A DNA stretch of 64,000 nucleotides from an uncultured Candidatus Saccharibacteria bacterium. Its GTDB lineage: Bacteria > Patescibacteriota > Minisyncoccia > Phycocordibacterales > CAYSCM01. Below the pieces are notes generated by a model. It saw only the letters and a list, made by a program, of their open reading frames with translations, searched no databases and was not told the DNA's origin. The stretch is from assembly GCA_964429815.1 (NCBI GenBank), contig CAYSCM010000001.1, positions 1 to 64,000 of the forward strand, written 5' to 3'. This document shows, piece by piece, positions 1 through 64,000 of the stretch (positions within the stretch are counted from its first letter, which is position 1; each line of letters starts with the position of its first letter). The translations under genes were made by a program, and so were the position numbers.

Positions 1-3000
1 CGTTGCTTCCCGCTTGGAGACAGCCGGGGCCGGTGGCGAGGTAGAGGGCGGAGGTCGAGGCGTTCCCGGAGACGTAGAGGTTAGTCGTCGTCGCGGAGGT
101 ACCGGTGGCATTCACGAAGGTGACGTTCTGGAGGGTGGTCGAGGCGGTGACGAGGAGGTTGGTCGTGGTGGCCTGACCGGCAATGGTGAGGCCGCTGCCC
201 TGGGTTCCCCCGCCGATCGTCGAGGAGCCGGAGGAGAGGAGGGTACTGAAGGTGCCAAGCCCGGTTGAGGTGAGGTTCCCTGCGGAGAGGACGGTGGCAA
301 AGAGGTTGGTGGAGGAGGCGGTCGTTGCGAAGAAGGAGGTGCTGGTTGCCTTGGTGGTGGTGGCGTTCCCCGAGGAGATGAGGTCGATGAGGCGGGTCAC
401 CCCAGCGTCGGTCACCGAGAGGAGCGTGGTCGACGCCTGGTTGACGAGCTCGAGGGCCTTGGTGGTTGAGGAGGTGCCGCTTCCCCACAGTGTGAGCTTT
501 CCGTACCCGGGAGTCGAGGTGCCGATCGTCGTCGTGCCCGAGACGTTGAGGGCGCCGATGACCGTCGAGGAGGCCCCCGAGATGAAGCCGGTGCTCCTCC
601 AGAGGGAGGAGGTGGCGTTGGTCCAGCTGACGTAGTCGGCGAGGGCCGTGGGGACGACGTAGTCGGTGCCGGCAAGGGCTGTGGTGACCAGGCCGCTGCT
701 CGTCTTGAGCAAGCCGTCCCCGGTTCCCAGGTAGAGGTTGCTGGTCGAGGCGGTGGTGGCGAAGAGGGTCGTGGTGGTGGCGTTGGTGGCGGTGGCGTTG
801 CCGGTCACCGTGAGGGAGCCCACCGTTGAGGAGGCGCGCACCGTGAGGTAGGTGAGGGCGACGGTGCCGGTGGCGTCGATGGAGAGTGCGGAGACGGAGC
901 TGGTGGCGAAGGTGCCCGCCGAGCTCGTGGCGAGGTAGAGGTTCCCGCCGGCGTTCCTGAAGCTCCAGTGGGCGTTCCCGAGCGAGGAGGAGTCGGAGAG
1001 CGTGAGCTGGGGACCGGTCGAAGAAGCAATTTGGAGGGCCCACTGGGGAGAGGTGGTGCCGATGCCGACCTTGAGGGCCGTGTTGGGTGAGATGGCGAAG
1101 GCGTCCGTGGTGGAGGTGGCCCACTTGGAGTTGGCCTGGAGGGCGCAATTGAGGTTGGTCGAGGTGATGAGGCCGTTGCTTCCCGCTTGGAGACAGCCGG
1201 GGCCGGTGGCGAGGTAGAGGGCGGAGGTGGAGGCGGTGCCGGAGACGTAGAGGTTAGTCGTCGTCGCGGAGGTACCGGTGGCATTCACGAAGGTGACGTT
1301 CTGGAGGGTGGTCGAGGCGGTGACGAGGAGGTTGGTCGTGGTGGCCTGACCGGCAATGGTGAGGCCGCTGCCCTGGGTTCCCCCGCCGATCGTCGAGGAG
1401 CCGGAGGAGAGGAGAGTGGCGAAGGTGCCGAGTCCCGTTGAGGTGAGGTTCCCTGCGGAGAGGACGGTGGCAAAGAGGTTGGTGGAGGAGGCGGTCGTTG
1501 CGAAGAAGGAGGTGCTGGTTGCGGCGGTTGAGGTGGAGCGGGTGATGTTGGCGAAGATGGTGGCTCCCGTGAAGGTGTTGTTGTCGCTAAGGAGCGTTGA
1601 GGAGGCGGCGGTTATGCTGCTGCAGGTGACCAATCCAGAGGCGCTGGTGAGCAGGGCAGTTCCGGCGGCGCAGGGGCCGACTCCCAGGTAGAGGGCGGAG
1701 GTGGAGGCGGTGGTGGCGAAGAGGGTCGTGGTGGTGGCGTTGGTGGCGGTGGCGTTGCCGGTCACCGTGAGGGAGCCCACCGTTGAGGAGGCGCGCACCG
1801 TGAGGTAGGTGAGGGCGACGGTGCCGGTGGCGTCGATGGAGAGCGCGGTGCCCGTCGCATTGAGAGAATCCGAGCTCGTGCCGATGCGGAAGATGCCGCC
1901 GATGTTGGAGAGGAGCCAATGTTTGAGGTTAGTCCCGGCGTTGGTGTTCGTGACGGCGATGTAGGGCGTGGCGGAAGCTACCTGGAGGCTCCATGCGGGC
2001 GTCGAGGTGCCGATGCCGACCGATACCGTGTCCTTCCCTGAGGTGCCGCCAAGCACGATGGCACGACTGATGCCAACATTCGCACCTGCGCCGATCGCGG
2101 TCGAGGAGGCGATGTTGTCCACACCGGTCGAAACATCGGCGAGATTACCGACGAAGACACTCGAGCTCACGTTCGTCGGATTAAAAGCTGCGGCATAGCC
2201 GAGCGCGACGTTGTTGGAGCCCGTCTGATTGCCCAAGAGTGCTGAGTCGCCGAGAGCCACGTTGTACGAGCCGCTCGTGTTGTTCTGAAGCGCCACGTAC
2301 CCTACCGCGGTGTTGTGAGAACCGCCGTTTCCGCTGATAAGGGCCGAAGCGCCGAGCGCCGTGTTGTAGGAGCCAGTCCCGTTAGTGAAGAGCGCTGAAT
2401 CGCCGACTGCAGTGTTTTGCGTGCCCGAGGTGTTGTTGGTAAGAGCTACGTTACCGAACGCACTGTTGTTGCTGCCGCCGACGTCTTTGAGGAGCGCCTG
2501 GGAGCCAACCGCGGTGTTGGCTGTGCCTCCTGAAACAGCCTTCAGCGTGTTGTATCCAAGCGCAGTGTTGTCGGTATCACTCACGCCTGCGGCCGCACCT
2601 GAGAGAAGACCGATGTAGATGCTGTGTGAGCCCGTTGGCAATTCGACAAAACGCGTGCCGTTCCAGTAGAGACCGGTAGCAACGAAGTTCGTATCGTTGA
2701 GGGTCGAGGTGCCGGTTCCCTGAACAATGAGGTTCCCTGTTGTTGTTGCCCCACCGGAAATGGTAAGCCCTGACGCTTGGGTTCCCCCACCTATCGTCGA
2801 TGAAGCTGTCGCAAGGAATCCCCCGAGTACCTCAAGTTTGGTGTTAAGCGAGGTGGTCGCGGTGCCGCCGATCACCACCGCTAGTGCGGCATTTGGATAA
2901 ATAGTTAAACCATTGGTCGAGGTTGCAAATTTGTCGGTATTGATGCCCCCACAGGAAGCGCCCGAGACCACTCCCGACCCATTCACTTGGAGACACTGGG

Positions 3001-6000
3001 TCGACCCATTCCCCACCCCAGAGACTACGAGGGCGGAGGTGGAGGCGGTGCCCGTTACCGCCAGGGTCGTCGTGGTGGCGTTGGTGGTCGTCGCATTGAG
3101 AGCGGTGAAGTTTTGGAGCGTCGAGGAGCCGGTAGCAAGGAGGTTGCTGAAGGTGCCAAGCCCGGTTGAGGTGAGGTTCCCTGCGGAGAGGACGGTGGCA
3201 AAGAGGTTGGTGGAGCTGGCCGTGGTGGCAAAGAGGGTCGTGGTGGTGGCGTTGGTGCCGGTGGCGTTTTGGAAGTTCGTGCCCAGGCCGTCGACGTAGA
3301 AGAGCGAGGTGCTGGCGGCGTTCACGACCGAGAGGATGCGTCCCCCGGCATCGATGCTCGTCGGCGCTCCCCCGCCCCACAGCGTGAGCTTCGCGTAGCC
3401 CGTCGAGGTGCCGACCGTGGAGGAGGCGAGGCTCGTGAAGCCGCCGGTGAGGGTCGAGAGGCCGGTGACCGAAAGAGTGCTGCCGAAGGCGCCGCTCCCG
3501 CTGCTCGTGAGGTTCCCTGTCGAGAGGATGGTCGAGAAGAGGTTCGTCGAGCTCGCGGTGGTGGTGAAGAGGGTGGTTCCCGTCGCGTTGGTGAAGGTGA
3601 AGGAGCCGAGGGTGCCCACCGTGAGGGAGCCGATGGTCGCGCTGTTGGCGAAGAGGTTGGTGGTCGAGGCGTTCCCGGAGACGTAGAGGTTAGTCGTCGT
3701 CGCGGAGGTACCGGTGGCATTCACGAAGGTGACGTTCTGGAGGGTGGTCGAGGCGGTGACGAGGAGGTTGGTCGTGGTGGCCTGACCGGCAATGGTGAGG
3801 CCGCTGCCCTGGGTTCCCCCGCCGATCGTCGAGGAGCCGGAGGAGAGGAGGGTACTGAAGGTGCCAAGCCCGGTTGAGGTGAGGTTCCCTGCGGAGAGGA
3901 CGGTGGCAAAGAGGTTGGTGGAGGAGGCGGTCGTTGCGAAGAAAGAGGTGCTGGTTGCGGCGGTTGAGGTGGAGCGGGTGATGTTGGCGAAGATGGTGGC
4001 TCCCGTGAAGGTGTTGTTGTCGCTAAGGAGCGTTGAGGAGGCGGCGGTTATGCTGCTGCAGGTGACCAATCCAGAGGCGCTGGTGAGCAGGGCAGTTCCG
4101 GCGGCGCAGGGGCCGACTCCCAGGTAGAGGGCGGAGGTGGAGGCGGTGGTGGCGAAGAGGGTCGTGGTGGTGGCGTTGGTGGCGGTGGCGTTCACGAAGG
4201 TGACGTTCTGGAGGGTAGTGGAGCCGGTAGCAAGGAGGTTGCTGAAGATGCCAATCCCGGCTGAGGTGAGGTTGCCCGCGTTGATGGAGGTGGCGTAGAG
4301 ATTCGAGGTGCTTGCGACCGATGCGAAGAGGTTCGTGGTCGTCGCCGAGGAGCCTGTAGCGTTTTGGAAGGTAAGGTTCTGGAGCGTTGAGCTTCCGGTC
4401 GCCAGGAGGTTGCTGAAGGTGCCGATACCCGAGCTTGTGATATTTCCTGCGGAAAGAACCGTTGCAAAGAAGTTCGTGGAACTTGCCGTCGTCGCAAATA
4501 AGGTGGTGGTCGTCGCATTGGTGCCGGTGGCGTTGCTGAACGTGATGTTTTGGAAAGTAGAGGAAGCCGTCACGAGGAGGTTGGTGGTGGTAGCCTGGCC
4601 GAAAACCGTGAGACCGCCCCCTTGCGTACCGTTGCCGATGGTCGAAGAAGCGTAGGCGGTGAGGCCGCCGTTGAATTGCGTGAGGGTCGAGGTTGCGTTG
4701 CCCGCAAGCTGAAATGGATACGCTCCGCCACCGCCTGAGCCGCACGCCGCGCCGGTAGCTGAAACGACGCCAGTGCCGGAAATCTGGAGACACTGCGTCG
4801 AGCCGTTCCCAAGACTCGAAATGATAAGCGCAGAGGTCGAGGCGGTGCCGGAGATGGCGAGGTTTGTGGTAGTGGCATTCGTGGTCGTCGCATTGAGAGC
4901 GGTGAAGTTTTGGAGGGTCGTGGAGCCAGTGGCCAGAAGTGTGCTGAAGGTGCCAAGCCCGGTCGAGGTGATGTTACCGGCAGAGAGGACCTGGGCAAAG
5001 AGGTTGGTGGAGCTTGCGGTCGTCGTAAAGAAGTTGGTGGTCGTCGCCGAAGTACCCGTCGCATTCCCAAAGGTGAAGTTCTGGAGGGTGGTCGAGGAGG
5101 TCGCGAGGAGGTTTTGGAGCGTAAAGAGTTTCGTCGTTTTGTTGAACGTAAGCGTTGCGTCGCCGTTGAAGATTCCGCCGTCATTGAACTGCACTTGCGT
5201 GTTGCTTCCGCCCGGGTTACCCGCGCCGCCGTTGGCCGAGAGGCAGGTGCCGTTGATCGAGAAGCATCCGCCGGTGAGATTGACCCCGCTTGCGAGGGTC
5301 GAGGTGGCCGTGGTCGTCGAGACATTGAGGACCCCGACCGAAAGGCCGTTCGCGACCGTCGAGGTACCGGCCGAGGCGGAAATGGAGAGGGCGCCGGTGA
5401 GCGTTCCTCCTGAAAGCGGCAAAAAATTAAGTCCGGTGATCGAGCCAGTGAACGTGGCGTCTTTGATGGTTACACCCGAAAGATTGTCGATGCGGTTGGT
5501 GAGGGCGACGCTCTGGAAATTGGCGGGGGTGGTCGGCGCAGGGCCGCTGAACTGAGGCGTGAACGCGCCGATCGAATAGATTTGGGCGGAAAGTTTATTG
5601 TCGAGCTGGTTCAAACGCACATTGAGCTCATCCTCGGTCACACTTGCAGCGACCGGCGCGCCGGAGACGACGCGCTCGATGGTTCGTTCAACCACTTTCG
5701 TCTGAATGGGCTGAACGATGACCGTCGTACTCGCCGGATTGTACGTGTTGTTGATATTTTGAACGATCGACTGCAGGGAAGGTGCGTTTGAACGGTGCCA
5801 GAACGCGAATATGGCCCGCACCGCGTCATATACGCTCGTCGGAGAAAGCGCGAAAGCGACCTGATGCGAAGCGCTCACGAGTCCCGAGCGGATCTGCGCA
5901 ACACTTACCGAAAATGCTTGCCCAAGACTTTCATGAGCCAACGTATCACGGAGGTTTCGAGAAGAGGAAGACGCTACGGAAGAGGAAACGGCTGCAAGGG

Positions 6001-6871
6001 ATGCGGACACTTTAGAGCGACCAGCGTCTGTGAGTTTGAGGCCAGACACTAAAGACGTGCCGGCAGCGCGTCCGAGCTCAGCGCTACCAACGGAAGCGTG
6101 GAAGGAGAGAGTCCCGATAGTTTCCCCAAGCTGATGGATAACCGCCACGTACCTATCACCAAACTCTAAAACAGCGGATAGAGCCGCTCTGTGAACGTTT
6201 CCACCAAAGGCGCTCACGGCGTCGGAGAACGTCAGAGGCTCTAAGTGAAGTTCAGAGATGGTCCGGGCAAGTTCACGGCCGCTTCGATACACACCAAAAG
6301 CTGGCTCATTCGCATGAATCGCGCCGTAGGAAAGAACAACCGCAACATCACGGAGCACGTTCAACTCTCCTGGAGAAGGAGCAATGCGCTGCGCCAAGGC
6401 GTGGAATCTCTCTGCTCCGGCAAACACTCCCCCGAAGACGCTGAAAAATATAAGCGCTGCCGTCGCCACCCGAAACGCTGAAAATGCAAATATGGCCGGC
6501 TTTCGTGGGGATGTCAACGTTCTGACAGGAAAAGAAATCGGCGCAAGAGGTTCAACCACGACCTTCATCGAAGGGACGAGTCTCGTTGCCGGTTTGGAAA
6601 GAGGTCTCGCGATTGAGTGCGTGGCAGCACGATGGTACTCAGCCTTACGAGATCGACTTATTTCCGCATGGCGACGGGTAGTGCCCTCCTTTGCCTTTGC
6701 GATAAACGCGAAGAAAGATTCCTCTTCAACGTACCAGATGCGCCCGATGCGCTGCGCAGTTACCTTGCCCTGACGACATAGGCGAGCGACATAATCGTTG
6801 GTATAACCAACAGCATCCCCGGCTGCTTTTGCGGAAAGATATTTTTTATCGAGGATGAGTAGGTGACTCAT
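1..6871 (-). CDS. Giant repeat-rich surface/adhesin-like protein, partial (C-terminus beyond window start). N-terminal excisionase-type HTH (HTH_17-like), single TM helix, then >2,200 aa Thr/Ser/Asn/Ala/Gly-rich repeats with Hep_Hag/YadA-head-like and tail-fibre-like modules
   Basis: Manual translation of minus frame (codon top position = 1 mod 3): ATG at 6871-6869 preceded by in-frame TAA (6901-6899); no stop down to position 1 (no M-to-stop ORF in this frame in the ORF track because it runs off the window). N-term MSHLLILDKKYLSAKAAGDAVGYTNDYVARLCRQGKVTAQRIGRIWYVEEE = Xis-like HTH; hydrophobic KPAIFAFSAFRVATAALIFFSVFGGVFAGA = TM; downstream low-complexity repeats e.g. STLQNVTFVNATGTSATTTNLYVSG, NTAVGDSALFTNGTGSYNTALGASAL, KVGIGTTSPQWALQIASST. 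Wrong-frame ORFs in the track (His/Arg-rich, Pro-rich, Gly/Glu-rich) are artefacts of this frame. Confidence 0.75.
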   Translation of the reverse strand, partial: MSHLLILDKKYLSAKAAGDAVGYTNDYVARLCRQGKVTAQRIGRIWYVEEESFFAFIAKAKEGTTRRHAEISRSRKAEYHRAATHSIARPLSKPATRLVPSMKVVVEPLAPISFPVRTLTSPRKPAIFAFSAFRVATAALIFFSVFGGVFAGAERFHALAQRIAPSPGELNVLRDVAVVLSYGAIHANEPAFGVYRSGRELARTISELHLEPLTFSDAVSAFGGNVHRAALSAVLEFGDRYVAVIHQLGETIGTLSFHASVGSAELGRAAGTSLVSGLKLTDAGRSKVSASLAAVSSSVASSSSRNLRDTLAHESLGQAFSVSVAQIRSGLVSASHQVAFALSPTSVYDAVRAIFAFWHRSNAPSLQSIVQNINNTYNPASTTVIVQPIQTKVVERTIERVVSGAPVAASVTEDELNVRLNQLDNKLSAQIYSIGAFTPQFSGPAPTTPANFQSVALTNRIDNLSGVTIKDATFTGSITGLNFLPLSGGTLTGALSISASAGTSTVANGLSVGVLNVSTTTATSTLASGVNLTGGCFSINGTCLSANGGAGNPGGSNTQVQFNDGGIFNGDATLTFNKTTKLFTLQNLLATSSTTLQNFTFGNATGTSATTTNFFTTTASSTNLFAQVLSAGNITSTGLGTFSTLLATGSTTLQNFTALNATTTNATTTNLAISGTASTSALIISSLGNGSTQCLQISGTGVVSATGAACGSGGGGAYPFQLAGNATSTLTQFNGGLTAYASSTIGNGTQGGGLTVFGQATTTNLLVTASSTFQNITFSNATGTNATTTTLFATTASSTNFFATVLSAGNITSSGIGTFSNLLATGSSTLQNLTFQNATGSSATTTNLFASVASTSNLYATSINAGNLTSAGIGIFSNLLATGSTTLQNVTFVNATATNATTTTLFATTASTSALYLGVGPCAAGTALLTSASGLVTCSSITAASSTLLSDNNTFTGATIFANITRSTSTAATSTSFFATTASSTNLFATVLSAGNLTSTGLGTFSTLLSSGSSTIGGGTQGSGLTIAGQATTTNLLVTASTTLQNVTFVNATGTSATTTNLYVSGNASTTNLFANSATIGSLTVGTLGSFTFTNATGTTLFTTTASSTNLFSTILSTGNLTSSGSGAFGSTLSVTGLSTLTGGFTSLASSTVGTSTGYAKLTLWGGGAPTSIDAGGRILSVVNAASTSLFYVDGLGTNFQNATGTNATTTTLFATTASSTNLFATVLSAGNLTSTGLGTFSNLLATGSSTLQNFTALNATTTNATTTTLAVTGTASTSALVVSGVGNGSTQCLQVNGSGVVSGASCGGINTDKFATSTNGLTIYPNAALAVVIGGTATTSLNTKLEVLGGFLATASSTIGGGTQASGLTISGGATTTGNLIVQGTGTSTLNDTNFVATGLYWNGTRFVELPTGSHSIYIGLLSGAAAGVSDTDNTALGYNTLKAVSGGTANTAVGSQALLKDVGGSNNSAFGNVALTNNTSGTQNTAVGDSALFTNGTGSYNTALGASALISGNGGSHNTAVGYVALQNNTSGSYNVALGDSALLGNQTGSNNVALGYAAAFNPTNVSSSVFVGNLADVSTGVDNIASSTAIGAGANVGISRAIVLGGTSGKDTVSVGIGTSTPAWSLQVASATPYIAVTNTNAGTNLKHWLLSNIGGIFRIGTSSDSLNATGTALSIDATGTVALTYLTVRASSTVGSLTVTGNATATNATTTTLFATTASTSALYLGVGPCAAGTALLTSASGLVTCSSITAASSTLLSDNNTFTGATIFANITRSTSTAATSTSFFATTASSTNLFATVLSAGNLTSTGLGTFATLLSSGSSTIGGGTQGSGLTIAGQATTTNLLVTASTTLQNVTFVNATGTSATTTNLYVSGTASTSALYLATGPGCLQAGSNGLITSTNLNCALQANSKWATSTTDAFAISPNTALKVGIGTTSPQWALQIASSTGPQLTLSDSSSLGNAHWSFRNAGGNLYLATSSAGTFATSSVSALSIDATGTVALTYLTVRASSTVGSLTVTGNATATNATTTTLFATTASTSNLYLGTGDGLLKTSSGLVTTALAGTDYVVPTALADYVSWTNATSSLWRSTGFISGASSTVIGALNVSGTTTIGTSTPGYGKLTLWGSGTSSTTKALELVNQASTTLLSVTDAGVTRLIDLISSGNATTTKATSTSFFATTASSTNLFATVLSAGNLTSTGLGTFSTLLSSGSSTIGGGTQGSGLTIAGQATTTNLLVTASTTLQNVTFVNATGTSATTTNLYVSGNASTSALYLATGPGCLQAGSN
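2..350. repeat. Intragenic near-identical DNA repeat, copy A (matches 1176..1524 and 3661..3953)
   Basis: Identical 62-aa and 84-aa spurious ORFs recur at 112..300 / 1285..1473 / 3721..3909 and 14..268 / 1187..1441; direct sequence comparison shows ~300 bp identity with 1-2 mismatches. Confidence 0.85.
1176..1750. repeat. Intragenic near-identical DNA repeat, copy B (about 510 bp near-identical to 3676..4186; 1707..1852 also matches 751..896)
   Basis: ORF 1356..1691 (+) is identical in protein to 3792..4127 (+); direct comparison of the nucleotide rows. Confidence 0.85.
3661..4190. repeat. Intragenic near-identical DNA repeat, copy C
   Basis: See copies A and B; offsets are 2436 bp (B to C) and 3603 bp (A to C). 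Confidence 0.85.
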
Positions 6872-7132
6872 TGGTCGCCCACCCGAAGTGCTTATAGTTT
6901 ACGCCATCATTTCGAAAATTACCTAGAAAAAATGTGGAAAACTGGCCAGGTAATTCCTAGATATGTCGCCACACTTTTTAGCCCTTTGAATAAAGGTTTC
7001 TTAGCTAGTCCAGCGCGAGACCTGCCGAGGCTCATTTATTATTCCGCCCAGTTCAGGCCTAGATTTCTGATGCTCCTCCTGTAGTGCTTTGGCCGAGAAA
7101 TAATATGCCTTAAAACCTATATTTATATATCG

Positions 7133-8305
7133 TTAGAGCTGTAAAAGATGCCCTAGGGCCAGGTATACATTTATAGCCACATGGGCTATGAATCCAAAAG
7201 CCGCGGGAGCTGGCGGAGTCGCGATTTGTGCGATAGGCCTTGTGACGGCGTACGTGCCGCTCAAAAAGCCACTAAGAACAGCAAACAAGAAAGCCGAAAG
7301 CGCAAAGGCGGCTGCTAGGAGCTTTCCAAGGGAGCGAAGGTATCCATAGCGATCGATCGTAAGGGTCTGGGCGGTAACAACCCCAGCAGGGACCAGAAGT
7401 GCCTTTGCACCCTGCTTAGAAGGAGGCGCTGCTACTATGTCGGTCTTCATTGGTTTTGTGAGCGCAGGGATGAGTGGGTGCGCATCTGGATGATAGGTAA
7501 TGGGAACACGACGCTCACCGGAAACTATTCTTTCCTTTATTTGATCCTCATGAGGGGAAATAGGCGCAGTGGTGGCATTGAGAGCGGGAGAATTAAGCAT
7601 ATTTTGTGGGCTGTTTTTTGAAACCTCCTCACGAGATTCTCCCAAACTGACCGACAATGGCGTAGTCCCCAGATCGGCAACCGGGTGAAGCTCAGTTGAT
7701 TGAGGAGCCTCGGTGTTTGTATCCGCCTTTGCGCTCTGAGGTATGCTCTCCGGTAATAGACTCTTTTGAACCTCGGTTTCGAAAAACGTAGGCCACCATG
7801 ACAGGAGCTGGTCGGGAACATTCCCTGCCCCCGGAAGTTTGCTAGGGTTGAAAATGGATTGTTGAGGGAGTCTCTCATAGGTATGTACTCTAGCTACTAA
7901 TGGCTTTACTTGTGCCCGGGACCCTCGTTTTCGACCACGAGCTTCACGGCTGCGGTTTTTCATATACTGTTCAAGCTCCTCTGGGTCCAAAAACCATGAG
8001 CGCCCCACCAGCTTTCCCGCTACCCTTCCAGCACGGATGAGCTGACCGACGTAGTCAGACTCGTACCCGAAAAGCGCGGAGGCCTCCCGTGCAGTTATGT
8101 ATTTTTTGCCGTTGACGAAAAGAGTGTGCTCCACCCTTTCAGTATAGGGCTTTTTTTCTCGGTTACCTGAGAAATGAAGTGGATATGCTGTCAGCAAAAC
8201 TTTTCCGCGGCGTCGTTTTCTGCATTTAGGTAAGCATCCGTGCAAGGAGGTCCCGCAGAAGAACGGGATTAGCTGAGCCCTTACTTGCACGCATTCCCTG
8301 CCCAA
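7133..8305 (-). CDS. HTH_17 (excisionase-like) domain protein with Pro/Ser-rich linker and C-terminal membrane anchor; paralog of the N-terminus of the giant protein. Start uncertain: the M at 8305 overlaps the gatB 3' end by 80 nt; an in-frame TTG at 8197 is possible
   Basis: ORF track 390 aa; motif KKYITAREASALFGYESDYVGQLIRAGRVAGKLVGRSWFL parallels KKYLSAKAAGDAVGYTNDYVARLCRQGKVTAQRIGRIWYV of the giant gene; C-terminal hydrophobic LLAAAFALSAFLFAVLSGFLSG...FGFIAHVAINVYLALGHLL. Confidence 0.55.
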   Translation of the reverse strand: MGRECVQVRAQLIPFFCGTSLHGCLPKCRKRRRGKVLLTAYPLHFSGNREKKPYTERVEHTLFVNGKKYITAREASALFGYESDYVGQLIRAGRVAGKLVGRSWFLDPEELEQYMKNRSREARGRKRGSRAQVKPLVARVHTYERLPQQSIFNPSKLPGAGNVPDQLLSWWPTFFETEVQKSLLPESIPQSAKADTNTEAPQSTELHPVADLGTTPLSVSLGESREEVSKNSPQNMLNSPALNATTAPISPHEDQIKERIVSGERRVPITYHPDAHPLIPALTKPMKTDIVAAPPSKQGAKALLVPAGVVTAQTLTIDRYGYLRSLGKLLAAAFALSAFLFAVLSGFLSGTYAVTRPIAQIATPPAPAAFGFIAHVAINVYLALGHLLQL

Positions 8306-9650
8306 CCAGGTACTGAAGAGCCGTTTCCTTCCCCGCCTTGTACTCGGAGACGACCCCTGGGTTCGCTCGAATTATATCTGCGGCAATTTGAGAGAGGGCG
8401 CTTGGGTCGCTTGTCTGCAAAAGATTCTTTTCCGCAGCAATACGTGCCGGATCTCCGCCACCTTCTATCATGACCTCAAGAATTTCTTTTGCGCCGCGCG
8501 AAGAAATTTTGCTTTCGTCCAGCAATACTATCAAACCGGCGAATGCTTCCGCTGTCATCGGCAGCATCGTGAGCTCAATCCCCCGCTGTGCAAGATGGCC
8601 GCGTACGTCGGAAAGAAGATAGTTGCTTGCTCGTTGAACCGATTCCTTTTGCACAAGGTGCGATGCCGTACGCTCAAAAAATTCCGCCATCAGCATATCC
8701 GACGTCAAAAGCTGTGCATCACTTTCCTTAATGCCAAAATCGCGCTGATAGCGCGCTTGCTTCTCCCACGGAAGTTCAGCCATGTCTTGCTTGAGAGCTT
8801 CCGGTAAAAATTCCGGTATCTCCGAGCGATACAACTTTGGGAGATCGGGGTCAGGAAAATAGCGATAGTCGTGAGACTCTTCCTTGAGGCGCTGCGAAAA
8901 TGTCTGCTGCTTCCCCTCGTCCCATCCGCGTGTTTCTTGCAAAACTTTTTCACCACGTTCAAGGAGTACGCGTTGCCGATTGATTTCGAATTCGATCGCG
9001 CGCTCAACGGAGCGAAACGAGTTGAGATTTTTTACTTCGACTTTCGTCCCACGTTCATCCCCCTTCCCTACTGAGACGTTTGCTTCGATACGCATCTGGC
9101 CCTTCTCCATATTTGCCTCACCGGCTCCGAGCGTACGCAGCAGGAGCTGCAACTTGCGTGCGAAATCTCCTGCCTCCGCTGCAGTGTGAATTACCGGCTC
9201 CGTAACAAGTTCCATGAGCGGCACACCAGCCCGATTGAAATCGATGAGGCTGTAGTCATCCTTATGTTGAGAACGCGCCGTATCCTCCTCGAGGTGGACG
9301 CGTGTGAGGGATACGTTGTGAAGGTTCCCTCCCTGCACCAGAGGGTACTGATACTGGCTTATTTGATAGCCTTTGGGAATGTCCGGATAGAAGTAATTTT
9401 TGCGATCAAACTCCGTGAAATCAGCAAGCGTACCTCCGACCGCAATGCCGATTTTAAGTACGTGCTTGACTGCCTCTTTATTCACCACGGGAAGAGTGCC
9501 CGGGTGAGCCATACAGACGGGGCAAATGTTCGTATTCGCCTCCTTTTCGTCGGGGTCGTTCTTGCAACGGCAAAACATTTTCGTCGCCGTCTTAAGCTCC
9601 GCGTGAACTTCGAGGCCTATGGTTGGTCGGTATGCGCCCTCCGTTTTCAT
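8226..9650 (-). CDS. gatB: Asp-tRNA(Asn)/Glu-tRNA(Gln) amidotransferase subunit B
   Basis: 474 aa; RPTIGLEVHAEL, CPVCMAHPGTLPVVN, GatB/YqeY C-terminal region. Confidence 0.95.
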   Translation of the reverse strand: MKTEGAYRPTIGLEVHAELKTATKMFCRCKNDPDEKEANTNICPVCMAHPGTLPVVNKEAVKHVLKIGIAVGGTLADFTEFDRKNYFYPDIPKGYQISQYQYPLVQGGNLHNVSLTRVHLEEDTARSQHKDDYSLIDFNRAGVPLMELVTEPVIHTAAEAGDFARKLQLLLRTLGAGEANMEKGQMRIEANVSVGKGDERGTKVEVKNLNSFRSVERAIEFEINRQRVLLERGEKVLQETRGWDEGKQQTFSQRLKEESHDYRYFPDPDLPKLYRSEIPEFLPEALKQDMAELPWEKQARYQRDFGIKESDAQLLTSDMLMAEFFERTASHLVQKESVQRASNYLLSDVRGHLAQRGIELTMLPMTAEAFAGLIVLLDESKISSRGAKEILEVMIEGGGDPARIAAEKNLLQTSDPSALSQIAADIIRANPGVVSEYKAGKETALQYLVGQGMRASKGSANPVLLRDLLARMLT

Positions 9651-9668
9651 GGAGGGAATACTAGCAGA

Positions 9669-10643
9669 TTAGGAAAGCGCACTCAAAAAGGCGACGAGCT
9701 CATCGCGCGCTGTTTTGATGCTCCCGTCATCAAGGACCGATACCGGCATGACAAGGGCCTTGTGCACTGCAAGAAGAGCCCTTATCTCGGCTATCCGAGT
9801 AGAAGATACTGTGTCTGCTTTCGTGAGCACTATCATCTCGGCCTTCTCGGGGAGGGCACTGTCGAACGCGCGAAGTTCTTGTCGTACGGTCTCATACTGG
9901 GAAAGCGGGTCGACGGCATCCGCATTGACGCAGTGGATAAGTGCTTTGGTGCGACGGATATGCCGCAGGAATTTATACCCGAGCCCCTTCCCCTGATGTG
10001 CTCCCTCGATGAGGCCGGGAATATCGGCGAGGACGAACCCGTACATAACGCCGAGGTTCGGCTCGAGCGTCGTGAATGCGTAGCTGCCGACCTTGGCTTT
10101 GGCGTTGGTGAGCGCGTTGAGAAGGCTCGATTTCCCCGCATTAGGAACACCGACAAGTCCGGCGTCAGCGATAAGCTGAAGTTCGACGCGAAACATTCCT
10201 TCTTCGCCGGGCTTTCCTTCGGTCGATTCTGTCGGTGAGCGATTGACGGAACTCTTGAAGTACTCGTTCCCCAGACCTCCACGCCCGCCGGAAAGGACCG
10301 TTTCGACCTGCCCCTCGGTGAGAAGCTCGAAAGCTCCCCCCGTTTCCCTATTGGTGACTATCGAACCGATGGGAAGATCAATGGTGAGAGCATCTCCGTC
10401 GCGACCGTGCTTACTGCCCGAGCGTCCGTTCCCGCCGTTCTCGGCGATGAATTCTTTTTTTCCCGTGTAGCGCGAAAGGGCAGCGAGGTCGCGAATGCCG
10501 TGGATGCGCACATCTCCTCCCCTACCGCCATCGCCTCCGGCAGGACCTGCGAGATCTTTTGTTTTGATATGGAGCCAACGGACGACACCGCTCCCGCCAT
10601 GGCCGGCACGGGCGTAAAAACGTAGCTCGTCGACAAATGCCAT
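9669..10643 (-). CDS. obg: GTPase Obg/CgtA (short form, no C-terminal TGS extension)
   Basis: 324 aa; Obg fold glycine-rich N-domain (GGDGGRGGDV), G motifs GVPNAGKSSLLNALTNAK, DIPGLIEGA, LTKAD. Confidence 0.93.
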   Translation of the reverse strand: MAFVDELRFYARAGHGGSGVVRWLHIKTKDLAGPAGGDGGRGGDVRIHGIRDLAALSRYTGKKEFIAENGGNGRSGSKHGRDGDALTIDLPIGSIVTNRETGGAFELLTEGQVETVLSGGRGGLGNEYFKSSVNRSPTESTEGKPGEEGMFRVELQLIADAGLVGVPNAGKSSLLNALTNAKAKVGSYAFTTLEPNLGVMYGFVLADIPGLIEGAHQGKGLGYKFLRHIRRTKALIHCVNADAVDPLSQYETVRQELRAFDSALPEKAEMIVLTKADTVSSTRIAEIRALLAVHKALVMPVSVLDDGSIKTARDELVAFLSALS

Positions 10644-10682
10644 AGAGGTCAGCCTACGACACAGGAGCCTTTTAGCAAAACG

Positions 10683-11018
10683 CTAGAAGAGACGGTGCGA
10701 GAGCCACACAGCAAGCGAGAGGAGCGCCGAACCGACGAGCGCGGCGATGAAACCCGAGACGTAGAACCCTGGTACGAGACTGGCAATAAGCCAGAAAAGG
10801 ACCGCGTTGAGGATGAAGGAGAACAGTCCGAACGAGATGATGGTGATGGGGAACGTCAGAAGCTCGAGCATGGGCTTTAGAGTGACGCTTATGATGGCCC
10901 ACACGACGGCGACAATGACGGCCGTTTGCCAATCGGAAATGGAAATTCCCAAATTCGCATGCGTGATGGCAAGGAGCGCGGCGGTAATGACAGCGATACG
11001 TAGAAGAATTTTTATCAT
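10683..11018 (-). CDS. Small 4-TM membrane protein, phage-holin-4-like (DUF360/YvlD-type)
   Basis: 111 aa, four hydrophobic segments; the R/H-rich ORF 10672..11049 in another frame is rejected. Confidence 0.55.
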   Translation of the reverse strand: MIKILLRIAVITAALLAITHANLGISISDWQTAVIVAVVWAIISVTLKPMLELLTFPITIISFGLFSFILNAVLFWLIASLVPGFYVSGFIAALVGSALLSLAVWLSHRLF

Positions 11019-11024
11019 ATGACC

Positions 11025-11519
11025 TTATGCGACGCGCGCCCGGGCCCACTCGTGGGACATACCTAGACGCCTCTCCTCCGCCATAACAAGCTCATCGTAG
11101 ATACCGTCAATAAGATTGTATCCTTTGGCTTCACTGAGAGTGACCCACGCATGCTCGTCCATTTCATCCCTCTGGAGCGTGACGTCCCCTCCAGCATAAT
11201 CCGCGAGACAGGAAATCACCAGCGAGGCTTTGGAGTCTGCGTGCACCGTAGCAAGCGACGTGAGGTATTCGATATGCTCGATATCGATGCCCACCTCCTC
11301 TTTCACCTCACGTCGCAAGGTTCGCTCAAGAACGTTGTACCAGTAATGTTCAGTGTCCTTCGGGAGGGCGAGATAGTCATTCGCCTCGAGCTTACCGCCG
11401 GGCACCGTCCACATACCGGGAAATCGTTTTTTATTCGCCGAACGCCGCGCGATGAGGTACTTCCCCTCCCGGACGACGATAGCGGTAATGGCGACCTCAT
11501 GGAGCGTGTTCGCGCTCAT
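11025..11519 (-). CDS. NUDIX hydrolase
   Basis: Nudix box region RREVKEEVGIDIE; start taken at internal Met (cat at 11517-11519) because the longer ORF to 11891 overlaps the upstream permease gene. Confidence 0.75.
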   Translation of the reverse strand: MSANTLHEVAITAIVVREGKYLIARRSANKKRFPGMWTVPGGKLEANDYLALPKDTEHYWYNVLERTLRREVKEEVGIDIEHIEYLTSLATVHADSKASLVISCLADYAGGDVTLQRDEMDEHAWVTLSEAKGYNLIDGIYDELVMAEERRLGMSHEWARARVA

Positions 11520-11536
11520 GGGTCCAGTATACTTCA

Positions 11537-12313
11537 CTATTGCTTGAGCCCTAGTCCTTTTTTGAGAAGGTACCAGGAGAACCCCGTGAGGATGAGGGTC
11601 AAGGTAAGAAGTACCGCAAGCGAGAGGGTGAGCGACACGTCCGCGAACCCGAGAAAGCCGTACCGGAACCCATTGATGAGATAGAAAATCGGGTTGACGT
11701 GGGAGATCGTCTGCCAAAACGCCGGCAGGGAACTCACGGAGTAGAAGATGCCGCCGAGGTAGATGAGCGGGGTGAGAAAAAACGTCGGTACGATATTGAT
11801 GCCGTCGATCGACTTCGCATAGACGCCGTTGACGAGGCCACCGAGGGAAAAGATGAGGCTCGAGAGTATGAAGAAGAGCGCGACGATCCATACGTTCGCG
11901 ACGACGAGGTGCGTGAAGCCAAGCGAAACGAGGAGCACCAGGAATCCCACCAGTATGCCGCGCGCGACGCCGCCGGCGATGTAGCCCGCTATCATAATGG
12001 AGGGGGGCGTCGGGGATACGAGCACTTCATCGATATTGCGGGCGAAGAATTTCGAAGCGAAAAACGTGAACGCAACGTTGTTGTACGCGTTCATGATTAT
12101 CTGCATCATCACGAGTCCCGGCACTACGAAAAGCGTGTAGGAGGTGCCGCCGATGGAGCCAATGCGCGAGCCTAGGAACGCTCCAAAGATGAGAAAATAG
12201 AGAATCGAGGTAATGAGCGCCGGTAGAAAGGTCTGCGGCCAAATACGGAACATTCGCACGACATCCTTGCGCACGATGGTATAAAACGATATCCAAAGAC
12301 CTTTCGCGTCCAT
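11537..12313 (-). CDS. ABC-2 type transporter permease
   Basis: 258 aa, 6 TM segments, ABC-2 family topology; adjacent to the ATPase. Confidence 0.85.
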   Translation of the reverse strand: MDAKGLWISFYTIVRKDVVRMFRIWPQTFLPALITSILYFLIFGAFLGSRIGSIGGTSYTLFVVPGLVMMQIIMNAYNNVAFTFFASKFFARNIDEVLVSPTPPSIMIAGYIAGGVARGILVGFLVLLVSLGFTHLVVANVWIVALFFILSSLIFSLGGLVNGVYAKSIDGINIVPTFFLTPLIYLGGIFYSVSSLPAFWQTISHVNPIFYLINGFRYGFLGFADVSLTLSLAVLLTLTLILTGFSWYLLKKGLGLKQ

Positions 12314-12314
12314 A

Positions 12315-13250
12315 TCAGGCGCCGTTACCCTTTCCCGTTAAGCGCACGAACACCTCCTCGAGACGCCCCGACTTGCTGCGTATCGCCTGTATCGGAAAAC
12401 CGTTCTTGTTGAGGGAGAGTATCGCATCGTTGAGACCGAGCCCCTCCCCTATTTCTATTTCGAGGGTAGTATCATCGACTTTTTTCGCCCGGTACGCAGA
12501 AAGGTCCGCGAGCGCATGTGCGTTCACCGGTTTGACGAGATCGACGAGCACGGACTCTGTCTTGAGCTGACCGAGAATGTCTTTCATGGTGCCGGAGGCG
12601 ATTATCTCTCCCTTGTTTATGATAGCGACGTGCTTGCAGAGCTGCTCTGCTTCCTCGAGATAGTGGGTGGTGAGGAGAATAGTAATGCCGGCGCCAGTGA
12701 GGGTTTTGAGGTAATCCCACATGCCACGGCGCAGCTCCACGTCGACACCGGCCGTCGGCTCATCGAGGATGAGGAACGTCGGCTGATGAATGAGAGCGCG
12801 GGCGATCATGAGACGCCTCTTCATGCCGCCCGAGAGCGCCATAGACTTCTGGTCCTTTTTGTTGTAGATGCCAAGGTCGCGAAGTATCTGCTCCGCGCGC
12901 GGGATGGCGATGGAACGGGGGATGCCGTAGTAGCCTGCCTGGTTCACGACGACATCGATGACTTTTTCGAAGATATTGAAGTTGAGCTCCTGCGGTACGA
13001 CACCGATGTAAGTGCGCGCCTTTTCGTGATTGACGTCGATATCGGTGTCGAAGACCTTGATACTGCCTCCAGATTTCGTGACGAGCCCCGTAACAATGCC
13101 GATGACCGTGGTCTTTCCCGCGCCGTTGGGGCCCAGAAGCGCGAAAAAATCCCCCTGTGGGACGATGAGATCGACGCCCTTAAGCGCGACGGTGCCGCTC
13201 GTGTAGACCTTTTTAAGACCCTTTATTTCAAGCGCATTTTCTTTCGACAT
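12315..13250 (-). CDS. ABC transporter ATP-binding protein
   Basis: Walker A GPNGAGKTT, signature LSGGMKRRL, Walker B ILDEPT; start at internal Met 13250 (MSKENALEIKGL...), upstream extension rejected. Confidence 0.9.
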   Translation of the reverse strand: MSKENALEIKGLKKVYTSGTVALKGVDLIVPQGDFFALLGPNGAGKTTVIGIVTGLVTKSGGSIKVFDTDIDVNHEKARTYIGVVPQELNFNIFEKVIDVVVNQAGYYGIPRSIAIPRAEQILRDLGIYNKKDQKSMALSGGMKRRLMIARALIHQPTFLILDEPTAGVDVELRRGMWDYLKTLTGAGITILLTTHYLEEAEQLCKHVAIINKGEIIASGTMKDILGQLKTESVLVDLVKPVNAHALADLSAYRAKKVDDTTLEIEIGEGLGLNDAILSLNKNGFPIQAIRSKSGRLEEVFVRLTGKGNGA

Positions 13251-13296
13251 GGGAAAAGTCCAGCCATGATACCACATCGCTCTTTGGGGCGCCGTT

Positions 13297-13746
13297 TTAT
13301 CTCTTTCCGGAGCGCTCCGTGTACGCTGCAAGAAGCCACGAGCTTGATTGGATCTTATCCCCGAGGCCGAACGCCATCCGTATCCCGAGTCGCTCACAGA
13401 GCTCCATTTCCGGAGTTGTTTTATCCGTGCGGTCACCGCCATTGCCAAAAATGTCAGGACGAAGTTTCTCGAGCGCCGCGCAGACGGTCATGTCGGCGGG
13501 GTCTGCTGGGTGCTCTGTGATAATGACCTCGTCGACGACACGGAGCGCCTCAAGGATTTTTTTGCGCTCATCTTGCGACATGAAGGGTTTCCCCTTCTTT
13601 TTGCGCAACCAATTGTCGTTATTGAGTATCACGACCAGGCGATCTCCCAACTTTTTTGCCGCCTCAAAGAGCTCCACGTGGCCGATATGCACAGGGTCAA
13701 AACCTCCAGAGACCGCGACGATACTTTTCTTTTTTCTTGCACTCAT
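13297..13746 (-). CDS. Cytidylyltransferase-like nucleotidyltransferase (RfaE domain II / heptose-1-P adenylyltransferase-like)
   Basis: 149 aa; SGGFDPVHIGHVELF (HxGH motif), ...LNNDNWLRKKKGKPFMSQDERKKILEALRVVDEV. Confidence 0.7.
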   Translation of the reverse strand: MSARKKKSIVAVSGGFDPVHIGHVELFEAAKKLGDRLVVILNNDNWLRKKKGKPFMSQDERKKILEALRVVDEVIITEHPADPADMTVCAALEKLRPDIFGNGGDRTDKTTPEMELCERLGIRMAFGLGDKIQSSSWLLAAYTERSGKR

Positions 13747-13928
13747 GGTTACCGTTTAAACTCTTGTACCCTCCCGCACCAGGGGCAATGCCACTTCTTT
13801 TTCCTCAGAGGTGCATCCGCAATTGACCACCATTTGTGACAAAAAGCGCAACGAAAATGCGAGAGTCTTTCCACGCTTCTTTTTCCTTTTTTCTTCACCT
13901 TACTACGACCCTGCGATTGGCCAGGTTA

Positions 13929-14789
13929 CTAATTTACATTCACGGTCGCGTTGCAACTCGCGGCTCCGTTCGGACCTGTAAACGTCGCGCTGTAGAGGGT
14001 GGTCGTCGTCGGGGCGATACCGATAATGCCGCTTGTCGCGACGGCACCGATGCTAGGGAAGATGCTGCCGCTCGTCGTATTCTTCGAGCTCCAGATGAGT
14101 TCGAGCGAGGAGGATGTCGCGCCAGCCTGCGAGGTTTGCGCGAAGCCGATGGCAAGTGAGCAGGTCGGAGAGGAGCTCGTGGCAGAACCGGTCGACGTCA
14201 CCGTGACGGTTCCCGAAGAGGTGACCGGCCCTTGCGCGCGCTCTACGAACGTGCCACCGGAGCTACCCGATGAGCTTACCGAGACGGAGGTACTGGTACC
14301 GCCGGAGCCGGCGCTTGCGCACAAGAAGCCTATTTTCGCACGGGTCAGCGCTCCGAAGTAGCCGGTCCCCGAGAGCCCGTGGGCGCTTTGGTATTTCGCG
14401 AGCGCGGCCTTGGTCGCGACGCCAAAGTAGGTGCTCTCATGCCCAACCGAGCCGACTCCCGTAGTAGCTATCGTCGCCCCGTTTCCATTGAGAAACTGCT
14501 GGAGAGCTTTGACATCGAGGCCGGCCGAGCCGACCTCTAGATCCCTCGCCCATGCATAGGCGCACTGTGCCGTGGCAGATGCGCTGCTCCCCGGAGGGGT
14601 TGCTGGGGAAGTACCGTGAAGCGAGGCATTGACGTTTTGAACCACGGACGCATCGGCTCCGAACGACTGGAGAAGGCCAACAATGGCCTGAATTTGGGAT
14701 TCGGTGAGTCCCGCGGCGAAGGTCGGCGTTGCTACTAAATAAGCTCCAATCGCAAGCCAAACAAGAGCTCGTTTATAGTTTCGTCTCAT
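13929..14789 (-). CDS. Secreted peptidoglycan-binding domain protein with Ser/Thr/Gly-rich region
   Basis: Signal peptide MRRNYKRALVWLAIGAYLVATPTFAAG; PG_binding_1-like DLEVGSAGLDVKALQQFLNGNG...YFGVATKAALAKYQSAHGLSGTGYFG. Confidence 0.7.
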   Translation of the reverse strand: MRRNYKRALVWLAIGAYLVATPTFAAGLTESQIQAIVGLLQSFGADASVVQNVNASLHGTSPATPPGSSASATAQCAYAWARDLEVGSAGLDVKALQQFLNGNGATIATTGVGSVGHESTYFGVATKAALAKYQSAHGLSGTGYFGALTRAKIGFLCASAGSGGTSTSVSVSSSGSSGGTFVERAQGPVTSSGTVTVTSTGSATSSSPTCSLAIGFAQTSQAGATSSSLELIWSSKNTTSGSIFPSIGAVATSGIIGIAPTTTTLYSATFTGPNGAASCNATVNVN

Positions 14790-14793
14790 ACCT

Positions 14794-15288
14794 CTATACT
14801 AGCACTGACTCTTCTGGGCAGGTTATGGCCGGAATGTTATTAAGGTCACCTTCGAGAAGCACCGGTTTCATACTGTAAATTTCTTGCTTGTAGGAAAGAT
14901 TTGAAGAAATTGGATTAAGGATGAATATTCGTTTTTTTAGGAAAAATGCCGCACCTATTTCAATGAGCGTGTTGCCTCCAATGTATCCTGCGACGCCGCG
15001 CTTTTCGTAATTGGCAACGATAATTGCGTCGCTCCAAGCGATTTTTTTGTAATGATCCCAGATCGCATCCTCCTTAATGTTCCAGATGGAGTGTGCCGGG
15101 GGAAAAGCGTCGATGCCTCCGTTTTCTTCTATAAACTTACCGACATAAAATTTTCTGTCATTGCCAAGTTCTGGGACTTCTTTACTAAGAAGTGGAACGA
15201 GCACTTCATGCCGGCGTGCTTCCAGATCGCGCTTCAGCGCCTCCATTTCACCGTAGAATGCGATGCTGCCACAAACTGTAATTTTCAT
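14794..15288 (-). CDS. Hypothetical Rossmann-like protein (nucleoside 2-deoxyribosyltransferase-like fold)
   Basis: Start at internal Met MKITVCGSIAFYG (cat 15286-15288); the upstream part of the ORF looks non-coding and contains a terminator. Confidence 0.45.
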   Translation of the reverse strand: MKITVCGSIAFYGEMEALKRDLEARRHEVLVPLLSKEVPELGNDRKFYVGKFIEENGGIDAFPPAHSIWNIKEDAIWDHYKKIAWSDAIIVANYEKRGVAGYIGGNTLIEIGAAFFLKKRIFILNPISSNLSYKQEIYSMKPVLLEGDLNNIPAITCPEESVLV

Positions 15289-15316
15289 AGACGTATGATA
15301 CACCTCGTGTACTTCA

Positions 15317-15348
15317 GAAAGAAAAAGCCGCTCGATTGTTCGAGCGGC
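15317..15348 (-). terminator. Rho-independent terminator (minus strand): GCCGCTCGA-acaa-TCGAGCGGC followed by TTTTTCTTTC
   Basis: Read from the reverse complement of 15317..15348. Confidence 0.6.
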
Positions 15349-15551
15349 AGCTGCAGCCGATCCTATACTACATTCCGGCCGGCACACCTCGAGGGGTGTG
15401 CGCGGTTTTTGGTCGGTCCAACACTGATCAGGTGTTAGGTTCGGGGGATTCCCGAAGCTTGATCGCCTGGGCGCACCGGTTAGATCGCGGGTGATCAAAT
15501 CCCGAAATCGCCGGCTAATTGTCCGCTTCCCGCCACTGCAGCCGAGACTAT

Positions 15552-18077
15552 TTAAGACCGACCTGTTTGTTTTTGCAAATTTCTCTGGTGCTCTTCAGAG
15601 TTTATGAGCCCGCAATTCTTGTACTTTTTGCCGGAACCACAGGGACAGGGGTCGTTGCGGCCTATTTTTTCCTCACTGCGACGCACCGACGCTGAGCTCC
15701 CTTTTGAACCATCTCCCGCGCCGATAAGCTGTGCCTGCTCGTGCACTTCCTGAAGCTTCACGTTCTCGTGCTTGAATGCGCCGGCACCAATGCCGGGGAG
15801 TAGTTCAACGACAGTATTCTCGACGGCCTGCTGCATTTCCTTGAAAAGCTGCGAGCCTTCTTTACGGTATTCGATGAGGGGGTCGCGCTGGCCGTAGGCA
15901 CGCAAATTCACGCTGCCGCGCAGGTAATCCATCACTTCGAGGTGCTCGACCCAGAGCATGTCGATAGTCTGGAGCATGAGGCGTCGCACCGTCGCGAGAA
16001 AATCCTTTTCGCCAAGCGCGGCCCTCTTCTCATCGATCACCTTATTTTTCTCTTCGTCGCCAAGGATGAACGCGCGAAGCTCCTCTTCGACTTCCGCTTC
16101 AGAACCGAGGAGTATTTTCCTGCGGCGCCCATACACGGCGGTGCGCTGGATATTGAGAACATTGTCATACTCGAGAACGTGTTTGCGCGCGTCGAAATTG
16201 AATCCTTCGATTTTTTTTTGGGCGCTTTCGAGCGAGCGCGTTATGAGACCATTTTGAATAGGCTCATCCTCCGGGATACCAAGCCGACCCATCATTTTTT
16301 TTACCGTCTCGGAGGCGAAAACACGCATCAAGGTGTCTTCCATGGAAACGAAAAACTGCGTCTCGCCGGGATCCCCTTGGCGCCCAGAGCGTCCGCGAAG
16401 CTGGTTGTCGATGCGGCGCGCCTCGTGCCGCTCCGTGCCGAGGACGTAGAGACCGCCGAGGCCCTTCACTTCCTCATACTCTTGTGTGGTCGCCGGGTTA
16501 CCGCCGAGCTTAATGTCGACACCGCGTCCGGCGAGGTTCGTCGCGATGGTCACCCGCCCCCTTTTCCCCGCCTGCGCGATTATTTCCCCTTCTTTCTCGT
16601 GGTTCTTGGCATTGAGGGCCTCGTGCGGGATGCCCTCACGGGTTAGATATGCGCTAAGCACTTCGTTTTTTTCAATGGACGCGGTGCCCACAAGGACCGG
16701 CTGACCCTTTTTGTGAAGCTCCTTTACCTTGCGGGCGGCAGAGGTGAATTTTCCGTGCTCGCTCTGGTAAATGAAGTCGTCGCGATCGATACGCTGACTA
16801 TCGACGTTGGTCGGCACCTCGACCGTCTCAAGCTTGTAGACGGTGTAAAACTCCTCCGCAGAGGTGAGCGCAGTACCTGTCATACCCGAGAGCTTCTCGT
16901 AGAGTTTGAAGTAGTTCTGAAACGTTATGGAGGCGAAGGTTCGTGACTCTTTTTGCACCTTGACCCCCTCCTTGGCCTCGATGGCCTGATGAAGACCCTC
17001 GCTCCAGCGCCGCCCCGGCTGGAGACGCCCCGTGAACTCGTCGACGATGACGACTTCGCCCTCGCGCACGACGTACTCCTTGTCCTTGTGGTAGAGCGCC
17101 TGTGCGCGCACTGCGGTCTCGAGATGGTGCACGTACTTGATGCCCCCTTCCGTGTATATATTCTCGATGCCGAGAAGCTTCTGCGCCTTTTCGATGCCGG
17201 AATCCGTGAGCGTCGCGGCCTTCATCTTCTCGTCCACCGTGTAGTCCTCCTCTGCGGAGAGACGTTTCGCTATCGTCGCGAAGGTCTGATAGAGACTTTC
17301 TGATTCCGTCGTCGGCGCGGAGATGATCAAGGGGGTTCGCGCCTCGTCGATGAGAATGGAGTCGACCTCGTCTATGATAGCGAAGTGGTGCGGACGTTGA
17401 CGGAGATCTTTCTCTTCGTACTCAAGGTTGTCGCGCAAGTAGTCGAAGCCGAACTCGTTGTTCGTGCCGTAGGTTATGTCGGCCGCATAGGCTTCTCGTC
17501 GCGTCGAAGGTCGCAAAAAATCGTAGAAAACTTTAAAGCTCCCGAGCTCATCGCGCTTTTGGTCCACTTCCTTGTGCCCTGGGTCGTACAAGTATGACGC
17601 TTCGTGGTTGATGACACCGACGGAGAGCCCGAGGAGGGCGTAAATCTGCCCCATCCATACGCTGTCACGGCGCGCAAGGTAGTCATTCACCGTGACGATA
17701 TGGACGCCTTTGCCGGTAAGCGCATTGAGGTACGCGGGGAGCGTTGCGACCAGGGTCTTCCCCTCGCCAGTGCGCATCTCGGCGATGGCGTGCGAATGGA
17801 GGACCATGCCGCCGAGAAGCTGTACATCAAAATGGCGAAGTCCCAAAGCGCGCTTTCCCGCCTCGCGGACCGCGGCGAACGCCTCGGGGAGAATGTCATC
17901 GAGCGTCTCGCCCTTGCGAAGACGCTCCCGAAAAAGCCCGCTCTTTCCGCTCAACTCTTCGTCGGTGAGCTTTTGGAGCGTAGGCTCAAGGGCGTTTATG
18001 CGCGCAACGGCCGGCTCGAAGCGCCCGAGCGTGCGCGCACTCTTGCCCTTGCCGAAAACGGAACCGAGAGAAAACAT
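15552..18077 (-). CDS. secA: Preprotein translocase ATPase SecA
   Basis: 841 aa; DEAD-like motor motifs, C-terminal zinc-binding CPCGSGKKYKNCG. Confidence 0.96.
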   Translation of the reverse strand: MFSLGSVFGKGKSARTLGRFEPAVARINALEPTLQKLTDEELSGKSGLFRERLRKGETLDDILPEAFAAVREAGKRALGLRHFDVQLLGGMVLHSHAIAEMRTGEGKTLVATLPAYLNALTGKGVHIVTVNDYLARRDSVWMGQIYALLGLSVGVINHEASYLYDPGHKEVDQKRDELGSFKVFYDFLRPSTRREAYAADITYGTNNEFGFDYLRDNLEYEEKDLRQRPHHFAIIDEVDSILIDEARTPLIISAPTTESESLYQTFATIAKRLSAEEDYTVDEKMKAATLTDSGIEKAQKLLGIENIYTEGGIKYVHHLETAVRAQALYHKDKEYVVREGEVVIVDEFTGRLQPGRRWSEGLHQAIEAKEGVKVQKESRTFASITFQNYFKLYEKLSGMTGTALTSAEEFYTVYKLETVEVPTNVDSQRIDRDDFIYQSEHGKFTSAARKVKELHKKGQPVLVGTASIEKNEVLSAYLTREGIPHEALNAKNHEKEGEIIAQAGKRGRVTIATNLAGRGVDIKLGGNPATTQEYEEVKGLGGLYVLGTERHEARRIDNQLRGRSGRQGDPGETQFFVSMEDTLMRVFASETVKKMMGRLGIPEDEPIQNGLITRSLESAQKKIEGFNFDARKHVLEYDNVLNIQRTAVYGRRRKILLGSEAEVEEELRAFILGDEEKNKVIDEKRAALGEKDFLATVRRLMLQTIDMLWVEHLEVMDYLRGSVNLRAYGQRDPLIEYRKEGSQLFKEMQQAVENTVVELLPGIGAGAFKHENVKLQEVHEQAQLIGAGDGSKGSSASVRRSEEKIGRNDPCPCGSGKKYKNCGLINSEEHQRNLQKQTGRS

Positions 18078-18159
18078 AGGAGGATACTAGCCTAAAACCG
18101 CCGCGCCTGCTAGACGCGGCGGTTCGGCCGACCCAGGGTTTAGGCGTAAATCAAACCCC

Positions 18160-18197
18160 GACACCAGAAACACAAAACGCCCTCCGGGCGTTTTGTG
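18160..18197 (-). terminator. Rho-independent terminator (hairpin ACAAAACGCCC-ggag-GGGCGTTTTGT, then T-rich on minus strand)
   Basis: Perfect 11-bp stem seen directly; sits immediately 3' of the micro-ORF 18211..18303. Confidence 0.55.
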
Positions 18198-18210
18198 TAG
18201 AGACATGGAG

Positions 18211-18303
18211 CTATCGTCTCCTGCGGCGCGATGACGTGCGGCGCTTGGTTGTGCGACGGCGCTTCGCAGTCTTCTTGGCGGCCTTTCGCCTTCGTTTTGC
18301 CAT
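18211..18303 (-). CDS. Candidate micro-ORF encoding a 30-aa highly basic peptide MAKRRRKAAKKTAKRRRTTKRRTSSRRRRR
   Basis: ATG at 18303-18301, TAG at 18213-18211, immediately followed by terminator 18160..18197; below the size cutoff of the ORF track. Confidence 0.3.
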   Translation of the reverse strand: MAKRRRKAAKKTAKRRRTTKRRTSSRRRRR

Positions 18304-18591
18304 GTGTGATGAGCATTACTGGTAAAACGTTGCACTCTCATCGACACAAGCGGATCGCCTGAATGAGAATGCTCTGGGCTCATACTCAGTATCGCAACTT
18401 ACGCGCCGCTCACAATGTACGCGCGAGAAATTGTGTGGATAACTTGCAAGCGCAAAAAGCATCGCGAAATCTCCGCACTATGCGCAGTATTTCTGACACC
18501 GATCTCAAAAAAATTGCGCCGACGTATGGGGAGCGGGTGCGTGCTCCATCGAAAGTCTAATGTGAGTGCCGCCGCTCCCCGTACCTAAGCA

Positions 18592-18624
18592 CAATCTTTC
18601 CCGTAAGTATGCCATAAACGAAAA
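18592..18624 (-). terminator. Rho-independent terminator (GGCCGCCC-tcg-GGCGGCC + TTTTCGTTT on minus strand) about 100 nt 3' of the ligase/TPR gene
   Basis: Seen directly. Confidence 0.55.
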
Positions 18625-18725
18625 GGCCGCCCGAGGGCGGCCGCTTTCGCAGACTTTTGATGGGCCGACACTGATAGTCGGTCACTCACGTCGATAACCC
18701 TAACATAGTCTCTAGGCTGTGGCAA

Positions 18726-20906
18726 TCACTGCGGATTCTTTCCTGCCCTGATGTCTCGAACGTAAGACTCTCCCTGGTCCTTGAAAGATGGATCGGCAGC
18801 TATCGCTTGCTCAAGGGCCACAATACTTTGCGCCCGGTCACCGGTCTTAAGGTAGAGCGCCGCGAGCGAAAGATAGAGCTGGACGTTTTTGGGTTCCTTC
18901 TCGATGCGGAGCCGGAGAATCTTTGCAGCGCGGTCATACATGCCGCGATCGTAATAGACCTTAAGGAGAAGATCGTTGTCGACTATAAGGCTCCCGAACC
19001 GCTCCGAGATGAGCCCATCTGCCTCGGCGGTCTGCCCCGCGTAGTAGAGCGCGGTCACATAATACATGCGCGCGGAGTCGAACATCGTGTCGAGTTCGAA
19101 CGCCCTCTTGAGAATATCGACGGACTCAGAAATCTTTCCCGCGTTAAGGCGGTTGAGGCCCATTTCAAAGAGTATTTGCTGCTTGTTGGGAGAAAGTTTC
19201 GAGGCTTGCTCGAGATACGGGAAGCTCTGGTCGAATTGGCCGAACGCGTCGAAGAGCGTCCCCATAAAAAGCGGGAAGCGGGCGTCCTGCGGCGTGAGCG
19301 TGATCTGTTTTTGCATCTCGGTCGCCGCCAGCGTCGCGAATTGTGCGACGACGTCCTGTTTGCCGCTTTGCGCCCCGTTGGCCGCGGCCTGGATGAGCTG
19401 CTCGCGGATCTCCTGAGTGCCGAAACCGCCCCGGTCGAGAGCCTTCTTATAGTAGGTGAGGCTCAGCGCCGCATTGCCTTGTCCGGGCGCAAGCGCGTGC
19501 AAAAGGTCGTTCCCCGCGAGAAGGCTCGGGACGTTGGCAAAGTAGACGACGAACACTGCCACGATAAGAATGAGTGGCGAGAGGACATTGCTGGGCGAGC
19601 CGGTGAGCGGCTCGACGCGGGCTATTTTCCCCGGCACGCCTTCCCTGCTGTGCACGTACGCGAGGAAAAGGACAAACAGAATATAGCTCGTGATGTTGTC
19701 GAACACGAAGATGTTGTGGATCAGGTAGCCAACCCACGCGCCCGTAAAAAGCACTCTCTGGATGGAGTCGAACGAAGAGCCGCGTCGCCACACGTAGTAG
19801 AGCGGCGAGAAAAAGAGCGCGAAGTAGGCGAGGAGGCCGAGCGCACCGCCGGCGATAAGCCAGTCAAAGACGATGTCGTGCACGCGATCGAACCATTGCT
19901 CCTGGCTGTAGAGGTGCGGATTGTAGTATTTATTGAATACGTAGTTGAAGCTCTCCTGTCCCCACCCGATGAGGACCGTTTTTGGAGACTCGCTGAACCC
20001 CTCCCATCCCATGGTCCAGATGCGGAAACGGGTCTGGCCGCTCTGGAGCGTTATAGAAGCGAGGCGCGAGAGCACCGGGCTCTCTTTTACGAACGACGTG
20101 TTCTTAACGAGCATGAAGCCTCCGACGAGGATAGCGATGACCGCGAGCCCGACGTAGGCGCTCTTACGCAATCTCGGCCGCTGCCGCTCAAAGAGAGCGA
20201 ATAGGAGAAGCGCGAACCCCGCCCCGCCGAGGAGACCGAGGATGGCCCCGCGTGTCGCCGTGTGGTAGAGGATAACCGTGAAAAATGCGGCGAGGATGCC
20301 GTACACTCCCTTGAGGGTCTTGTTGTCGGTACGAAAAAAAAGCAGAAGCGCGATGAACACATGGAAGAGCATGTAAATGGCCAGGTAGGAAGCGTTCCCC
20401 AGCGTCGCATCGAGGCGTGTTCCGCTCTGCTGGATGGCGAGTACGCCGAAGAGCTGCAGCGCCCCGTAGAGGGCTACAACGGTCGCCACCCCGAGCGACG
20501 TGTTCCACAAAGCGTTCCAGAGCTTCTTTCCATTCAGGACGCTTCCCACGACGAGGAAGAGTGCGCCGAGATGAAGGAGCGTGATGTACCCCTCCATGCG
20601 CTCGTAGTTGCTCCAGAAACTCTTGAACGCATTGGCGCTCAAGGCATCCGCGAAACCCATGACGAGGAGAAACGCCCCGAAGAGGACGGCTATCCAGGAG
20701 AACTTTGGCCGGTACTGCGGGTCCCTGAGCGCCAGAATAAGCCAAAGAGCGAAGATGATCTCCACGACGAAGCGTAGGAGAAAATTCTTTCCCGTTATGT
20801 ACGGAAAGAAGAGCGAGGTCGTTACAACAAGCGGGATAAACGGAACGATAAAAAGACCGACAAGTATAGCTGCCCGCAAGAGGCGATTAAAATCCATTGG
20901 CAGCAC
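18726..20906 (-). CDS. O-antigen ligase (Wzy_C)-like polytopic membrane protein fused to C-terminal TPR repeats
   Basis: 726 aa; about 12 TM helices then TPR-like helical repeats (YYKKALDRG..., LYLKTGDRAQSIVALEQAIAADP). Confidence 0.85.
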   Translation of the reverse strand: MLPMDFNRLLRAAILVGLFIVPFIPLVVTTSLFFPYITGKNFLLRFVVEIIFALWLILALRDPQYRPKFSWIAVLFGAFLLVMGFADALSANAFKSFWSNYERMEGYITLLHLGALFLVVGSVLNGKKLWNALWNTSLGVATVVALYGALQLFGVLAIQQSGTRLDATLGNASYLAIYMLFHVFIALLLFFRTDNKTLKGVYGILAAFFTVILYHTATRGAILGLLGGAGFALLLFALFERQRPRLRKSAYVGLAVIAILVGGFMLVKNTSFVKESPVLSRLASITLQSGQTRFRIWTMGWEGFSESPKTVLIGWGQESFNYVFNKYYNPHLYSQEQWFDRVHDIVFDWLIAGGALGLLAYFALFFSPLYYVWRRGSSFDSIQRVLFTGAWVGYLIHNIFVFDNITSYILFVLFLAYVHSREGVPGKIARVEPLTGSPSNVLSPLILIVAVFVVYFANVPSLLAGNDLLHALAPGQGNAALSLTYYKKALDRGGFGTQEIREQLIQAAANGAQSGKQDVVAQFATLAATEMQKQITLTPQDARFPLFMGTLFDAFGQFDQSFPYLEQASKLSPNKQQILFEMGLNRLNAGKISESVDILKRAFELDTMFDSARMYYVTALYYAGQTAEADGLISERFGSLIVDNDLLLKVYYDRGMYDRAAKILRLRIEKEPKNVQLYLSLAALYLKTGDRAQSIVALEQAIAADPSFKDQGESYVRDIRAGKNPQ

Positions 20907-20930
20907 TATAGCACGTAGGGCAAACGACTC

Positions 20931-22637
20931 CTATGCGAGGTTATGCTCGGAAAGGTAGGACAAAATGAGGTCGGCAGCTTCGATCGGTGAGAGGCCGCTC
21001 GTGTCAATGGTGAGCTCCGCGGCCTCGGGCGCTTCGTACGGGTCGTCAACGCCGGTAAGTCCCTTGAGGAGCCCCGCTTCGGCCTTCTTATAGAGGCCCT
21101 TAACGTCGCGCTCTCTGCATACTGCAAGGGGCGTCGCGACGTGTACTTCAATGTACGTGCCGTTTTTGCGGATAAGCTCGCGGTTCTCATCGCGCGACTC
21201 GCGGTACGGCGCGACCGCGGAACATATCGCGATGCCGCCGTGCTTCACGACTTCGTTTGCGACGAAACCAATGCGGCGGATGTTGGTGTTGCGGTCTTCT
21301 TTGGAAAAGCCGAGCCCTTTTGAAAGATGAAGGCGCACGACGTCGCCATCGAGGAGCGTTACCTTGCGGTCCTGGACCTCGAGGAGCTTGGTGTAGAGAA
21401 TGGTGGCTATGGTCGACTTTCCCGCTCCTGAGAGTCCCGTAAAAAAGATCGCGATACCGCGACTCTTAAGCGCCTGCCGATGTCCCCGTTTGAGCTCCTC
21501 GATAACCTCCGGGAATGAAAACCATTCGGGCACGGCCCCCTCTCCGCCGAGCATGCCGCGGAACTGCGTGCCGGAGATTTTGCCGATCTCTTCGCCTTCC
21601 CGTACTTCATTCATTGGCTTGTATCGTTTTTCAGCCACGGCATATACCATTTCCTGTGAGGTAATGATAGAGATACCGATATCTTTCTCAAACTTTTTCA
21701 CGAGCTCCTGTGCGGCATACGGTGCATAAAACGGTTTCCCTTCCGAATCATTGCCGGGTCCAGCGTGATCGCGCCCGACGATAAAGTGCGTGCAGCCGTA
21801 GTTGCGGCGAATGATGGCGTGCCAGAGCGCCTCGCGCGGCCCCCCCATGCGCATCGCGAGCTGAAGGAGCGAAAGGGTCGCGAACTCTTTCATGCGCGCC
21901 TCGTGGAGCTTTTTGTAGGCGCGCACGCGTGTGATGTAGTCGATGTCGCCTTCTTTCGTGAGACCGACCGTCGGGTGAAGGAGGATGTGGCCGCCGACGT
22001 TTTCAGCGGCACGCTTCATGAGCTCGAAGTGCGCGCGATGCACGGGGTTACGCGTCTGGAAGCCTATGACCTTCTCTACACCGTTGGCGCTGAAGTGCGC
22101 GCGAAGTTCTCGGGGTGTCTTGCGAAGCTCGGCGAAGTCGTGGCGCGTGGGAAGCTGGATGCCGACGACGGGCCCGCCAATGATGACCGGCTCAACCTCC
22201 CGCGTGAGGCGATAGACGCCGGGATGCTTCTCGTCGAGCGTACCGAACACCATCTGTGCCTCATGCGCCCGATCGGGCCGGAAGATGGATTCTACTTTCA
22301 AGATGGCGAGCGGCAGTCCGTACTTGTCCGCAAGCATTACCTCGTCGCCGAGCGCGAAGTGCGCATCCGCGATGTCGAGCGTGATCGGCATCGGGAATAT
22401 CTCCCCGCTGGGAAGTCGCATGGCGTTCACGACGCTCTTGTACTCCTCTTCGGTCATGAAACCGGAGAGCGGCGAGAACCCGCCAATAAGGATTTGCTCA
22501 AGATCGCACACCTGGTAGTCGGTGAGGTTAATGCTCGGGAGCGTCGCGGCGCGATCGAGGAGCGAGCGTTTCTGCACTGCGGAAGCGGGAAGTAGCTCCT
22601 TCACGTCAAGCTTAGCCTTGTGCGTGGTAGTGTGCAT
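20931..22637 (-). CDS. sat: Bifunctional sulfate adenylyltransferase (ATP sulfurylase) / adenylylsulfate kinase, PAPS synthesis
   Basis: N-domain QTRNPVHRAHFEL and HFIVGRDHAGPG; C-domain APS kinase P-loop FTGLSGAGKSTIA; start taken at Met MHTTTHKAKL (cat 22635-22637), ORF open to 22757. Confidence 0.9.
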   Translation of the reverse strand: MHTTTHKAKLDVKELLPASAVQKRSLLDRAATLPSINLTDYQVCDLEQILIGGFSPLSGFMTEEEYKSVVNAMRLPSGEIFPMPITLDIADAHFALGDEVMLADKYGLPLAILKVESIFRPDRAHEAQMVFGTLDEKHPGVYRLTREVEPVIIGGPVVGIQLPTRHDFAELRKTPRELRAHFSANGVEKVIGFQTRNPVHRAHFELMKRAAENVGGHILLHPTVGLTKEGDIDYITRVRAYKKLHEARMKEFATLSLLQLAMRMGGPREALWHAIIRRNYGCTHFIVGRDHAGPGNDSEGKPFYAPYAAQELVKKFEKDIGISIITSQEMVYAVAEKRYKPMNEVREGEEIGKISGTQFRGMLGGEGAVPEWFSFPEVIEELKRGHRQALKSRGIAIFFTGLSGAGKSTIATILYTKLLEVQDRKVTLLDGDVVRLHLSKGLGFSKEDRNTNIRRIGFVANEVVKHGGIAICSAVAPYRESRDENRELIRKNGTYIEVHVATPLAVCRERDVKGLYKKAEAGLLKGLTGVDDPYEAPEAAELTIDTSGLSPIEAADLILSYLSEHNLA

Positions 22638-22756
22638 TGAAATTCGATAGTAGCATGGTAGACGTTTTCTACAACCGGCCCACTGCGCCATGGTTACAGA
22701 CTTTTTGAATATAAAAGCGCCCGCACGTTGAAGTGCGGGCGCAGAGTCCTTATCCA

Positions 22757-23833
22757 TTAGGCGCTGAGGCCTCGTATCGCTGCGGCAGCGATCGTTCCCT
22801 CAAAGGGCCGGAGACGTTCCCGGACCATAGAAATGGGAGTCGGCACGAGTGCGAGGAAACGTTCGGCGATGAGCGGATCGTCCGCCTCCACGTCGGTACA
22901 AAGCCCGAGACGAACGAGCGGAGCCTGCGTCGCGCCCGCGAAATCCGCCTTGAGCATTTTTCGCGTCCGCTCGCCGACGACGGAAAGCGCCACCTTGCCG
23001 CTCACGACCGCTGCTGTGAGGGAGCTGGTAGCGCCGCCCGCAACGACCGCTTTCACCTGCGGCAGTGCGATGACCTCATCGGTCGTCGGCCCCACCGGAG
23101 AGGGTACAAGCCGTTCGCTGATCGGAGAAAAGCACTGACGCAAGTAGGTCCCGAAGGCCCTTCCTCCGTTTCCGGGCGCCGGTATTTTCTCCCACTTTGG
23201 GTGGAGCCGAACGCACAGACGCCAGGGTGCCGGAAGTTGTCGCATAAGCCGTATGGCTGCTGCAATCTGCTCCTCGGCCGCACCGTTCTCCGGCGAGCAA
23301 AACTCGCTGAAAACGATGACCGGCTTTTCCTTCCATTCCTTTTCCGCCCACGCAACGAGATCATCGCGTGGAATCGTGGGTTTGTCGGGAACGGCATGGC
23401 TGCCGACGATGACGGTCCGGAGGCTCCTGCCCCAGATCTTTTTCGCCTGCGATTCTCCGAGCAGGTCGGGCGTCAGAAGAAGGTCAGGGCGTTCGTAGCA
23501 ACGACTCGAAACTCCTGCTTGGTCCTCGAAACCGACCCAGGGGATCTTGCGCCGTGACGCCTGTTGCGCCGCGATGCTCTCCAGCTGCATCGGGGAGCTG
23601 AAGCCGACGGCAAGCGCGACGTGATCGAGTGGGCCACCGAAAAGCGGCCCGACGCCCTCGTCTGGATGTATCGTCTTATAGGATAGTTCCTGGCTTATCG
23701 CTACATCTGCACTGCGTCCGTGTTCTTCGCACCACAGTTCGCAGGAAATCCCTGCTTTGCGTAGGTGCGGGATCGTAGCGACTATCATCTTTGCGGGAGA
23801 GATATCCCGCACCAAAAAGATCACTCTTCCCAC
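22757..23833 (-). CDS. Hypothetical protein (possible GT-B-like / polymer-synthesis accessory protein)
   Basis: 358 aa, protein-like composition; antisense ORF 22733..23557 (+) is Arg-rich junk. Confidence 0.45.
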   Translation of the reverse strand: MGRVIFLVRDISPAKMIVATIPHLRKAGISCELWCEEHGRSADVAISQELSYKTIHPDEGVGPLFGGPLDHVALAVGFSSPMQLESIAAQQASRRKIPWVGFEDQAGVSSRCYERPDLLLTPDLLGESQAKKIWGRSLRTVIVGSHAVPDKPTIPRDDLVAWAEKEWKEKPVIVFSEFCSPENGAAEEQIAAAIRLMRQLPAPWRLCVRLHPKWEKIPAPGNGGRAFGTYLRQCFSPISERLVPSPVGPTTDEVIALPQVKAVVAGGATSSLTAAVVSGKVALSVVGERTRKMLKADFAGATQAPLVRLGLCTDVEADDPLIAERFLALVPTPISMVRERLRPFEGTIAAAAIRGLSA

Positions 23834-23995
23834 CGGTCACCTCCATACTTTGAAAAGAACGTCCTTAAAACAGTACCCTAGATTTTTCTTTTGTCAACAT
23901 TTCTCACTGTTTTGCGTCTTGAAACGCTGCATTGCATAAGCGTGTTTCTCTAGGTAGAGTGCATGTGGCTATAGGTTCTCAAACCGGAGGAGGTC

Positions 23996-24715
23996 ATGCC
24001 GAAGGGTAAAGCGCCTCCGATCGGAGGCATAAGTCTAGATCTCGAAGGGACGCTTATCGATCTGGAGGAATTCCACTTCGAGGCGTTCGTGAACGCCGCG
24101 TCGGAACACGGCTATACGATCACTGTCGACGAAATAGTAGGCCAGCACCCCTACGTGGTTGGTGGCGGTGACGAGCGAGTCGCCGAAGCGGTGCGAGAGG
24201 TATGTAATCTCGGACTCACTATCCAGGAAATCCGGCGCTCCAAGAATGCGCACTTCACGAAACTTGTTAACGGGAGATCCATCCGCCTACGTGCCGATGC
24301 CGAACGCGTCCTTGCGCAGGCACAGCGCCTCGGTCTGAAGCTCGCTATCGGTTCGTTGACCGATCGCGCGCGGGCGATGCACCTCATTAACGAGACCGGA
24401 CTTCTCCAGTACGTGAGGCCCGAGTACATTGTGCTCTTCGAAGATGTCGCCCACCACAAACCGGAGCCAGACGTGTACCTCGAGACGGCACGGCGAATGG
24501 GGATCGACCCGACCGAGCAGTTGGTGTTTGAAGATTCAAACACGGGCATCGAGGCGGCACGACGCGCGCGCTCTGCTCGAGTGGCAATCCCTATATTCCA
24601 GACAAAAGAATACCTTGAACGTCTCGTCGAGGCCGGTGCGTCGCGTATATTCGGTTCGTGGCGCGAAATTAATCTCGAGGGCCTTATCGAGAGCATTAAC
24701 GAGGGCAACCGCTAA
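23996..24715 (+). CDS. HAD-superfamily hydrolase (subfamily IA, beta-phosphoglucomutase-like)
   Basis: Motif I ISLDLEGTLID; motifs II-IV present; good SD GGAGGA 8 nt upstream. Confidence 0.8.
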   Translation: MPKGKAPPIGGISLDLEGTLIDLEEFHFEAFVNAASEHGYTITVDEIVGQHPYVVGGGDERVAEAVREVCNLGLTIQEIRRSKNAHFTKLVNGRSIRLRADAERVLAQAQRLGLKLAIGSLTDRARAMHLINETGLLQYVRPEYIVLFEDVAHHKPEPDVYLETARRMGIDPTEQLVFEDSNTGIEAARRARSARVAIPIFQTKEYLERLVEAGASRIFGSWREINLEGLIESINEGNR

Positions 24716-24733
24716 CCACGGATGCCCTTTTTC

Positions 24734-25192
24734 TTACTCACGTGGGTTTTCAAAAACGTCGATGTGTTCTTCGGGGACGGAAATTTCTATGTCTCTTCCG
24801 TAGACGATTCCCTCGATCTTCGGCGCAAGAAGTTCAATGACGCCACGCTCCTTCGTCTGTATATCCGAGGGAAGCGGGTAATAGATGTAACCTGAATAGG
24901 AACGACTCTCAAAGCGGATATCTACTGGAACCAACTGAAATGTTTCGGTAACTCTCGGATGCCATGTGAACGTCATCGTATAGTGGGGATCCTTCAAGCG
25001 AAACTGCCGGGGCGCGATCGTCATGTTGATCGTACCTGTGAAGAGAGACTCTGCTCCCGGAAGTCCTTGTTCGATAAAATACGGCATCTGTTGCACGACG
25101 GTCGCATTGAGGCCATCCTTGCCGGTTGCGCTCATGCCTGAGGCTATTTGATGGCCTTTTCGTATTTTTCCTTTGAGAACCCTTTTTTTCAT
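24734..25192 (-). CDS. DUF120 / CTP-dependent riboflavin-kinase-like domain protein
   Basis: LKGKIRKGHQIASGMS...TGTINMTI resembles the archaeal RibK G-x-V-x-x-G-x-G and GTLNV motifs. Confidence 0.45.
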   Translation of the reverse strand: MKKRVLKGKIRKGHQIASGMSATGKDGLNATVVQQMPYFIEQGLPGAESLFTGTINMTIAPRQFRLKDPHYTMTFTWHPRVTETFQLVPVDIRFESRSYSGYIYYPLPSDIQTKERGVIELLAPKIEGIVYGRDIEISVPEEHIDVFENPRE

Positions 25193-25206
25193 GTGCAGCG
25201 TGGATC

Positions 25207-25923
25207 CTACCGATTGCTTCTGCTGAGAATAAACTCGTAGTATTCCCAGTTCTTGGGAGTATCAAGACCGGTGTACGCTTCCTTCACGGGGTGCGCTAGT
25301 ATCTTGTCGCCGCTCATGTGGTTTTTTTCAAGGAGCGTACGCGGCCATATCACATCGGCCGTACCAATGTGGCGATATGCTTTTGGCAGAGCCTGGGTAG
25401 GCATATTTATAAAACCCTTCTCCCCGGCGATGGCAAGAATTGGGCTCAGAAGTCCATCACTAGAAATTTTATACATCTTATAGGGACTCGGCTCAGCCTC
25501 GATCACCGTGCGCACGGAATCTACCTCCGGGTGAGCCAGTAAAAGTTCGATTGCAGCATCTACATCCTCAACGCTCCGTAGGGGCGAGGTCGGCCGTAGC
25601 TGCACCACCACGTCTGGCACGTATTCCTCATTTTCCTTAAGCCAGACAAGTGCATGTTGAAACACGGGAAGATCGGGCGTCATATCCTCGGCCAATTCGG
25701 ACGGCCGCATAAAAGGAACCTCCGCCCCGTAGGACGTTGCGACGGCGGCTGTTTCTTGATCGTCGGTGGAGACCACGATGCGGTTAATGTGTTTGGATTT
25801 TTTTGCGTGTTCGATGGTCCACGCGATGAGGGGCTTGCCGCCAAGCACCTTTACGTTTTTCCGCGGAATACGCTTCGAACCGCCTCGAGCTGGGATGATG
25901 GCGATGATTTTCGAAGTTGCCAT
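25207..25923 (-). CDS. Acylneuraminate/ulosonic-acid cytidylyltransferase (CMP-sugar synthetase, NeuA/KdsB family)
   Basis: IIAIIPARGGSKRIPRKNVKVLGGKPLIAWTIEHA, VVSTDD. Confidence 0.85.
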   Translation of the reverse strand: MATSKIIAIIPARGGSKRIPRKNVKVLGGKPLIAWTIEHAKKSKHINRIVVSTDDQETAAVATSYGAEVPFMRPSELAEDMTPDLPVFQHALVWLKENEEYVPDVVVQLRPTSPLRSVEDVDAAIELLLAHPEVDSVRTVIEAEPSPYKMYKISSDGLLSPILAIAGEKGFINMPTQALPKAYRHIGTADVIWPRTLLEKNHMSGDKILAHPVKEAYTGLDTPKNWEYYEFILSRSNR

Positions 25924-26017
25924 AGGGTGATACTTACCCTAGGTACAACCGAGCAAAAAGTCAACGCGTTTTGAATGTTGCCTGGAAAAAGATATAACGT
26001 AGTCATCTTAACCGGCT

Positions 26018-27046
26018 ATGTCTCGTATTCTTGCGGCAACCAAAGACTCCCAATCGGCTCTTTTCGTGCAGGAAATCCTGCAGAGCCTTTCACCTAGTCA
26101 CGAGATCTTTGTCTTTGCAGAAGGTATGTCAAAAACGTTTTGGAAAAATGCGGGAGTTCCGCTCTCGTACGAAGCCGACGTGGACGGATCATCAGACTCG
26201 AAGCTCGCGTCGGAGCTTGACCGCATCAACCCGCGACTGGTTCTCACCAGCACCTCCTCCCCCGCAGGAATCGAGGCAAAAATCGCCGACCTCGCCAAAG
26301 CCCGCCGCATTCCCCTTGTGATATTTGCCGACATATGGGGTGGCGTGTCCCGGATCGGAGCTAAAGCGGACCTCCTTCTTGCCTTTGACCAACAGGAAGA
26401 AGACATAGAAGCGATAGCGTATCCGGATATCCCTCGAGTGCTTGTCGGCGACCCTATGATCAAAAAAATTAAAGATTCCAAAAACTCAATGCGCAAAGAA
26501 ATCCAAGATCACTTCGAACACCTCGACCAACGAGGCCTTCGCACCTTGCTTATCGTGGGACAAGGGGGTTCCTACACAGGGGCCATGCTCGAGGTGGCAA
26601 GGCAATCCCTTTTGCGCAGTTCCTCCTCGTGGCGCGTTATTCCGCGGGTGGTCCATCCGAAAAAACCCGACCCCACCCTTACCAATCTATGGAATAGCAT
26701 CGCGCAAGAACTCGGAGATACCGTGCTTACCATCGATGGCGGTTGGAGTACCGACGATGTGGCGATCTGCTCTGATGCTACTATTTCCATTTTCTCTACC
26801 GTTCTCAGGTATGCGGCGGAGAGCGGCAAGCTTGCACTCTCGGTGTCGACGCCAGAAACCCTTGCCGGCATGCTCAAATCCACCTCGATCCCCTACTATC
26901 CGCCGACTCGAATTGGATATGTGCGCGAGATTACGGGACCGGTAAATCTCGATGAAGAGCTCAAAGTGTGGCAGGCCATGGATCGCAAGGGAAGAATTCC
27001 CTTCTCCTCGACAGTGGCAAGGGAGGCAATCGAGGGTTTTCTTTAG
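26018..27046 (+). CDS. Hypothetical protein
   Basis: 342 aa, no confident family from sequence inspection. Confidence 0.45.
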   Translation: MSRILAATKDSQSALFVQEILQSLSPSHEIFVFAEGMSKTFWKNAGVPLSYEADVDGSSDSKLASELDRINPRLVLTSTSSPAGIEAKIADLAKARRIPLVIFADIWGGVSRIGAKADLLLAFDQQEEDIEAIAYPDIPRVLVGDPMIKKIKDSKNSMRKEIQDHFEHLDQRGLRTLLIVGQGGSYTGAMLEVARQSLLRSSSSWRVIPRVVHPKKPDPTLTNLWNSIAQELGDTVLTIDGGWSTDDVAICSDATISIFSTVLRYAAESGKLALSVSTPETLAGMLKSTSIPYYPPTRIGYVREITGPVNLDEELKVWQAMDRKGRIPFSSTVAREAIEGFL

Positions 27047-27549
27047 GATCGGCGATCAACCACGTTGGGTTTCGGAAAGTGCGTAAGCGGTATCGCTTCC
27101 TTGGCAGGAATTTTAATTATCCAAAGCCGTCCGGCTTGCCTCCCCGTCCAGTGCCGATGCGGTTGCCCTGCGGGGATAAACAGAATATCCCCGGCACCGA
27201 CCGTATACGTCGTGCCGCCTTGTATTCCGTTTGCCCGAAGTTCCAGCTCGTTGGTGCTGCCGTCCTCCCTCCGGCGCACAAACACCTCCGTGGGAGTGCC
27301 ACCCACTTCAAAGTGAACTTCCCCGTCTATGCCAATCCATAGGTCGCCTTCGTGACGATGGATTTCCACCGCATTATCTCCATCGGCGACGTTTTTTTCT
27401 ACGAGAATAGAGACCGGGGCCCCAAGCGCATCGGCTTGGCTCTTGAGAGGGTCTGGCTGATACTTGCCCTCCTTAAGCGCTTCGAGCGAGGGAGAAAGGG
27501 TCTCACGAGATACCGAAGCTTTGATAAAGGCGCAGGGCTGGAGTTCCAC
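27043..27549 (-). CDS. Cupin-domain protein
   Basis: 168 aa; cupin motifs EIHRHEGDLWIGIDGEV...GDILFIPAGQPH. Confidence 0.6.
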   Translation of the reverse strand: MELQPCAFIKASVSRETLSPSLEALKEGKYQPDPLKSQADALGAPVSILVEKNVADGDNAVEIHRHEGDLWIGIDGEVHFEVGGTPTEVFVRRREDGSTNELELRANGIQGGTTYTVGAGDILFIPAGQPHRHWTGRQAGRLWIIKIPAKEAIPLTHFPKPNVVDRRS

Positions 27550-27551
27550 GT

Positions 27552-28604
27552 TTATTTCCTGCGCAATTTTTTCTGAATGGGAATTTCCGCTTCGATGATG
27601 CGCTTAACGCCATCCCCAAAGGCCGCCTCCATCGAGCGCACATCCGCGACGAGCTGCTTAAACTCGGCTGGTTCCATGCTGGCCGACTGATCTGAACCAA
27701 ACATTTTTTTATCTAGGGTGACGTGGCGTTCAATGAGATGCGCACCGAGCGTGGCGGCGGCGACCGAGGTTGCAGTTCCCCGCTCGTGTCCGCTGTAGCC
27801 GACCACTACATCGGGAAACAGCCTTCGAAGGGTGTAGATCACCTTCAGGTTTAAATCTTTATCCTCAGAGGGGTAGGTCGAAACGGTATGAAGGAGGATC
27901 AAGTTTTCAGTACCGAGGAGATTGACTGCGGCGTGCACTTCTTCCATGGAACTCATGCCTGTTGAAAGAATGACCGGCTTTTTGCAAACATCCTTAATTT
28001 TTATGAGAAGCCCGTGGTCAGTGATGCTTGCTGAAGCAACTTTCAAGCAAGGCACCCCCAGTCGCTCCAGCACGTCAACGCTTTCCTCATCCCACGGCGA
28101 AGCGAACGCGAGGATCCCCTTCGCGTTTGCGTAGGAGAACAGGTCCCGGTACTCATCTTCCGTAAATTCGAGTGCCCACTTCAAGTCACCGTTGGTGCTG
28201 TCTTTAAAATCGCTCTTGCGCAGTCGCGCAACTGCCTCCTTTCCAAGAACACCCCGCTTGACTGCATTTTCGAGTACCGCGCGGTCAACAGGGCGCGGCT
28301 TTGCGAGTTCTTCGGCAGAATAGACGACCGGTACCGTGCGCTTTTGAAATTTAACGGCCTGTGCACCAGCTTCTACGGCCGCATCGATGAGGCGCTTTGC
28401 AATCTCGACATCCCCGTTGTGGTTTATGCCGATTTCGGCAATGAAAAAAATGGGATGCTCCTTCCCAACCGGGATACCTCCTACGTGGACGGTTTTCGGA
28501 ACTGGGGAGTGAAAACCGAGGAGTCGGCGCACGCTGCCTGAAATGCTCATGGGGGACACTATACTGCGCATATATATATGTTGTAAACGGTGGTTACTTA
28601 ACAA
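27552..28604 (-). CDS. N-acylneuraminate/ulosonic-acid synthase family (NeuB/PseI/LegI-like); alternative starts at 28571 or 28550
   Basis: IFFIAEIGINHNGDVEIAKRLIDAAVEAGAQAVKFQK, C-terminal SAF domain. Confidence 0.85.
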   Translation of the reverse strand: MLSNHRLQHIYMRSIVSPMSISGSVRRLLGFHSPVPKTVHVGGIPVGKEHPIFFIAEIGINHNGDVEIAKRLIDAAVEAGAQAVKFQKRTVPVVYSAEELAKPRPVDRAVLENAVKRGVLGKEAVARLRKSDFKDSTNGDLKWALEFTEDEYRDLFSYANAKGILAFASPWDEESVDVLERLGVPCLKVASASITDHGLLIKIKDVCKKPVILSTGMSSMEEVHAAVNLLGTENLILLHTVSTYPSEDKDLNLKVIYTLRRLFPDVVVGYSGHERGTATSVAAATLGAHLIERHVTLDKKMFGSDQSASMEPAEFKQLVADVRSMEAAFGDGVKRIIEAEIPIQKKLRRK

Positions 28605-28695
28605 TAGACAACTCCGAGAGTCAACGCGAGGTTACACCTCCCTCCACAAATGGAAAGGCGCCGACGATTGCCCGTCGGCGCCCACGTGAAAGGCC

Positions 28696-29409
28696 CTAGC
28701 CGATCACGATCTTCTTCAATTCCTCCCAAGAACGGACAAACTCGGCCTTGCGCTGTTTGAACACGTCCTCGCTTTGCTCGAGAGTTTCGAGAATGAAGCT
28801 GTCGATCTCCACGAGGCACTTGCCAAGTCCTAGTTCGGACTCGTCGGAGGTGTCGATGAGAAGGGGCTGATAGAGCAGTGGGAACTCAAATTGCTCGAGC
28901 GCTCCGCGAATACCGGTGAGATCAAAAATAGAGGCATTCGACTTGCGCCGCTCTTCCATGGAGCGATTCGCGCGATCGACGATCACCTCGGTTGCGGCAT
29001 AGAGGAGCACGACCTTTGGCTTGACGGAGCTTGGGGTCGCCGGTTCAGGCAACTCGTCACGCACGCGGGCCTCCGCTTCGATCGCCTTCACGTACGCGTC
29101 GGCGCGAGCGACCATGTCGAGAAAAGGCTTCTGATGTCCCTTTTCGGTGAGCATCACGGCTTCGGTCGCGACCATGGGAGCCCCGAGGACGAGAGCTTCG
29201 AGGATTGCATTGCGGACCTTTTCGTTTTTGTAGAGGTGCTCGCTCTTGGTTACGTGGGTGTCCCCGCGGTCTCCGTAGAGCTTCTTGCGGATGTCATCCA
29301 TCCGGACAAGGGTTGCCCCTTTCGCGTACGGAGCCTCGAGCACCCTGTTGAGAATCGTGGACTTGCCGGCATAGGGCATGCCGGAAGCGACAAACACCGT
29401 ACGGTCCAT
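28696..29409 (-). CDS. P-loop NTPase kinase (AAA_33/zeta-toxin-like), paralog A
   Basis: Walker A GMPYAGKST; C-terminal PLLYQPLLIDTSDES shared with 29571..30203. Confidence 0.6.
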   Translation of the reverse strand: MDRTVFVASGMPYAGKSTILNRVLEAPYAKGATLVRMDDIRKKLYGDRGDTHVTKSEHLYKNEKVRNAILEALVLGAPMVATEAVMLTEKGHQKPFLDMVARADAYVKAIEAEARVRDELPEPATPSSVKPKVVLLYAATEVIVDRANRSMEERRKSNASIFDLTGIRGALEQFEFPLLYQPLLIDTSDESELGLGKCLVEIDSFILETLEQSEDVFKQRKAEFVRSWEELKKIVIG

Positions 29410-29468
29410 GGGACCTCCTTATTTTGATTTTCCTTTCTGGATAGCATTTTACACTAGCGTCTACGCCA

Positions 29469-29514
29469 TGTCAAATTTTGCCATCTATATAATGCCGCGT
29501 CAAATTTGACAATA
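29469..29514. promoter_or_regulatory. Divergent promoter/operator region: half-site TGTCAAATTTT (29469-29479), TATATAAT box (29486-29493), perfect 12-bp palindrome GTCAAATTTGAC (29499-29510)
   Basis: Seen directly in the 161-bp AT-rich spacer between the divergent kinase paralogs. Confidence 0.5.
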
Positions 29515-29570
29515 AAAAAATTAATGTAGAGTATTCGCGGCAAGAACCCACCAGCCCCAAGGAGCGCGAG

Positions 29571-30203
29571 ATGAAGCACCTATACCTTCTTTCTGGGCTT
29601 GGCACCAGCGGCAAGGATTACTGGGCGCAGCGGATACTCGCCTGGTACAAGGAAGAGCGCCCCGAGCTCATCACGGCATTCGTCGGTATCTCGCAGGCCC
29701 GCCTCAAGTACTGGGGCAAAAGCGCCGGCATGACGGACGCAGACCACCTGCTCAAAAACGAGATCACGCTCACCGATGTTGCGGTCGAGTTTATGGCGAA
29801 GAATACCGACGTGGTCGTCCTCAACATGACCATGCTCACGGTGCTGCAACACCAGGTACCGTTCATGGCGATGCTGAACAAGACTCGCGCGCTCCTTGCC
29901 CTCAAGGAGCGCGAGCTCCGGCACCGCTTCCCCGGGCGGACTCCGGAGGAAGCGGGCATCGAGCTGCGCGCGATGGTCTTTACCTGCGATTTCGAGACGA
30001 CCAAGCGCCGCATCGAGGCTCGCAATCGGGGGGAGAACAAATCTGGCGGGATTCTCGATATCGCCGAGTTCGAAAAGGGCCGCAAAGCCTTCGAACTCCC
30101 GGCTCTCTACGAGGCCATCACGGTCGATACCTCGGACGAGTCCCCCTCGTACGAGATGGCCAGGAACGTTACGATCCGTAACCACATTGGCTTCCCTACT
30201 TGA
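29571..30203 (+). CDS. P-loop NTPase kinase, paralog B
   Basis: Walker A SGLGTSGKDY; C-terminal PALYEAITVDTSDES. Confidence 0.6.
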   Translation: MKHLYLLSGLGTSGKDYWAQRILAWYKEERPELITAFVGISQARLKYWGKSAGMTDADHLLKNEITLTDVAVEFMAKNTDVVVLNMTMLTVLQHQVPFMAMLNKTRALLALKERELRHRFPGRTPEEAGIELRAMVFTCDFETTKRRIEARNRGENKSGGILDIAEFEKGRKAFELPALYEAITVDTSDESPSYEMARNVTIRNHIGFPT

Positions 30204-30226
30204 TTCGGGGTTGCTCGAATCAGAAA

Positions 30227-30252
30227 GCCCCGACGTACGTCGGGGCTTTTTT
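30227..30252. terminator. Bidirectional rho-independent terminator: palindrome GCCCCGACGTACGTCGGGGC followed by TTTTTT
   Basis: Seen directly; lies between the convergent genes 29571..30203 (+) and 30251..31213 (-). Confidence 0.65.
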
Positions 30253-31213
30253 ATGTCACTTTTTGTGAAGGATCGAGAGCGCCCTTTTCAAGGGCCGCAA
30301 TATTTTCAAAAATCTTCGCAAATGCTTCCTGCTTCCACTCGCGGGTGTTCGTAGCCACGTGCGGAGACACGATGACCTTTTTGTGAAGGACGATCTTTCG
30401 TAGTGTTTCATCTTCAAAGGGAGGTTCCTTAGAAAACACATCAAGAGCCGCCCCCGCTATCGTCCCTTTCTCAAGGGCCGCAAGGAGATCCTCCTCGTTT
30501 ACGATGCCGCCGCGGGCGGTGTTAATGAGATACGCCGAAGGTTTCATGCGCGAAAGTGACTGCACGTTGATGAGATTCCGCGTTTCGGGAGTAAGCGGGA
30601 CGTGAAGGGTCACAAAATCGCTCCTCGATATGATCTCCTGAAGTGAGGCCTTCTCCATGCCATGCTCCGCAGCAAATTCTTGATCGAAGTTAGTGTCGAA
30701 TGCCATAACGTGCATGCCAAGAGCGCCCGCCATTTTTGCCACCTCCTTGCCGATACTCCCCAAACCCACTATGCCGAGCGTCTTCCCTGCGATCGTGTCA
30801 CAAATTTCTTTCTGCCAAAGGCCTTCTCTCATGGCGTCTTGAAATTGAACTATTCGTTTTGCAAGCGCACCTATGAACGCAATGACCATTTCGGCCCCAA
30901 AACGTGCGTGGAGTTTTGGAACATTCATAACGGTAACACCGAGCTCTCGTGCGGCGGCGAGATCTATGTGATCGTACCCAACCCCAGCTGCCGAAACAAA
31001 GCGCAGCGAGGGAAATCGCCTCATCAGCGAAGCGTCAACTACTTGCGGAGCTCCGACGATGAGCCCGATCACCGAATCCGAATCAAATCCCTGCGGTGGC
31101 TTCATATCTTTGAGGAGCTTTAGCTCATAGCCCTCGGCTCGCATCGTCTCCGCGTGGACTGATTTCAAAAAAAAATCGTGGAGCCCACGACTGTTAGTAA
31201 GAATGGTCTTCAT
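30251..31213 (-). CDS. D-isomer-specific 2-hydroxyacid dehydrogenase (NAD-binding)
   Basis: GIVGLGSIGKEVAKMAGALGMHVMAFD; catalytic R/E/H region. Confidence 0.85.
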   Translation of the reverse strand: MKTILTNSRGLHDFFLKSVHAETMRAEGYELKLLKDMKPPQGFDSDSVIGLIVGAPQVVDASLMRRFPSLRFVSAAGVGYDHIDLAAARELGVTVMNVPKLHARFGAEMVIAFIGALAKRIVQFQDAMREGLWQKEICDTIAGKTLGIVGLGSIGKEVAKMAGALGMHVMAFDTNFDQEFAAEHGMEKASLQEIISRSDFVTLHVPLTPETRNLINVQSLSRMKPSAYLINTARGGIVNEEDLLAALEKGTIAGAALDVFSKEPPFEDETLRKIVLHKKVIVSPHVATNTREWKQEAFAKIFENIAALEKGALDPSQKVT

Positions 31214-31281
31214 TTCTATTACGATAGATCAAACAAGAAAAAACACAACGGGGTTACCGCTGTGTTTGAAGGTTCTTTAGG

Positions 31282-32268
31282 CTACGCTTTCGCGAGAGGT
31301 TCCCGCGAAAGCGCGCCGATCACATTTCGTAGCGAAGCCATGGCGCGTCGGTCAGAGGCTTCCTTACTCTTGGATGCAATGTGCGGGGTAAGAATCACGT
31401 TATATCCCTGCTTCGCGCAGCGCGCGAGACGCATAAACGCACTCCTGTGGTAGGGCGGTTCTGCCGAGAAGACATCGAGGGCAACACCCCCCATCTTCCC
31501 TGCTTCGACCCTATCGGCGAGCGCGTCTTCATCAACAAGAGCTCCCCGGCAGATGTTGACGAGATAGGCTCCCTCGCGCAAAAGGGAGAGCTTTTCGCGC
31601 GAGAGCATGCCACGGGTCTCTGGGGTCAGTGCGAGCGCGACCAGAATGAAGTCGCTTTTGCGAAGAACCTCCTCGAATGAGCAGAGCTTCAACACCCCTT
31701 CACGTTCGAGAAGTCGGGCTCCCTCCCGCGATGTCCTGTTCCAGCCGAGGATTGCCCCCGCACCATTTTGTTGAAGTCGCTTCGCAATTGATACCCCGAT
31801 AGCTCCGAGTCCGACGATGCCGCAGGTTGCTTCGGGAAGCCCCACACCAACAGGACGCGCATCCCACGGGCGGTTGGCATCGGCATCGCCTCCGGCGAGG
31901 AAATGGTGCCCGAGCACCACGCGCCGCCCCAAAGCAAGCACGAGGCTAAGCGCGTATTCGGACACCAATTCCGTACCGAGGTCCAAGGTGGTGACGGTGA
32001 TTCCCCGCGCGCGAGCGTACGTGAGTGGGACGTTGTTGGAGCCCGAACCGTTGCGGGCAATGGTTTTGAGGTTGACCATCCGTGCAAGCGCATCGACAGT
32101 GAGAATCTCGTGCCCAAGAAGAAGGGCGACGACCCTCTCAGGCTCCGCAAGTGCGCCTGGATTTCTTTCGTGAAGAACTTCGAGACCCGCATCCTTGGCG
32201 AGAGTCTGGAAATCCTTTTTGCCCGCATAGGTTCCGGGCGTTACGACAAGAACATTTTCTTTCTGCAT
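31282..32268 (-). CDS. D-isomer-specific 2-hydroxyacid dehydrogenase, second paralog
   Basis: GIVGLGAIGVSIAKRLQQNGAGAILGWNRTS; start at MQKENVLVV (ORF open to 32298). Confidence 0.85.
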   Translation of the reverse strand: MQKENVLVVTPGTYAGKKDFQTLAKDAGLEVLHERNPGALAEPERVVALLLGHEILTVDALARMVNLKTIARNGSGSNNVPLTYARARGITVTTLDLGTELVSEYALSLVLALGRRVVLGHHFLAGGDADANRPWDARPVGVGLPEATCGIVGLGAIGVSIAKRLQQNGAGAILGWNRTSREGARLLEREGVLKLCSFEEVLRKSDFILVALALTPETRGMLSREKLSLLREGAYLVNICRGALVDEDALADRVEAGKMGGVALDVFSAEPPYHRSAFMRLARCAKQGYNVILTPHIASKSKEASDRRAMASLRNVIGALSREPLAKA

Positions 32269-32440
32269 GCCCTTCTCCTTCTTTCGTGGCCAACTCATGG
32301 GGCCCCTCGCAGTTGTTCGGGTTTGAGACGTGCAAAATCCTGGGCCATACTACTTACCGCTTGTCAAATAGTCAACTCCCCGATCTATAAAAAGTTAAGA
32401 GCGGTCCGAAGACCGCTCTCGTAGGGCAGAAATCCGCAGG

Positions 32441-33028
32441 TTAGCCGTAGGGCAGCTCAAAGGGATCCTTCTTGTGGACGACTTCGACCAGGAAGTTCGC
32501 GAGGTCGCGAATCGCACCCTCGCCGCCTGGCCGGATGCTCACGAAGTGGCAAATCCTCTTGATGGCCTCCTCGCCGGAGATCGGCGCTGCCGAAAAGTGC
32601 ACGGCCTTGAGCATCGCGACATCGACAAGGTCGTCGCCCATGGCCCCGCATTGATTAAGTGTTCCCCCGTGTTTGGCGAGCCATTCCTTGAGCGTCTCGA
32701 GCTTCTTGGGCCCGCCGCACCCTTCGAAAAGGTCGATGGGGGGCCAGGCACCGCTTTTGCAGGAAGGGAGATTGTTCAGCCGCTCTACGAGCGCGCGGAC
32801 ACCGGCTGCGTTATCATCCTTCTCGTTGGTGATGACGCACAGGCGGATGCCGAGCGCCCGCATAAGAGAGAGCCCCTGGCCGTCGTAGTACGTGCGGATT
32901 TTGGGTTTGAATTTCACGCCCCCGATCTCGACGCCTTCCCACACGGTGTTTGGAAAAAGGCATCCGTCGGAATCAAACGCGAAGAAAGAGACTTCGCGGG
33001 CACGTTCGAGTACTTCGGTGGACCACAT
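32441..33028 (-). CDS. KdsC/YrbI-family HAD-IIIA sugar-phosphate phosphatase
   Basis: FFAFDSDGCLF (DxDGxLT-type motif I), GDDLVDVAML; start at MWSTEVL. Confidence 0.75.
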   Translation of the reverse strand: MWSTEVLERAREVSFFAFDSDGCLFPNTVWEGVEIGGVKFKPKIRTYYDGQGLSLMRALGIRLCVITNEKDDNAAGVRALVERLNNLPSCKSGAWPPIDLFEGCGGPKKLETLKEWLAKHGGTLNQCGAMGDDLVDVAMLKAVHFSAAPISGEEAIKRICHFVSIRPGGEGAIRDLANFLVEVVHKKDPFELPYG

Positions 33029-33160
33029 GGTCCCTCCTGTTTGTTTGTTGGCTACTGTTTGGCCGGACGCATTCTGACACATCCATTTTATTTGTCAATA
33101 TTCTTCCAGGCTGTCTGGCAATAGAAACCCGTGCTAAGCTTCGCGAGTAACAAACGCGCT

Positions 33161-33697
33161 ATGGACCACCTTAGTCCAGAACTTAGGAAGAAATTCTCGC
33201 AGGTACAGTTTCTCGCGCTCGACTTCGACGGCATTTTCACCACGGGCCACGTGTACGTGCGCCAAGATGGAGAAGAAAGCGTTAAGTGCGACCGGCGCGA
33301 CGGCTTTGGGATTGAGCTTCTGCGCCGAGCCGGAGCCGTTAAAGCTTGCATCATCTCGCGAGAGCCAAACCCCGTCGTGACGGCGCGCGCAAAAAAGCTC
33401 CAACTCCCGGTGTGGCAAGGGATCGAGCGCGGAGGAGGAAAGCTCGAGGTACTCAAAGCTCACGTGGCCGAGCTCGGCATTGCGCTTGAGAACGTCGCAT
33501 ACATGGGGGATGACCTCATCGACATTGCGGTGCTACGAAGCGTCGGACTCCCTATCAGCGTCCCGAACGCCCATCCGAAAGCGCAGAGAGAGGCCCTCTA
33601 CGTCACCAGAGCAGGCGGCGGGGACGGAGCGATCCGTGAGGTCGCCGAGCTTCTCTTGCTAAGCAAAGGTTTCGACCTCGAGGAGCTCTCCCGTTAG
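33161..33697 (+). CDS. KdsC/YrbI-family HAD-IIIA sugar-phosphate phosphatase, second paralog
   Basis: LALDFDGIFTTG, YMGDDLIDIAVL; ORF begins at 33131, Met at 33161 preferred. Confidence 0.75.
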   Translation: MDHLSPELRKKFSQVQFLALDFDGIFTTGHVYVRQDGEESVKCDRRDGFGIELLRRAGAVKACIISREPNPVVTARAKKLQLPVWQGIERGGGKLEVLKAHVAELGIALENVAYMGDDLIDIAVLRSVGLPISVPNAHPKAQREALYVTRAGGGDGAIREVAELLLLSKGFDLEELSR

Positions 33698-33737
33698 CCC
33701 AGTGACCCTTTATATGCGTGGTATGGTTATCTCACCT

Positions 33738-34454
33738 ATGAAAAACGATGTCGTGCTAGTGATCCCGGCTCGCGGTGGAAGCAAGGGAGTGCCGCGGAAA
33801 AATATCCGCCCGCTCTATGGAAAGCCCTTGGTTGCCTACACCATTGAAGCGGCGCTTTCCTCAGGAGCCATTAGCCGCGTTATTGTCTCGACCGATGATC
33901 AAGAGATTGGAGCAGTGGCAGAAAAATTTGGTGCGGAGTATCTTGACCGACCGAAAGAAATTTCCGGTGATAAGGTGACACTCGAGCCGGTGATTAAACA
34001 CGCTCTTGCGGCGCTAAAAGAAAAGGAAAACTACGTACCCACCTACATTGCCTGCATTCAGCCGACTTCCCCACTCCTTAGTGGAGATGTTATACGACGT
34101 TGTGTGGAAAAACTTACAAAAGAAAATTTTGATTCATGCATTACTGCGTTTTTGCCTGACACCTACGAATGGAAGTGGAGTCCAATCGTCAAAGACGGTA
34201 AAGAAGTCGGCTTCGAACCTGAACGACCTGTTATGAAGCGCGTGGTGCGGCAAGATTTGCCCAAGGTTTACCACGAGAACGGCGCCTTTTACGTCACCAA
34301 GACCTCACTTTTTAACGAAATCGGCCATCGCTGGGGAGGCAAGATGGCGATCGTTGAGATGACGCAGTTGAATTCTATACAAGTCGATAGCGAAGACCAA
34401 TTCTGGTTTATTGAACAGATCCTCCGCAAGCGCGAAAAAGACAACAAATCGTAG
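33738..34454 (+). CDS. Acylneuraminate/ulosonic-acid cytidylyltransferase, second copy
   Basis: VLVIPARGGSKGVPRKNIRPLYGKPLVAYTIEAA, VVSTDDQEI; ORF begins at 33702. Confidence 0.85.
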   Translation: MKNDVVLVIPARGGSKGVPRKNIRPLYGKPLVAYTIEAALSSGAISRVIVSTDDQEIGAVAEKFGAEYLDRPKEISGDKVTLEPVIKHALAALKEKENYVPTYIACIQPTSPLLSGDVIRRCVEKLTKENFDSCITAFLPDTYEWKWSPIVKDGKEVGFEPERPVMKRVVRQDLPKVYHENGAFYVTKTSLFNEIGHRWGGKMAIVEMTQLNSIQVDSEDQFWFIEQILRKREKDNKS

Positions 34455-34564
34455 CCGCAGTCACTAGACAAATCATCGATTTTCTGGTCTATTGACACCA
34501 GTAACAGATCGCCCTCTAAAAATGTTTAGAGGGTAGGCTCTTTTACAGTTTACAGGAGGAACCA

Positions 34565-36307
34565 ATGACTCTCGAGCTCAGGGACTTTGTCCCGAAGAAG
34601 GCCCTCGGGCTCCATCCCGCCGACGTTGTCGCTGGGATTCCCTGGGGAGGACTCTCCGGTATGCGGGTGTGTTTCATCAACATGCCACTGCGGGAGTCCG
34701 CGAAGCCAAATACCCCGCCGCAAGGTCCCGGCCTTATGGCGGCCCGTCTTATGCAGTATGGCGCTGACGTCTCGATTATCGACCTCAACGGCTACCGTAT
34801 CGATGACGAAGAAGCGCACAAGCGCGGACTCGTCAATGGCCGACACGTCTCCCACAATGAGGCGCGTCAGCTCATCGAGGCGACTTTCCACAAGTTCGGC
34901 GAACCGCACGTGATTGGCCTTTCGGGGAAAATCACGACGTTGCGCTGGCAGGAGTGGACCGCCAAGACGTGTCGTTCGCTCGCTCCAGAGGCGTTTCTCA
35001 TCTCCGGCGGTGGGCTCGCGACCGAGTTCAAAGAAGGACTCTTCAGCTGGGTGCCGCAGCTCGACGCGGTCGGCCACTCGGAAGGCGACGACATCATGGT
35101 CGCCTGCGTGAATGACGTTCGCAAGAGCGGAGGCAAGCGCGAGCGCATGACCGACTCGCCCTACTACGTGGGCGAAATCGGCGGACGCCACCGCTTCCTC
35201 TATGCGGGCGATCGACCAAGGGACCTCGATGCGCTACCGTTTGCTGCGCTCGAACTTCTCGAAGAAGACGTCTTTGGCAATCGCATACTCGACGAGTACA
35301 TCGCGACCCCCGTATGGGGACTCGCGGCGAACAACTCGTCGGCGGCACCTTTCGAGATGAGGAAGTCTCTCACGACCGTCTCCTCTCGCGGCTGTCCGTA
35401 TGCCTGCGCGTTCTGCTTCCGTGGAGCGCAAGGCGAGCAAAAGTGGGGGATCCGCTCCCCCGAGAACCTGCGAGCCGAAGCCGAGTGGATGATTCGGAAG
35501 TATGGCGTGGATTTCATCGGGTTTCCCGATGACAACTTTGCCGTAAGCGTCAAGCGCTGCCAATCGCTTCCGGAGGCCTTTGACGGGCTCTCGTTTCGTT
35601 GGGGCACGCATACGCGCCTTGACGAATGCACGCTCGATCGGATCGTGCCCATGGCGAAAGCTGGGTGCATCTATATCGGCGTCGGTGCCGAATCGGCCTC
35701 GAAACACACCCTCTACCGCATGAAAAAGGGCGGACACATCGTCCGCAAGGACGGCGTGGAGCGTCTCACGAAATGGAACGGGTTCGAATTTCCGACAACG
35801 ATGATCGAGGGGATTCGAAATTGCCGAGACGTGGGTATCCACGTGAACGCGACCTGGATCATGGGATACCCAGGGGAAACCTTGGAGGACCTCAAGACCT
35901 CGGTTGCTTTCATTTCCTGGCAACAGGAGCACTACACCAAGGGATTGGTGCCCGGCACGCCGGAGTATCAAAATGCCTCGGCGTCGGTGAATCGACGCAT
36001 GTTCACGGCGACGTGGTATCCGGGGACCACCATGGTGGAAGCCCCCGAAGCCACGAAACCGCGGGAGCTCCTCGGCGAGCACTTCGGGATTCGTTTCGTC
36101 GAGAAAGGAAGCGGGCATGCACACAAGTTCGTCCCCGTTCCCGACGACGCAATGAAAGCCTATGTGCTGGAACTCGATGACGCGACTAAGATCCTCCACG
36201 GATCCGACGGAGCGCCCATCAACTACTCGGACATGCCGGAGGAGGTCTTCCTCGAGGCCCGTAGTCACATCGATTCGGGTCAAACGGAAAAGATCCTGTC
36301 GATGTAA
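34565..36307 (+). CDS. B12-binding-domain radical SAM enzyme
   Basis: 580 aa; N-terminal B12-binding-like region, CxxxCxxC cluster SSRGCPYACAFCF. Confidence 0.85.
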   Translation: MTLELRDFVPKKALGLHPADVVAGIPWGGLSGMRVCFINMPLRESAKPNTPPQGPGLMAARLMQYGADVSIIDLNGYRIDDEEAHKRGLVNGRHVSHNEARQLIEATFHKFGEPHVIGLSGKITTLRWQEWTAKTCRSLAPEAFLISGGGLATEFKEGLFSWVPQLDAVGHSEGDDIMVACVNDVRKSGGKRERMTDSPYYVGEIGGRHRFLYAGDRPRDLDALPFAALELLEEDVFGNRILDEYIATPVWGLAANNSSAAPFEMRKSLTTVSSRGCPYACAFCFRGAQGEQKWGIRSPENLRAEAEWMIRKYGVDFIGFPDDNFAVSVKRCQSLPEAFDGLSFRWGTHTRLDECTLDRIVPMAKAGCIYIGVGAESASKHTLYRMKKGGHIVRKDGVERLTKWNGFEFPTTMIEGIRNCRDVGIHVNATWIMGYPGETLEDLKTSVAFISWQQEHYTKGLVPGTPEYQNASASVNRRMFTATWYPGTTMVEAPEATKPRELLGEHFGIRFVEKGSGHAHKFVPVPDDAMKAYVLELDDATKILHGSDGAPINYSDMPEEVFLEARSHIDSGQTEKILSM

Positions 36308-36325
36308 TCCAGTTCTCTCACTCAG

Positions 36326-36358
36326 GGACCGCAGCAATGCGGTCCTTTTTTATTTTTA
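36326..36358 (+). terminator. Rho-independent terminator GGACCGCA-gcaa-TGCGGTCC + TTTTTTATTTTTA
   Basis: Seen directly 19 nt after the radical SAM stop. Confidence 0.7.
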
Positions 36359-36431
36359 TGGTCGTTCGCATCCTCATCCTGACCAATCATCGTGCTTTTT
36401 GATGTGAGCGTGCTTTAGGTATAGTGGAGCG

Positions 36432-37394
36432 ATGAAGATAGTACGGTGGTCCATACCCAAGCACCTCGATCTGTCGATTGAGATTTCCGGTAGAGAACAT
36501 ATGGCACAGGGAGAAAAGATGGGGTCTACGAAAGCCTTGGATGTCCTGCGCGGAATAACCTTCAGCGGCTCAGCGCCGGCGATACAGTTTGCCGATGTCG
36601 AGTCTTTATTTTCCTTTGTAGAAAAAAAATTTTTACATAAGACATTTGCGGGAGTCGGCATCGAAGTCGGCGCGGGGCCGATGATATTTAGCTCGCTCCT
36701 TACGCGCTCACGACCAAACATTCAACAGATGTATGGAATCGAACTAAGTGGCGGTATCGTAGAATTCATTGCCCCGGGAGTGGTTGATGAATTGCTGGGA
36801 CCCAAGAGTGAAAAGGTAGTCGGGGTCATCGGCAGTTTCGACGCGATGGAGCTTACAAGCGAGAGTGTCGATTTTGTTCTTGATTTTATGTCGCTTCACC
36901 ATGCGACCGACCTCGGAGAGGCGTTCGCCGAATGCTACCGGGTGCTAAAACCAGGCGGCTTCGTTGTTCTTTTTGACAAGGCTCGCCCCGATTCCTTCAC
37001 CTCTCAAGACCTGGAGGGATTGCTCAATACCGAGTACAGCGATGAAGAGAAAAAACGCTTTGGGGTGCCTTCCGGCGAACACTTTACACGCCGGATGAAC
37101 GGGGAAAAAGAATACCGGCTTAAAGATTGGTCGGCGGGGGCCTTAGAGGCCGGTTTCCCGACCCTTATGCATTGGCGACTCGCGCGCACCAACGTGCCGG
37201 GTATCTCAGGATTGTACCGACGTTTGCTTTCTCATGTGCCGCTACGCACCCAGATGGCTACTACCGCTATTGCACAAAGCGTACTGGGCAGCGGCTCAAG
37301 AGTGAAGTTTTCACAAAAAAATTTGGTGTACTCGCGGTACGTGAACCCCTTCCCCCGCGAGATCTCGCTCATGATCGCGCACAAGGCTTACTAA
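36432..37394 (+). CDS. Class I SAM-dependent methyltransferase
   Basis: GIEVGAGPM (motif I), VLKPGGFVVL. Confidence 0.75.
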   Translation: MKIVRWSIPKHLDLSIEISGREHMAQGEKMGSTKALDVLRGITFSGSAPAIQFADVESLFSFVEKKFLHKTFAGVGIEVGAGPMIFSSLLTRSRPNIQQMYGIELSGGIVEFIAPGVVDELLGPKSEKVVGVIGSFDAMELTSESVDFVLDFMSLHHATDLGEAFAECYRVLKPGGFVVLFDKARPDSFTSQDLEGLLNTEYSDEEKKRFGVPSGEHFTRRMNGEKEYRLKDWSAGALEAGFPTLMHWRLARTNVPGISGLYRRLLSHVPLRTQMATTAIAQSVLGSGSRVKFSQKNLVYSRYVNPFPREISLMIAHKAY

Positions 37395-38299
37395 CTTCTC
37401 CACGCGCTCAGGTCGCGCCCGGTAAATGCCTCGAGTTTTTGCAGTTCGGGTTCATAGCGAGCGCGGAGGGCTTCTTTGAGCTTCGGGTCGAGCGTCCCGT
37501 AGCTAGCTTCCCCGGTCCCCGCCCTCGTGTCGATGGAGCGCACTACTTTTTGGTGGAGCGGCGTTTTGCGGAAGAGGGAGAGGAGGGGCTCTCCGAATGG
37601 CAGGGCTTTGAGTAGCTTCCGCGCCCTGAGCGCGTGTCTGCGCAAGAGTGTCGCTCCGGCGGAATTTATGGTCGTGGCGAGCGAGGGCGGCACGAACGAG
37701 GCATCGACGCCGATGAAAGAAAAGATATCTCTCATATATTTTTTTGGGTCGGCACGCATATCGTCATAGAACGTAATGAGTATCTGGTCGCGGGAAAATA
37801 CCTTGAGATAATTTTCGAGGTGCTTCATATAGAAGCTCTCCTCGATAAACGACGGTTTAGTTTTAATAATTTCCTCAAGGGTTGGGAGCTCATGTGCGCC
37901 CTTTAGCTTCGTGTACATGTAGTGGGAAAAAAAGCGCTCCGTAGGGTTTCGCAATACCGCAATGATCTTCGCTTTAGGAAAATGTGTACGGAGGCGCTCC
38001 GGCACCTCGGGTGCGTGAATATAGATAGGAGTGACTTCTCCGTATACCCTCTTCCCTACACAGTGACCAAAATGTTCAAAATACCCTTCGAGAGCGCCGT
38101 TGTATTTTGTTTTCCCCACCAAATCAGTGCGCCAGAAACTTTGCGTCGTGTTAAAAAAGTTGAGCTCTTTGGGTTCGGAAACACAGACCTCGGGGTGCTC
38201 TTTGAGACATTGGTGGAGCCAGGTGGTGCCCGTCCGCTCCGGACCAATCACGAAGAAATCAATGGAAAAAGGCTTTGCTGTAGATGAAATGGTACTCAT
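37391..38299 (-). CDS. Sulfotransferase (PAPS-dependent)
   Basis: 5'-PSB-like VIGPERTGTTWL and 3'-PB-like IIAVLRNPTERFFSHY motifs. Confidence 0.8.
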   Translation of the reverse strand: MSTISSTAKPFSIDFFVIGPERTGTTWLHQCLKEHPEVCVSEPKELNFFNTTQSFWRTDLVGKTKYNGALEGYFEHFGHCVGKRVYGEVTPIYIHAPEVPERLRTHFPKAKIIAVLRNPTERFFSHYMYTKLKGAHELPTLEEIIKTKPSFIEESFYMKHLENYLKVFSRDQILITFYDDMRADPKKYMRDIFSFIGVDASFVPPSLATTINSAGATLLRRHALRARKLLKALPFGEPLLSLFRKTPLHQKVVRSIDTRAGTGEASYGTLDPKLKEALRARYEPELQKLEAFTGRDLSAWRS

Positions 38300-38931
38300 G
38301 AGGCCGTCGGGATGGATTCCTTGTCGCGGTTTGAGAAAAACAGGTAGTCGACGATGGCGTGGAAGAAAACCGCGTGAAGCGCCTCAACGGGACCGTAGGC
38401 ACCTTTTCCTGTCTCAATGATTATCTTGTGGTGACAGAGGCTCTTCGCTTTGCCTCCGTCAAAACCAAGAACGCCTATCGCCGTGCCGCCCTTAGCGCAT
38501 ATGTACTCGATCGCGCGAAGCACATTGGGGGAATTGCCACTTGCGGAAATGACGATGAGCACATCGTCGGGACGAAAAATGTGCTTAAGCTGGTCCGCAA
38601 AAACGTTCTCGTAGCCGACATCGTTCCCGAGCGCCGTCACGGCGGCGATATTGTTGAGCGCGTGAATACGAAACGGCTTTTCTTCCGTACCACCCCCGTT
38701 CGTGGTGAGATCGGCCGCAAAGTGAGCCGCCATGGCAGCGCTCCCCCCGTTGCCGGCGATGTAGATCGTAGAGCCCCTCTCCCGGGCCTTTTGAAGCACG
38801 TCGATAATCTCCTCGACCGCTTTGGAATCTACGGCGGAAGCAAGCTCGAAGGCATGCGCAAGATACCCTTCCATAAATTCGGGTACCGATCCTTTTGTCT
38901 TTTGATAGATGGTATCGACGTGTCCTCTCAT
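38296..38931 (-). CDS. gmhA: SIS-domain phosphoheptose isomerase (GmhA-like)
   Basis: 211 aa; IYIAGNGGSAAMAAHFAADL, VLIVISASGNSPNVL. Confidence 0.75.
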   Translation of the reverse strand: MRGHVDTIYQKTKGSVPEFMEGYLAHAFELASAVDSKAVEEIIDVLQKARERGSTIYIAGNGGSAAMAAHFAADLTTNGGGTEEKPFRIHALNNIAAVTALGNDVGYENVFADQLKHIFRPDDVLIVISASGNSPNVLRAIEYICAKGGTAIGVLGFDGGKAKSLCHHKIIIETGKGAYGPVEALHAVFFHAIVDYLFFSNRDKESIPTAS

Positions 38932-39932
38932 AGCGTTGTGAGCACCCCGCGGATGAGCTTCCCTTCCTCGAGGTCTTTGAGGGCGGCTCCTATCTCGTCG
39001 AAGGAATACTCTTTCGTAAGTAACTTATCCAAGCACATGACCTTCGGGTTTTCAACGTATTCACGCGCGTAGCGAGGAATGTCGCGGTCGAGCTCGCTCT
39101 CTCCGCCCCAGGTGCCGTAAAGCTTTTTGCCCTTGATGAGCCCGAAAGGGTTGATCGATATGGTTTCCCCGGGCGCAAGGTTTCCTGCAATAACGACGGT
39201 CCCGGCGTCCTTGACCGCGCGGTAGGCGCTCTCCATGGCGCCCTTGTTTCCCGAACACTCGACGGCCACATCGAAATCCTTTCCCTGAAACTCTTCGGCA
39301 GAGATCGCTTCATCGACGCCGAGCTCCTTTTTCGCATGCGCGAGCTTCCACGGAACGACGTCGATCGCGGTAACGTGAGCACCCTTCATGACGGCTCGAA
39401 TGAGTGCACTCGCTCCGATCCCCCCGATGCCGAATATAACCACTCGTTTGCCGTTGAGGTCTCCTAGGCGGTCGATGATACCCATGCCGGTCGGCACCGC
39501 GCACCCAAGAAGTGCCGCAATCGCGGGCTCCACCCCTTTTGACACCTTGGTGACACGATTCTCTGAGACGACCGCAAGCTCGGTAAACGTCGCCACGGAG
39601 CCACCGTTTACCTTCCCTTCTTTGCTTTGATACGTCGGCACCGGAGCGGATATACCCTCTCCAAGGATCCAACTTGCAACCACATAATCTCCGCTCCTTA
39701 CTTTCTGCACGCCTTCTCCGGCCGCGACCACCTCCGCTGCGGCTTCATGTCCCAATAAGTGGGGAATATATTCCGCTCCTTTCCTGCCGCGGATTTCATT
39801 GAGTTGGCTGTGGCAAAGTCCTGTCGCTAGCACTTTAATAAGTACCTGCCCCTTTTGAAGGGAGGGAACCTCAAGCTCCTCGATGGAGAGCGGTCCACCG
39901 ACGACGCGGAGTACTGCAGCGCGCGTTTTCAT
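38928..39932 (-). CDS. Zinc-binding alcohol dehydrogenase family (MDR) oxidoreductase
   Basis: GLCHSQLNEIRG...GHEAAAEVVAAGEGV; GxGxxG NAD site; start at MKTRAAVL. Confidence 0.85.
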   Translation of the reverse strand: MKTRAAVLRVVGGPLSIEELEVPSLQKGQVLIKVLATGLCHSQLNEIRGRKGAEYIPHLLGHEAAAEVVAAGEGVQKVRSGDYVVASWILGEGISAPVPTYQSKEGKVNGGSVATFTELAVVSENRVTKVSKGVEPAIAALLGCAVPTGMGIIDRLGDLNGKRVVIFGIGGIGASALIRAVMKGAHVTAIDVVPWKLAHAKKELGVDEAISAEEFQGKDFDVAVECSGNKGAMESAYRAVKDAGTVVIAGNLAPGETISINPFGLIKGKKLYGTWGGESELDRDIPRYAREYVENPKVMCLDKLLTKEYSFDEIGAALKDLEEGKLIRGVLTTL

Positions 39933-39933
39933 G

Positions 39934-40587
39934 CTAGGGGATAAACCAGTAGTAGTCACCCGTGTAGCCGACCTCGGCGAAGAGTTTTTTCCAATCATCG
40001 ACAGATAGGATGGTCTTTGCAGTAAGATTCCACTTCATCATGCGATCCTTCTCTTCTTCATGGTGGTAGGCGTCGACGGTAATGAACGAGTGTTTTCCTT
40101 TCACACGCTCAATCTCTCGAAGAGCCTCTTTACACTCAGGCAGTGGTAGGTTGTGAATGGTGTTAATCGAAATCACGAGATCGTAGGATTTATCCGCAAA
40201 TTGACTAAGATTTCTTGCATCTCCAACCGATACTGCGCCCGCAATTGAGGGCATGGCATTTTCGATAGCGTAGGAGGAAACATCAATACCGCGAACCACC
40301 ATGTGGGGAAGCCAATAGAGAAAATCATTAAGCATAAATCCCTTAGCACACCCGACATCAAGTACCGAAGAGTTGTTGTTGAGTCCGTAGTAATTTATGA
40401 AATCCCGAACCACCGGTACCCACCTCCCATCATAGCGGAAGCCGCCGTAGCCCTGATCCCTGGTGCCATCAAAAAACTCCCTGCCAAACTTTCGGGCAGT
40501 AGCAACATCCTCAGGAGACTTTTGTCCTCGAGCTTCAATGTTGCGTTTGGCTTTTGGATATTTCGAAAGAAGATCGATTTCTGCCAT
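39934..40587 (-). CDS. Class I SAM-dependent methyltransferase
   Basis: VLDVGCAKGFMLN, DLVISINTIHNL. Confidence 0.75.
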   Translation of the reverse strand: MAEIDLLSKYPKAKRNIEARGQKSPEDVATARKFGREFFDGTRDQGYGGFRYDGRWVPVVRDFINYYGLNNNSSVLDVGCAKGFMLNDFLYWLPHMVVRGIDVSSYAIENAMPSIAGAVSVGDARNLSQFADKSYDLVISINTIHNLPLPECKEALREIERVKGKHSFITVDAYHHEEEKDRMMKWNLTAKTILSVDDWKKLFAEVGYTGDYYWFIP

Positions 40588-40596
40588 AGTGGTTGG

Positions 40597-42366
40597 TTAT
40601 TTTTTTTCGGGAAGAAGCTTAACCATCATGTTGTCATTGAACTCTTTTCTTGCAAGTAGCGGCTCGGGATCCTCGAGCGGCCGACCGAACTTTACCTGCG
40701 GGATTACGCGGTGCTTCGGGTTAATCTCGATGTTACAAAACACAGGCCCCCTCATCGCGAGCACCTTCTTAACTCCCCCGCTCAACTCGCGGTTCTTCTT
40801 GATCGTAATGGTTTTGAAGCCAAAGGAGGAAGCAATTTTGGCAAAGTCTGGGAACGCAAGTCCTCCCCCTTCCGAAGACGCAAGATACGCCGAATTAAAC
40901 CACTGATCTTGAGTCTGCTGTATCATACTGTAGCCGTGGTTATTCAATACAAAAATCTTGATCGGAAGTTTGTGCTTGAGAAGGGTACTTAACTCTTGCA
41001 AATTCATTTGGAGTGAACCATCTCCGGTTACACAAATAATTGATTTCTTGTTAAGCGCCAGGCTTACCCCAATGCTCGCCGGCAAAGCCCACCCCATCGC
41101 GGTGTTGTTCCAATCGTGGTAAAGACGCTGACCTTTCTTGAAGGAAAATCCCTGCATCATCCATGCGACCGTGCAGCCGGTATCAATGACCATTACTTCG
41201 TTCTGACGCGTGTAGCGAGAGAGCTCCTCAACAAATACATACGGATTGACCCCTTTCTCTTTGTAGTACGCGGGTGGGCACATGGGATATTTTTTCTTCC
41301 ATGCGGCAATACGTCTAAGCCAGGGTGAGATGTCGTTTTTTGGCAAACGTGCGGCGTGCTTTTGAAATGCCTTCAGCAGCTCTTTTGCGTCACCGGAGAT
41401 ACGCACATCGACTTTCAGGCCAAATTTTTTAAACTTCTTAAGTTCGTAGGGGTCAATATCGATGACTATCTTTTTTGCCTCTCGCGCAAACGTGTTGGGA
41501 GGACTACCCGTCGATTTGGTATCAAGACGGCTTCCGATTGAGAGGATCATGTCAGCGTTCTGGACGGCAAAATTGGCAAACCGCGTGCCGTGAGTGCCAA
41601 AGGTGCCGATGCGAAGTGGATGACTCTCTGGCAGGAGATCCCCTGCCCCCCATGTGAGTGCCGCAGGAAAGCCGAGTGTTTCCAAAAGTGAGATGGCCTC
41701 TTTTTCGGCCCCCGCGAGGTGGATTCCCCACCCAAACACAACGACGGGGCGCTTCGCCTGCCGTAGATAGTTTATGCTTCGAGCTACATCAACCGGCGCT
41801 TTCTTCTTCTCGACGGAGGGTGTAAACGAGGGAAGCTCTCCTGGATTAATTTCTCTGCGCTGAATGTCGTCGGGAATATCGAGCACTACGGGTCCTGGCC
41901 TACCACTTCGCGCCAGAAAGATCGCTTTCTCAAGCTCGTAGCGTATGCGCCTCTCATCGGTGATGAGTATCGCGTACTTAGTGATAGGACGATACATTTC
42001 GACCGTTGCCGTTTCTTGAAAACCCACTTGCCGCACGTTGGTATGACCTTTCATCCTAAAGGTGGCTACTTGGCCGGTAATAAATATGACGGGTACCGAA
42101 TCGTAGTAGGCGGAGCACACTCCCGTGATCATGTTCGTAGCACCTGGCCCTGAGGTGGACATCGCTACACCGAGGCCACCCGTGGCCCTCGCGTACCCGT
42201 CGGCAGCCATTGCCCCCGCTTGCTCGTGTCCTGGACAGATGACCTCCATTCCCCCCGTGCGCGCCACCGAATGAATAAGGTGAAGGGATGCTCCGCCGGA
42301 GATGGCAAAGACATGCTTCACCCCTTCTTTGCGGAGAACCTGTGCTACGTAGTCGGTGAGCTTCAT
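40597..42366 (-). CDS. Thiamine-pyrophosphate enzyme, acetolactate-synthase-large-subunit-like (YerE-type candidate)
   Basis: 589 aa; N-terminal Pyr domain, central domain, C-terminal PP domain GDGSLQMNLQELST. Confidence 0.88.
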   Translation of the reverse strand: MKLTDYVAQVLRKEGVKHVFAISGGASLHLIHSVARTGGMEVICPGHEQAGAMAADGYARATGGLGVAMSTSGPGATNMITGVCSAYYDSVPVIFITGQVATFRMKGHTNVRQVGFQETATVEMYRPITKYAILITDERRIRYELEKAIFLARSGRPGPVVLDIPDDIQRREINPGELPSFTPSVEKKKAPVDVARSINYLRQAKRPVVVFGWGIHLAGAEKEAISLLETLGFPAALTWGAGDLLPESHPLRIGTFGTHGTRFANFAVQNADMILSIGSRLDTKSTGSPPNTFAREAKKIVIDIDPYELKKFKKFGLKVDVRISGDAKELLKAFQKHAARLPKNDISPWLRRIAAWKKKYPMCPPAYYKEKGVNPYVFVEELSRYTRQNEVMVIDTGCTVAWMMQGFSFKKGQRLYHDWNNTAMGWALPASIGVSLALNKKSIICVTGDGSLQMNLQELSTLLKHKLPIKIFVLNNHGYSMIQQTQDQWFNSAYLASSEGGGLAFPDFAKIASSFGFKTITIKKNRELSGGVKKVLAMRGPVFCNIEINPKHRVIPQVKFGRPLEDPEPLLARKEFNDNMMVKLLPEKK

Positions 42367-42370
42367 GGCG

Positions 42371-43228
42371 CTACCAGGGCATCTGCTCCTTAACGCTTAT
42401 AAAGAGTGTCCCGTCACGGTAGCTCTCGGGCATATCGCCGGCTTTTGTGACAAGTCCCCACCCTATCTTCTGCGAGAACAAATTGACGCCGGAGCCTGTA
42501 AAGTGCTTGAAAATGTGCTTGGCATTCTCCGCGGTCCCAACCTCGACCAGGCCGTCACAGCTCTCCCAATCGGAAGCTTCGGTCGAGAGGAGTACTTCCT
42601 TCTCGTGCCCTTCGACGTCCATTTTGATGAGATCAGCGCCGGCGAGAATCGGCCCGAACGCTTCGAGCTCCACGGAGAACATTTCCCGATCCCCGTAGAC
42701 GTCGTGCTTTGCTCCCGAGAGGTGACTCCCCGTAGTGTTGCCGAGCACTCGGGTAAAATCTGCTGAACCCGAGCGACTTGAGACGGCGCTGTTGTGAAGG
42801 CTGGCAGAATTACATCCGTTACGCGCAAGATTTTTTTTGAGGATATCGAAATGAACCGGATCGGGCTCGTAGGAGGAAACCTTAAAACCACAACGACAAA
42901 GGATAATCGAGTGAAGTCCAATATTTGCTCCGAGGTCTACAACGCTCGTATAGCGATTGCGATTGCGCCAGTAAAAACTGAAAATAACGAGTTCATTGAG
43001 GTCAAAGAGATTCCGCGAATCGACATTACCCATGTTGTGGTATGGAAACGAGATATCTCCAAATGGCGGAAAGTGGACCGACTCTTTTGAATCAACGGGA
43101 AAGAGCCTCTCCACTTCCTTCCGAGCTTTGGCGGCACGTTCTTTGAATGGCGCGCTTGTCGGAGTATGAGAGGGTAATTCCTGCGGGAGCGTGGCAAAGA
43201 TATTCTCCAAAAAAGCCGAGGATTCCAT
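42371..43228 (-). CDS. FkbM-family methyltransferase
   Basis: VVDLGANIGLHS, IKMDVEGHEKEVL. Confidence 0.8.
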   Translation of the reverse strand: MESSAFLENIFATLPQELPSHTPTSAPFKERAAKARKEVERLFPVDSKESVHFPPFGDISFPYHNMGNVDSRNLFDLNELVIFSFYWRNRNRYTSVVDLGANIGLHSIILCRCGFKVSSYEPDPVHFDILKKNLARNGCNSASLHNSAVSSRSGSADFTRVLGNTTGSHLSGAKHDVYGDREMFSVELEAFGPILAGADLIKMDVEGHEKEVLLSTEASDWESCDGLVEVGTAENAKHIFKHFTGSGVNLFSQKIGWGLVTKAGDMPESYRDGTLFISVKEQMPW

Positions 43229-43244
43229 GACGGGAGATACCCTA

Positions 43245-44042
43245 TCAGATTTTTCGTAATTTTAATAGCTCGGGGTCACGCGCGAGCGTTTTTGAAAAGC
43301 GCGCGCTCCCCCACGCGTCATAGACAACGTGTACATCTCTTCCCCCGACTACCTTTTTTGCTGACCCAATGACCCAGTCGAGACAGTCGAGAACTCGCTC
43401 CATGGGTATAAAGTCCCCGCGCGCTAGCTTTTTCCTTGTTCGAGCATACGTATCGCCCGCGCGCCTGCCGGCGGTGATAGTCTCCTGATGGATTTTGCTG
43501 CGCACCCAACCGGGGCCTATGGTGACGAAGCGAGCATCGTTCAGCTCCGCGTCGAGGATTTCAAACATTTTTATGGTCGCTATCTTTGAAACGGTATACG
43601 CCGAGAAATTGCGTGGTGCGTTGTTCGTCCCCCCACCAGAAAATGAAATTATGCAGGGTTTTTTGGATTTCGAACGTCTGGGCAGAAGTCCGTGGATGAT
43701 GCCCATGTGAGAAAGAAAATTGAGGCGAATTGATTTTTCCCAGTCTCCGAAAGAAACGCGTTGAAAAGCTCCTATGGGCGTAAGGGTCGCCGGAGCCAGT
43801 ACAAGAACGTCCCAGGCCACCGCGAGGCTCCGCAACGTACGTAGCGCCCTATGTACAGAGGCAGGTCGAGCGACGTCACAGTGTATAAGGTGTGCGCCAA
43901 GTTTTTGCAATCCTTCTGTGGTGTGGCTGCCGGTTCTATACGTGCCGAAAACCGCCCAGCCGCGGTTTAAGTATCTTCGAGCTATGGCGGTGCCGATATC
44001 GCTTGAAATGCCGACGATGATTATTGAGCCAGTTTTTTTCAT
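43245..44042 (-). CDS. Short-chain dehydrogenase/reductase (SDR)
   Basis: IIIVGISSDIGTAIARRYLNRGWAV; YxxxK region. Confidence 0.8.
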   Translation of the reverse strand: MKKTGSIIIVGISSDIGTAIARRYLNRGWAVFGTYRTGSHTTEGLQKLGAHLIHCDVARPASVHRALRTLRSLAVAWDVLVLAPATLTPIGAFQRVSFGDWEKSIRLNFLSHMGIIHGLLPRRSKSKKPCIISFSGGGTNNAPRNFSAYTVSKIATIKMFEILDAELNDARFVTIGPGWVRSKIHQETITAGRRAGDTYARTRKKLARGDFIPMERVLDCLDWVIGSAKKVVGGRDVHVVYDAWGSARFSKTLARDPELLKLRKI

Positions 44043-44215
44043 GACGCGCTCTTTTGGTTGATGACGCTCGCGTTTTTCACGAATATGCCTATACTACACT
44101 ACTGCGCCACCGCAGGTTTCCAACCTACAAAACGCAGTGGAAAAGAAAAATTAATGGGTACGGTGAATTACAACGGGTCGAAACTTGACCCGTCTCTGGT
44201 AGAGTTGTACAGAAC

Positions 44216-45496
44216 ATGCGCCAAAAATTGAGCACCCTTGTCGAAAAACTGACGGTCGCGACCGGCATAAACTTTTCCTACCTCCTGCGCGGAGGGTCCT
44301 GGGCGTTTTCCGAGCAGGTGGTTACCAACGCCATCTCCCTCCTCCAGGCCATCGCGTTTGCCAACCTTATCTCTCCGCAGACGTATGGAGTGTTTAGTGT
44401 CGTGCAATCGTGGATAGGCATTCTCGTTACGTTCGCGCTCGGGAGCCTTCCAAACGCGCTTATAAAAAGCGTTGCGGAAGGCAACGACGGGGAGCTCAAA
44501 CGCGGATTTCTCCTCAAGCTTAAGTATGCTCCCCTTGCCTCTCTGCTCGGGCTCGGATTCTCCTTCTACTATCTATTTATAGGGAACAATACGACCCTCG
44601 CTTACTCGTTTCTCATTGCTTCGTTTTGCATGCCGCTTTACGTAGCGCTTCCGCAGGTCACGTTCTTCCTGTTCGCCAAGGGAGCATTTCTCGATAAGTT
44701 CATCGTGCAAGTGAGCGTTAGTCTTGCTTCGCTGGCAGGAATGACTATTTCAATGCTCTATTTCGGTTCTGTTCCATACCTGATGCTCGCCTACTTCATT
44801 CCACCGATCATCGTGAACGGCATCTTTTTTTGGCGCACGCTGCGCACCAAGGTTCATAATGCCAAGACCGGCGCGAACACGGAGCGGTTTGCGCTCCACC
44901 TTACGGGCATGAGTCTTCTTGGTTCGATAACCAAAAACATCGACCAACTCCTCATGTTCCACTTCAGCGGCGCAGTTCAGCTCGCGGTATATAAATTTGC
45001 CTTGATTCCCATACGAAAGCTGGAGACCTTTTTCCAGATCATCCTCGATCTGCTCCTCCCGCGATTTGCCAAGAGAGAGTACCGCGAGATTTACCAGGGG
45101 TTCGACAGAAAGCTCCTCCTTTCAGGCGCTTTTTCGTTGACGGTCGTGGCTGTTTATTTTTTCAGCATCCCCTACCTCTACAAGCTCTTTTTCCCGAAAT
45201 ACACCGACGCGGTGATATACTCGCGACTCCTTTCCCTGCTGTTTTTGTTTGGCCCTCTCTCATACGTTCAGCAGCTTTGGCTTGCGAAGGCGGAAACTAA
45301 ACGTCTCTATTTTTTAAAAATTCTCGGTGATTCCACCCGGATCTCACTTCATGTCGCGCTTATTCCCGTATTTGGGATCGCCGGTGCAGTGGGAAGCCGG
45401 ATGGTCGCATCCTCCTTTGTCAGCACCGCGGCATTCATTTTATTTTTGAAGGATAGGAGACGGTACGGTAAAGGCTCGAAGCGCCAATCGCAGTAA
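44216..45496 (+). CDS. Polysaccharide biosynthesis protein / Wzx-like oligosaccharide flippase (MOP superfamily)
   Basis: 426 aa, about 12 TM helices. Confidence 0.8.
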   Translation: MRQKLSTLVEKLTVATGINFSYLLRGGSWAFSEQVVTNAISLLQAIAFANLISPQTYGVFSVVQSWIGILVTFALGSLPNALIKSVAEGNDGELKRGFLLKLKYAPLASLLGLGFSFYYLFIGNNTTLAYSFLIASFCMPLYVALPQVTFFLFAKGAFLDKFIVQVSVSLASLAGMTISMLYFGSVPYLMLAYFIPPIIVNGIFFWRTLRTKVHNAKTGANTERFALHLTGMSLLGSITKNIDQLLMFHFSGAVQLAVYKFALIPIRKLETFFQIILDLLLPRFAKREYREIYQGFDRKLLLSGAFSLTVVAVYFFSIPYLYKLFFPKYTDAVIYSRLLSLLFLFGPLSYVQQLWLAKAETKRLYFLKILGDSTRISLHVALIPVFGIAGAVGSRMVASSFVSTAAFILFLKDRRRYGKGSKRQSQ

Positions 45497-45508
45497 AAAA
45501 CCTTACTA

Positions 45509-46732
45509 TCACGCGCTCCCGCGGGGAGCGAGGGTGTGCGGCCAGGTAAGTACGCCAAGATCTGCCTCCTCGATGTTCTCTTTCCATTTTCGCATATCCG
45601 AAACCGAGATAAGATGTGCAAATTCCTTTTTCAGGGTTTCGAGTGTTTCCTGTTCCCAGGAAACTTTCTGAAATGCTTGTCGTTGCCACGGAAACGAGTC
45701 ACCTTCCTTGAGCCAGCTGTAGTTGTTGGCGACGTCGGGCATCACGAAACTGGACGCAAAGTACGCTATATCATCCCGCAAAAAGGCCCACGAGAGAGGG
45801 CCACTCGAGACGCACAGGTAAAAGAGCGCGCGCTGTACTAGGGCTAGATCCTGCTCGCTGTTCGTCCCATAGTCTTTGGTAAAGATAACGTTTGGCCCGC
45901 GCAGCGCTTCATTGATCTCGGCTCCCCTGCCTAAAATAATGAAGGTGCACTCGGGATACTGCTTCGAACAGTACCTAAAAAATTCTCGCCAGACTTTCGG
46001 TTTAGCGTTTCGGTGCGAGGCAAAAAAGGGATTGCTGCGCAGGCTGACCGCTACGGCGTATCCAGGCGCATGTTTTTTGATAAATGCTCGTGCCCACGCA
46101 TCAGTGAGGGCGGGTATCTTCAGCTTCGGTAGAGATCCGTACCGCTCGTAGAATTCCTTGAAAAACAAGTAGCCACGACGGTAGGGAGAATTGCTATTTA
46201 CGTAGTCAAAAAGAGATGGGGTGAGGATATACTTTCCCCGGCGCTCAGCGAGAAAAGACTCGAATTCATCCCTGGAATCGAAAATGTGGACCGACCCCAA
46301 CTTTGGATTGGTACGCAAAACAGGAAAAATCTCAATGAAGTGGAGCGGGACATTTTCTTTGGTGATCCAACCCGCATATTTAGAATGTCGACTAGGTCTT
46401 TCTCTGTCGTATACAAAAGCGTAGTCGATCTTTTCAACTTCATGGATGTGGGCCTCGCATAGCGTCCTGATCTGGTGCTCGATCAGTATCCCAAATGAGA
46501 CATCGGTGGTGAGAAAATCATTAATGCCCAGAATCCTTCGATCATTTCGCTCGTGGCGACGCAGAACGTAGCGGGCATAGCGCATCGAACCAACAATGCC
46601 TCGACGATACCAACGTTCATACACGCGATACGTCAAAAAATTGACTGCGACATCAAAGGCGGGTACCAAAAAGGGGGGCAGCATTTTTCGAAAATGCACA
46701 ACCGCAGGTTTCTTGTTGAGTGCGCGCAACAT
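45509..46732 (-). CDS. Hypothetical protein (possible glycosyltransferase-like)
   Basis: 407 aa; no confident motif. Confidence 0.45.
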   Translation of the reverse strand: MLRALNKKPAVVHFRKMLPPFLVPAFDVAVNFLTYRVYERWYRRGIVGSMRYARYVLRRHERNDRRILGINDFLTTDVSFGILIEHQIRTLCEAHIHEVEKIDYAFVYDRERPSRHSKYAGWITKENVPLHFIEIFPVLRTNPKLGSVHIFDSRDEFESFLAERRGKYILTPSLFDYVNSNSPYRRGYLFFKEFYERYGSLPKLKIPALTDAWARAFIKKHAPGYAVAVSLRSNPFFASHRNAKPKVWREFFRYCSKQYPECTFIILGRGAEINEALRGPNVIFTKDYGTNSEQDLALVQRALFYLCVSSGPLSWAFLRDDIAYFASSFVMPDVANNYSWLKEGDSFPWQRQAFQKVSWEQETLETLKKEFAHLISVSDMRKWKENIEEADLGVLTWPHTLAPRGSA

Positions 46733-46733
46733 G

Positions 46734-47231
46734 TTAGCGTCGGTAGGTTGAATTTTTTTTGATTGCCGTAATGATATCGCGTGTGCTTAATTTTTTGTCT
46801 TTCGTAAAGGTAATCCTGCAACCCACCTTCTGAGCGCTTTGTATTTCCTCTGCGAAATCTTTATTCGGCGGGATACCGCGGTAATCGGGACCGCGCACAT
46901 ACAGGTCCGGCTTGAGAGCACGTATGAATCTTGATCCATTGTTAGCATCATTAATGAACACGAAATCAACCGGGCGAAGCTGCGAGAGCATGTAGGCCCG
47001 CATATGCTCGGTGAACACCGGGCGGCCGATACCTTTTTGTCTTCGTACCTGTTTATCACTTGCGATCGCAACCACGAGCACATCACAGAGGCGCTTTGCG
47101 GATTCAAAATGCATCGCATGCCCGGGGTGGAGCAGATCATAGTTGCCGTTACAAAAACCGATGATCTTCCCCTCCTTTTTACGTCGAGCAAGTATGGGAC
47201 GAAGCTGCTGAAAGGAGATGATGCGTGCCAT
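46734..47231 (-). CDS. Cytidylyltransferase-like nucleotidyltransferase (heptose-1-P adenylyltransferase / RfaE domain II-like), second copy
   Basis: IIGFCNGNYDLLHPGHAMHFESAKRL, ASDKQVRRQKGIGRP. Confidence 0.7.
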   Translation of the reverse strand: MARIISFQQLRPILARRKKEGKIIGFCNGNYDLLHPGHAMHFESAKRLCDVLVVAIASDKQVRRQKGIGRPVFTEHMRAYMLSQLRPVDFVFINDANNGSRFIRALKPDLYVRGPDYRGIPPNKDFAEEIQSAQKVGCRITFTKDKKLSTRDIITAIKKNSTYRR

Positions 47232-47233
47232 AG

Positions 47234-48238
47234 CTACGGCTGATGGATATACTCGCGTGGATACTTTTTAAGTACATCCCACGACTCAGTGAGCCAAGAG
47301 ATAACTTCCTCAACCCCTCGCTCGAGCGGAATGCGCGGTTTCCACCCAAGAGCCTTCGCGGTCCCTCCAAACGAAAGCGCATAGACCTTATCCTGTCCAG
47401 GACGACCTTCACTCACTTTGGCGACTTCATTGAAACGAACCCCCATCTTGCGACACACGAGCTCAACGACGCCTCGAATGGAGCTCTGAGTGTGTGTCGA
47501 AAAATGATACACGCCACCAGACTTCCCTTTCTGGATCACGAGCTCAATACCGCGACATACATCCTCGATGTGTATGAAGCTACGCTTGATGGTGCCCCCT
47601 TGGTGAAGCGAGAGTTTAGTACCAACAAGGACCGAGAGGACCGTTTTTGGGATTACTTTGAAGAGCTGCTGATGCGCTCCATAGACATTCGCCGAGCGCA
47701 CAAAGCACACCGGAAAACCCTTGGTCTTATGGAGCGCGATGAGGAAGAGATCCCCTGCTCCCTTTGAGGCGGCGTAGGGCGTCGTCGGATTAAAGTAGGT
47801 AAGCGTCTCGGGGCCGCTGTATGAACCGTAAATTTCCGGCGTCGATATTTGTATGTACTTTTTTAAATAGGCCGTGTCTTTGAGGTGATCCGCGAGAGCA
47901 ACAATACCCAAGCAGTTGGTTCTAAACCAATCAAGCGGTTTTTTCCAACTAGCCTCAACGATGCCTTGGGCCGCGAAATTCACGACTATGTCAGGACGCT
48001 CGCTATCAAGGAGAGCGGCAAGTTTTTTTACATCTTTGTTTACGTCGAGCTTATGGAAACGATAGCGGCGCGCGGAGGGTTTTTTCCCTTTGTAGAGGTA
48101 GGGCAAAAATTCAGGCTCCTTCTCAGATGAGCGACTAATACCGATGACTATGTAATTTGTTTTCCGAAGCAGGTAATCGACGAGGTGTCCTCCCGAAAAA
48201 GAATTACTCCCGATGATAGCTATTTTTTTCAGAGCCAT
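47234..48238 (-). CDS. NDP-sugar 4,6-dehydratase (RfbB/extended SDR)
   Basis: KKIAIIGSNSFSGGHLVDYLL, YAASKGAGD. Confidence 0.85.
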   Translation of the reverse strand: MALKKIAIIGSNSFSGGHLVDYLLRKTNYIVIGISRSSEKEPEFLPYLYKGKKPSARRYRFHKLDVNKDVKKLAALLDSERPDIVVNFAAQGIVEASWKKPLDWFRTNCLGIVALADHLKDTAYLKKYIQISTPEIYGSYSGPETLTYFNPTTPYAASKGAGDLFLIALHKTKGFPVCFVRSANVYGAHQQLFKVIPKTVLSVLVGTKLSLHQGGTIKRSFIHIEDVCRGIELVIQKGKSGGVYHFSTHTQSSIRGVVELVCRKMGVRFNEVAKVSEGRPGQDKVYALSFGGTAKALGWKPRIPLERGVEEVISWLTESWDVLKKYPREYIHQP

Positions 48239-48249
48239 GTGAGCAAAGT

Positions 48250-49317
48250 TTAAAACGGACCGGTAAAACGCTTATCGGGCACATCGAGCGGCGTCGTGCG
48301 TTTCTTCTCTTCCGCTGCGACGAGCGACTCTAATTTTTTTGTATCCCCCTCAACCATAGAGACCACCATTCTGGCCATATCGATATAGCGCGGGTAGTAC
48401 TCATTGGCAAGCGCAGGCGTTGATGGGCTTGGCAGATCCGGCGCGGTAAGCCGGCGAGGGTTGGTCCGTAGACTGATTGTCGAATCCTCCGCGACTTGTG
48501 TGATTATCTCTCCCGCGACCCCGAAGCTGCGATGCCCGAGATCGGCCACAAGCAGCCGTCCTGTTTTTTTGACTGAGCGTGCTATTGTCTCGGTATCAAG
48601 AGGTTTAAGACTTCGCACATCGACGACCTCGGCGCTCACGCCAACCTTTTGGAGTAACTCCTGCGCACGCAGAGCCTCGTAGGTGAAGTAGGACGTTGTT
48701 ACAAGGGAAACATCGCTTCCCCGGCGCATTATACGAGCCTTGCCGATGGGCACCCTATAGTGACCCTCGGGAACATCTTCAGCAAGATCATGGAGCCATC
48801 GATGATCGATATATATGACCGGATTATCGTCCTCAATCGCGGCGAGCATCAGTCCCTTGGCATCGGAGGGGGTCGCGGGCATCACTACCTTGAGCCCGGG
48901 GATGTGCGCATAGAGGGCTTGGAGATTTTGTGAATGCTGCGGGCCCTGCCCCCATCCCATGCCGATGGTCATTTTCACCGTAAGGGGTACCGATTGCGCT
49001 CCGTTGTACATGTACGACCATTTCGCCGCATTGTTGATCACCTGCTCGATCGCAAGAAGGCTGAAGTCAACTCTCTGGTGCGTTAGGACTGGGCGCATCC
49101 CATTTACCGCCGCACCGATGCAGATCCCGGTTACCGCGAGCTCAGAAGTTGGCATATCAAGTACTCGTTTTGCGCCATGTTTTTTCTGAAGTCCCGTCGT
49201 CGTGCCAAAAATTCCCTTTGGATCAGGGACACCCAATCCTATAAGGAACACCGACTTGTCTTTAGCCAGAGCAAGATCAAATGCTTCTCGTATTGCTTGC
49301 GAATATGTTTTACGCAT
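48250..49317 (-). CDS. TPP-dependent dehydrogenase E1 component beta subunit (transketolase-like C-terminal)
   Basis: VLDMPTSELAVTGICIGAAVNGMRPV; start at MRKTYSQ; 8-nt overlap with the alpha subunit. Confidence 0.85.
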   Translation of the reverse strand: MRKTYSQAIREAFDLALAKDKSVFLIGLGVPDPKGIFGTTTGLQKKHGAKRVLDMPTSELAVTGICIGAAVNGMRPVLTHQRVDFSLLAIEQVINNAAKWSYMYNGAQSVPLTVKMTIGMGWGQGPQHSQNLQALYAHIPGLKVVMPATPSDAKGLMLAAIEDDNPVIYIDHRWLHDLAEDVPEGHYRVPIGKARIMRRGSDVSLVTTSYFTYEALRAQELLQKVGVSAEVVDVRSLKPLDTETIARSVKKTGRLLVADLGHRSFGVAGEIITQVAEDSTISLRTNPRRLTAPDLPSPSTPALANEYYPRYIDMARMVVSMVEGDTKKLESLVAAEEKKRTTPLDVPDKRFTGPF

Positions 49318-50269
49318 AGAGGTGTTCGGCAAGAGCTTCCCTCTTTGGAAACGGGCTCTTTTCGGCAAAACGGAATGCTCCATCAACCTGTCGAATCGCA
49401 TCGTTTCGGATTTTTTCGATGAGGTCGCTAGAAAGCACCTCTTTCTTCAGGAGCTCACGCTCGAACATCGCGACAGGATCCTTCTTCTTCCACACGGCAA
49501 CCTCCTTCGGATCACGGTACCCAAGCTCGTCATCAAAATTTGGGCCGCAGTGCTCACGGTAGCGGTAGGTCGAAAATTCCAAAAAAACTGGACCCGAACG
49601 GACGGCTTTTCTGGCTTTTGTTGCGGCAGCGAGAACGGTCGAAACATCGTTACCATCGTGGCGCGACGCAGGAATGCCGTGCCCTTTGGCAAGCGCGTAG
49701 ATGGGGCGTTTAGGTTGGCGCTCAGAGAGATGTGTGTACACCGAGAAGCGGTTATCTTCGCACACAAATACAATGGGTAGTTTGTGGAGCGCCGCAAAAT
49801 TGAGACTTTCATGGAAAGCCCCCTCCTCGACGGTACCATCCCCAAAAAACGAAACGATGACGCGGTTTTCCTTCCGGAGCTTCGCTGCAAACGCCGCTCC
49901 CGTTGCAATCGGAATGCTGTTGCCGACGATGGGTGTGGCCCCGCCAAAACCGGCCTTGAGATCAATGAGGTGCATGGAGCCGCCCTTGCCACCGCAGCAG
50001 CCCGTAGCTTTGCCATAGAGCTCAGCCATCATCGCATTGAGGTTGCCGCCTTTAGCGAGGTAATGAGCGTGACAGCGATGGGTACTATACACGAGATCCT
50101 CTGCCGTGAGCGCCGCGCACACCCCAACCGCAACGGCCTCTTGGCCGATCGAGAGGTGGACGGGACAGCGCATCTTTCCTTCGCTATAGCGACGAGCTAT
50201 CGTCTCTTCCGTCGTGCGTATGAGAATGAGCTTGCGGTAGAGCGATAGGAGTGCTTCATTTTTCTTCAT
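49310..50269 (-). CDS. TPP-dependent dehydrogenase E1 component alpha subunit
   Basis: CGGKGGSMHL, TPP-binding GDGTVEEG. Confidence 0.85.
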   Translation of the reverse strand: MKKNEALLSLYRKLILIRTTEETIARRYSEGKMRCPVHLSIGQEAVAVGVCAALTAEDLVYSTHRCHAHYLAKGGNLNAMMAELYGKATGCCGGKGGSMHLIDLKAGFGGATPIVGNSIPIATGAAFAAKLRKENRVIVSFFGDGTVEEGAFHESLNFAALHKLPIVFVCEDNRFSVYTHLSERQPKRPIYALAKGHGIPASRHDGNDVSTVLAAATKARKAVRSGPVFLEFSTYRYREHCGPNFDDELGYRDPKEVAVWKKKDPVAMFERELLKKEVLSSDLIEKIRNDAIRQVDGAFRFAEKSPFPKREALAEHLYA

Positions 50270-50270
50270 G

Positions 50271-51248
50271 CTACGTAAGCCCTAGCTTCTGCATCATCTT
50301 GACGTTGTGGTAGAGAGGATTGTTGAGACCGTCTGTTATGTCGCCCCGTTCGTATGCTGCCTTTATAGAGCGCACTGCCTCGGGGATATCAAACTGGGCC
50401 TTAAAGCCGAGTACACGCTCTATCTTGTCGGCATTGAGCTTGTAGGAGCGGTTATCGACGATCGAAGCCGATACCTTGATCGAAACTGCGGGGTCGTTGA
50501 GAACATCCTTGATGAGTTTCCCCGTATCGAGCACCGAAATATTCCAGAACCCGGTATTGAAGACTTCGCGATGAATTTTCTCCTGCGGAGCTGCGAGGAG
50601 CGTCTCGTAAATACGCACCATGTCGCGGATATTTATATGGGGTCGCAACTGGCTCCCGCCGAAGATGGTTATTTTCTTGTTTACGAGCGCATGCATGGTA
50701 AGTAAGTTCACGGTGAGGTCAAGTCGCAAACGCGTCGCGTAACCACACACCGTGCCCGGACGCACCGTCACGTAGTTGAGGTTGGTACCCTCAAGAACCT
50801 TTTCACACTCGAGCTTGTACTTGCCGTAATCCGTGATCGGCCTTCCCACCCTCTCCTCGGTCACTTCCCCCTCTTGGATACCATAGGTGCTCGCGGAGCT
50901 TGCGTAGATAAACCGACCGATGTCGTTTTCCTTCGCCGCATCGATGACGTTGAAGAACGCGTCGTAGTTGATCGATTTCCCGAGCGTTGGGTCGAGCTCG
51001 AAGCTCGGGTCGTTCGACACGCACGCAAGGTGAATGAGGGAATCGCAGCCTTTGGCCGACTCGATTAACTTTTTTCGGTCACGGATATCTCCCCGGATCT
51101 CAGTGAGGTTTTTCTGCTTGATGCCGGAAAAAACATCGCCGTAGAGATAGAGGTCGTACACAACGACGCTATGGCCCGCTTCGAGAAGTTTCGGAACGAG
51201 AGCGCTGCCGACGTATCCCGCTCCGCCTGTGATGAAGATCTTGGTCAT
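50271..51248 (-). CDS. NAD-dependent epimerase/dehydratase
   Basis: KIFITGGAGYVGSALVPKLLEAGHSVVVYD. Confidence 0.85.
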   Translation of the reverse strand: MTKIFITGGAGYVGSALVPKLLEAGHSVVVYDLYLYGDVFSGIKQKNLTEIRGDIRDRKKLIESAKGCDSLIHLACVSNDPSFELDPTLGKSINYDAFFNVIDAAKENDIGRFIYASSASTYGIQEGEVTEERVGRPITDYGKYKLECEKVLEGTNLNYVTVRPGTVCGYATRLRLDLTVNLLTMHALVNKKITIFGGSQLRPHINIRDMVRIYETLLAAPQEKIHREVFNTGFWNISVLDTGKLIKDVLNDPAVSIKVSASIVDNRSYKLNADKIERVLGFKAQFDIPEAVRSIKAAYERGDITDGLNNPLYHNVKMMQKLGLT

Positions 51249-51250
51249 AG

Positions 51251-52309
51251 TTATGCGAGAAGTTCGCTTATAAAATCTTTGAGTTCCGCTTTCTTGATAG
51301 GTCTCTTATTGCCCACTATGCCTATCGCAAGTGCTCCGACTGCATTGCCGATAAAGCCGACCACGTCGAGCGGCACCCGGTTATGTACCAACGGGGCCGT
51401 CAGGGCCAGGAAAGCATCTCCCGCCCCCATTCGGTCGGTAAACGAGCTCCTCATCGTGGGGGCGTTCGTGATCTTCCCCCGATTATATAGGTAACAACCC
51501 ATGGGCCCTCCGGTCACAATGAAGTTTTTGTACCGGAGCTTGGTGGCGACGTTTCGCATGACGCTTATTAGGTCGTGATTGCGCTCGCGCGCCTCGAGCC
51601 GGAGCTCTCGCTCATCGGCGCAAACATAGTCGGCTTTTGGAAATACCGAAAGGGTATGAAACCCCATATTACCCGCGTTCGCCTGGGCCGTAAGGGCCAA
51701 AAAGGGTGAACGCTGCATAAGCTCCTTACGGCTCGCCCGGTCGAGCATGCCGTGCCCGAAATCACCGCAGATGACCAGATCGTGGGACTTGAAGAGCTTG
51801 CGAAGTGTCCGGACGACCTCCGCGCTCTCGCTTGCGCTCGGAGACTTGTCGCTCATAACGTAAAACTCGAGGAGTTTCTGAAGCGGTACCTCTTCCATAA
51901 ACCGCTTCTTCATGATGGTGGGAGCGCTCTTTTTGTAGAAAAAGACTGGCTTGACGTTTTTCGGGAGCGAGCGGCGAACGAATGCTTCTTGGGAATTTTC
52001 CTCGCCGAGCATGGCAAAAAGCGTCACCTCCTTGCAAAAGCTCGCGAGATGGTTGGCGATGGCGATGGACCCTCCGGCGTAGAGCTCTTTTTTTATTTCT
52101 TTGAGCGCGACGATGGGTTCCTTAGCGGACTTTCCAATGGACCTTCCGAACGTATATTCGTCGAGAATAGCCTCGCCCACCACGAGGACTCGCGTGTCTT
52201 TCATCGCTTCGAGCACATCAAAAAGGTACTCTTTCGAATACCTCTTCTTGAAACGCATCAGGTACGAATTCCAGTCGGTGCTAAGATTCTCTTTCATGGA
52301 TTCCGACAT
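51251..52309 (-). CDS. PfkB-family sugar kinase (heptose-7-phosphate kinase / RfaE domain I-like)
   Basis: Start at MSESMKEN (cat 52307-52309); VLVVGEAILDEY, C-terminal GAGDAF. Confidence 0.8.
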   Translation of the reverse strand: MSESMKENLSTDWNSYLMRFKKRYSKEYLFDVLEAMKDTRVLVVGEAILDEYTFGRSIGKSAKEPIVALKEIKKELYAGGSIAIANHLASFCKEVTLFAMLGEENSQEAFVRRSLPKNVKPVFFYKKSAPTIMKKRFMEEVPLQKLLEFYVMSDKSPSASESAEVVRTLRKLFKSHDLVICGDFGHGMLDRASRKELMQRSPFLALTAQANAGNMGFHTLSVFPKADYVCADERELRLEARERNHDLISVMRNVATKLRYKNFIVTGGPMGCYLYNRGKITNAPTMRSSFTDRMGAGDAFLALTAPLVHNRVPLDVVGFIGNAVGALAIGIVGNKRPIKKAELKDFISELLA

Positions 52310-52353
52310 GGTACCTGATGGGTGGGAAAAGAAAAGCCGCGAAAAGCTTCCTC

Positions 52354-53724
52354 CTAGGAAATAAAACTGAGCACAGCGGAAGCGATGTGAGAGGCCGACA
52401 TTCCGTCGAATTTCCAGCAGTAGCGATCTTTGAAAACTTTGCGCCGGTCGCTGTGAATCTCGGGGTGCGCAAGGTAGATGTTGATCCATTTCGCAAGTTC
52501 TCCCTTGGAGCCCACGAGAGCGGTCGAGCCGATGGAGAGCCAGGAAACTTGATTTTCCTCCAATCTCCAGCGCCTCACGAGGCTGCGCAGGAACGGTACC
52601 TTTGTTTCCCACCCGTCGAAATTGATGGTGATGAGCGGTTTATCGAAAATAGAAGAATCGATGATGATGGAAGAGATGGTATTGATGACCAGCGAGCTCC
52701 AGTAGAGTGAATCGTAAATGTGTTGAAAGAAGCTCATGTCGAGTTCCCCCTCTCGCTTGTCACGCTCAAGGTCATTGAGCTTGGCGGGGCCTGGAATATC
52801 AATAATAAAGTGCTCGTCTGGTGTGAATTTGGAGAGGTCGACGGGGAGGAACGGGTGGAGCCGAACCAAAATTTGCAAATCGTCGGGGATTTTCTTCTCC
52901 GCAAAGAGGTCTTTGAGGATCTGGCAGGTCTGCCAGTCGGTGTCGATGAAAAAATGTCCGGCGGGCGCGAAGAGGACGAGGCGTTTCTTCGGGTCAGCGC
53001 CGATTTTCTTAAAAAATTCTTCACGCGGGGTCGGCTGCATGGTGAGGTACTTTTCAAACTGCGGGACACCTGATAGCACGATCGTGGTCTCTTTGATGTG
53101 GTGGTAGCGCACCATATCCTCTTTCATGACCTCGTTATGGACGATGAGCCGATCCGGCACGAAGCGAGCATAGCTACGGGACGTCGTATTGTCCCACGAA
53201 CGCACCATCGCGACCGTTCTCACCCCGCGTGCTTTGGCATTTTTGAGAAGGAAGAGGTCCGAGTGATTAAAAAGGTCGGTCGCGAACACGACGCTGGGCC
53301 GATATGTCTCAACATATCGATTGAACGTGTCCTGATTATTGAGCCTATAGTCGAGAAAACGCAGGAATTTCTTGACTGGCGTGATCGGAGCGAACAGGGC
53401 CGTGAAGAGAAGCGACGTATAGTACTTCGGCCAGTTACCCGTCTTCGTCCGCGCCTCGAGTTTATGGATCCACATGACGTTCGTGTCGAGGAGCCACTCG
53501 GCCAGTCTTTGGAACAGCCGGTTGCGGAAACTGGTTACGTTCTTTCCAAGTTCCACCCCCTCGACAATGACGCCCGGGTAGCGTATTTTAAAATATTCCT
53601 CCTGGGGTTTTGCAACAAAAAGGACGACCCGCGCCTCCTTGGTGAGAAGATCGAGCACTCCCGTGTTGAGGATATTTTTTGTTATAAACGGATGAAAATC
53701 CGTAATGAAAACCGTCGGCTTCAT
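52354..53724 (-). CDS. CDP-glycerol glycerophosphotransferase (TagB/TagF) family
   Basis: 456 aa; Glyphos_transf-like C-terminal region. Confidence 0.6.
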   Translation of the reverse strand: MKPTVFITDFHPFITKNILNTGVLDLLTKEARVVLFVAKPQEEYFKIRYPGVIVEGVELGKNVTSFRNRLFQRLAEWLLDTNVMWIHKLEARTKTGNWPKYYTSLLFTALFAPITPVKKFLRFLDYRLNNQDTFNRYVETYRPSVVFATDLFNHSDLFLLKNAKARGVRTVAMVRSWDNTTSRSYARFVPDRLIVHNEVMKEDMVRYHHIKETTIVLSGVPQFEKYLTMQPTPREEFFKKIGADPKKRLVLFAPAGHFFIDTDWQTCQILKDLFAEKKIPDDLQILVRLHPFLPVDLSKFTPDEHFIIDIPGPAKLNDLERDKREGELDMSFFQHIYDSLYWSSLVINTISSIIIDSSIFDKPLITINFDGWETKVPFLRSLVRRWRLEENQVSWLSIGSTALVGSKGELAKWINIYLAHPEIHSDRRKVFKDRYCWKFDGMSASHIASAVLSFIS

Positions 53725-54821
53725 TGAAATAGAGACTTCACCGAGGCAATCACGTGGTCCGACTCAGTTTTCGTAAGTGACGGATAGAGCGGTAGTGCGA
53801 TCATGCCGAAGCCACGCCGCTCGGCGTTGGGGAAGTCCCCTTTTTTGTACGCATATTTTTCCACGTAGTAAGGTTCGAGTGGGATGGGATCGTGATTGAC
53901 TCCGGTCTCCACTCCTAAGGCAGAAAGTTTTTTGCGCAGCTCATCCCGATCGTTCGGATCGACATACATCGCAAAGACATCGTACGCGTGCCGAACATTC
54001 TTATTTCGTCTTGGAAAGGAGACGCCTTGGATGCCGACAAACGCCCTCTCATAGACCTCATACCACTTTTTGCGCTTTTTCCACTGGGCCTCAATACGCG
54101 CGAGTTGGGGAATAAGCATGGCGGCCTGGAATGAGGTCAGAGGGTAACGATAGCCCAGGTAGAGCATACGACGATTACCCTCTCTTTTTTCCATCCCACT
54201 GTCACAAAAAACCCGTACCTTGCGGCACAGCTCAGCGTCGTTGGAGACCATAGCCCCCCCTTGCCCGCTCGTGATGTTTTTTGCCGCATGGAAACTGAAG
54301 AAGGCCGCCGCGGTGAGCTGTCCAGGGCGGATCCCCTCAAAATCACTCTCGAGTGCATGCGCGGCGTCCTCGATGACAAGAAGATTGTGCTTTTTTGCGA
54401 TCTGTGCGAGCCGCTTGATATCGACCATGTTGCCGTAGTAGTGGACCGGTACGATAGCCTTTGTTTTTACGGTTACAGCTGCCTCAATTTTGGCGAGGTC
54501 GATGAGCGATGTGTCTGGATCGACATCAACAAATACTGGTTTCGCACCGGTGTATTCGATGGCGTTTGCAGTCTGGACCGCAGAGAGGGCCGACGTGATA
54601 ACTTCATCTCCTGATCCGACACCAAGGGATGCCAGGGTCGCATGGAGCGCCGCAGTGCCACTTCCCACGACCGCGGTGTCTTTCGCCCCAAGGTATGCCG
54701 CCAAGTCTCCTTCAAGCTCCTTGGAAACCGGCCCGTATGTAAGCCATCCCGATTTCATCGCTTCGGTGGCTCGTTGTATGTCAGCCTTCTTAATTTCGGG
54801 TTTTAGAAATTCTACCTTCAT
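53721..54821 (-). CDS. DegT/DnrJ/EryC1/StrS-family PLP-dependent sugar aminotransferase
   Basis: 366 aa; SGTAALHATL, FSFHAAKNIT (Lys). Confidence 0.9.
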   Translation of the reverse strand: MKVEFLKPEIKKADIQRATEAMKSGWLTYGPVSKELEGDLAAYLGAKDTAVVGSGTAALHATLASLGVGSGDEVITSALSAVQTANAIEYTGAKPVFVDVDPDTSLIDLAKIEAAVTVKTKAIVPVHYYGNMVDIKRLAQIAKKHNLLVIEDAAHALESDFEGIRPGQLTAAAFFSFHAAKNITSGQGGAMVSNDAELCRKVRVFCDSGMEKREGNRRMLYLGYRYPLTSFQAAMLIPQLARIEAQWKKRKKWYEVYERAFVGIQGVSFPRRNKNVRHAYDVFAMYVDPNDRDELRKKLSALGVETGVNHDPIPLEPYYVEKYAYKKGDFPNAERRGFGMIALPLYPSLTKTESDHVIASVKSLFQ

Positions 54822-55537
54822 CTCGTGAAGACAAGCATTTTGTATTTCGACTTCGTGGCGCCGACCATGCGATACAGCGAATCCAAAAACAAGGTGAGCG
54901 TGTATACAAACCAGTTTTTACCTAAATGAAAGAAAAGAAAACTATCGATGAAGTTGACATGGCGCAGTTCTGAGAGCGTGGCACCCACAGCCTCAAACTT
55001 AGCCTTAATCTCCGGCAGGGTTTCGACCTCCTTGTAAGACAACCCTTTCTGGAACGAAGGTACGCTCTCAGGTATGTACTCAAGCAATAGAATTTTGCTC
55101 CCCTTTTTCATGCCAGCTATTCCTTCAAAAAAGGCCAGCCTGGCTTCCGCCGAGAGGTGGACATATACGGTCGTAGTGTATACCACGTCGGCCTTCTTGA
55201 TAGCCTCGACAACTTCCGGTCGTGGTAATGGTTTTGGAACGAAGGATGTTTGCGGCAGGGTTCCGCGTATCCTCTGCACAATTTCGATATTGAACGGGAA
55301 ATCAAAACCCGTGAAGTGCGCGTTTGGCGCCAGTCTGTGAATCGCCTCAAGGTACTCGCCTACGCCGCACCCGACATCTACAACTTCCCTTGCTCCGGCA
55401 AAGTCACGGCGAGAGAAGGCGCCCGTGCGAATGTGGTAGGCGTACCGGTCTTGCCAAACATTATGATAGTGGCAGGGATTGTGGCCTTTTTTTGTTTGTT
55501 CGAGCCAATAGTCTTCTGTGCCGTTCGTATCAAGCAT
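54818..55537 (-). CDS. Class I SAM-dependent methyltransferase
   Basis: VVDVGCGVGEYLE. Confidence 0.75.
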   Translation of the reverse strand: MLDTNGTEDYWLEQTKKGHNPCHYHNVWQDRYAYHIRTGAFSRRDFAGAREVVDVGCGVGEYLEAIHRLAPNAHFTGFDFPFNIEIVQRIRGTLPQTSFVPKPLPRPEVVEAIKKADVVYTTTVYVHLSAEARLAFFEGIAGMKKGSKILLLEYIPESVPSFQKGLSYKEVETLPEIKAKFEAVGATLSELRHVNFIDSFLFFHLGKNWFVYTLTLFLDSLYRMVGATKSKYKMLVFTR

Positions 55538-56669
55538 GGGTGAGTATCGATTCGTATGCGCCTATGTACAGCTCCCCAATTCTATCCCAGCTGTGTTTTT
55601 TCGCTTCCTCTTTTCCATGCCGTGACATTTCCTCGCGAAGCGCGGGGTTCCCTACGATCTTTCGAATGGCGTCCGCGAGTTCTTTCACTGAATCCTGCGG
55701 CACCAAAAATCCATTGTAGCCGTTTTTTATCACATACTCAGAACCAAACCCGTTGGTACTCACGATAGGAGCCCCCAGTGAATGGGCTTCGTAGTAGACC
55801 ATGGGGAATCCTTCGAATGATCCTTCGATCGTCTGTGCCGCCAGCACGAAAAGAGTACAAGTGCTGTAAAGCTCAAGGAGCTTCTCGTCACTCACGCGCC
55901 CGAGAATATGGACCTGGTCTTCAAGCTTGAGCTCTTTCACAAGGGCCTTCAGCTCTTGTGCAAAAACATCGGTATCATGATAACTTCCCGCGATCTTATA
56001 TTCGAGCTCAGGAAATTCATCGCGAAGCAAATTGAGCGCGCGGACCACATAATTAGTACCCTTGCGCGGTTTGAGGCCTCCGACGGTCAGGAGAAATGGT
56101 TTCTTGGAAGCGGGGTAGCTTTTGATACCAATGAATTTGGATGGATCGACACCGAAGGGCACAAAGTGCCATCGATTGCCGAGCTTTACTGCTCGCTCGA
56201 TGCGCTCAATATTTTGCTTTGACCCGGTCGCGATGTAAGCGGCGTGGTCGTACATAAAGCGCATTACGATGCGCTTAATTCGCTGCCGCATGGTGTTTCC
56301 CGTCGGAACCACGCAGTAGGTCCCAGCAAGGGTGATAATGAATGGCTTACCTAGCACCCATGCCGCAAACGCCGCGCCTGGGCCGAGCGGCTCTATAAGC
56401 GCATGGATCACATCGCAATCTCGTAAATAACGAAAACACATAAAGGCGGTGTGGATCTGGTTCTTGAGTCCGAAACTCAAGTGATTCTTGGACAGGACGT
56501 TTTTTATTTCGTAGTTGACCAGATCATTTTCTGCCTTCTTCGAGGAAAGTACCACCACATTGTGGTAGCGCGCGACCCCACCAACAATGCCCTTCGAAAG
56601 CGTGTCCCAGCCGCCGTGGTAGGAAATCGAGGAGGTCACGTAGCCGATTTTGAGCCGCTTCATTGCCAT
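55530..56669 (-). CDS. Glycosyltransferase family 4 (GT-B)
   Basis: E-x7-E region EGFPMVYYEAHSLGAPIVST. Confidence 0.85.
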   Translation of the reverse strand: MAMKRLKIGYVTSSISYHGGWDTLSKGIVGGVARYHNVVVLSSKKAENDLVNYEIKNVLSKNHLSFGLKNQIHTAFMCFRYLRDCDVIHALIEPLGPGAAFAAWVLGKPFIITLAGTYCVVPTGNTMRQRIKRIVMRFMYDHAAYIATGSKQNIERIERAVKLGNRWHFVPFGVDPSKFIGIKSYPASKKPFLLTVGGLKPRKGTNYVVRALNLLRDEFPELEYKIAGSYHDTDVFAQELKALVKELKLEDQVHILGRVSDEKLLELYSTCTLFVLAAQTIEGSFEGFPMVYYEAHSLGAPIVSTNGFGSEYVIKNGYNGFLVPQDSVKELADAIRKIVGNPALREEMSRHGKEEAKKHSWDRIGELYIGAYESILTHA

Positions 56670-56771
56670 ACGCTAGCAGATAAGCCAATAAATACGAACT
56701 GGATGATGGATAGTTGACTATTGCAGATAATCGTGCTACAATTTTGCCCGGTCTACAAAGCCGAGGAGGCA

Positions 56772-57362
56772 CACATGCCGAAGTTCTTTCCTGCCCGCCC
56801 CGACCCGGAGCCGCCGGTCTTTTTCGAAGGCGGCGATGGCGTCCGCAAGGGATGGAGCCGGCCGTTCCTTGATGACGCTGAATACCTCACTGCCCTCAAC
56901 AAGCTCCTGATCGTCTGTTCGGACGTCTTATGGGTGAGGCCGGAATCGCAAGAGCTCTGGCTCACCTGGCGCAAGGTGCACAGCACGAAAGGCCCGTGGA
57001 TGTTCGGCGGGCGTCAGCTGCGCGGGGAAACGCCGCGCGAAGCGGCCGTGAGGAAACTCTCACGGGAGGTCGGTACCGACGTCGGGCCGGATGAACTCTC
57101 GTACCTGGCGACGCTCGTGTGGCTCTCCGAATTTCGTCAACAAGAACCCCAGGGCGCCGGCTGCCATTTCATCCTGTTCCACTACTGCTGGCAGCCACAG
57201 GACGAGCTGGTCGCTTCGAAGCAGGCAAAGCTCGACCCGGCCGAGTACGATCTCGAGCACGGCATCAAAGCCTACGGCTTGGCCGACATCGAAGCGCTCG
57301 ACGGGAAACTCTGGCCGCAACGCCAGCTTCTCATCGATCACTGGCGTCGCTGCTTCGGCTAG
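56772..57362 (+). CDS. NUDIX hydrolase-like protein
   Basis: Nudix box GGRQLRGETPREAAVRKLSREVG; ORF begins at 56721, Met at 56772 preferred. Confidence 0.6.
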   Translation, partial: HMPKFFPARPDPEPPVFFEGGDGVRKGWSRPFLDDAEYLTALNKLLIVCSDVLWVRPESQELWLTWRKVHSTKGPWMFGGRQLRGETPREAAVRKLSREVGTDVGPDELSYLATLVWLSEFRQQEPQGAGCHFILFHYCWQPQDELVASKQAKLDPAEYDLEHGIKAYGLADIEALDGKLWPQRQLLIDHWRRCFG

Positions 57363-57390
57363 TAGACGTCCGCTCTCGTTCTTAACACTT

Positions 57391-57424
57391 TCGGCCGCAC
57401 CCACAGGGTGCGGCTGATTTTTCT
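57391..57424 (+). terminator. Rho-independent terminator CGGCCGCACCC-acag-GGTGCGGCTG + ATTTTTCT
   Basis: Seen directly; near-identical copy at 57986..58019. Confidence 0.7.
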
Positions 57425-57451
57425 TGACTATTTAAAATAGTGTGATATTAT
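57424..57451 (+). promoter_or_regulatory. Sigma70-like promoter TTGACT-N16-TATTAT, with SD AGGAGAGGA before the ATG at 57483
   Basis: Seen directly. Confidence 0.55.
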
Positions 57452-57482
57452 CTTCCTAGACTAGAAATTTCAGGAGAGGAAC

Positions 57483-57977
57483 ATGAGCGTGGATAGACTA
57501 CTAATCTCCAAAGAAACAAAAACCCATGAATGGTATCTTCAAAAAAAAGCCCGCGCCGCAGGCGAAACGGGCTATGATCTCTTCTTCAGCAGACTGCAGC
57601 CGTCGGACTTCAGTTTTGTCCTAGAGAAAGAGGCGGGCCGAGTCCTAATTGTAGGGACGAATTCTCAAATTCGCAATTTTTTTGCGGACCAAGAAAAAAT
57701 CCTTCGCGAGGTCTGCACAAGACGTGCCATAGCAAATCCGACGTTCATGGCCGCTGCCTCAACCAACTGGTTCTGGCAAAAATTCTTCAACTATGGAAAT
57801 TTTTTGGACAACCATCCCGAGGGAGCGACCCTTCCCGCGTTGGTTATTGCCTCGGGCGACATCCGCCACTACGACGACTGGGGTCGCGGCACCACTATCG
57901 ACAAGATCGATACGTGGCTCTCTGGCCATTGCGAGCGCTTCGGTGTACCGATTGAGTACATCAAAAGCGCCAATTAA
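57483..57977 (+). CDS. Hypothetical protein
   Basis: 164 aa; flanked by its own promoter and a pair of matching terminators. Confidence 0.5.
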   Translation: MSVDRLLISKETKTHEWYLQKKARAAGETGYDLFFSRLQPSDFSFVLEKEAGRVLIVGTNSQIRNFFADQEKILREVCTRRAIANPTFMAAASTNWFWQKFFNYGNFLDNHPEGATLPALVIASGDIRHYDDWGRGTTIDKIDTWLSGHCERFGVPIEYIKSAN

Positions 57978-57985
57978 TTAAGACT

Positions 57986-58019
57986 TCGGCCGCACCCATA
58001 GGGTGCGGCCGATTTTTAC
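57986..58019 (+). terminator. Rho-independent terminator TCGGCCGCACCC-ata-GGGTGCGGCCGA + TTTTTA (possibly bidirectional)
   Basis: Seen directly. Confidence 0.7.
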
Positions 58020-58996
58020 TTTCCGGGATTTTTTTCGTACCAGGCGATTGTTTTTTTGAGGCCATCTCGTAGTGCCGTCACCGCTTCCCAGCCGGTATCG
58101 CGTTTTATTTTTGAGACGTCCGGAACACGTCGCTTCACGCTTCCCGTGGGACCTGGTTTGCGTTCAATAACGTTCGGCCTCCATCCGGCACGTTCGAACA
58201 AGACTTCGACGAGTTCCCCGATGTTAGTCTCGACGCTCGTACCGATATGATACGTCTCCCCGTCCGTTTTAGAACTTTCCATTACCGCCTGCATCGCCTC
58301 GACCGCATCATCAATGTAGCAAAATGAGCGCGTCTCATCGGCGCCGTAGAGGGCGAACGGATCTTCGCGTCGCTCGATGCGCCCCAACACATCGGGAATC
58401 ACGTGGTGGCCGGAGCGGGGTCCGTAGAAATTATGGGGGCGTACAACGACCGTGCGAAGTCCATACTGTTTTGCATAACTGTTGAAGAGTAGTTCTCCTA
58501 TCAACTTAGTACCGGCATACGACCACCGGGGATTACGAGGGTCAGCGATGACAAGCGGGACATTTTCAAGCGTAGGCAGCGGCAAGATGCCGAAGGCTTC
58601 AAGGGCACCGGCATATGCCTCGTTCGACGAGGTAAAAAGTATTTTTGACCCCTTCTTGTTCTTCTTAAACCACTCGAGCGCATGGACATTAAGAAGAAGG
58701 GCGGAGCGGAGAATTTCCGCAGGTATCTCATAAAAAAGCTTGGTCGAGTTAATGGCGGCTAGATGGTAGACGTCGTCAAAATCGAAGCCGAGCTTCTCCC
58801 AAGCTCTTGCTTGCGTGAGGTCGCACTGTAGGAACACAACTCCCCTCTCCTTAGTGAGAGCCCGGAACTCTTCGTCATGCTGCCCGAGCGCAAAGTTATC
58901 TACCAGGGTGAGCTCGTACCCAGCACCCTGTAATCGCTTAGCTAGGTGGTAGCCGACAAATCCTGCTGCCCCGGTTATCAAAACTCTTTTTGCCAT
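58016..58996 (-). CDS. NAD-dependent nucleotide-sugar epimerase/dehydratase
   Basis: Start at MAKRVLITGAAGFVGYHLAKRL (cat 58994-58996). Confidence 0.85.
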   Translation of the reverse strand: MAKRVLITGAAGFVGYHLAKRLQGAGYELTLVDNFALGQHDEEFRALTKERGVVFLQCDLTQARAWEKLGFDFDDVYHLAAINSTKLFYEIPAEILRSALLLNVHALEWFKKNKKGSKILFTSSNEAYAGALEAFGILPLPTLENVPLVIADPRNPRWSYAGTKLIGELLFNSYAKQYGLRTVVVRPHNFYGPRSGHHVIPDVLGRIERREDPFALYGADETRSFCYIDDAVEAMQAVMESSKTDGETYHIGTSVETNIGELVEVLFERAGWRPNVIERKPGPTGSVKRRVPDVSKIKRDTGWEAVTALRDGLKKTIAWYEKNPGK

Positions 58997-59907
58997 GATA
59001 GTCTTCGCTTTATCGCGATCCGAAGAGCCTTGAGCGCTTCCCGACCGGAAACGATCGGCCTTGGCCACTCCGAGAACCATTCAGGAAGGATAGGGAACCG
59101 CTTCTCCGCTCTGAGTTGCACGTTATTTGCCTTGATGGCTCCGCCGAGAAGTTCCATGCTCTTCCCCGCTCGGCCGTGCGCATAGAAAAAGGCGCGCATA
59201 TCTTTCGGCAGACAATGCCCGCCGAAGGCTTTGCCATAGCGGAGGTACGGCTTTCGTTCGAACAAAAAATTGACGACGTTCTCTATTTTGGAGAGCTCCT
59301 TTTGGCTGGTCGGGGTTCCCATCGCGTTACCGAATTCATTCACGAATGCGATACGCATGGCATTCCAGACATTCGACAAATATTTTATGTACGATGCTTC
59401 TTCGGGGGTGCCTGCGAAAGATTTCACCGAACGTTTACGCCACTCATCGAGAAAGCTCGGTTTCTTTTTCCCGGTGCGTGCGCCAACGACGAAGTAGTAC
59501 GGATTGAGGCATTCCTCTACCGCCTTCTTTTCGTGCAAAAATTCAGGAACATAGAAATCAAATGCGAGTTTATCCAGTGATTGTGGTATGACGGTAGAGC
59601 GTAGTATGACCGTCCCCTTCGCTCCCTTCAGGGTCTCAAGGGCTTTTTCTATCGGGGAAACATCCTGAATGCCTTCTTCGGATACGCGATCGCCCACACA
59701 GACCACGTACACGGTGTTCGGGCCATCGTGTTCACGTGCGTGCGAGAGAGAAGCGATTTCCGAGCATTCTTTCTGATATTTTGGGACGTATTTGAGCGAA
59801 GTCTCTGCCACGTCATAGCAAAAAACCGGATATCTCATGATCCGCAGCGAGATGGCATTTGCTTGGCCGACCCAACCGTATCCAACGATGACAATCGTCT
59901 CCTTCAT
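58978..59907 (-). CDS. Nucleotide-sugar (UDP-glucose/GDP-mannose) 6-dehydrogenase family, short form
   Basis: IVIVGYGWVGQANA; catalytic Cys motif GGHCLPKD. Confidence 0.75.
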   Translation of the reverse strand: MKETIVIVGYGWVGQANAISLRIMRYPVFCYDVAETSLKYVPKYQKECSEIASLSHAREHDGPNTVYVVCVGDRVSEEGIQDVSPIEKALETLKGAKGTVILRSTVIPQSLDKLAFDFYVPEFLHEKKAVEECLNPYYFVVGARTGKKKPSFLDEWRKRSVKSFAGTPEEASYIKYLSNVWNAMRIAFVNEFGNAMGTPTSQKELSKIENVVNFLFERKPYLRYGKAFGGHCLPKDMRAFFYAHGRAGKSMELLGGAIKANNVQLRAEKRFPILPEWFSEWPRPIVSGREALKALRIAIKRRLSWQKEF

Positions 59908-59936
59908 GGCGAAAAACTATAACATAAAAATGGCCT

Positions 59937-61073
59937 TTAGGTAACGGCCCGAAGGGACTCGAGAATGAGGCGCGCCCGCGCTTCCCAGCTGTAGCGTTTC
60001 GCGAGTTCGCGAGCGACCCGACCTCGATCCACAAATTTGCCCCGAAGTCCTTCGAGCACCGTTTTCAAAAGAATTTCCCCATCGCCAGCGGGAACGAATG
60101 CCGCCTCCCGGTCGGAGAGAATTTCCCGCACCGAGGGAAGATCCGTCGTGACAATAGGAATTCCGCTCGCCATGTAGCTGAACATTTTAAGCGGTGACAT
60201 AAACTTGGCGTAGTGTTCCGTGTTTGGATAGTTCATGACGTGCACGTTGGCGGCTCGGAAATAACCGACCATGTCCTTTTGTGATGGAGTAGCATTAATA
60301 TGAAATTGACTATCTCGAAGACCGGCAGAGTGTGCCATATCGATCGCACGAGCCCTATCGACCTGCGACATACCAGCAAGAAGTAAATACGCGTTTGGTT
60401 CCTCATGGAGTAGTTTCGGAAACAGACGTATAAGCTCCTCGACGCCCTTGCCCCTTCCCATGGTGTGGAGTGCCCCTACATACCCGACCACCTTCGCTTC
60501 GGAGGGGATGCCGTTGCCCCGACGCCACACTCCTACATCAAACGGCTCACGGTAGGGTCGCACATCGACTCCATCGTGAGCTACCACGATCTTCCCAGGA
60601 TCCACCCCTTCGCTCTTCAGAAGCTCTGCGTGTGCTCCCGTGATGGCAACAATGAGCCGAGCACGTTGAAATAGAATTCGAGCGAATCGATTCAGTTTTT
60701 TGGTGTGAACTTCCCACACTACCCTCCCCGTTTTTGCGACAAGAGAAAGCGCCACCTCATCACGACCGTAGATGATATCCGCTCTCGAACTGCGAGCGTA
60801 GAGGTACGAAGCGAAAGCAAACGTTACCACCTGTACGAAAAAGCCAGCGCTCCCGAATCGCACGAGGTCGAGCGAGAAAAGCCTTACGATGCGAAACTGC
60901 GTGCGCACATCATAAAACTCAAACGGATCGACAGCAAGCCGACCGAAGCGCCACGGTACTGCGAGAATCACCTCATGGCCTTCACGGGCAAAGGCCTCGC
61001 ACATCTTCACGACCTGGAGGCCATGCGCCTTCTCGGTCGGCAGTCGGATGTTGGCGACGTAGAGGATTTTCAT
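59937..61073 (-). CDS. Glycosyltransferase family 4 (GT-B)
   Basis: KMFSYMASGIPIVTTDLPSVREIL. Confidence 0.85.
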   Translation of the reverse strand: MKILYVANIRLPTEKAHGLQVVKMCEAFAREGHEVILAVPWRFGRLAVDPFEFYDVRTQFRIVRLFSLDLVRFGSAGFFVQVVTFAFASYLYARSSRADIIYGRDEVALSLVAKTGRVVWEVHTKKLNRFARILFQRARLIVAITGAHAELLKSEGVDPGKIVVAHDGVDVRPYREPFDVGVWRRGNGIPSEAKVVGYVGALHTMGRGKGVEELIRLFPKLLHEEPNAYLLLAGMSQVDRARAIDMAHSAGLRDSQFHINATPSQKDMVGYFRAANVHVMNYPNTEHYAKFMSPLKMFSYMASGIPIVTTDLPSVREILSDREAAFVPAGDGEILLKTVLEGLRGKFVDRGRVARELAKRYSWEARARLILESLRAVT

Positions 61074-61876
61074 AGACTCCTGCGACGCTTATAGAGAAAA
61101 TTGAGCCAGCCGAACGCTAGGTTAAATGCGAGCTGCCGTGTCCACGAAAGATTCTCCTTCCAGGACTCATCGAGCTCTATTTTCTCACTCGCTTCCCCCT
61201 TCATACGGTTGCCACTTATTTGATGATGCGGAAAGGCCCGAAAAGAGAGCATGGCGGGTTCGTAGGAGAGGCCGACCGCTTCCAAGATGCGGGCGAGGGA
61301 TTCCTGCGGATGCGCAACAAGCTCCTCATAGCGCAAGAACAGGTAGCGCGCTTTGACCCTCCTGCGCAGAAGCTCGACTTTGGCGTTCATGAAAAACCAG
61401 CGCGAGAGCGAGAACCACACATGGGCTCCATATTTACGCAGATAGGATGAAAATACCCCGCGCCCGTCTCGCACTACGTGCACGATTACGGGGTCGGGGA
61501 GCGCCCGGCACATGAGTTCGGTATAGTCAGCGTTCTTTGATGAGTCGACAACGACCGAGGCCCCCTTGGTAGCGGCAGCCTTGGTATAGATGGTACGGAC
61601 ACGTTCTCGGTACTGCGCGATGTCGACCGCCTTCCCTGTCTTGGCGTAACGATAATTTTTTGAGCCGAATAGAAAACCGCTTTTGCTTCGGGCTACGTCA
61701 AAGAGTTCCCCTTTCGGGAGAATGTCCCGCCAAAAAGGGTCACTGGTGGGGTCCGAATCCTCCGAGACGAGCTCGCCGATGCCGATGACTTTCGAATGTG
61801 AGTCGAGAAGAAGGTCCAGGAGTGTTGAGCCACTGTGCCCACTTCCGAGGATAAAGAGTACTTGGGGGATTCGCAT
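61070..61876 (-). CDS. Sulfotransferase (PAPS-dependent), second copy
   Basis: Start at MRIPQVLFILGSGHSGSTLL (P-loop-like 5'-PSB); VHVVRDGRGVFSSY (3'-PB). Confidence 0.7.
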   Translation of the reverse strand: MRIPQVLFILGSGHSGSTLLDLLLDSHSKVIGIGELVSEDSDPTSDPFWRDILPKGELFDVARSKSGFLFGSKNYRYAKTGKAVDIAQYRERVRTIYTKAAATKGASVVVDSSKNADYTELMCRALPDPVIVHVVRDGRGVFSSYLRKYGAHVWFSLSRWFFMNAKVELLRRRVKARYLFLRYEELVAHPQESLARILEAVGLSYEPAMLSFRAFPHHQISGNRMKGEASEKIELDESWKENLSWTRQLAFNLAFGWLNFLYKRRRSL

Positions 61877-61974
61877 GAGAGTGAGTGTTACACGTAAACT
61901 AAATCGACATCGGGAAAGTTGCAATGAGGAGCCTGCGTTTTACTTGTGGCGCTGAGGGGATATAATCCTTACCT

Positions 61975-63243
61975 ATGGACGACCGGGAACGTAGGGTGTG
62001 CCGTATATCCGGCGAGCCTCTCACCGAACTTTTCACACTCGGCGAACTTTACATTTCCGATTTCATCCCGCGAGAGGGAAAGCCCCGTATGAAAAACAAG
62101 GTTGAACTTAAGCTTATGCTTGCACCAAAATCCGGTTTGGTACAGCTCGCGCACACCGCCCCTTTCGATGAGATGTACGGCGAGTATTGGTACCGCTCGG
62201 GCACCAATGAGACCATGCGTCGGGAGCTTAAGGACATCGCAGATTCCGCTTCAAGACTTATGCGACTTGCGAAGGGAGACGTGGTAATTGACATCGGCTG
62301 TAATGACGGGACGCTTTTGAGTTTCCTGGGCACCGAGGTCGTCCGCATAGGCTTTGACCCCGCACGCGGAGACTATCCCGAGCTTGCAAAAAAACATGCA
62401 GACCTTGTCGTGACCGACTACTTCACCTGCGCTGCGTTCAAAAAATCGAGCTTTGGCAAGCAAAGGGCTAAGGTTATCACATCGATCGCGATGTTTTATG
62501 ACCTCGAGAAGCCCGATGAGTTCGTTGCGGATATTGCCGAGGCTCTCGACGATGAAGGACTTTGGATAATACAGATGAGCTACACTCCGCTCATGCTCAA
62601 GCAGTTGGCCTTTGACAACATCTGCCACGAGCACCTTGAGTACTATACGCTCCATTCGCTCCAGTACCTCCTCGCGAAGCATGGGCTCAAGGTCGTTGAC
62701 TGTCAGCTCAATGACGTCAATGGAGGGAGTTTCAGGATCTATATCCGCAAGGAGAAAGCTACTCCCGCCACATTTGCGACCGCGCCATACCGTTATGTAG
62801 CGCAATTCCGGGTCGATTCCATACTCGCGTATGAGAAAACCCTCAACCTAACCGACCCGAAGACCTACCTCGACTTTTTCGAACACGCGAAACGATTGAA
62901 AAAAGAAACCGTCGACTTTATCGTATCCGAAAAGAAAAAGGGTAAGAAGATCTGGGCGTATGGGGCCTCCACCAAGGGCAATACACTCCTGCAGTGGTTC
63001 GGTCTCAATGAGACCCACATCGACGGCATAGCGGAGCGCTCTCCGGCAAAGTTCGGGCTCAAGACAGTGGGCAGTAATATCCCAATTTATTCAGAAGAGG
63101 AGATGCGGGCCGCAAAGCCCGATTACCTTTTGGTCCTGCCGTGGCACTTTATCGAAGAGTTCGTGCGGCGAGAACAGGCGTTCCTCAACGGCGGCGGGAA
63201 ATTCATAGTTCCCTGCCCGAAGTTCGAAATAGTTGGCGCCTAG
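61975..63243 (+). CDS. NDP-hexose C-methyltransferase (TylCIII-type)
   Basis: CRISGEPL zinc-ribbon-like N-terminus, VIDIGCNDGTLL SAM motif, C-methyltransferase C-terminal domain. Confidence 0.75.
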   Translation: MDDRERRVCRISGEPLTELFTLGELYISDFIPREGKPRMKNKVELKLMLAPKSGLVQLAHTAPFDEMYGEYWYRSGTNETMRRELKDIADSASRLMRLAKGDVVIDIGCNDGTLLSFLGTEVVRIGFDPARGDYPELAKKHADLVVTDYFTCAAFKKSSFGKQRAKVITSIAMFYDLEKPDEFVADIAEALDDEGLWIIQMSYTPLMLKQLAFDNICHEHLEYYTLHSLQYLLAKHGLKVVDCQLNDVNGGSFRIYIRKEKATPATFATAPYRYVAQFRVDSILAYEKTLNLTDPKTYLDFFEHAKRLKKETVDFIVSEKKKGKKIWAYGASTKGNTLLQWFGLNETHIDGIAERSPAKFGLKTVGSNIPIYSEEEMRAAKPDYLLVLPWHFIEEFVRREQAFLNGGGKFIVPCPKFEIVGA

Positions 63244-63246
63244 TCG

Positions 63247-64000
63247 TTATTCCCTCCTCTGAGCCGCCTCTACCATTTCTTCGACTAGTTCCTTGAAGGA
63301 AATCTTTGGCTCCCATTCGAGCTCCTCAGCAATTTTTGCGTTGTCTCCACGGCGCGGATACATTTCCGCAGGGCGATAGAACTCGCTCGCCACGCGCACA
63401 CGCACAGTACCGGACGGGTCCACTCCGACCTCATATTGCCCTTCCGCTTTCCACGCGATATCCATACCAAGACGTTTCGCAGCTATTTCGATAAACTCCC
63501 GTACGGTATGGGCCCTGCCAGAGGCTATGACGTAGGACTCCGCCCTATCGTGCTGCAGGGTCTTCCAAACGGCTTGGACGACGTCTCTGGCGTGTGACCA
63601 ATCGCGCCTCACATCGAGATTCCCTATCCGCAACTCCTGCTCTTTCCCCAGAGAAATGCGCGCGAGCGTCGTCGCTATTTTTTGGGTCACGAATTCCCTT
63701 CCACGACGAGGACTCTCGTGATTAAAAAGAATTCCAGACACGGAAAAAATATGGTGGTCACGCCGATATGCCTCGATAAGGTTATGCGCAGCTGTTTTTC
63801 CGACGCCGTAGGGGTTGCAGGGCCGAAAGGGCGTATTCTCATTTTGCGGGCTTTCTGACGCTTCGCCGTACATTTCTGCCGATGATGCTTGGAACAGTCT
63901 CGATCCAGGCAAAAATTCTCGCATCGCCTCGAGGATAGTGAGGGGAACGAACGCAGTGCTCTCAAGGGTTTTGCGCGGGTTCTCCCAGGGGTTTGCCACC
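63247..64000 (-). CDS. gmd: GDP-mannose 4,6-dehydratase, partial (N-terminus beyond window end)
   Basis: SSAEMYG, ILFNHESPRRG, close similarity in pattern to the enterobacterial Gmd C-terminal half. Confidence 0.9.
   Translation of the reverse strand, partial: VANPWENPRKTLESTAFVPLTILEAMREFLPGSRLFQASSAEMYGEASESPQNENTPFRPCNPYGVGKTAAHNLIEAYRRDHHIFSVSGILFNHESPRRGREFVTQKIATTLARISLGKEQELRIGNLDVRRDWSHARDVVQAVWKTLQHDRAESYVIASGRAHTVREFIEIAAKRLGMDIAWKAEGQYEVGVDPSGTVRVRVASEFYRPAEMYPRRGDNAKIAEELEWEPKISFKELVEEMVEAAQRRE

Follow-up and report, generated by a model that had tools for sequence, protein, structure and literature searches.

Why would a protein with a DNA-binding fold inside the cell end, on the outside, in a fibre of some two thousand residues? 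This question is raised by one edge of the 64,000-nt stretch of DNA analysed here (the window), where an earlier reading, hereafter the original prediction, described a giant minus-strand gene whose product would join an excisionase-type helix-turn-helix (HTH) through a single transmembrane (TM) helix to a long repeat region, and proposed a membrane-tethered transcription factor or sensor. Host recognition and response in ultra-small episymbiotic CPR bacteria are poorly understood, and these organisms possess few classical regulators.

Results

The giant reading frame and its support

On the minus strand a stop codon at 6901-6899 is followed by a first ATG at 6871, and the next 2,290 codons are free of stops; the longest open run in the other two minus-strand frames is 390 codons. 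The predicted uninterrupted frame of more than 6.8 kb is therefore real, and it is absent from the ORF listing because it runs past the end of the window (Table 1). Gene callers chose the same start on two short-read contigs from two other sequencing runs, L001 (position 9557 of which corresponds to window 6871) and L002. These contigs are 100% identical to the window down to 4886 and 4983, respectively, and stop where the repeats of the giant ORF begin. The first 629-662 aa, comprising the HTH, the TM, the stalk and the first repeats in one frame (up to 1,986 nt), are thus independently confirmed, and support for the remaining ~4.9 kb comes from the window's own assembly alone. Direct repeats of 300 nt with 95-100% identity were found at 43-342, 1216-1515 and 3652-3951, so that the repeat copy number could be wrong. 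In the metagenome contigs an exact 50-mer scan for the giant gene gave no match and a protein scan returned relatives at 45-54% identity only; exact-protein matches to GatB and to the small paralogue next door came solely from short-read contigs ending inside the repeats. The sequencing runs SRR12313479-82 contain this locus. An in-frame ATG/GTG is present at aa 102/105, just ahead of the TM. A translation start downstream of the HTH nevertheless appears unlikely, because HTH and TM are encoded together by a single ORF in 132 of the 150 family representatives, as well as at every orthologous locus with enough sequence.

Table 1. Features of the giant gene and its upstream neighbourhood, in window positions
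Feature	Position	Strand	Basis or detail
Giant ORF	1..6871	minus	ATG at 6871, 2,290 codons open to base 2; window edge cuts 3' end
Cytoplasmic winged HTH (wHTH), aa 1-49	6725..6871	minus	beta-hairpin, H14-21, recognition helix H25-34, wing 39-49; excisionase/MerR-type
Long basic helix running on from HTH, aa 50-88	6608..6724	minus	AF2 helix 50-88, pLDDT 88-98
Basic Pro/Ser/Arg-rich cytoplasmic linker, aa 89-123	6503..6607	minus	pLDDT 53-60 (low confidence)
Single TM signal-anchor, aa ~124-155, predicted N-in/C-out	6407..6502	minus	hydrophobicity, AF2, positive-inside bias
Non-repetitive extracellular stalk, ~315 aa, aa 156-470	5462..6406	minus	no internal repeat matches before aa ~470
Thr/Ser/Gly/Ala/Leu/Asn-rich repeats, aa 471-2290, at least 1,820 aa	2..5461	minus	self-comparison, composition
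Tail-fibre-type module, aa ~1408-1661	1892..2644	minus	tblastn to phage records
Intergenic region (leader), 261 nt	6872..7132	minus	
G-rich putative SD	6878-6884		in intergenic region
-10-like TAAACT/TATAAG	6891-6901		in intergenic region
Three TCTAGG words	6922, 6956, 7058		in intergenic region
DnaA-box-like TTTTCCACA	6933-6941		in intergenic region
Small paralogue, 333 aa	7133..8134	minus	gene call of 333 aa on L001/L002
Upstream syntenic block	8226..20906	minus	Pfam, synteny in ~40/44 loci
GatB	8226-9650	minus	Pfam
Obg	9669-10643	minus	Pfam
Phage_holin_4_2-like	10683-11018	minus	Pfam
SecA	15552-18077	minus	Pfam
Perfect TTATCCACA	18434-18442		upstream of secA
Wzy_C-TPR	18726-20906	minus	Pfam

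A winged helix-turn-helix precedes the membrane segment

The AF2 model of residues 1-49 has a pLDDT above 95 and displays a winged-helix fold of the Xis/BldC type, with two helices and a beta wing. A fold search gave BldC, Xis, TraN and RdfS as the nearest structures, and the best neighbours are all DNA binders. At the sequence level the motif at aa 12-59 scores 17.3 bits against Pfam HTH_17 (PF12728; E 0.006), under the gathering cut-off of 27, and is the only Pfam hit in aa 1-400 besides CHASE8 at E 0.13; a search of the giant protein against NCBIfam, TIGR01764 included, gave no match. Family members pass the HTH_17 cut-off (P0026, 61.3 bits; P0043, 58.2; P0110, 52.2; P0108, 40.6), and P0026 is also above that of TIGR01764 with 47.6 bits. 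The giant's own membership of HTH_17 would thus hold by transitive homology only. Of the predicted HTH_17/Xis-like motif, the fold stands, carried by the model, the structural neighbours and the passing relatives, and the direct Pfam assignment of the giant does not.

The structural neighbours are small excisionase-MerR-type wHTH proteins (PDB 6ama/6amk, 4j2n, 8dgl, 4p0y; PMC5859096, PMC11963761, PMC10877727), and TraN binds dsDNA by means of two excisionase-like repeats (PMC10877727). They are soluble proteins of 50-120 aa with neither membrane anchor nor ectodomain, whereas the giant has both, scores below the HTH_17 threshold and sits in a locus devoid of recombinase or conjugation context. 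A role as recombination directionality factor was rejected on the missing integrase, the housekeeping synteny and the lack of viral-contig relatives.

Three positions are nearly invariant across the family HTHs (R33, G43-R/K44 and W46), and very strong conservation of the core GY..DY[IV]..L.R.GK extends over thousands of proteins. The recognition helix itself carries signatures that differ by orthologue, DY[IV]GQL in gene 1 and DYVx[RK]L in gene 2, which argues for specific ligands. At its start lies an invariant acidic residue, D26, which counts against DNA coupling. The basic helix that follows bears a family motif, R..(E)LS..R..EY, conserved in alignments, and a net charge of +3; the linker adds +5 and the whole cytoplasmic part reaches +12. 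From the fold and its relatives alone we infer that the predicted wHTH of the giant probably does bind DNA, with somewhat better than even confidence.

A single predicted membrane anchor

One TM helix after the HTH had been foreseen, and a single hydrophobic segment was found, which is the sole Kyte-Doolittle peak above 1.6 in the whole protein and coincides with an AF2 helix at 129-163. Lysine and arginine average 3.5 before the TM versus 1.25 after it in 137 family members. The positive-inside rule, in the giant as well as in these members, therefore backs a predicted topology in which the HTH lies inside and the fibre outside.

An ectodomain module resembles phage tail fibres

The order given in the original prediction, a non-repetitive region and then giant Thr/Ser/Asn repeats of tail-fibre type, is what the self-comparison and the phage matches reveal. 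By reading the sequences, the end of the stalk appears as a 'neck', VVERTIERVV...LNQLDNKL...NRIDNLSGVTI, common to the giant relatives P0026, P0108 and P0044. The repeat region is composed of 20.9% T, 13.6% S, 12.5% G and 7.7% N with 3% charged residues, and comprises a ~57-aa unit of the type '...SSTLQNFTF.NATGT.ATTTNLFATTASSTNLF...', 'GIGTTSP' modules and large near-identical duplications (aa 894-1075 = 1701-1880; aa 978-1075 = 2181-2280). These repeats are shared with other proteins of Patescibacteria, where some of them follow ordinary signal peptides. N-x-S/T sequons are only slightly more frequent than expected (66, against 48 +/- 5.6), a figure from which we make no claim of N-glycosylation.

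Within the repeats, the module at aa ~1408-1661 consists of 14-15-residue 'N-T-A-V/L-G-x-x-A-L' repeats followed by '...VGIGTSTPAWSLQV'. In tblastn it matched 105 phage records annotated as tail fibre, tail spike or endo-N-acetylneuraminidase (best E 2e-22, 34-49% identity). The ectodomain gave no match in Pfam, NCBIfam, PHROGs or PDB sequences, and neither Hep_Hag nor any other adhesin model matched in Pfam at E<=1 over the 2,290 aa. The proposed beta-solenoid-like fold was not supported, the AF2 monomer model of repeats aa 561-920 being uninformative at a pLDDT of 51.

Several homologues end in the trimerisation chaperone Peptidase_S74, namely P0045, P0110 and L015, a complete syntenic orthologue of 2,299 aa (E 8e-13), and the fibre is for this reason probably trimeric. 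Trimerisation of the giant is an extrapolation from these homologues, whose ectodomains cannot be aligned to its own; in a whole-protein BLASTP with L015 only aa 9-107 align. The trimeric symmetry that Peptidase_S74 suggests does not obviously correspond to the symmetry of DNA sites.

The homologous module and the Peptidase_S74 ends thus link the protein to the shafts of phage tail fibres and endosialidase-type tailspikes, from which it differs in being chromosomal, in its housekeeping neighbourhood and in its N-terminal TM in the cell membrane instead of a virion baseplate. YadA-like trimeric autotransporter adhesins have Hep_Hag/HIM head repeats and a C-terminal YadA_anchor beta-barrel; in the 2,290 aa of the giant no adhesin domain was matched, its anchor is the N-terminal TM, and its C-terminal end lies outside the window. 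Giant surface proteins have also been described in CPR/Absconditicoccaceae and other episymbionts; these too are very large, envelope-targeted through TM or signal sequences, encoded in reduced genomes and presumed to serve host attachment (PMC8080830, PMC13059738). Those of the CPR/Absconditicoccaceae carry adhesion and enzymatic domains with no cytoplasmic HTH described, and belong to a different CPR class (PMC8080830, PMC13059738).

A conserved tandem pair and a family of thousands

The neighbouring small paralogue carries an HTH_17-type wHTH at aa 12-61 (E 2.7e-5; 24.8 bits, cut-off 27; TIGR01764 E 6e-4), a ~210-aa low-complexity cytoplasmic linker, a TM at aa ~272-290 and hardly any ectodomain beyond it. 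In BLASTP it is 29% identical to the giant's N-terminus (E 1e-12). An HTH-TM pair 3' of secA-obg-gatB is present in ~40 of 44 Paceibacteria loci, and its second gene is often a giant at the same position, of up to >3,400 aa. The giant is therefore the large member of a class-wide conserved tandem pair, a small HTH-TM protein and then a large one, that follows secA-obg-gatB. The 44 genome loci are nearly all labelled as Patescibacteria lineages. Other neighbours are ABC transporter and glycan genes, and the neighbourhood yielded neither integrase nor phage genes.

A search with the HTH profile gave 8,496 protein cluster representatives at E<=1e-3 and 4,788 at <=1e-10. Tandem double HTHs are present in 143 of the top 150 representatives. 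Of the same 150, 8 exceed 1,000 aa, with lengths of up to 7,214 aa; another member of the family has 5,533 aa. Across the family the HTH-TM cassette is joined to ectodomains whose length ranges from ~40 to ~7,000 aa. A word-indexed homology search with aa 1-480 gave two matches, both through the HTH, and with the HTH profile mostly stand-alone HTHs of 82-127 aa. No viral relatives were found in 2.9 million viral contigs (IMG/VR), and a prophage origin was rejected on this absence and on the synteny. The source names encountered are 'hypothetical protein' throughout, and we found no description in the literature of an HTH_17/excisionase-TM family or an HTH-TM cassette in CPR. The giant thus belongs to a lineage-specific family of thousands with the layout 'HTH(x1-2)-linker-TM-variable ectodomain', and the search for similar architectures in related genomes was amply answered. 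Of its anatomy and family assignment we are highly confident.

The upstream intergenic region

The long AT-rich leader noted in the original prediction has the stated length and no sign of a special role. It has no Rfam match and no excess RNA structure (MFE z 0.26), on which a riboswitch or structured RNA was rejected, and a scan for consensus promoters and terminators was negative for the strand of the gene. Orthologous loci, taken for comparison, place the giant's predicted promoter at most ~30 nt from the ATG, behind a conserved DnaA-box-like element, leaving what looks like ordinary intergenic DNA. An oriC was rejected as well, with a single relaxed DnaA box in the leader and no box cluster in the window. 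A conserved cis element, TT(A/T)TCCACA, was detected 5' of HTH genes (13 of 64 genes versus 0.42 expected). It speaks for DNA coupling, but it is identical to the DnaA-box consensus, and DnaA rather than these HTHs may simply bind it.

Discussion

Our proposal is that the giant is a type II, membrane-anchored adhesive fibre of Paceibacteria (Patescibacteria/CPR) that is coupled to DNA; for this statement in full our confidence is evenly balanced. The signal-anchor would be inserted by Sec, and the ectodomain would form a tail-fibre-like structure, probably glycosylated, that attaches to hosts or particles. The HTH would bind DNA at the inner face of the membrane, and through the cassette a structure of the envelope would in this manner be coupled to the chromosome. 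BldC, Xis, RdfS and TraN multimerise on repeated DNA sites; most likely, therefore, the loading of HTHs onto DNA would be set by how the anchored proteins cluster or oligomerise. The output could be ToxR-like transcriptional control or RacA-like tethering.

Transcriptional control specifically by the giant's HTH is a tentative suggestion. ToxR, CadC and TcpP are bitopic membrane-bound one-component transcription factors with an OmpR/PhoB-type domain (Trans_reg_C), a small outer sensor and often a partner gene next door. With them the giant shares the predicted bitopic N-in layout, with an N-terminal cytoplasmic HTH, a single TM and an outer C-terminal part. There is however no homology between them, the HTH being of HTH_17 type instead of Trans_reg_C and the outer part a fibre of >2,000 aa. 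The transcription factor or sensor of the original prediction is one of at least three live readings, and a possible one with the balance somewhat against it. It is weakened because the same cassette carries ectodomains of such different sizes, the neighbour having nearly none; such indifference to ectodomain size suits a general role as anchor or adaptor no less than one in signalling.

The role of anchor or adaptor is taken to its limit if the HTH has been repurposed. RodZ has a cytoplasmic N-terminal Xre-type HTH (HTH_25) that binds MreB, followed by basic residues beside the membrane, one TM helix and a small ectodomain. The giant resembles it in having an N-terminal cytoplasmic HTH at the membrane, a basic stretch and a single TM, as well as in the variable Ser/Thr/Pro-rich outer region of RodZ, and differs in lacking any HTH_25/Xre match, in its excisionase/MerR-type fold neighbours and in the absence of any detected sequence or family relationship. 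By analogy, wHTH and basic helix would bind no DNA and would serve in protein-protein contacts or oligomerisation, docking proteins of the envelope to some conserved partner in the cytoplasm (cytoskeleton, divisome, secretion or glycosylation machinery) as a generic surface-protein anchor. The range of ectodomains, the occurrence of the same repeats behind ordinary signal peptides, the acidic D26 in the recognition helix and an HTH core kept in thousands of proteins, as would suit one conserved partner, all speak for this reading. We nonetheless hold it to be rather unlikely, given DNA binders as best structural neighbours, a strongly basic cytoplasmic region (+12), conserved recognition-helix Arg and wing Gly-Arg/Lys typical of excisionase-type DNA contacts, and stand-alone relatives of 82-106 aa like BldC and Xis.

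A little less probable still is a chromosome-to-membrane tether of the RacA/Noc kind, in which the HTHs would bind many sites or bind non-specifically and hold the nucleoid, or a region of it, at the membrane or attachment site with no transcriptional output. RacA, which anchors the chromosome in Bacillus subtilis, is a soluble protein that depends on DivIVA to reach the membrane; its structure (PDB 5i41) matches the giant's HTH weakly, and its sequence does not. The family belongs to the syntenic core and not to the accessory genes, the paralogue without ectodomain makes sense as a pure tether, and the prevalent tandem double HTHs resemble TraN. Yet we found no cluster of repeated sites in the window, with one DnaA-box-like word in the leader, the orthologue-specific recognition helices point to specific instead of generic binding, and nothing ties the fibre itself to chromosome organisation.

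Finally, a mobile-element or phage remnant (a chance or assembly fusion of an excisionase with a prophage tail-fibre gene), or an artefact hiding a separate HTH gene or a start at M102, is highly improbable and largely refuted here: although HTH_17/excisionase, tail-fibre-like modules and Peptidase_S74 are typical phage parts, start codons lie in frame before the TM and repeats so nearly identical could have been mis-assembled, thousands of proteins show the same fusion, as do ~40 syntenic loci set among housekeeping genes. Neither integrase or phage neighbours nor viral-contig relatives were found, three independent assemblies agree on the HTH-TM-stalk part, and conservation of the HTH is seen in its protein sequence, in the same frame as the TM.

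Returning to the DNA-coupled fibre, we may speculate that Paceibacteria rely on the HTH-TM cassette as their chief means of signalling from outside to inside, with fibres and small partners turning host contact, assembly or tension into DNA binding, gene control or chromosome positioning at the attachment site, in replacement of two-component systems that are largely lacking and with the DnaA-box-like element in the same circuit. We regard this wider scheme as a long shot.

Taken together, the analysis delimits a large protein family, syntenic and spread across the class, that is wholly unannotated and in which surface proteins, some of them longer than 7,000 aa, carry a DNA-binding fold at their inner end. 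Should the HTH bind DNA, a single polypeptide would link the cell surface to the chromosome, and the family would offer a testable candidate for the sensing of contact or the anchoring of the chromosome. Were the HTH no more than an anchor, the cassette would still be a useful marker of the surface fibres of Paceibacteria and of a hypervariable locus, driven by repeats, at which short-read assemblies break.

Results

The uninterrupted minus-strand frame of more than 6.8 kb in the original prediction is indeed present: after a stop at 6901-6899 and a first ATG at 6871, 2,290 stop-free codons run to base 2, and the remaining two minus-strand frames are open for at most 390 codons. This giant gene is missing from the ORF list solely because it reaches past the window end. 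L001 and L002, short-read contigs obtained in other sequencing runs, match the window at 100% identity and their gene calls begin at the same ATG; this gives independent confirmation of the first ~660 aa, in which HTH, membrane segment and stalk share one frame. Both contigs stop exactly where the internal repeats set in, at 4886 and 4983 of the window, because of the long direct repeats within the gene. Since some of these are 300 nt long and lie in sequence covered by the window assembly alone, which includes everything past ~660 aa, repeat number is the giant's least certain feature.

Features of the giant protein (aa) and of the surrounding DNA (nt)
Feature	Position	Strand	Remarks
Winged helix-turn-helix	aa 1-49		beta-hairpin, helices 14-21 and 25-34, beta wing 39-49 (AlphaFold2)
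Long helix	aa 50-88		AlphaFold2
Basic linker	aa 89-123		low model confidence
Membrane segment	aa ~124-155		sole strongly hydrophobic stretch
Non-repetitive stalk	aa 156-470		terminates in neck motif common to other giant members
Repeat region	aa 471-2290		mosaic of ~57-aa units and large near-identical duplications
Near-identical duplications	aa 894-1075 = 1701-1880; aa 978-1075 = 2181-2280
Tail-fibre module	aa ~1408-1661		homology to phage proteins
300-nt direct repeats	43-342, 1216-1515, 3652-3951		95-100% identity
Further long intragenic direct repeats	720-891, 1677-1848		95-100% identity
TAAACT/TATAAG	6891-6901		upstream of giant
TTTTCCACA	6933-6941	minus	upstream of giant
TCTAGG	6922-6927, 6956-6961, 7058-7063	minus	3 of 10 window copies, within 142 nt
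Small paralogue	7133-8134	minus	333 aa, directly upstream of giant
Phage_holin_4_2-family gene	10683-11018	minus	small membrane protein, between secA and obg
Perfect TTATCCACA	18434-18442	minus	upstream of secA
Surface-glycan cluster (most of this stretch)	18726-64000

The excisionase-type HTH expected at the N-terminus was modelled by AlphaFold2, from 56 family sequences, as a winged helix-turn-helix with a pLDDT of 90-98 over aa 1-88. Pfam HTH_17 gives the giant only 17.3 bits (cut-off 27); because other family members score above the curated cut-offs of HTH_17 and TIGR01764, we assign the domain to HTH_17 by transitive homology. A single TM, a non-repetitive region and giant repeats follow in the order predicted. 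The cytoplasmic 123 residues hold 22 K/R and 10 D/E. Exactly one TM follows the HTH(s) in 132 of the 150 best family representatives, and K+R averages 3.5 in the 15 residues before the TM against 1.25 after it (137 family members), making N-in/C-out a well-supported prediction. The 1,820-aa repeat region is 34% Thr+Ser, with just 56 charged residues and no Met. Its tail-fibre character held for the module listed in the table: 105 phage records contain homologues of it under the annotations tail fibre, tailspike or endo-N-acetylneuraminidase (best E 2e-22). Sequence searches of Pfam, NCBIfam, PHROGs and the PDB gave no further matches. For the repeats, a monomer model reached a pLDDT of just 51 and was not informative.

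The small paralogue opens with an HTH like that of the giant (E 2.7e-5 against HTH_17; E 1e-12 in BLASTP between the two proteins), followed by ~210 low-complexity residues and a terminal membrane segment with almost nothing outside. The 64-kb window holds no further copies. When 1.84 billion cluster representatives were searched with a profile of the HTH region, 8,496 proteins matched at E<=1e-3, of which 4,788 reach E<=1e-10. All source names seen were "hypothetical protein". The usual member has 300-400 aa and two tandem HTHs; among the top 150, eight are longer than 1,000 aa, with proteins of 5,533 and 7,214 aa among them. Many small members (P0001, P0005 and P0007 for example) carry at the C-terminus a conserved extracellular motif of ~35 aa, PDG.SGVI.P.FK......YLYVLVPV, missing from both window proteins. 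Soluble relatives of the same subfamily also occur (P0152, P0157, P0161, P0163, P0165, P0167, P0170; 82-107 aa, one or two HTHs, no TM), some on 7-29-kb contigs. Such stand-alone forms show that the HTH(+helix) unit works on its own too.

On contigs from one genome per species the profile found 44 loci, nearly all labelled as Patescibacteria lineages (Kaiser-, Taylor-, Zambryski-, Nomura- and Campbellbacteria, Paceibacteria, Minisyncoccia). Two are labelled otherwise: L033, "Gammaproteobacteria", shows CPR synteny, and L015, "Rhodospirillales" (WHTW01000002.1, 60-64% GC), lacks the secA-obg-gatB synteny and carries a taxonomic caveat, being a high-GC CPR contig placed in the wrong bin or else a rare case outside Patescibacteria. 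Pilin-like (N_methyl) genes lie downstream of the L015 fibre gene. P0213, another protein with the ectodomain repeats, carries a Bradyrhizobium label.

In ~40 of the 44 loci, as in the window, the HTH-TM gene or genes come immediately after (Wzy_C-TPR)-SecA-(holin_4_2-like)-Obg-GatB in the same orientation; the holin-family gene is kept in this block in ~25 Paceibacteria loci. A tandem pair occurs in 21 loci, with distinct recognition-helix signatures (gene 1 DY[IV]GQL, gene 2 DYVx[RK]L). The second gene is often giant (L006, >3,416 aa; L013, >3,393; L032, >3,387; L040, >2,714, all four truncated by the contig end or by the length retrieved; L044, 2,631 and complete), and many contigs terminate within it. 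The L044 protein (Zambryskibacteria MAG, 9974-17869) carries a mid-ectodomain intein at aa ~1280-1605 (Intein_splicing E 3e-17, Hint), into which an NYN nuclease-like domain (E 4e-24) is inserted. Because ectodomains of orthologues are not alignable (against L015, only aa 9-107 of the giant align), the locus is conserved in position and inner module and hypervariable outside. Since the giant's repeats also occur in Patescibacteria proteins behind ordinary signal peptides, outer and inner parts are separable modules. Peptidase_S74, an intramolecular chaperone typical of trimeric tail fibres, ends three homologues (L015, complete at 2,299 aa; P0045; P0110).

A special role for the AT-rich leader of ~260 nt was not supported: neither an excess of RNA structure (z 0.26) nor an Rfam match was found for these 261 nt of intergenic DNA. 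Orthologous loci share an order of TT(A/T)TCCACA (sense strand), ~30-35 nt, a TATAAT-like box and the start codon, and on this layout the giant's promoter probably lies within ~30 nt of the ATG, in ordinary intergenic DNA. TT(A/T)TCCACA occurs <=160 nt upstream of 13 of 64 HTH-TM genes (0.42 expected), and before secA in about ten loci. In the window its counterparts lie at 6933-6941, ahead of the giant, and at 18434-18442, ahead of secA. Across Paceibacteria, we noted it before HTH-TM genes in L005, L007, L010, L013, L016, L018, L020, L024, L025, L034, L042 and L048-L053, and before secA in L012, L014, L019, L022, L026, L027, L029, L035 and L043. It is identical to the DnaA-box consensus and may serve as a promoter element, either dependent on DnaA or specific to the family; a replication origin was rejected because a DnaA-box cluster is absent. 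Separately, TCTAGG recurs in this region, CTAG words being otherwise depleted in the window (10 found, 19 expected); two copies agree at 15/20 nt (A.ATCTAGG..T.A.CTGG). The pattern may be due to chance or represent a direct repeat of operator type.

Most of the remaining 45 kb is a glycan and nonulosonic-acid cluster encoding the Wzy_C-TPR protein of the conserved block (O-antigen-ligase/O-oligosaccharyltransferase-like), bifunctional ATP-sulfurylase/APS kinase, NeuB, CMP-sugar-synthetase-like and KDO-phosphatase-like proteins, radical SAM and TPP enzymes, a Polysacc_synt flippase, PfkB and epimerases. Glycans for the Thr/Ser-rich fibre, which could be sulfated nonulosonic acids, may come from this cluster.

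Discussion

The giant is a bitopic protein of the envelope, its inner part a bona fide excisionase/MerR-type wHTH and its outer part tail-fibre-like giant repeats. The family it comes from is paired and syntenic and extends across the class. Its inner domain is of the excisionase/HTH_17 superfamily by fold and transitive homology, but unlike a true excisionase its sequence falls below threshold and its locus lacks recombinase context. We propose that Sec would insert the signal-anchor and that the ectodomain would be an attachment fibre, probably trimeric and, alongside the glycan cluster and the Wzy_C-TPR gene, probably glycosylated. The HTH would then bind DNA at the membrane. BldC, Xis, RdfS and TraN act as multimers assembled on repeated sites (PMC5859096, PMC11963761, PMC10877727), so the natural control point would be whether the anchored proteins cluster or oligomerise.

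The output could be transcription control as by ToxR, a possible rather than probable reading, or tethering of the RacA kind, which seems unlikely; the architecture resembles ToxR/CadC and RodZ, but the DNA-binding family is that of neither. An adaptor role without DNA binding, as in RodZ, is doubtful in itself and yet a serious rival, because the cassette of HTH, linker and TM is joined to ectodomains of any length, none included. A phage remnant or artefact is very improbable and largely excluded; 2.9 million viral contigs yielded no relatives. The outer part is homologous to phage tail fibres but anchored in the cell membrane.

Membrane-bound HTH proteins and giant fibre adhesins are already known, and we rate their combination here a variant of these. 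Giant CPR surface proteins have been reported without a cytoplasmic HTH (PMC8080830, PMC13059738), and we found no literature description of the HTH-TM cassette. The long direct repeats in the gene would permit recombinational length variation of the fibre. For CPR cell biology the HTH-TM-fibre family, with its putative function, is a subject of genuine interest.

Follow-up and report, generated by a model that had tools for sequence, protein, structure and literature searches.

Analysis of the window, the whole 64-kb stretch of DNA examined here, revealed a giant open reading frame at its left end. The frame is open on the minus strand from 6898 to 2 (2299 codons without a stop). Its likely start is the ATG at 6871, which was also the start chosen in an independent gene call on Logan contig L001. 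The giant gene of the original prediction was thus recovered, running off the left window end. The features referred to below are as follows.

7133..8134, minus strand: upstream neighbour gene of 333 aa, between gatB and the giant gene (Logan gene call)
2..6871, minus strand: giant ORF, N-terminal 2290 aa (six-frame scan and translation), with the C-terminus beyond the left window end
6701..6865, minus strand: excisionase/MerR-type winged helix-turn-helix (HTH) domain, aa 3-57, predicted to be cytoplasmic
6410..6499, minus strand: the only transmembrane helix, hydrophobic, aa ~125-154, with a basic linker in front of it (Kyte-Doolittle scan)
2988..5113, minus strand: older degenerate 171-nt (57-aa) repeat family, 60-87% identical (repeat search and protein self-comparison)
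3652..4192, minus strand: repeat copy C, closest of the three to the N-terminus; it matches 1216-1756 at 97.4% identity, and two stretches of 282 and 248 nt are perfect
2015..2479, minus strand: unique phage tail-spike-like segment with 'NTA(V/L)G..AL' repeats (PHROG phrog_4636 tail spike, E = 5e-25)
1985..2020, minus strand: capping-loop-like motif VGIGTSTPAWSL, aa 1618-1629 (regex search)
1682..1848, minus strand: repeat type Y, copy 1, overlapping the right part of copy B
1174..1756, minus strand: repeat copy B, with a left flank (1174-1215) common only to A and a right flank (1523-1756) common only to C
1034..1069, minus strand: capping-loop-like motif VGIGTTSPQWAL, aa 1935-1946, equivalent to DNA repeat family D7 (regex search and alignment to Bd2133)
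725..891, minus strand: repeat type Y, copy 2, 96.4% identical to its partner at 1682-1848
1..349, minus strand: repeat copy A, the most C-terminal copy visible, truncated at the window edge and matching 1174-1522 and 3652-3958

The N-terminus of the giant protein matched Pfam HTH_17 weakly (E = 0.061) and a PHROG excisionase (E = 0.0084), and the A2 profile matched TraN/AM32 in the PDB (E = 5e-4). An AF2 model of the winged-HTH domain had a pLDDT of 84, and Foldseek with this model returned Pukovnik Xis, BldC and TraN at an rmsd of 1.5-2.7 Å. The domain aligned with 12 homologues and with the neighbour gene, with Y27, L31 and W46 invariant. The transmembrane helix that follows is predicted to be a signal-anchor with N-in topology. 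Apart from the HTH, the N-terminal 480 aa had essentially no homologue among 5.8 billion proteins.

Beyond residue 470 the protein consists largely of T (21%), S (14%), G (12.5%), A (12%), L (11%) and N (8%). The segment at 2015..2479 matched virion structural proteins in PHROG (E = 1e-23 and 3e-19) in addition to the tail spike. The A1 profile aligned to residues 91-229, the beta-helix region, of the Bdellovibrio bacteriovorus mosaic adhesive trimer (MAT) fibre Bd2133 (PDB 8OND; E = 7e-4). The capping loops matched as well, with VGIGTSTPAWSL aligning to the Bd2133 loops VGINTAAPLQKL and VGIGATAPTAKL; the capping-loop motif (V-G-I-G/N-x-x-x-P-x-x-x-L) on beta-helix units was defined for MAT fibres (PMC10769870). 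An AF2 monomer model of a full module (aa 1646-2052) was poor, with a pLDDT of 52 and a pTM of 0.28. The surface fibre that had been proposed for this gene agrees with the transmembrane helix, the PHROG tail-spike and Bd2133 matches and the family described below; a surface fibre anchored in the membrane is the most likely product. A trimeric fibre fold is suggested by sequence similarity that is weak to moderate (E = 7e-4 to Bd2133) and by family annotation, and the protein may have a role in host attachment.

The giant gene lies downstream of gatB on the same strand. The intervening neighbour gene encodes the same winged-HTH N-terminus (Pfam HTH_17, E = 2.7e-5) followed by C-terminal membrane helices, and its product shared 29% identity with the giant N-terminus by BLASTP (E = 1e-12). 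A similar arrangement was seen in about 15 of the 79 Paceibacteria loci with sufficient DNA downstream of gatB, where an HTH-started ORF of 900-2961 aa was located 0.5-2.2 kb from gatB. The window GatB was 58-64% identical to GatB of Parcubacteria/Paceibacterota MAGs and, judged by sequence, the organism is a Paceibacteria-type Patescibacteria (CPR) bacterium. An exact 30-mer from the window was found in neither of two contig collections, in which the closest GatB was 64% identical.

Searches for homologues identified 239 giant Parcubacteria/Patescibacteria proteins at E <= 1e-5 (best E = 6e-220). These homologues are 1000-3100 aa long; the name 'tail fiber domain-containing' is frequent among them, as is a PF13884 Peptidase_S74 domain. 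A module profile recovered 2,839 cluster representatives at E <= 1e-10 and 15,003 at the looser cut-off of 1e-3, including proteins of up to 7,634 aa. The best match was to an uncharacterised family (for example P0003 = KW796_01460, P0012 and P0018 from Ca. Zambryskibacteria; 42% identity over 34% of the query, E = 6e-220) that shares the T/S/A/N-rich 57-aa units, the 'VGIGTxxPxxxL' modules and the paired-Cys 'CLQ...C' loops. Part of this family also has the winged-HTH N-terminus and the site downstream of gatB. By its similarity, the window gene belongs to this giant Patescibacteria tail-fibre-like surface protein family. The loop motif 'VGIGTxxPxxxL' was present in 98 of 122 homologues. Repeats within the protein (>=60 aa, >=90% identity) were found in 45 of the 122, and 25 had repeats of 100 aa or more. 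Such repeats were also detected at the DNA level (815 nt at 97.3% in L004; 1102 nt at 99.8% in L006), and 8 of 29 giant ORFs in Paceibacteria loci contained near-identical repeats of this kind. Near-identical internal repeats are thus a common trait of the family; the duplicated blocks of the window gene, in contrast, are specific to its lineage.

Self-BLASTN of window positions 1-7000 and a repeat search bore out the long direct repeats, although their boundaries shifted somewhat. The repeats are far above chance level. Four pairs were aligned: 1216-1756 with 3652-4192 (97.4% over 541 nt, 14 mismatches, no gaps), 1-349 with 1174-1522 (97.1% over 349 nt, 10 mismatches), 43-349 with 3652-3958 (98.7% over 307 nt, 4 mismatches) and 725-891 with 1682-1848 (96.4% over 167 nt, 6 mismatches). 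The blocks had been described as identical apart from one or two substitutions; this applied within 751-891 (1 mismatch) but not to the three large blocks (4-14 mismatches). Likewise, whole blocks were not perfect repeats, as identity over the four pairs ranged from 96.4 to 98.7% (4-14 substitutions), but perfect runs of 282, 248, 176 and 140 nt occurred within them. The spacings of about 1.17 and 2.44 kb were measured as 1173 and 2436 nt, and further offsets of 3609 and 957 nt were identified. Each offset is a multiple of 3, so the copies are in frame, as predicted.

All repeated 31-mers of the whole 64-kb window fell inside 1-4915, and no copies of the repeats were found outside the giant gene in the window. 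The GC content of the repeats was unusually high (62-67%). TRF detected no long-period tandem array; the repeats form a dispersed mosaic. The near-identical blocks are composed of units from the older 57-aa family, with motifs such as 'TTNLFAT..SAGN.TS.G.GTFS.LLATGS.TLQN.TF.NATGT.ATTT', and the repeat search placed families D1, D2, D4 and D5 at spacings of 171 nt and multiples thereof. A third, partial copy of repeat type Y was identified at 4118-4192 (93.3% identical), and 4881-4915 was an exact 35-nt repeat of 3084-3118.

Comparison of the three large copies revealed only 4 differing sites between A and C despite their separation of 3.6 kb; the intervening copy B was the divergent one, with two divergent patches in its core (1221-1238 and 1415-1436). 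No donor for these patches was found within the window. Mismatches between copies were clustered (longest perfect run 248 nt, P ~ 0.002; nearest-neighbour test, P ~ 0.0008), and synonymous sites were also identical across long tracts. The 181-aa block had a best match of about 51% identity in any other organism.

We consider it likely that the locus is a gene for a giant membrane-anchored, phage-tail-fibre-like surface protein, in which the blocks are recent intragenic duplications that were patched by gene conversion and are prone to recombine in frame. At its N-terminus the protein would have an excisionase-type winged-helix domain in the cytoplasm, then one membrane helix, and the remainder would form an extracellular, probably trimeric stalk. 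In this stalk, 57-aa beta-repeats rich in Thr, Ser, Ala and Asn would alternate with tail-spike-like and beta-helix modules, the latter two bearing the 'VGIGTxxPxxxL' capping loops. The blocks of 300-540 nt with near-identical sequence would represent recent, lineage-specific segmental duplications within the gene, and later gene conversion may have produced the A/B/C mosaic with its shared flanks and clustered differences. Perfect tracts of 140-282 nt are ample for homologous recombination of the RecA type; together with offsets that are multiples of three, they make the locus suited to homologous recombination, as the original prediction held, and imply that unequal exchange between copies would yield in-frame length alleles (plus or minus 319, 391, 812 or 1203 aa).

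Length variation was observed among relatives. P0111 and P0253 differed by one 171-nt (57-aa) unit and were otherwise 99.4-99.9% identical in DNA and 100% identical in protein. One 92-aa unit separated P0229 from P0234 and P0228, proteins that were 99.9% identical, and a DNA comparison of P0229 with P0074 of the same cluster revealed the matching 276-nt unit. Because the units gained or lost shared only 88-93% of their DNA sequence, assembly collapse is an unlikely cause in those relatives. These data support repeat-mediated length change in the family and, by extrapolation, recombination and length variation may be ongoing at the window locus.

Even with the blocks themselves being real sequence, their order, number or near-identity could instead stem from repeat-graph walking or collapse or from homogenising polishing, in which case the true gene would have more, fewer or reordered copies. 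The assembly hazard that had been flagged is real: three runs yielded independent Logan short-read contigs that match the window at 100% identity but break off inside the gene, at the start of the repeats, with L001 ending at 4886 within the 35-nt exact repeat and L002 at 4983. At 176-282 nt, the perfect tracts are longer than the usual k-mers and nearly as long as short reads, and patchy differences between copies could reflect unresolved copies or strains that were mixed. An intact frame is no proof of the arrangement, as the ORF stays open along any path through in-frame repeats, and consensus polishing with multi-mapped reads could account for part of the very high identity of the copies. 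We nevertheless regard an artefact as rather unlikely. Every copy has its own flanks and copy-specific substitutions, indicating that the assembler did separate the copies; one contig with the same GatB belongs to the 0.2-1 Mb size class, so the source assembly was probably highly contiguous. Similar repeats occur in many relatives that were assembled independently, and the unit indels in relatives concern units too divergent (88-93%) for collapse.

Stable, selected redundancy, in which several identical modules are required for fibre structure or binding and copy number is constant in the population, would attribute block identity to purifying selection or occasional conversion. It fits the defined architecture, with unique modules separating the blocks, and the 11.5 kb of flanking sequence that was invariant in three samples, suggesting a clonal, stable population. 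Identity at synonymous sites over 176-282 nt, however, is something that selection at the protein level cannot account for, the blocks are lineage-specific (at most ~51% identity to any homologue) and one-unit alleles are known in relatives; we therefore find this account doubtful. Diversity-generating retroelements (DGRs) with large surface-protein targets are common in CPR bacteria, which counts in favour of programmed diversification, with the repeats acting as DGR template and variable regions or as antigenic-variation cassettes. Differences between the copies, however, included synonymous C/G and T/C changes and the spectrum was not adenine-specific, and the repeats had no copy outside the gene. 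A Pfam scan of 40 of the larger window ORFs gave no reverse transcriptase, invertase or recombinase. A DGR target gene was thus largely ruled out within the window, and we hold programmed diversification to be very improbable.

If recombination between the duplicated blocks occurs, both fibre length and module content would change. Exchange would delete or duplicate segments of 319-1203 aa that include unique modules instead of adding simple units, and recombinants that lose or gain unique modules might be selected against.

Bdellovibrio MAT proteins, surface proteins of a bacterium with the ability to attach to other cells, are about 1000 aa in length and comprise a signal peptide followed by a conserved N-terminal beta domain of ~130 aa (PMC10769870). 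The window protein shares the modular mosaic architecture of MAT fibres and S74-type phage tail fibres (8OND, 8OML; PMC10769870); many members of its family end in Peptidase_S74, as S74-type tail fibres and tailspikes do, and the PHROG tail-spike match here reached E = 5e-25. In contrast to MAT proteins, it has at least 2290 aa, and the MAT-type signal peptide and ~130-aa beta domain, as judged by their description, are absent from its N-terminus, which consists of the cytoplasmic winged HTH, the basic linker and one transmembrane anchor. Long near-identical DNA repeats also encode the stalk of Periscope proteins (SasG, Rib, Sgo_0707 and CdrA), for which intragenic recombination has been proposed to alter length (PMC8201768). 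Their repeats form head-to-tail tandem arrays, each encoding one globular domain, and copy number is documented to vary among strains (PMC8201768). The putative surface protein described here likewise has long DNA repeats of high identity. Whereas Periscope repeats are tandem, >50 aa and at least 80% identical, the blocks in the giant gene are 116-181 aa, at least 96% identical and dispersed at 319-1203 aa (957-3609 nt), with unique modules between them and domains that are not recognised globular folds. The transmembrane anchor and the tail-fibre-like modules suggest that this protein, too, may form a surface stalk with a distal domain.

The left 6.9 kb of the window consists of a single stop-free open frame on the minus strand (6898 to 2; 2299 codons), which continues past the window edge. 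Its likely start is the ATG at 6871, and the same start was obtained in an independent gene call on a Logan short-read contig, confirming the giant gene of the original prediction. Analysis of this gene by self-BLASTN and a repeat finder revealed three copies (A, B and C) of a main near-identical block and one pair of a second repeat type (Y).

Direct repeats in the giant gene (self-BLASTN; all pairs ungapped)
1-349, minus strand: main block, copy A
1174-1756, minus strand: main block, copy B
3652-4192, minus strand: main block, copy C
1216-1756 versus 3652-4192: main block pair, 541 nt, 97.4% identity, 14 mismatches
1-349 versus 1174-1522: main block pair, 349 nt, 97.1% identity, 10 mismatches
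43-349 versus 3652-3958: main block pair, 307 nt, 98.7% identity, 4 mismatches
725-891 versus 1682-1848: Y pair, 167 nt, 96.4% identity, 6 mismatches

The prediction of 300-570 bp direct repeats between 2 and 4190 was essentially right in coordinates and spacings. Its claim that the copies differ by one or two substitutions held for the short 751-891 segment only, the larger pairs carrying 4-14 mismatches. The repeats are in frame, as predicted: each of the offsets (1173, 2436, 3609 and 957 nt) is divisible by three and the alignments contain no gaps, so that every copy is read in the same frame. Perfect tracts between copies extend up to 282, 248, 176 and 140 nt, and the signal is far above chance, since all repeated 31-mers of the 64-kb window are confined to 1-4915. 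TRF detected no long-period tandem array in the gene, just short periodicities of 15-30 nt; the near-identical repeats are dispersed, not tandem.

The relationship between the copies is mosaic. Copies A and C differ at only four sites although they lie 3.6 kb apart, whereas copy B, located between them, carries ten private differences in two patches (1221-1238 and 1415-1436). The left flank of copy B is common to A only, and its 234-nt right flank is common to C only. The differences are significantly clustered (longest perfect run, P ~ 0.002; nearest-neighbour distance, P ~ 0.0008), and synonymous sites are likewise identical across long tracts. A mosaic of this kind is consistent with multiple recent events of duplication and gene conversion rather than a single tandem duplication. 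Nowhere in the window was a donor found for the patches of copy B, the closest match having 7 mismatches in 32 nt; the donor could be located in the C-terminal part of the gene, outside the window. Beneath the young blocks lies an older, degenerate repeat family with a unit of 171 nt (57 aa) and 60-87% identity.

Near-identical internal repeats are not special to this gene. Of 122 homologues, 45 had internal repeats ≥60 aa long (≥90% identity) and 25 had repeats of ≥100 aa; at the DNA level, 8 of 29 giant ORFs in loci anchored on GatB had repeats ≥150 nt long (≥90% identity). Two relatives illustrate their extent, with locus L004 containing internal repeats of 815 nt (97.3%) and 602 nt (98.3%) and 801-nt tandem units in locus L006 giving a 1102-nt overlap at 99.8%; in L005, the closest homologue, no internal DNA repeat exceeded 79%. 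No homologue exceeds ~51% identity to the 181-aa block of the window, which, together with the recurrence of repeats in the family, argues that the duplications are independent and recent in each lineage.

Allelic differences were examined within 90%-identity clusters of family members. Proteins P0111 (1656 aa) and P0253 (1713 aa) are 100% identical except for one internal 57-aa indel, which in the DNA corresponds to a single 171-nt repeat unit; the two copies of this direct repeat share just 88% identity. Similarly, P0229 (1685 aa) is 99.9% identical to P0234 (1777 aa) and P0228 (1776 aa) but for one internal 92-aa indel, equivalent to one 276-nt unit with repeat copies 93% identical (P0229 versus P0074 of the same cluster). 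Units that are 88-93% identical are too divergent for assembly collapse, and the indels are therefore genuine: a unit was gained or lost between alleles that are near-identical and come from different samples. By analogy, this comparison supports, for the family, repeat-mediated length change, the mechanism put forward in the original prediction. Loci L167-L170 (Ca. Zambryskibacteria and related metagenome contigs) contain two adjacent giant genes, whose products are an S74-ending protein (~1656-1713 aa) and a Gly_rich_2 protein (~1685-1777 aa); in each gene, near-identical alleles from different samples differ by a single-unit indel (57 aa and 92 aa, respectively).

We consider it likely that the giant gene encodes a membrane-anchored, probably trimeric, tail-fibre-like adhesin, the stalk of which would have been extended through recent in-frame segmental duplications. 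The minimal homology requirements of homologous recombination make perfect tracts of 140-282 nt adequate, and those in the gene would serve as good substrates. Recombination between the copies would then generate in-frame alleles differing by 319, 391, 812 or 1203 aa; on this reasonable reading, the length of the gene may vary at this locus. Among known systems, Periscope proteins (PMC8201768) are the closest class in working principle, but the tandem array that defines them is absent from the giant gene of the window. MAT/S74 tail-fibre-like adhesins (PMC10769870) are the closest by sequence and structure, but the giant protein appears to be without the MAT N-terminal domain and its C-terminus lies beyond the window.

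An assembly artefact in repeat order or copy number is an unlikely explanation of the arrangement. Contigs 100% identical to the window were present in the Logan short-read assemblies SRR12313479, SRR12313480 and SRR12313482, runs for which a literature search found no publication, and the two long contigs terminate within the giant gene, at 4886 and 4983, the former within a 35-nt exact repeat (4881-4915 = 3084-3118). The repeats do break short-read graphs, and long reads, pairing or curation may have been needed to trace the path that the window shows. Against an artefact, the copies carry their own SNPs and flanks, which argues that they were resolved in the assembly, with a provisional order, copy number and degree of identity. 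The contig ending at 4983 (L002, SRR12313480) does so where the window has no exact repeat of at least 31 nt, the nearest match, at 3186, having 3 mismatches; this end could be due to low coverage or a strain variant, or to a repeat that recurs in the C-terminal part of the gene, beyond the window. Stable, selected redundancy of the blocks without turnover was judged improbable. Programmed diversification by a DGR or cassettes was rejected and is very improbable indeed: mismatches between copies are not adenine-specific, a Pfam scan of 40 ORFs detected neither a reverse transcriptase nor a recombinase, and no repeat copy lies outside the giant gene in the 64-kb window. Duplication and recombination within a fibre gene remain our preferred reading.

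The N-terminus of the giant protein aligns with a conserved motif (…GK.Y.S...A....GY..DY...L.R..K.....G..WYV…) that also starts other giant Patescibacteria proteins and the product of the neighbouring 333-aa gene.

N-terminal region and neighbouring gene
6410-6865, minus strand: HTH and TM of the giant protein; confidently predicted excisionase/MerR-type winged HTH (Xis/BldC/TraN-like) and single TM helix
7133-8134, minus strand: upstream neighbour, 333 aa; HTH N-terminus 29% identical to that of the giant protein (E = 1e-12), C-terminal TM helices

AF2 modelling of the N-terminus confidently predicted a beta-helix-turn-helix-wing fold (pLDDT 84; 92-95 over residues 10-60) that superposes on mycobacteriophage Pukovnik Xis, BldC and DNA-binding TraN at 1.5-2.7 Å, and the sequence profile matches TraN/AM32 (E = 5e-4). 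After the HTH come a basic linker and a single hydrophobic helix (aa ~125-154). We infer that this helix is an N-in signal anchor and that everything downstream of it is extracellular. A search for orthologues of the N-terminal 480 aa yielded only two short, HTH-only matches.

The body of the protein is rich in Thr (21%), Ser (14%), Gly (12.5%), Ala (12%) and Asn (8%). Pfam and NCBIfam scans of the entire 2290-aa protein found nothing beyond a sub-threshold HTH_17, and phmmer against the PDB returned only noise, both for the body and for its tail-spike-like segment alone. That segment, which is unique (1937-2800), matches PHROG tail-spike and virion structural families (E = 5e-25 to 3e-19). 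A profile of one super-module (A1) matches the crystal structure of Bdellovibrio Bd2133 (8OND, E = 7e-4) and 8OML; in this alignment VGIGTSTPAWSL and VGIGTTSPQWAL of the window align to VGINTAAPLQKL and VGIGATAPTAKL of Bd2133. The aligned Bd2133 motifs are the 'capping loops' of intertwined trimeric beta-helix units in the mosaic adhesive trimer (MAT) fibres that Bdellovibrio displays for prey recognition (PMC10769870). An AF2 monomer model of the full super-module, built on a 24-sequence alignment, was poor (pLDDT 52), as expected if the fold is an obligate intertwined trimer; for the giant protein, the trimeric fibre fold is putative. Apart from a lone Cys at aa 32, its cysteines are paired 7-16 residues apart (536/543, 694/710, 922/938, 1293/1307, 1734/1750, 1893/1909 and 2284/?). 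The pairs lie at module junctions, in a conserved motif ('G.(G)CLQ...G....S....C') that is also present in homologues, and probably form disulfide-closed loops. N-x-S/T sequons are moderately enriched over aa 471-2290 (66 observed versus 47.7 +/- 5.2 in shuffles), mainly due to a recurring 'NAT.T' motif. A trimeric autotransporter adhesin, the JGI name for some homologues, seems less likely; the giant protein is anchored by an N-terminal TM helix, and CPR bacteria are not known to possess an outer membrane.

Searches with the repeat body identified 239 homologues at E ≤ 1e-5, giant proteins (1000-3100 aa) from Candidatus Parcubacteria/Patescibacteria MAGs that are named 'tail fiber domain-containing protein', 'trimeric autotransporter adhesin' or hypothetical, many of them with PF13884 Peptidase_S74. 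The capping-loop motif was present in 98 of the 122 retrieved homologues. An exhaustive module-profile search gave 15,003 cluster representatives at E ≤ 1e-3 (2,839 at E ≤ 1e-10), some of them proteins of up to 7,634 aa with as many as 39 module matches. The truncated products of the two Logan contigs that end in the giant gene, although 100% identical to the window, were absent from the hits of a large-scale protein search, so that fragments from the same population do not seem to be indexed there. Judged by sequence, the giant protein is a clear member of this large, uncharacterised family of giant Patescibacteria 'tail fiber domain' proteins.

The genes near the giant gene are cellular (gatB, obg, NUDIX, ABC transporter, secA). 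A search for strain-level relatives through GatB found none, the best identity being 64% (GTDB species representatives and JGI metagenomes), and genome and metagenome contig collections contained no exact match to a 30-mer taken from the unique central part of the giant gene. The best GatB matches were all Parcubacteria/Paceibacterota, including Adlerbacteria, Taylorbacteria and Yonathbacteria, which points to a Paceibacteria-type CPR bacterium of which no close relative has been sequenced. The GC content of the window (50-59%; 62-67% in the giant-gene repeats) is high for such a genome, and the value attributed to the organism (53-57%) is likewise rather high for the group. Among 79 related Paceibacteria loci with enough sequence downstream of gatB, ~15 had an HTH-started ORF of 900-2961 aa at a distance of 0.5-2.2 kb downstream and in the same orientation as gatB (L038, L044, L045, L056, L070, L077, L082, L099, L128, L142, L147, L150, L157, L164). 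The giant gene therefore occupies a recurrent position in the class, which suggests that these ORFs are its positional orthologues. The order gatB, small HTH protein, HTH-anchored giant fibre recurs in about one-fifth of the Paceibacteria loci examined. This conserved order, and a cytoplasmic excisionase-type winged helix anchoring a fibre, hint that the fibre may be more than an adhesin and may form part of a ToxR-like, membrane-tethered DNA-binding system; such a system would link gene regulation, or the handling of DNA at the membrane, to host-cell contact or to mechanical load on a fibre tunable by recombination, a speculative and improbable reading. The topology itself, HTH and TM on a giant extracellular fibre, resembles that of ToxR.

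In Patescibacteria, which live attached to other microbes, giant surface proteins are prime candidates for host recognition, and almost none of these proteins have to our knowledge been characterised. The locus is a clear example of a Patescibacteria fibre gene that appears to have been remodelled by recent in-frame segmental duplication and conversion. In the family, whole repeat units separate alleles that are otherwise near-identical, and the fibre therefore probably evolves fast in both length and module content, in analogy to Periscope proteins and phage tail-fibre mosaicism. Short-read metagenome assemblies break at such genes, and in most CPR MAGs without long reads their length, copy number and even presence are unreliable.

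The 64-kb window had no tRNA or Rfam matches. A ~45-kb glycan-biosynthesis island (18726-64000) encodes a Wzy_C/TPR protein, a fused ATP-sulfurylase/APS-kinase (PAPS synthesis), three sulfotransferases, a NeuB nonulosonic-acid synthase, a cytidylyltransferase, a Polysacc_synt flippase, several epimerases/dehydratases, a DegT aminotransferase, glycosyltransferases, methyltransferases and a radical SAM enzyme. This gene content suggests the synthesis of sulfated or sialic-like surface glycans, which possibly decorate the Thr/Ser-rich fibre. The sole repeated 21-mer tract beyond the giant gene, 26 nt at 30224-30249, may be a palindrome or terminator.

What the first reader, a model, noticed from the sequence alone, without database searches (positions are those of the whole stretch)
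1..64000. Physical coupling of a Ser/Thr/Asn-rich giant surface protein to a 45-kb glycan-modification super-locus
The giant protein is dominated by Thr/Ser and contains many N-x-S/T triplets (NATGTS, NVTF, NLTS, NITS and others). The same window encodes a flippase, an O-antigen-ligase-like/TPR protein, GT4 glycosyltransferases, nucleotide-sugar pathways and sulfotransferases. The hypothesis is that the locus builds a complex glycan that decorates this fibre, in S-layer/pilin-like O-glycosylation (or less likely N-glycosylation). The Wzy_C-TPR protein would be the candidate protein O-oligosaccharyltransferase (PglL/PilO-like enzymes share the Wzy_C fold).
Basis: inference. Interest (0 to 1): 0.55.

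Follow-up and report, generated by a model that had tools for sequence, protein, structure and literature searches.

The report
Candidate-phylum glycan ligase near giant fibre
This stretch of a tiny-genome bacterium (Patescibacteria/Paceibacteria) holds a huge membrane-anchored fibre built from phage-tail-fibre parts and, 12 kb away, a sugar-attaching enzyme conserved across the group beside a strain-specific sugar-making island of at least 52 kb; the fibre could be sugar-coated by this machinery, but nothing in the sequence shows it.

Summary
The giant ORF (2..6871, minus strand, at least 2,290 aa, cut by the window edge) is 31% Thr+Ser. The Wzy_C-TPR protein, Wzx flippase, GT4s, PAPS synthase, sulfotransferases and nonulosonic-acid genes are present.

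The "coupling" is loose. Eleven unrelated genes (GatB, Obg, SecA and others; 11.9 kb) separate the giant gene from the ligase.

The giant belongs to a large family (cytoplasmic HTH, one TM, phage-tail-fibre modules) in a conserved slot after GatB. Thr/Ser/N-x-T richness is a family and repeat trait, not evidence of glycosylation.

Verdict: an O-oligosaccharyltransferase role is plausible. Glycosylation of this fibre is untested (about 0.25).

The parts
2..6871 (-). Giant membrane-anchored fibre gene (at least 2,290 aa; C-terminus beyond the window start)
   Evidence: Stop-free frame and translation. Composition. No Pfam, NCBIfam or PDB sequence hit for the whole protein. PHROG virion structural protein 2e-20 and tail spike 2.9e-11 in the last 1,000 aa. 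Short-read assemblies of the source sample break 629-662 aa into it.
6692..6871 (-). N-terminal cytoplasmic HTH (excisionase/HTH_17-like) module of the giant protein
   Evidence: HTH_17 E 0.0013, below the Pfam cut-off. 29 % identical over 104 aa to the neighbouring HTH protein. 3,984 cluster representatives share the module.
6413..6496 (-). Single transmembrane segment (residues ~126-153): signal-anchor, so the rest of the protein is outside
   Evidence: Hydropathy scan. Positional counterparts in relatives have their TM at residue ~91-143.
5462..5734 (-). Conserved stalk motif (…VVERTIERVV…LNVRLNQLDNKLSAQIY…) shared with related giants
   Evidence: Motif found in P0262, P0293, P0294 and P0357. 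P0262's best match is to query residues 372-459.
2..5089 (-). Thr/Ser/Ala/Asn-rich fibre: about 16 copies of a 57-aa repeat, near-identical 300-nt DNA repeats, a Hep_Hag-like NTA(V/L)G run and 'GIGTSTP' modules
   Evidence: hmmsearch of the repeat unit. DNA repeat families D1-D4. Translation. 51 % best-segment match to a phage tail fibre, L089 3450-7301.
7133..8137 (-). Small HTH-TM protein (333 aa as called), paralogous in its N-terminus to the giant; conserved right after GatB
   Evidence: HTH_17 2.7e-5. Gene call of 333 aa. Present after GatB in 15 of 15 relatives with enough flank.
8226..18077 (-). Conserved co-directional backbone: GatB, Obg, holin-like (10683-11018), NUDIX, ABC-2 permease, ABC ATPase, nucleotidyltransferase (13297-13746), PG_binding protein, unknown, SecA
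   Evidence: Pfam. Gene calls. NCBIfam: generic YadH/DrrAB-type ABC-2 exporter. Same order in L002, L091, L093 and L094.
18726..20897 (-). Wzy_C-TPR enzyme (723 aa): WaaL-fold membrane domain with 13 helices plus an extracytoplasmic TPR domain; candidate glycan ligase / O-oligosaccharyltransferase
20931..23833 (-). PAPS synthase (ATP sulfurylase/APS kinase) and an unknown soluble 358-aa protein, co-directional and nearly contiguous with the ligase
   Evidence: NF004040 779 bits against a 669 cut-off. Pfam. Gaps of 33 bp and -1 bp.
23996..34454 (.). Nonulosonic/ulosonic-acid module: HAD, CMP-sugar synthetase (x2, PseF-like), cupin, NeuB/PseI-like synthase, AAA_33 kinases, two D-2-hydroxyacid dehydrogenases, KdsC-like HADs, unknown 342-aa protein
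   Evidence: Pfam. NCBIfam scores below cut-offs. A similar cassette lies between Obg and GatB in L094.
34565..64000 (.). Remainder of the sugar island in the window: radical SAM, methyltransferases, sulfotransferases (37391-38299; 61070-61876), SIS, ThDP enzymes, Wzx flippase (44216-45496), RfaE-II-like nucleotidyltransferase, PfkB, TagF-like, DegT, GT4 (55530-56669; 59937-61073), UDP-Glc DH, C-methyltransferase, GDP-Man dehydratase
   Evidence: Pfam. NCBIfam. Continues with an epimerase, five more GT4s and an Asn synthase homologue in L087.

Best explanation
The window is one conserved, co-directional cell-envelope neighbourhood of a Paceibacteria (candidate phyla radiation) genome. Its order is: [strain-variable sugar island] - Wzy_C-TPR ligase - SecA ... 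Obg - GatB - small HTH-TM protein - giant HTH-TM fibre.

Proposed mechanism. The island's cytoplasmic enzymes build a lipid-linked heteroglycan that probably carries a nonulosonic acid, methyl groups, sulfate and possibly a heptose. Wzx flips it to the outer face of the single membrane. The Wzy_C-TPR enzyme is WaaL-fold with an intact Arg/Arg/His site, and its catalytic loop and TPR both face outward. It transfers the glycan en bloc to a non-lipid-A acceptor. In an organism of a group reported to lack LPS, and given the WsfB-like architecture, the most likely acceptors are Ser/Thr of exported surface proteins.

The giant protein is a type-II membrane-anchored fibre, probably trimeric, made of phage-tail-fibre modules with a cytoplasmic HTH. 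It is a plausible but unproven acceptor. Its nearness to the island is inherited synteny, not a dedicated operon.

Shown: gene content, fold, catalytic residues, synteny and family distributions. Inferred: lipid carrier, topology, acceptor class and any glycosylation of the fibre. Step probabilities: island makes a lipid-linked surface glycan 0.85; the ligase uses it 0.7; the acceptor is protein 0.45; the giant fibre is among the acceptors about 0.25.
For: Organism: the ligase and GatB relatives that carry a source name or record title are all Patescibacteria.

Link between ligase and island: co-directional with unk358 and PAPS synthase, gaps -1 and 33 bp. Sugar-gene homologues lie upstream in 49/58 relatives while the content varies: Wzx 26, NeuB 17, PAPS synthase 3, sulfotransferase 1 of 80. 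A conserved enzyme next to variable glycan genes fits a ligase with relaxed donor specificity.

Synteny: SecA downstream in 47/50. The full block is seen in L002, L091, L093 and L094.

Fibre: HTH, TM and fibre architecture. Family of 3,984 representatives including giants of 1.1-3.9 k aa. Peptidase_S74 C-termini in counterparts. Phage tail-fibre homology.
Against: No direct evidence for the acceptor. The PglL_A motif is absent, and no sequence comparison with WsfB/WsaB was possible. No initiating phosphoglycosyltransferase or Wzy polymerase was seen in the 73 kb examined. The TPR is well conserved whereas the fibres are hypervariable, which argues for a conserved acceptor or partner. Three of 11 judgeable relatives lack a long gene in the fibre slot but keep the ligase. 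Housekeeping genes (GatB, Obg) inside the block show that proximity here need not mean shared function. Topology is inferred, because model coordinates could not be inspected. That this particular genome lacks LPS genes was not checked; it rests on the literature for the group.
Confidence: 0.45

Rival explanations
1. One reading: the island exists to decorate this giant fibre, with the Wzy_C-TPR protein as its dedicated O-oligosaccharyltransferase.
For: The ligase and the giant gene are the two ends of one conserved co-directional block that also contains SecA, 8.2 kb apart in L093 and 11.9 kb here. The fibre is the largest exported Thr/Ser-rich protein nearby. In L094 a NeuB/CMP-synthetase cassette sits directly beside the GatB-HTH-giant genes. 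Known O-oligosaccharyltransferase genes are often adjacent to their target genes (PMC3643930).
Against: Eleven unrelated genes intervene. The ligase family is in at least 574 species with about 45-50 % identity, whereas the fibre's N-terminal 460 aa had only two weak partial hits in the word-indexed search of 5.8 billion proteins. L024, L034 and L047 keep the ligase and sugar genes without a long fibre gene in the slot. Thr/Ser/N-x-T richness is a repeat and family trait also seen in a phage tail fibre.
Confidence: 0.2
2. The enzyme ligates the island's variable glycan onto a conserved non-protein acceptor of the monoderm envelope: a glycolipid anchor, or a wall polymer exported by another route. 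This would be a Gram-positive analogue of O-antigen ligation or of dual-chain cell-wall polysaccharide assembly. The fibre is then unrelated.
For: The closest solved fold is WaaL, a glycan-to-glycolipid ligase. The conserved enzyme and conserved TPR suggest one conserved acceptor. The backbone carries a conserved ABC-2 exporter and a nucleotidyltransferase near the ligase. The island has a TagF-like glycerophosphotransferase.
Against: The ABC exporter is a generic YadH/DrrAB type, not demonstrably a glycan exporter. No such acceptor is known in these bacteria, whose envelope is described as unclear (PMC5220378). The Wzy_C-plus-TPR precedent found in a monoderm is a protein O-oligosaccharyltransferase.
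Confidence: 0.3
3. The Wzy_C-TPR protein is the Wzy-type polymerase of the Wzx-dependent pathway rather than a ligase.
For: No separate Wzy candidate was found; the unknown 407-aa protein next to Wzx has no TM segment. The Pfam family is named after Wzy.
Against: Wzy polymerases are typically repeat-unit specific and highly divergent between glycan types (established knowledge). This protein stays 40-50 % identical while the neighbouring sugar genes change completely. The best structural match by far is a ligase. The island was not seen to its end.
Confidence: 0.08
4. N-glycosylation of the N-x-S/T sites of the fibre.
For: 68 N-x-S/T triplets.
Against: No STT3/PglB/AglB-type or HMW1C-type enzyme appears among the Pfam hits of the window. 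There are zero D/E-x-N-x-S/T sites. The sequons derive from repeat consensus positions.
Confidence: 0.02

Closest known systems
WsfB / WsaB, S-layer protein O-oligosaccharyltransferases of Paenibacillus alvei and Geobacillus stearothermophilus (PMC2943079)
   Same: Monoderm host; Wzy_C domain; C-terminal TPR (WsfB); encoded with a large surface-glycan locus. That locus also contains an Asn-synthase homologue, methyltransferases and a nucleotidyltransferase. Transfer is proposed to be coupled to secretion.
   Different: The slg loci use a Wzm/Wzt ABC exporter, whereas this island has a Wzx flippase and the nearby ABC-2 system is generic. The acceptor there is a defined S-layer protein encoded nearby; here no S-layer gene is seen.
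PglL / TfpO (PilO) / PglS / TfpM O-oligosaccharyltransferases of Gram-negative bacteria (PMC3643930, PMC9829042)
   Same: Wzy_C domain with the essential His and two Arg; en bloc transfer from a lipid carrier; relaxed glycan specificity; gene often near the target gene.
   Different: The PglL_A motif (PF15864) is absent. This enzyme has an extra 13th helix and a 250-aa TPR domain. No pilin gene is adjacent. The host is a monoderm from the candidate phyla radiation.
WaaL O-antigen ligase (PDB 7tpg/7tpj; E. coli WaaL)
   Different: Only 18-21 % identity and hhalign probability 6.6 %. The acceptor lipid A-core is reported absent from this bacterial group. It also has an added TM13 plus TPR.
Phage tail fibres/spikes with a C-terminal Peptidase_S74 intramolecular chaperone
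   Same: The giant protein's modules hit PHROG tail-spike and virion proteins and a phage tail fibre at 51 % (best segment). Syntenic counterparts end in Peptidase_S74.
   Different: It is chromosomal, in a conserved slot after GatB, and anchored in the cell membrane by an N-terminal TM with a cytoplasmic HTH. It is not part of a virion module.
Membrane-tethered one-component regulators (ToxR/CadC type)
   Same: Cytoplasmic N-terminal DNA-binding-type domain, single TM and an extracytoplasmic domain.
   Different: The HTH is excisionase/HTH_17-like rather than winged-helix OmpR-type. The outside part is a fibre of thousands of residues. No regulatory role has been tested.

Membership tests
Wzy_C / WaaL-fold (GT-C type) glycan ligases | Pfam Wzy_C domain above the gathering score | tested here: met
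   58.5-59 bits against a 31.7 cut-off.
Wzy_C / WaaL-fold (GT-C type) glycan ligases | WaaL-like 12-TM fold with a large outward loop between TM9 and TM10 | tested here: met
Wzy_C / WaaL-fold (GT-C type) glycan ligases | Catalytic Arg, Arg, His (EcWaaL R215, R288, H338; NmPglL R224, R298, H349) | tested here: met
   R216, R290 and H340 are invariant in 30 family members and aligned to the E. coli residues by hhalign. Residue roles are from PMC3643930.
WaaL (lipid A-core O-antigen ligase) in function | Host makes lipid A-core as the acceptor | not testable with these tools
   Only 64 kb of the genome was seen. All named family members are Patescibacteria, a group reported to lack lipid A/LPS genes (PMC5220378).
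PglL-type O-oligosaccharyltransferase | PglL_A motif (Pfam PF15864), which separates PglL from WaaL | tested here: not met
   No hit at E <= 0.01 on the whole protein, nor at E <= 10 on the membrane domain.
PglL/TfpO-type O-oligosaccharyltransferase | Demonstrated transfer of glycan to Ser/Thr of a protein | not testable with these tools
   Needs glycoproteomics or heterologous reconstitution.
WsfB-like monoderm S-layer O-oligosaccharyltransferase | Wzy_C domain followed by a C-terminal TPR, in a monoderm, encoded with a surface-glycan locus | tested here: met
   Architecture. Island adjacency. Definition from PMC2943079.
WsfB-like monoderm S-layer O-oligosaccharyltransferase | Sequence relatedness to WsfB/WsaB beyond the Wzy_C domain | not tested
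Wzy O-antigen polymerase | Sequence co-varies with repeat-unit structure (highly divergent between glycan types) | tested here: not met
   40-65 % identity and a constant length of about 725 aa across relatives whose sugar genes differ.
Wzx-dependent surface-glycan locus | Wzx flippase, glycosyltransferases, nucleotide-sugar genes; initiating phosphoglycosyltransferase | tested here: inconclusive
   Wzx, at least 7 GT4s and many sugar-nucleotide genes are present. No Bac_transf or Glycos_transf_4 initiating enzyme was seen within the 73 kb examined.
Phage-tail-fibre-like proteins | Homology to tail fibre/spike families; C-terminal Peptidase_S74 chaperone | tested here: inconclusive
   PHROG hits 2e-20 and 2.9e-11. 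Phage fibre match. Peptidase_S74 is seen in syntenic counterparts, but the C-terminus of the window protein lies outside the window. The AF2 model was unusable.
HTH_17 / excisionase-type DNA-binding domain | Pfam HTH_17 at or above the gathering score | tested here: inconclusive
   Giant N-terminus 19.4 bits and small neighbour 24.8 bits, against a cut-off of 27. The precomputed Pfam listing marks HTH_17 as weak or faint in counterparts.

The most novel reading that the evidence does not exclude
The Wzy_C-TPR enzyme is the general protein O-oligosaccharyltransferase of Paceibacteria. It is kept next to SecA because it glycosylates proteins as they emerge from the translocon. The HTH-anchored, phage-tail-fibre-like giants at the other end of the same conserved block are its main substrates. 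The cell's host-attachment fibres would then be coated with strain-specific (here sulfated, nonulosonic-acid-containing) glycans, while their cytoplasmic HTH couples the fibre to DNA or gene control.
Probability: 0.12. Interest if true: 0.7.

Novelty: new member of a known kind. Interest (0 to 1): 0.42.

Why it matters
How candidate-phyla-radiation bacteria build their envelope is described in the literature as unclear. These bacteria have tiny genomes and mostly appear to live attached to other cells. This analysis identifies a ligase family conserved across at least 574 species genomes. It has a WaaL fold and an outward-facing TPR, in organisms reported to lack LPS, and always sits between SecA and a rapidly changing sugar island. 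That makes it a concrete, testable candidate for how these cells put strain-specific glycans on their surface. Here more than 50 kb of an approximately 0.5 Mb contig is devoted to that glycan.

The analysis also defines a large uncharacterised family of membrane-anchored fibres built from phage-tail-fibre modules with a cytoplasmic HTH. These are candidates for host attachment and for phage-host module exchange. The specific claim that the glycan decorates the fibre remains a hypothesis.

Tried and rejected
- **PDB sequence searches.** The whole ligase gave only TPR hits, and its membrane domain gave none. The giant protein gave none.
- **Word-indexed homology search with the giant's N-terminal 460 aa.** It returned only two weak partial hits and no self-hit. 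Exhaustive HMMER was needed to reveal the family.
- **First tblastn of the giant against relatives.** It found nothing because low-complexity masking was on. It was repeated unmasked.
- **AlphaFold of giant residues 1330-1700 without an alignment.** pLDDT was 40, so the model was unusable and not searched.
- **Exact look-up of the ligase from the GTG start.** It failed; the called start is the Met three codons later.
- **tRNA and Rfam scans of the window.** Nothing was found, so there is no tRNA-marked island boundary.
- **Treating the conserved ABC-2 system plus small nucleotidyltransferase as a TagGH/TagD or Wzm/Wzt glycan exporter.** Rejected after NCBIfam showed a generic YadH/DrrAB type and RfaE-II-like scores below cut-off.
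- **Treating the unknown 407-aa protein beside Wzx as the Wzy polymerase.** Rejected, because it has no TM segments.
- **Foreign origin of the giant gene, suggested by its GC.** Not supported. High GC2 follows from Thr/Ser/Ala/Gly codons; GC3 of 0.81 with an NNC bias is noted but unexplained.
- **Literature.** No paper in the library links candidate-phyla-radiation bacteria to O-antigen-ligase-like enzymes or to this fibre family.


Full report
**1. What is in the window**

A stop-free frame on the minus strand runs from 6898 to the window start. It begins at Met 6871 and gives at least 2,290 aa. Pfam annotation of the other roughly 55 ORFs, with gene calls from matching public contigs, gives the following order. 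All genes from the giant through the PAPS synthase are on the minus strand.

| Coordinates | Gene or product |
|---|---|
| 2-6871 | Giant gene |
| 7133-8137 | Small HTH-TM protein |
| 8226-9650 | GatB |
| 9669-10643 | Obg |
| 10683-11018 | Holin-like protein |
| 11025-11519 | NUDIX |
| 11537-12313 | ABC-2 permease |
| 12315-13277 | ABC ATPase |
| 13297-13746 | Small nucleotidyltransferase |
| 13929-14789 | PG_binding protein |
| ~14794-15288 | Unknown |
| 15552-18077 | SecA |
| 18726-20897 | Wzy_C-TPR protein |
| 20931-22757 | PAPS synthase |
| 22757-64000 | Continuous run of sugar-pathway genes |

The sugar run continues at least 9 kb beyond the window with an epimerase, five more GT4 glycosyltransferases and an Asn-synthase homologue. 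The island is therefore at least 52 kb. No tRNA or Rfam family is present.

**2. Check of the observation**

The giant protein is 17.8 % Thr, 13.1 % Ser, 12.7 % Ala, 11.2 % Gly and 6.8 % Asn, and has almost no charged residues outside its N-terminus. It has 68 N-x-S/T triplets against 47.2 +/- 5.6 in shuffles. However, 43 of them sit in about 16 copies of a 57-aa repeat (TLQNxTFxNATGTxATTTNLF...) that covers 37 % of the protein. None is preceded by the D/E that PglB-type enzymes need. Near-identical 300-nt DNA repeats explain why short-read assemblies of the source sample all break 629-662 aa into the gene.

The flippase, GT4s, sulfotransferases and nucleotide-sugar genes are all confirmed. 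NCBIfam adds three points:
- The ATP sulfurylase/APS kinase is a bona fide PAPS synthase.
- NeuB, the two CMP-synthetases and DegT are divergent PseI/PseF/PseC-like enzymes.
- RfaE-II-like nucleotidyltransferases, a PfkB kinase, an SIS isomerase and HAD phosphatases could make a nucleotide-heptose.

The "physical coupling" is 11.9 kb with 11 unrelated genes in between.

**3. Organism**

The exact ligase and GatB proteins occur on an NCBI contig of 501,704 bp. The best non-self GatB match is 68 % identical. Every relative that carries a source name or record title is Patescibacteria/Paceibacteria: Kaiser-, Taylor-, Yonath-, Campbell-, Lloyd- and Zambryskibacteria. A Parcubacteria genome paper reports no lipid A/LPS genes and calls the envelope of all such bacteria unclear (PMC5220378). 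I did not check this genome itself for LPS genes. If the group trait holds here, a WaaL function in the strict sense is excluded.

**4. The Wzy_C-TPR enzyme**

- **Family.** More than 4,900 proteins, the top 120 at 42-65 % identity and about 725 aa. At least 574 species-representative genomes carry it.
- **Model.** A 30-sequence alignment gave a confident model, pLDDT 88.8 and pTM 0.82.
- **Catalytic residues.** hhalign against E. coli K-12 WaaL is weak overall. It still aligns EcWaaL R215/R288/H338 with the family-invariant R216/R290/H340. These residues are shared by WaaL and PglL (PMC3643930), and all known O-oligosaccharyltransferase classes carry Wzy_C with an essential His (PMC9829042).
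- **Topology.** The model has 13 membrane helices, one more than WaaL. Short-loop K+R counts are 8 inside against 3 outside. The catalytic loop (265-341) and the TPR (476-717) should therefore both face outward. This is an inference.
- **PglL signature.** PF15864 (PglL_A) is absent even at E <= 10.
- **Architecture precedent.** Wzy_C plus a C-terminal TPR is reported for WsfB, the S-layer O-oligosaccharyltransferase of monoderm Paenibacillus alvei. Its locus also holds an Asn-synthase homologue and a nucleotidyltransferase, and transfer there is thought to be co-secretional (PMC2943079).

**5. Neighbourhood conservation**

Across 80 loci from species-representative genomes:
- SecA lies just downstream of the ligase in 47 of the 50 loci with enough flank.
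- At least one homologue of the window's sugar genes lies upstream in 49 of 58.
- The content varies: Wzx in 26, NeuB in 17, GDP-mannose dehydratase in 13, PAPS synthase in 3 and a sulfotransferase in 1 of 80.

In the 65 %-identical relative L002, the backbone (ligase-MurB-SecA-PG_binding-ABC-NUDIX-Obg) is the same but the sugar genes differ. In the window the ligase is co-directional with, and 33 bp from, the PAPS synthase. A conserved enzyme at the edge of a variable glycan island behaves like a ligase with relaxed donor specificity, not like a repeat-specific polymerase.

**6. The giant protein**

It has an N-terminal excisionase/HTH_17-like module (below the Pfam cut-off), a basic linker, one TM segment (about 126-153), a conserved stalk motif and then the Thr/Ser-rich fibre. 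The gene next door encodes a small paralogue, 29 % identical over 104 aa.

The word-indexed search found almost nothing. Exhaustive HMMER found 3,984 cluster representatives sharing the N-terminal module. Most are 300-400 aa, but giants of 1,084-3,878 aa are included. These giants are all 10-17 % Thr and 10-13 % Ser, with 1-2.8 sequons per 100 aa. Four of the twelve share the stalk motif, and four contain the SDxRLK motif typical of the tail-fibre chaperone domain.

The last 1,000 aa hit PHROG virion/tail-spike families. A bona fide phage contig (tail fibres next to a DNA polymerase exonuclease subunit) encodes a 1,283-aa tail fibre with 51 % identity in the best segment.

**7. The fibre slot is syntenic**

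Unmasked tblastn shows an HTH gene directly after GatB in 15 of the 15 ligase loci with enough sequence. A second, long HTH-TM gene runs off the locus or contig end in 8 of 11 judgeable cases (at least 794 and at least 1,069 aa in two of them). L024, L034 and L047 have only the short gene.

Three complete examples confirm the block:
- **L091/L092:** SecA-holin-Obg-GatB-HTH-1,329 aa-2,535 aa, both large proteins with Peptidase_S74.
- **L093:** ligase-MurB-SecA-holin-Obg-GatB-HTH-2,220 aa, with ligase and giant 8.2 kb apart.
- **L094:** SecA-holin-Obg-[CMP-synthetase-cupin-NeuB-HAD]-GatB-HTH-1,957 aa.

The co-location of ligase and giant is thus ancestral. The conserved block is bounded by exactly these two genes, with variable DNA beyond each. 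Since GatB and Obg sit inside the block, proximity alone cannot be read as shared function.

**8. Interpretation**

The best-supported model has four steps:
1. The island makes a lipid-linked, heavily modified glycan.
2. Wzx flips it.
3. The WaaL-fold/TPR enzyme transfers it on the outer face to an acceptor other than lipid A.
4. Protein Ser/Thr is the most likely acceptor class (about 0.45), with the fibre as one candidate (about 0.25 overall).

The main rival (0.3) is ligation to a conserved glycolipid or wall polymer. Polymerase and N-glycosylation readings are unlikely. The ligase does not cluster with lipid-A-core ligases in any functional sense. The fibre is present in most but not all relatives that keep the ligase.

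**9. Novelty**

The library held no paper that mentions both the candidate phyla radiation and O-antigen ligases, and only one (unread) that mentions Patescibacteria with O-antigen ligase and glycosylation. A search for the fibre family returned nothing specific. The ligase is an uncharacterised, phylum-wide clade of a known enzyme kind. The fibre family is an unusual variant: a cell-anchored tail-fibre with a cytoplasmic HTH. The specific finding, glycan on fibre, remains a hypothesis of moderate interest.

Noticed in passing
window 2-8137; loci L017, L023, L025, L026, L036, L060, L076, L091-L094: A large uncharacterised family (3,984 cluster representatives) has an N-terminal excisionase-like HTH, one TM and a variable outside part from under 100 to over 3,700 aa. 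A short and a long member usually sit in tandem right after GatB. What a cytoplasmic HTH does on a giant surface fibre is unexplained.
   Followed up: partly
L089:3450-7301 (IMGVR_UViG_3300010938_000095): A phage tail-fibre gene shares modules with the cellular giant fibre (51 % in the best segment). This suggests exchange of fibre modules between these bacteria and their phages.
   Followed up: partly
L093:16663-18515; L094:15877-17666: Three tandem paralogous genes for secreted proteins of about 180-250 aa follow the giants in two relatives. They are 50-84 % identical and carry the motif SKGSGSF.IDHPLDP.NKLL.HSFVESP. The corresponding region of this genome lies outside the window.
   Followed up: partly
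L094:3657-7319: A CMP-synthetase/cupin/NeuB/HAD cassette homologous to window 23996-28604 is inserted between Obg and GatB, directly beside the HTH-giant pair.
   Followed up: partly
window 20931-22757, 37391-38299, 61070-61876: A PAPS synthase plus two sulfotransferases imply a sulfated glycan. Among 80 relatives' ligase loci, only 3 have the PAPS synthase and 1 has a sulfotransferase homologue, so sulfation is a strain-specific trait.
   Followed up: partly
window 22757-23833 and 26018-27046: Two soluble proteins (358 and 342 aa) have no Pfam, NCBIfam or PHROG hit and only weak mutual similarity (E 3e-5 over 45 aa). They flank the nonulosonic-acid genes and are candidate novel transferases.
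   Followed up: partly
window 34565-36307, 40597-42366, 48250-50269, 61975-63243: A B12/radical-SAM enzyme, an acetolactate-synthase-like ThDP enzyme, an E1 alpha/beta ThDP pair and a sugar C-methyltransferase lie inside the island. They point to unusual C-branched or C-methylated sugars.
   Followed up: no
L013:5863-9585, L051:5716-9429, L065:6781-9882, L071:6038-9553, L081:6572-9868: In several relatives the gene immediately upstream of the ligase encodes a 1,000-1,250-aa signal-peptide protein (lamin-tail, Ig-like, beta-helix or lipase-like domains). These are heterogeneous. They could be acceptor proteins or could be unrelated.
   Followed up: partly
window 2-5491: The repeat region of the giant gene has GC3 of 0.81 and a strong NNC codon preference (ACC 62 %, GCC 49 %, GGC 51 %), against GC3 of 0.49-0.75 in other genes. 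This produces the GC skew of +0.19 to +0.34 in the first 6 kb. The cause is unknown; it could be expression level or repeat homogenisation.
   Followed up: partly
P0357 (2,864 aa), about residues 1000-1330: One related giant carries an insertion that looks like an intein with an embedded nuclease-like domain, interrupting the fibre.
   Followed up: no
window 10683-11018; L002, L003, L091, L093, L094: A Phage_holin_4_2-family gene of about 110 aa is conserved just upstream of Obg in every relative examined.
   Followed up: no
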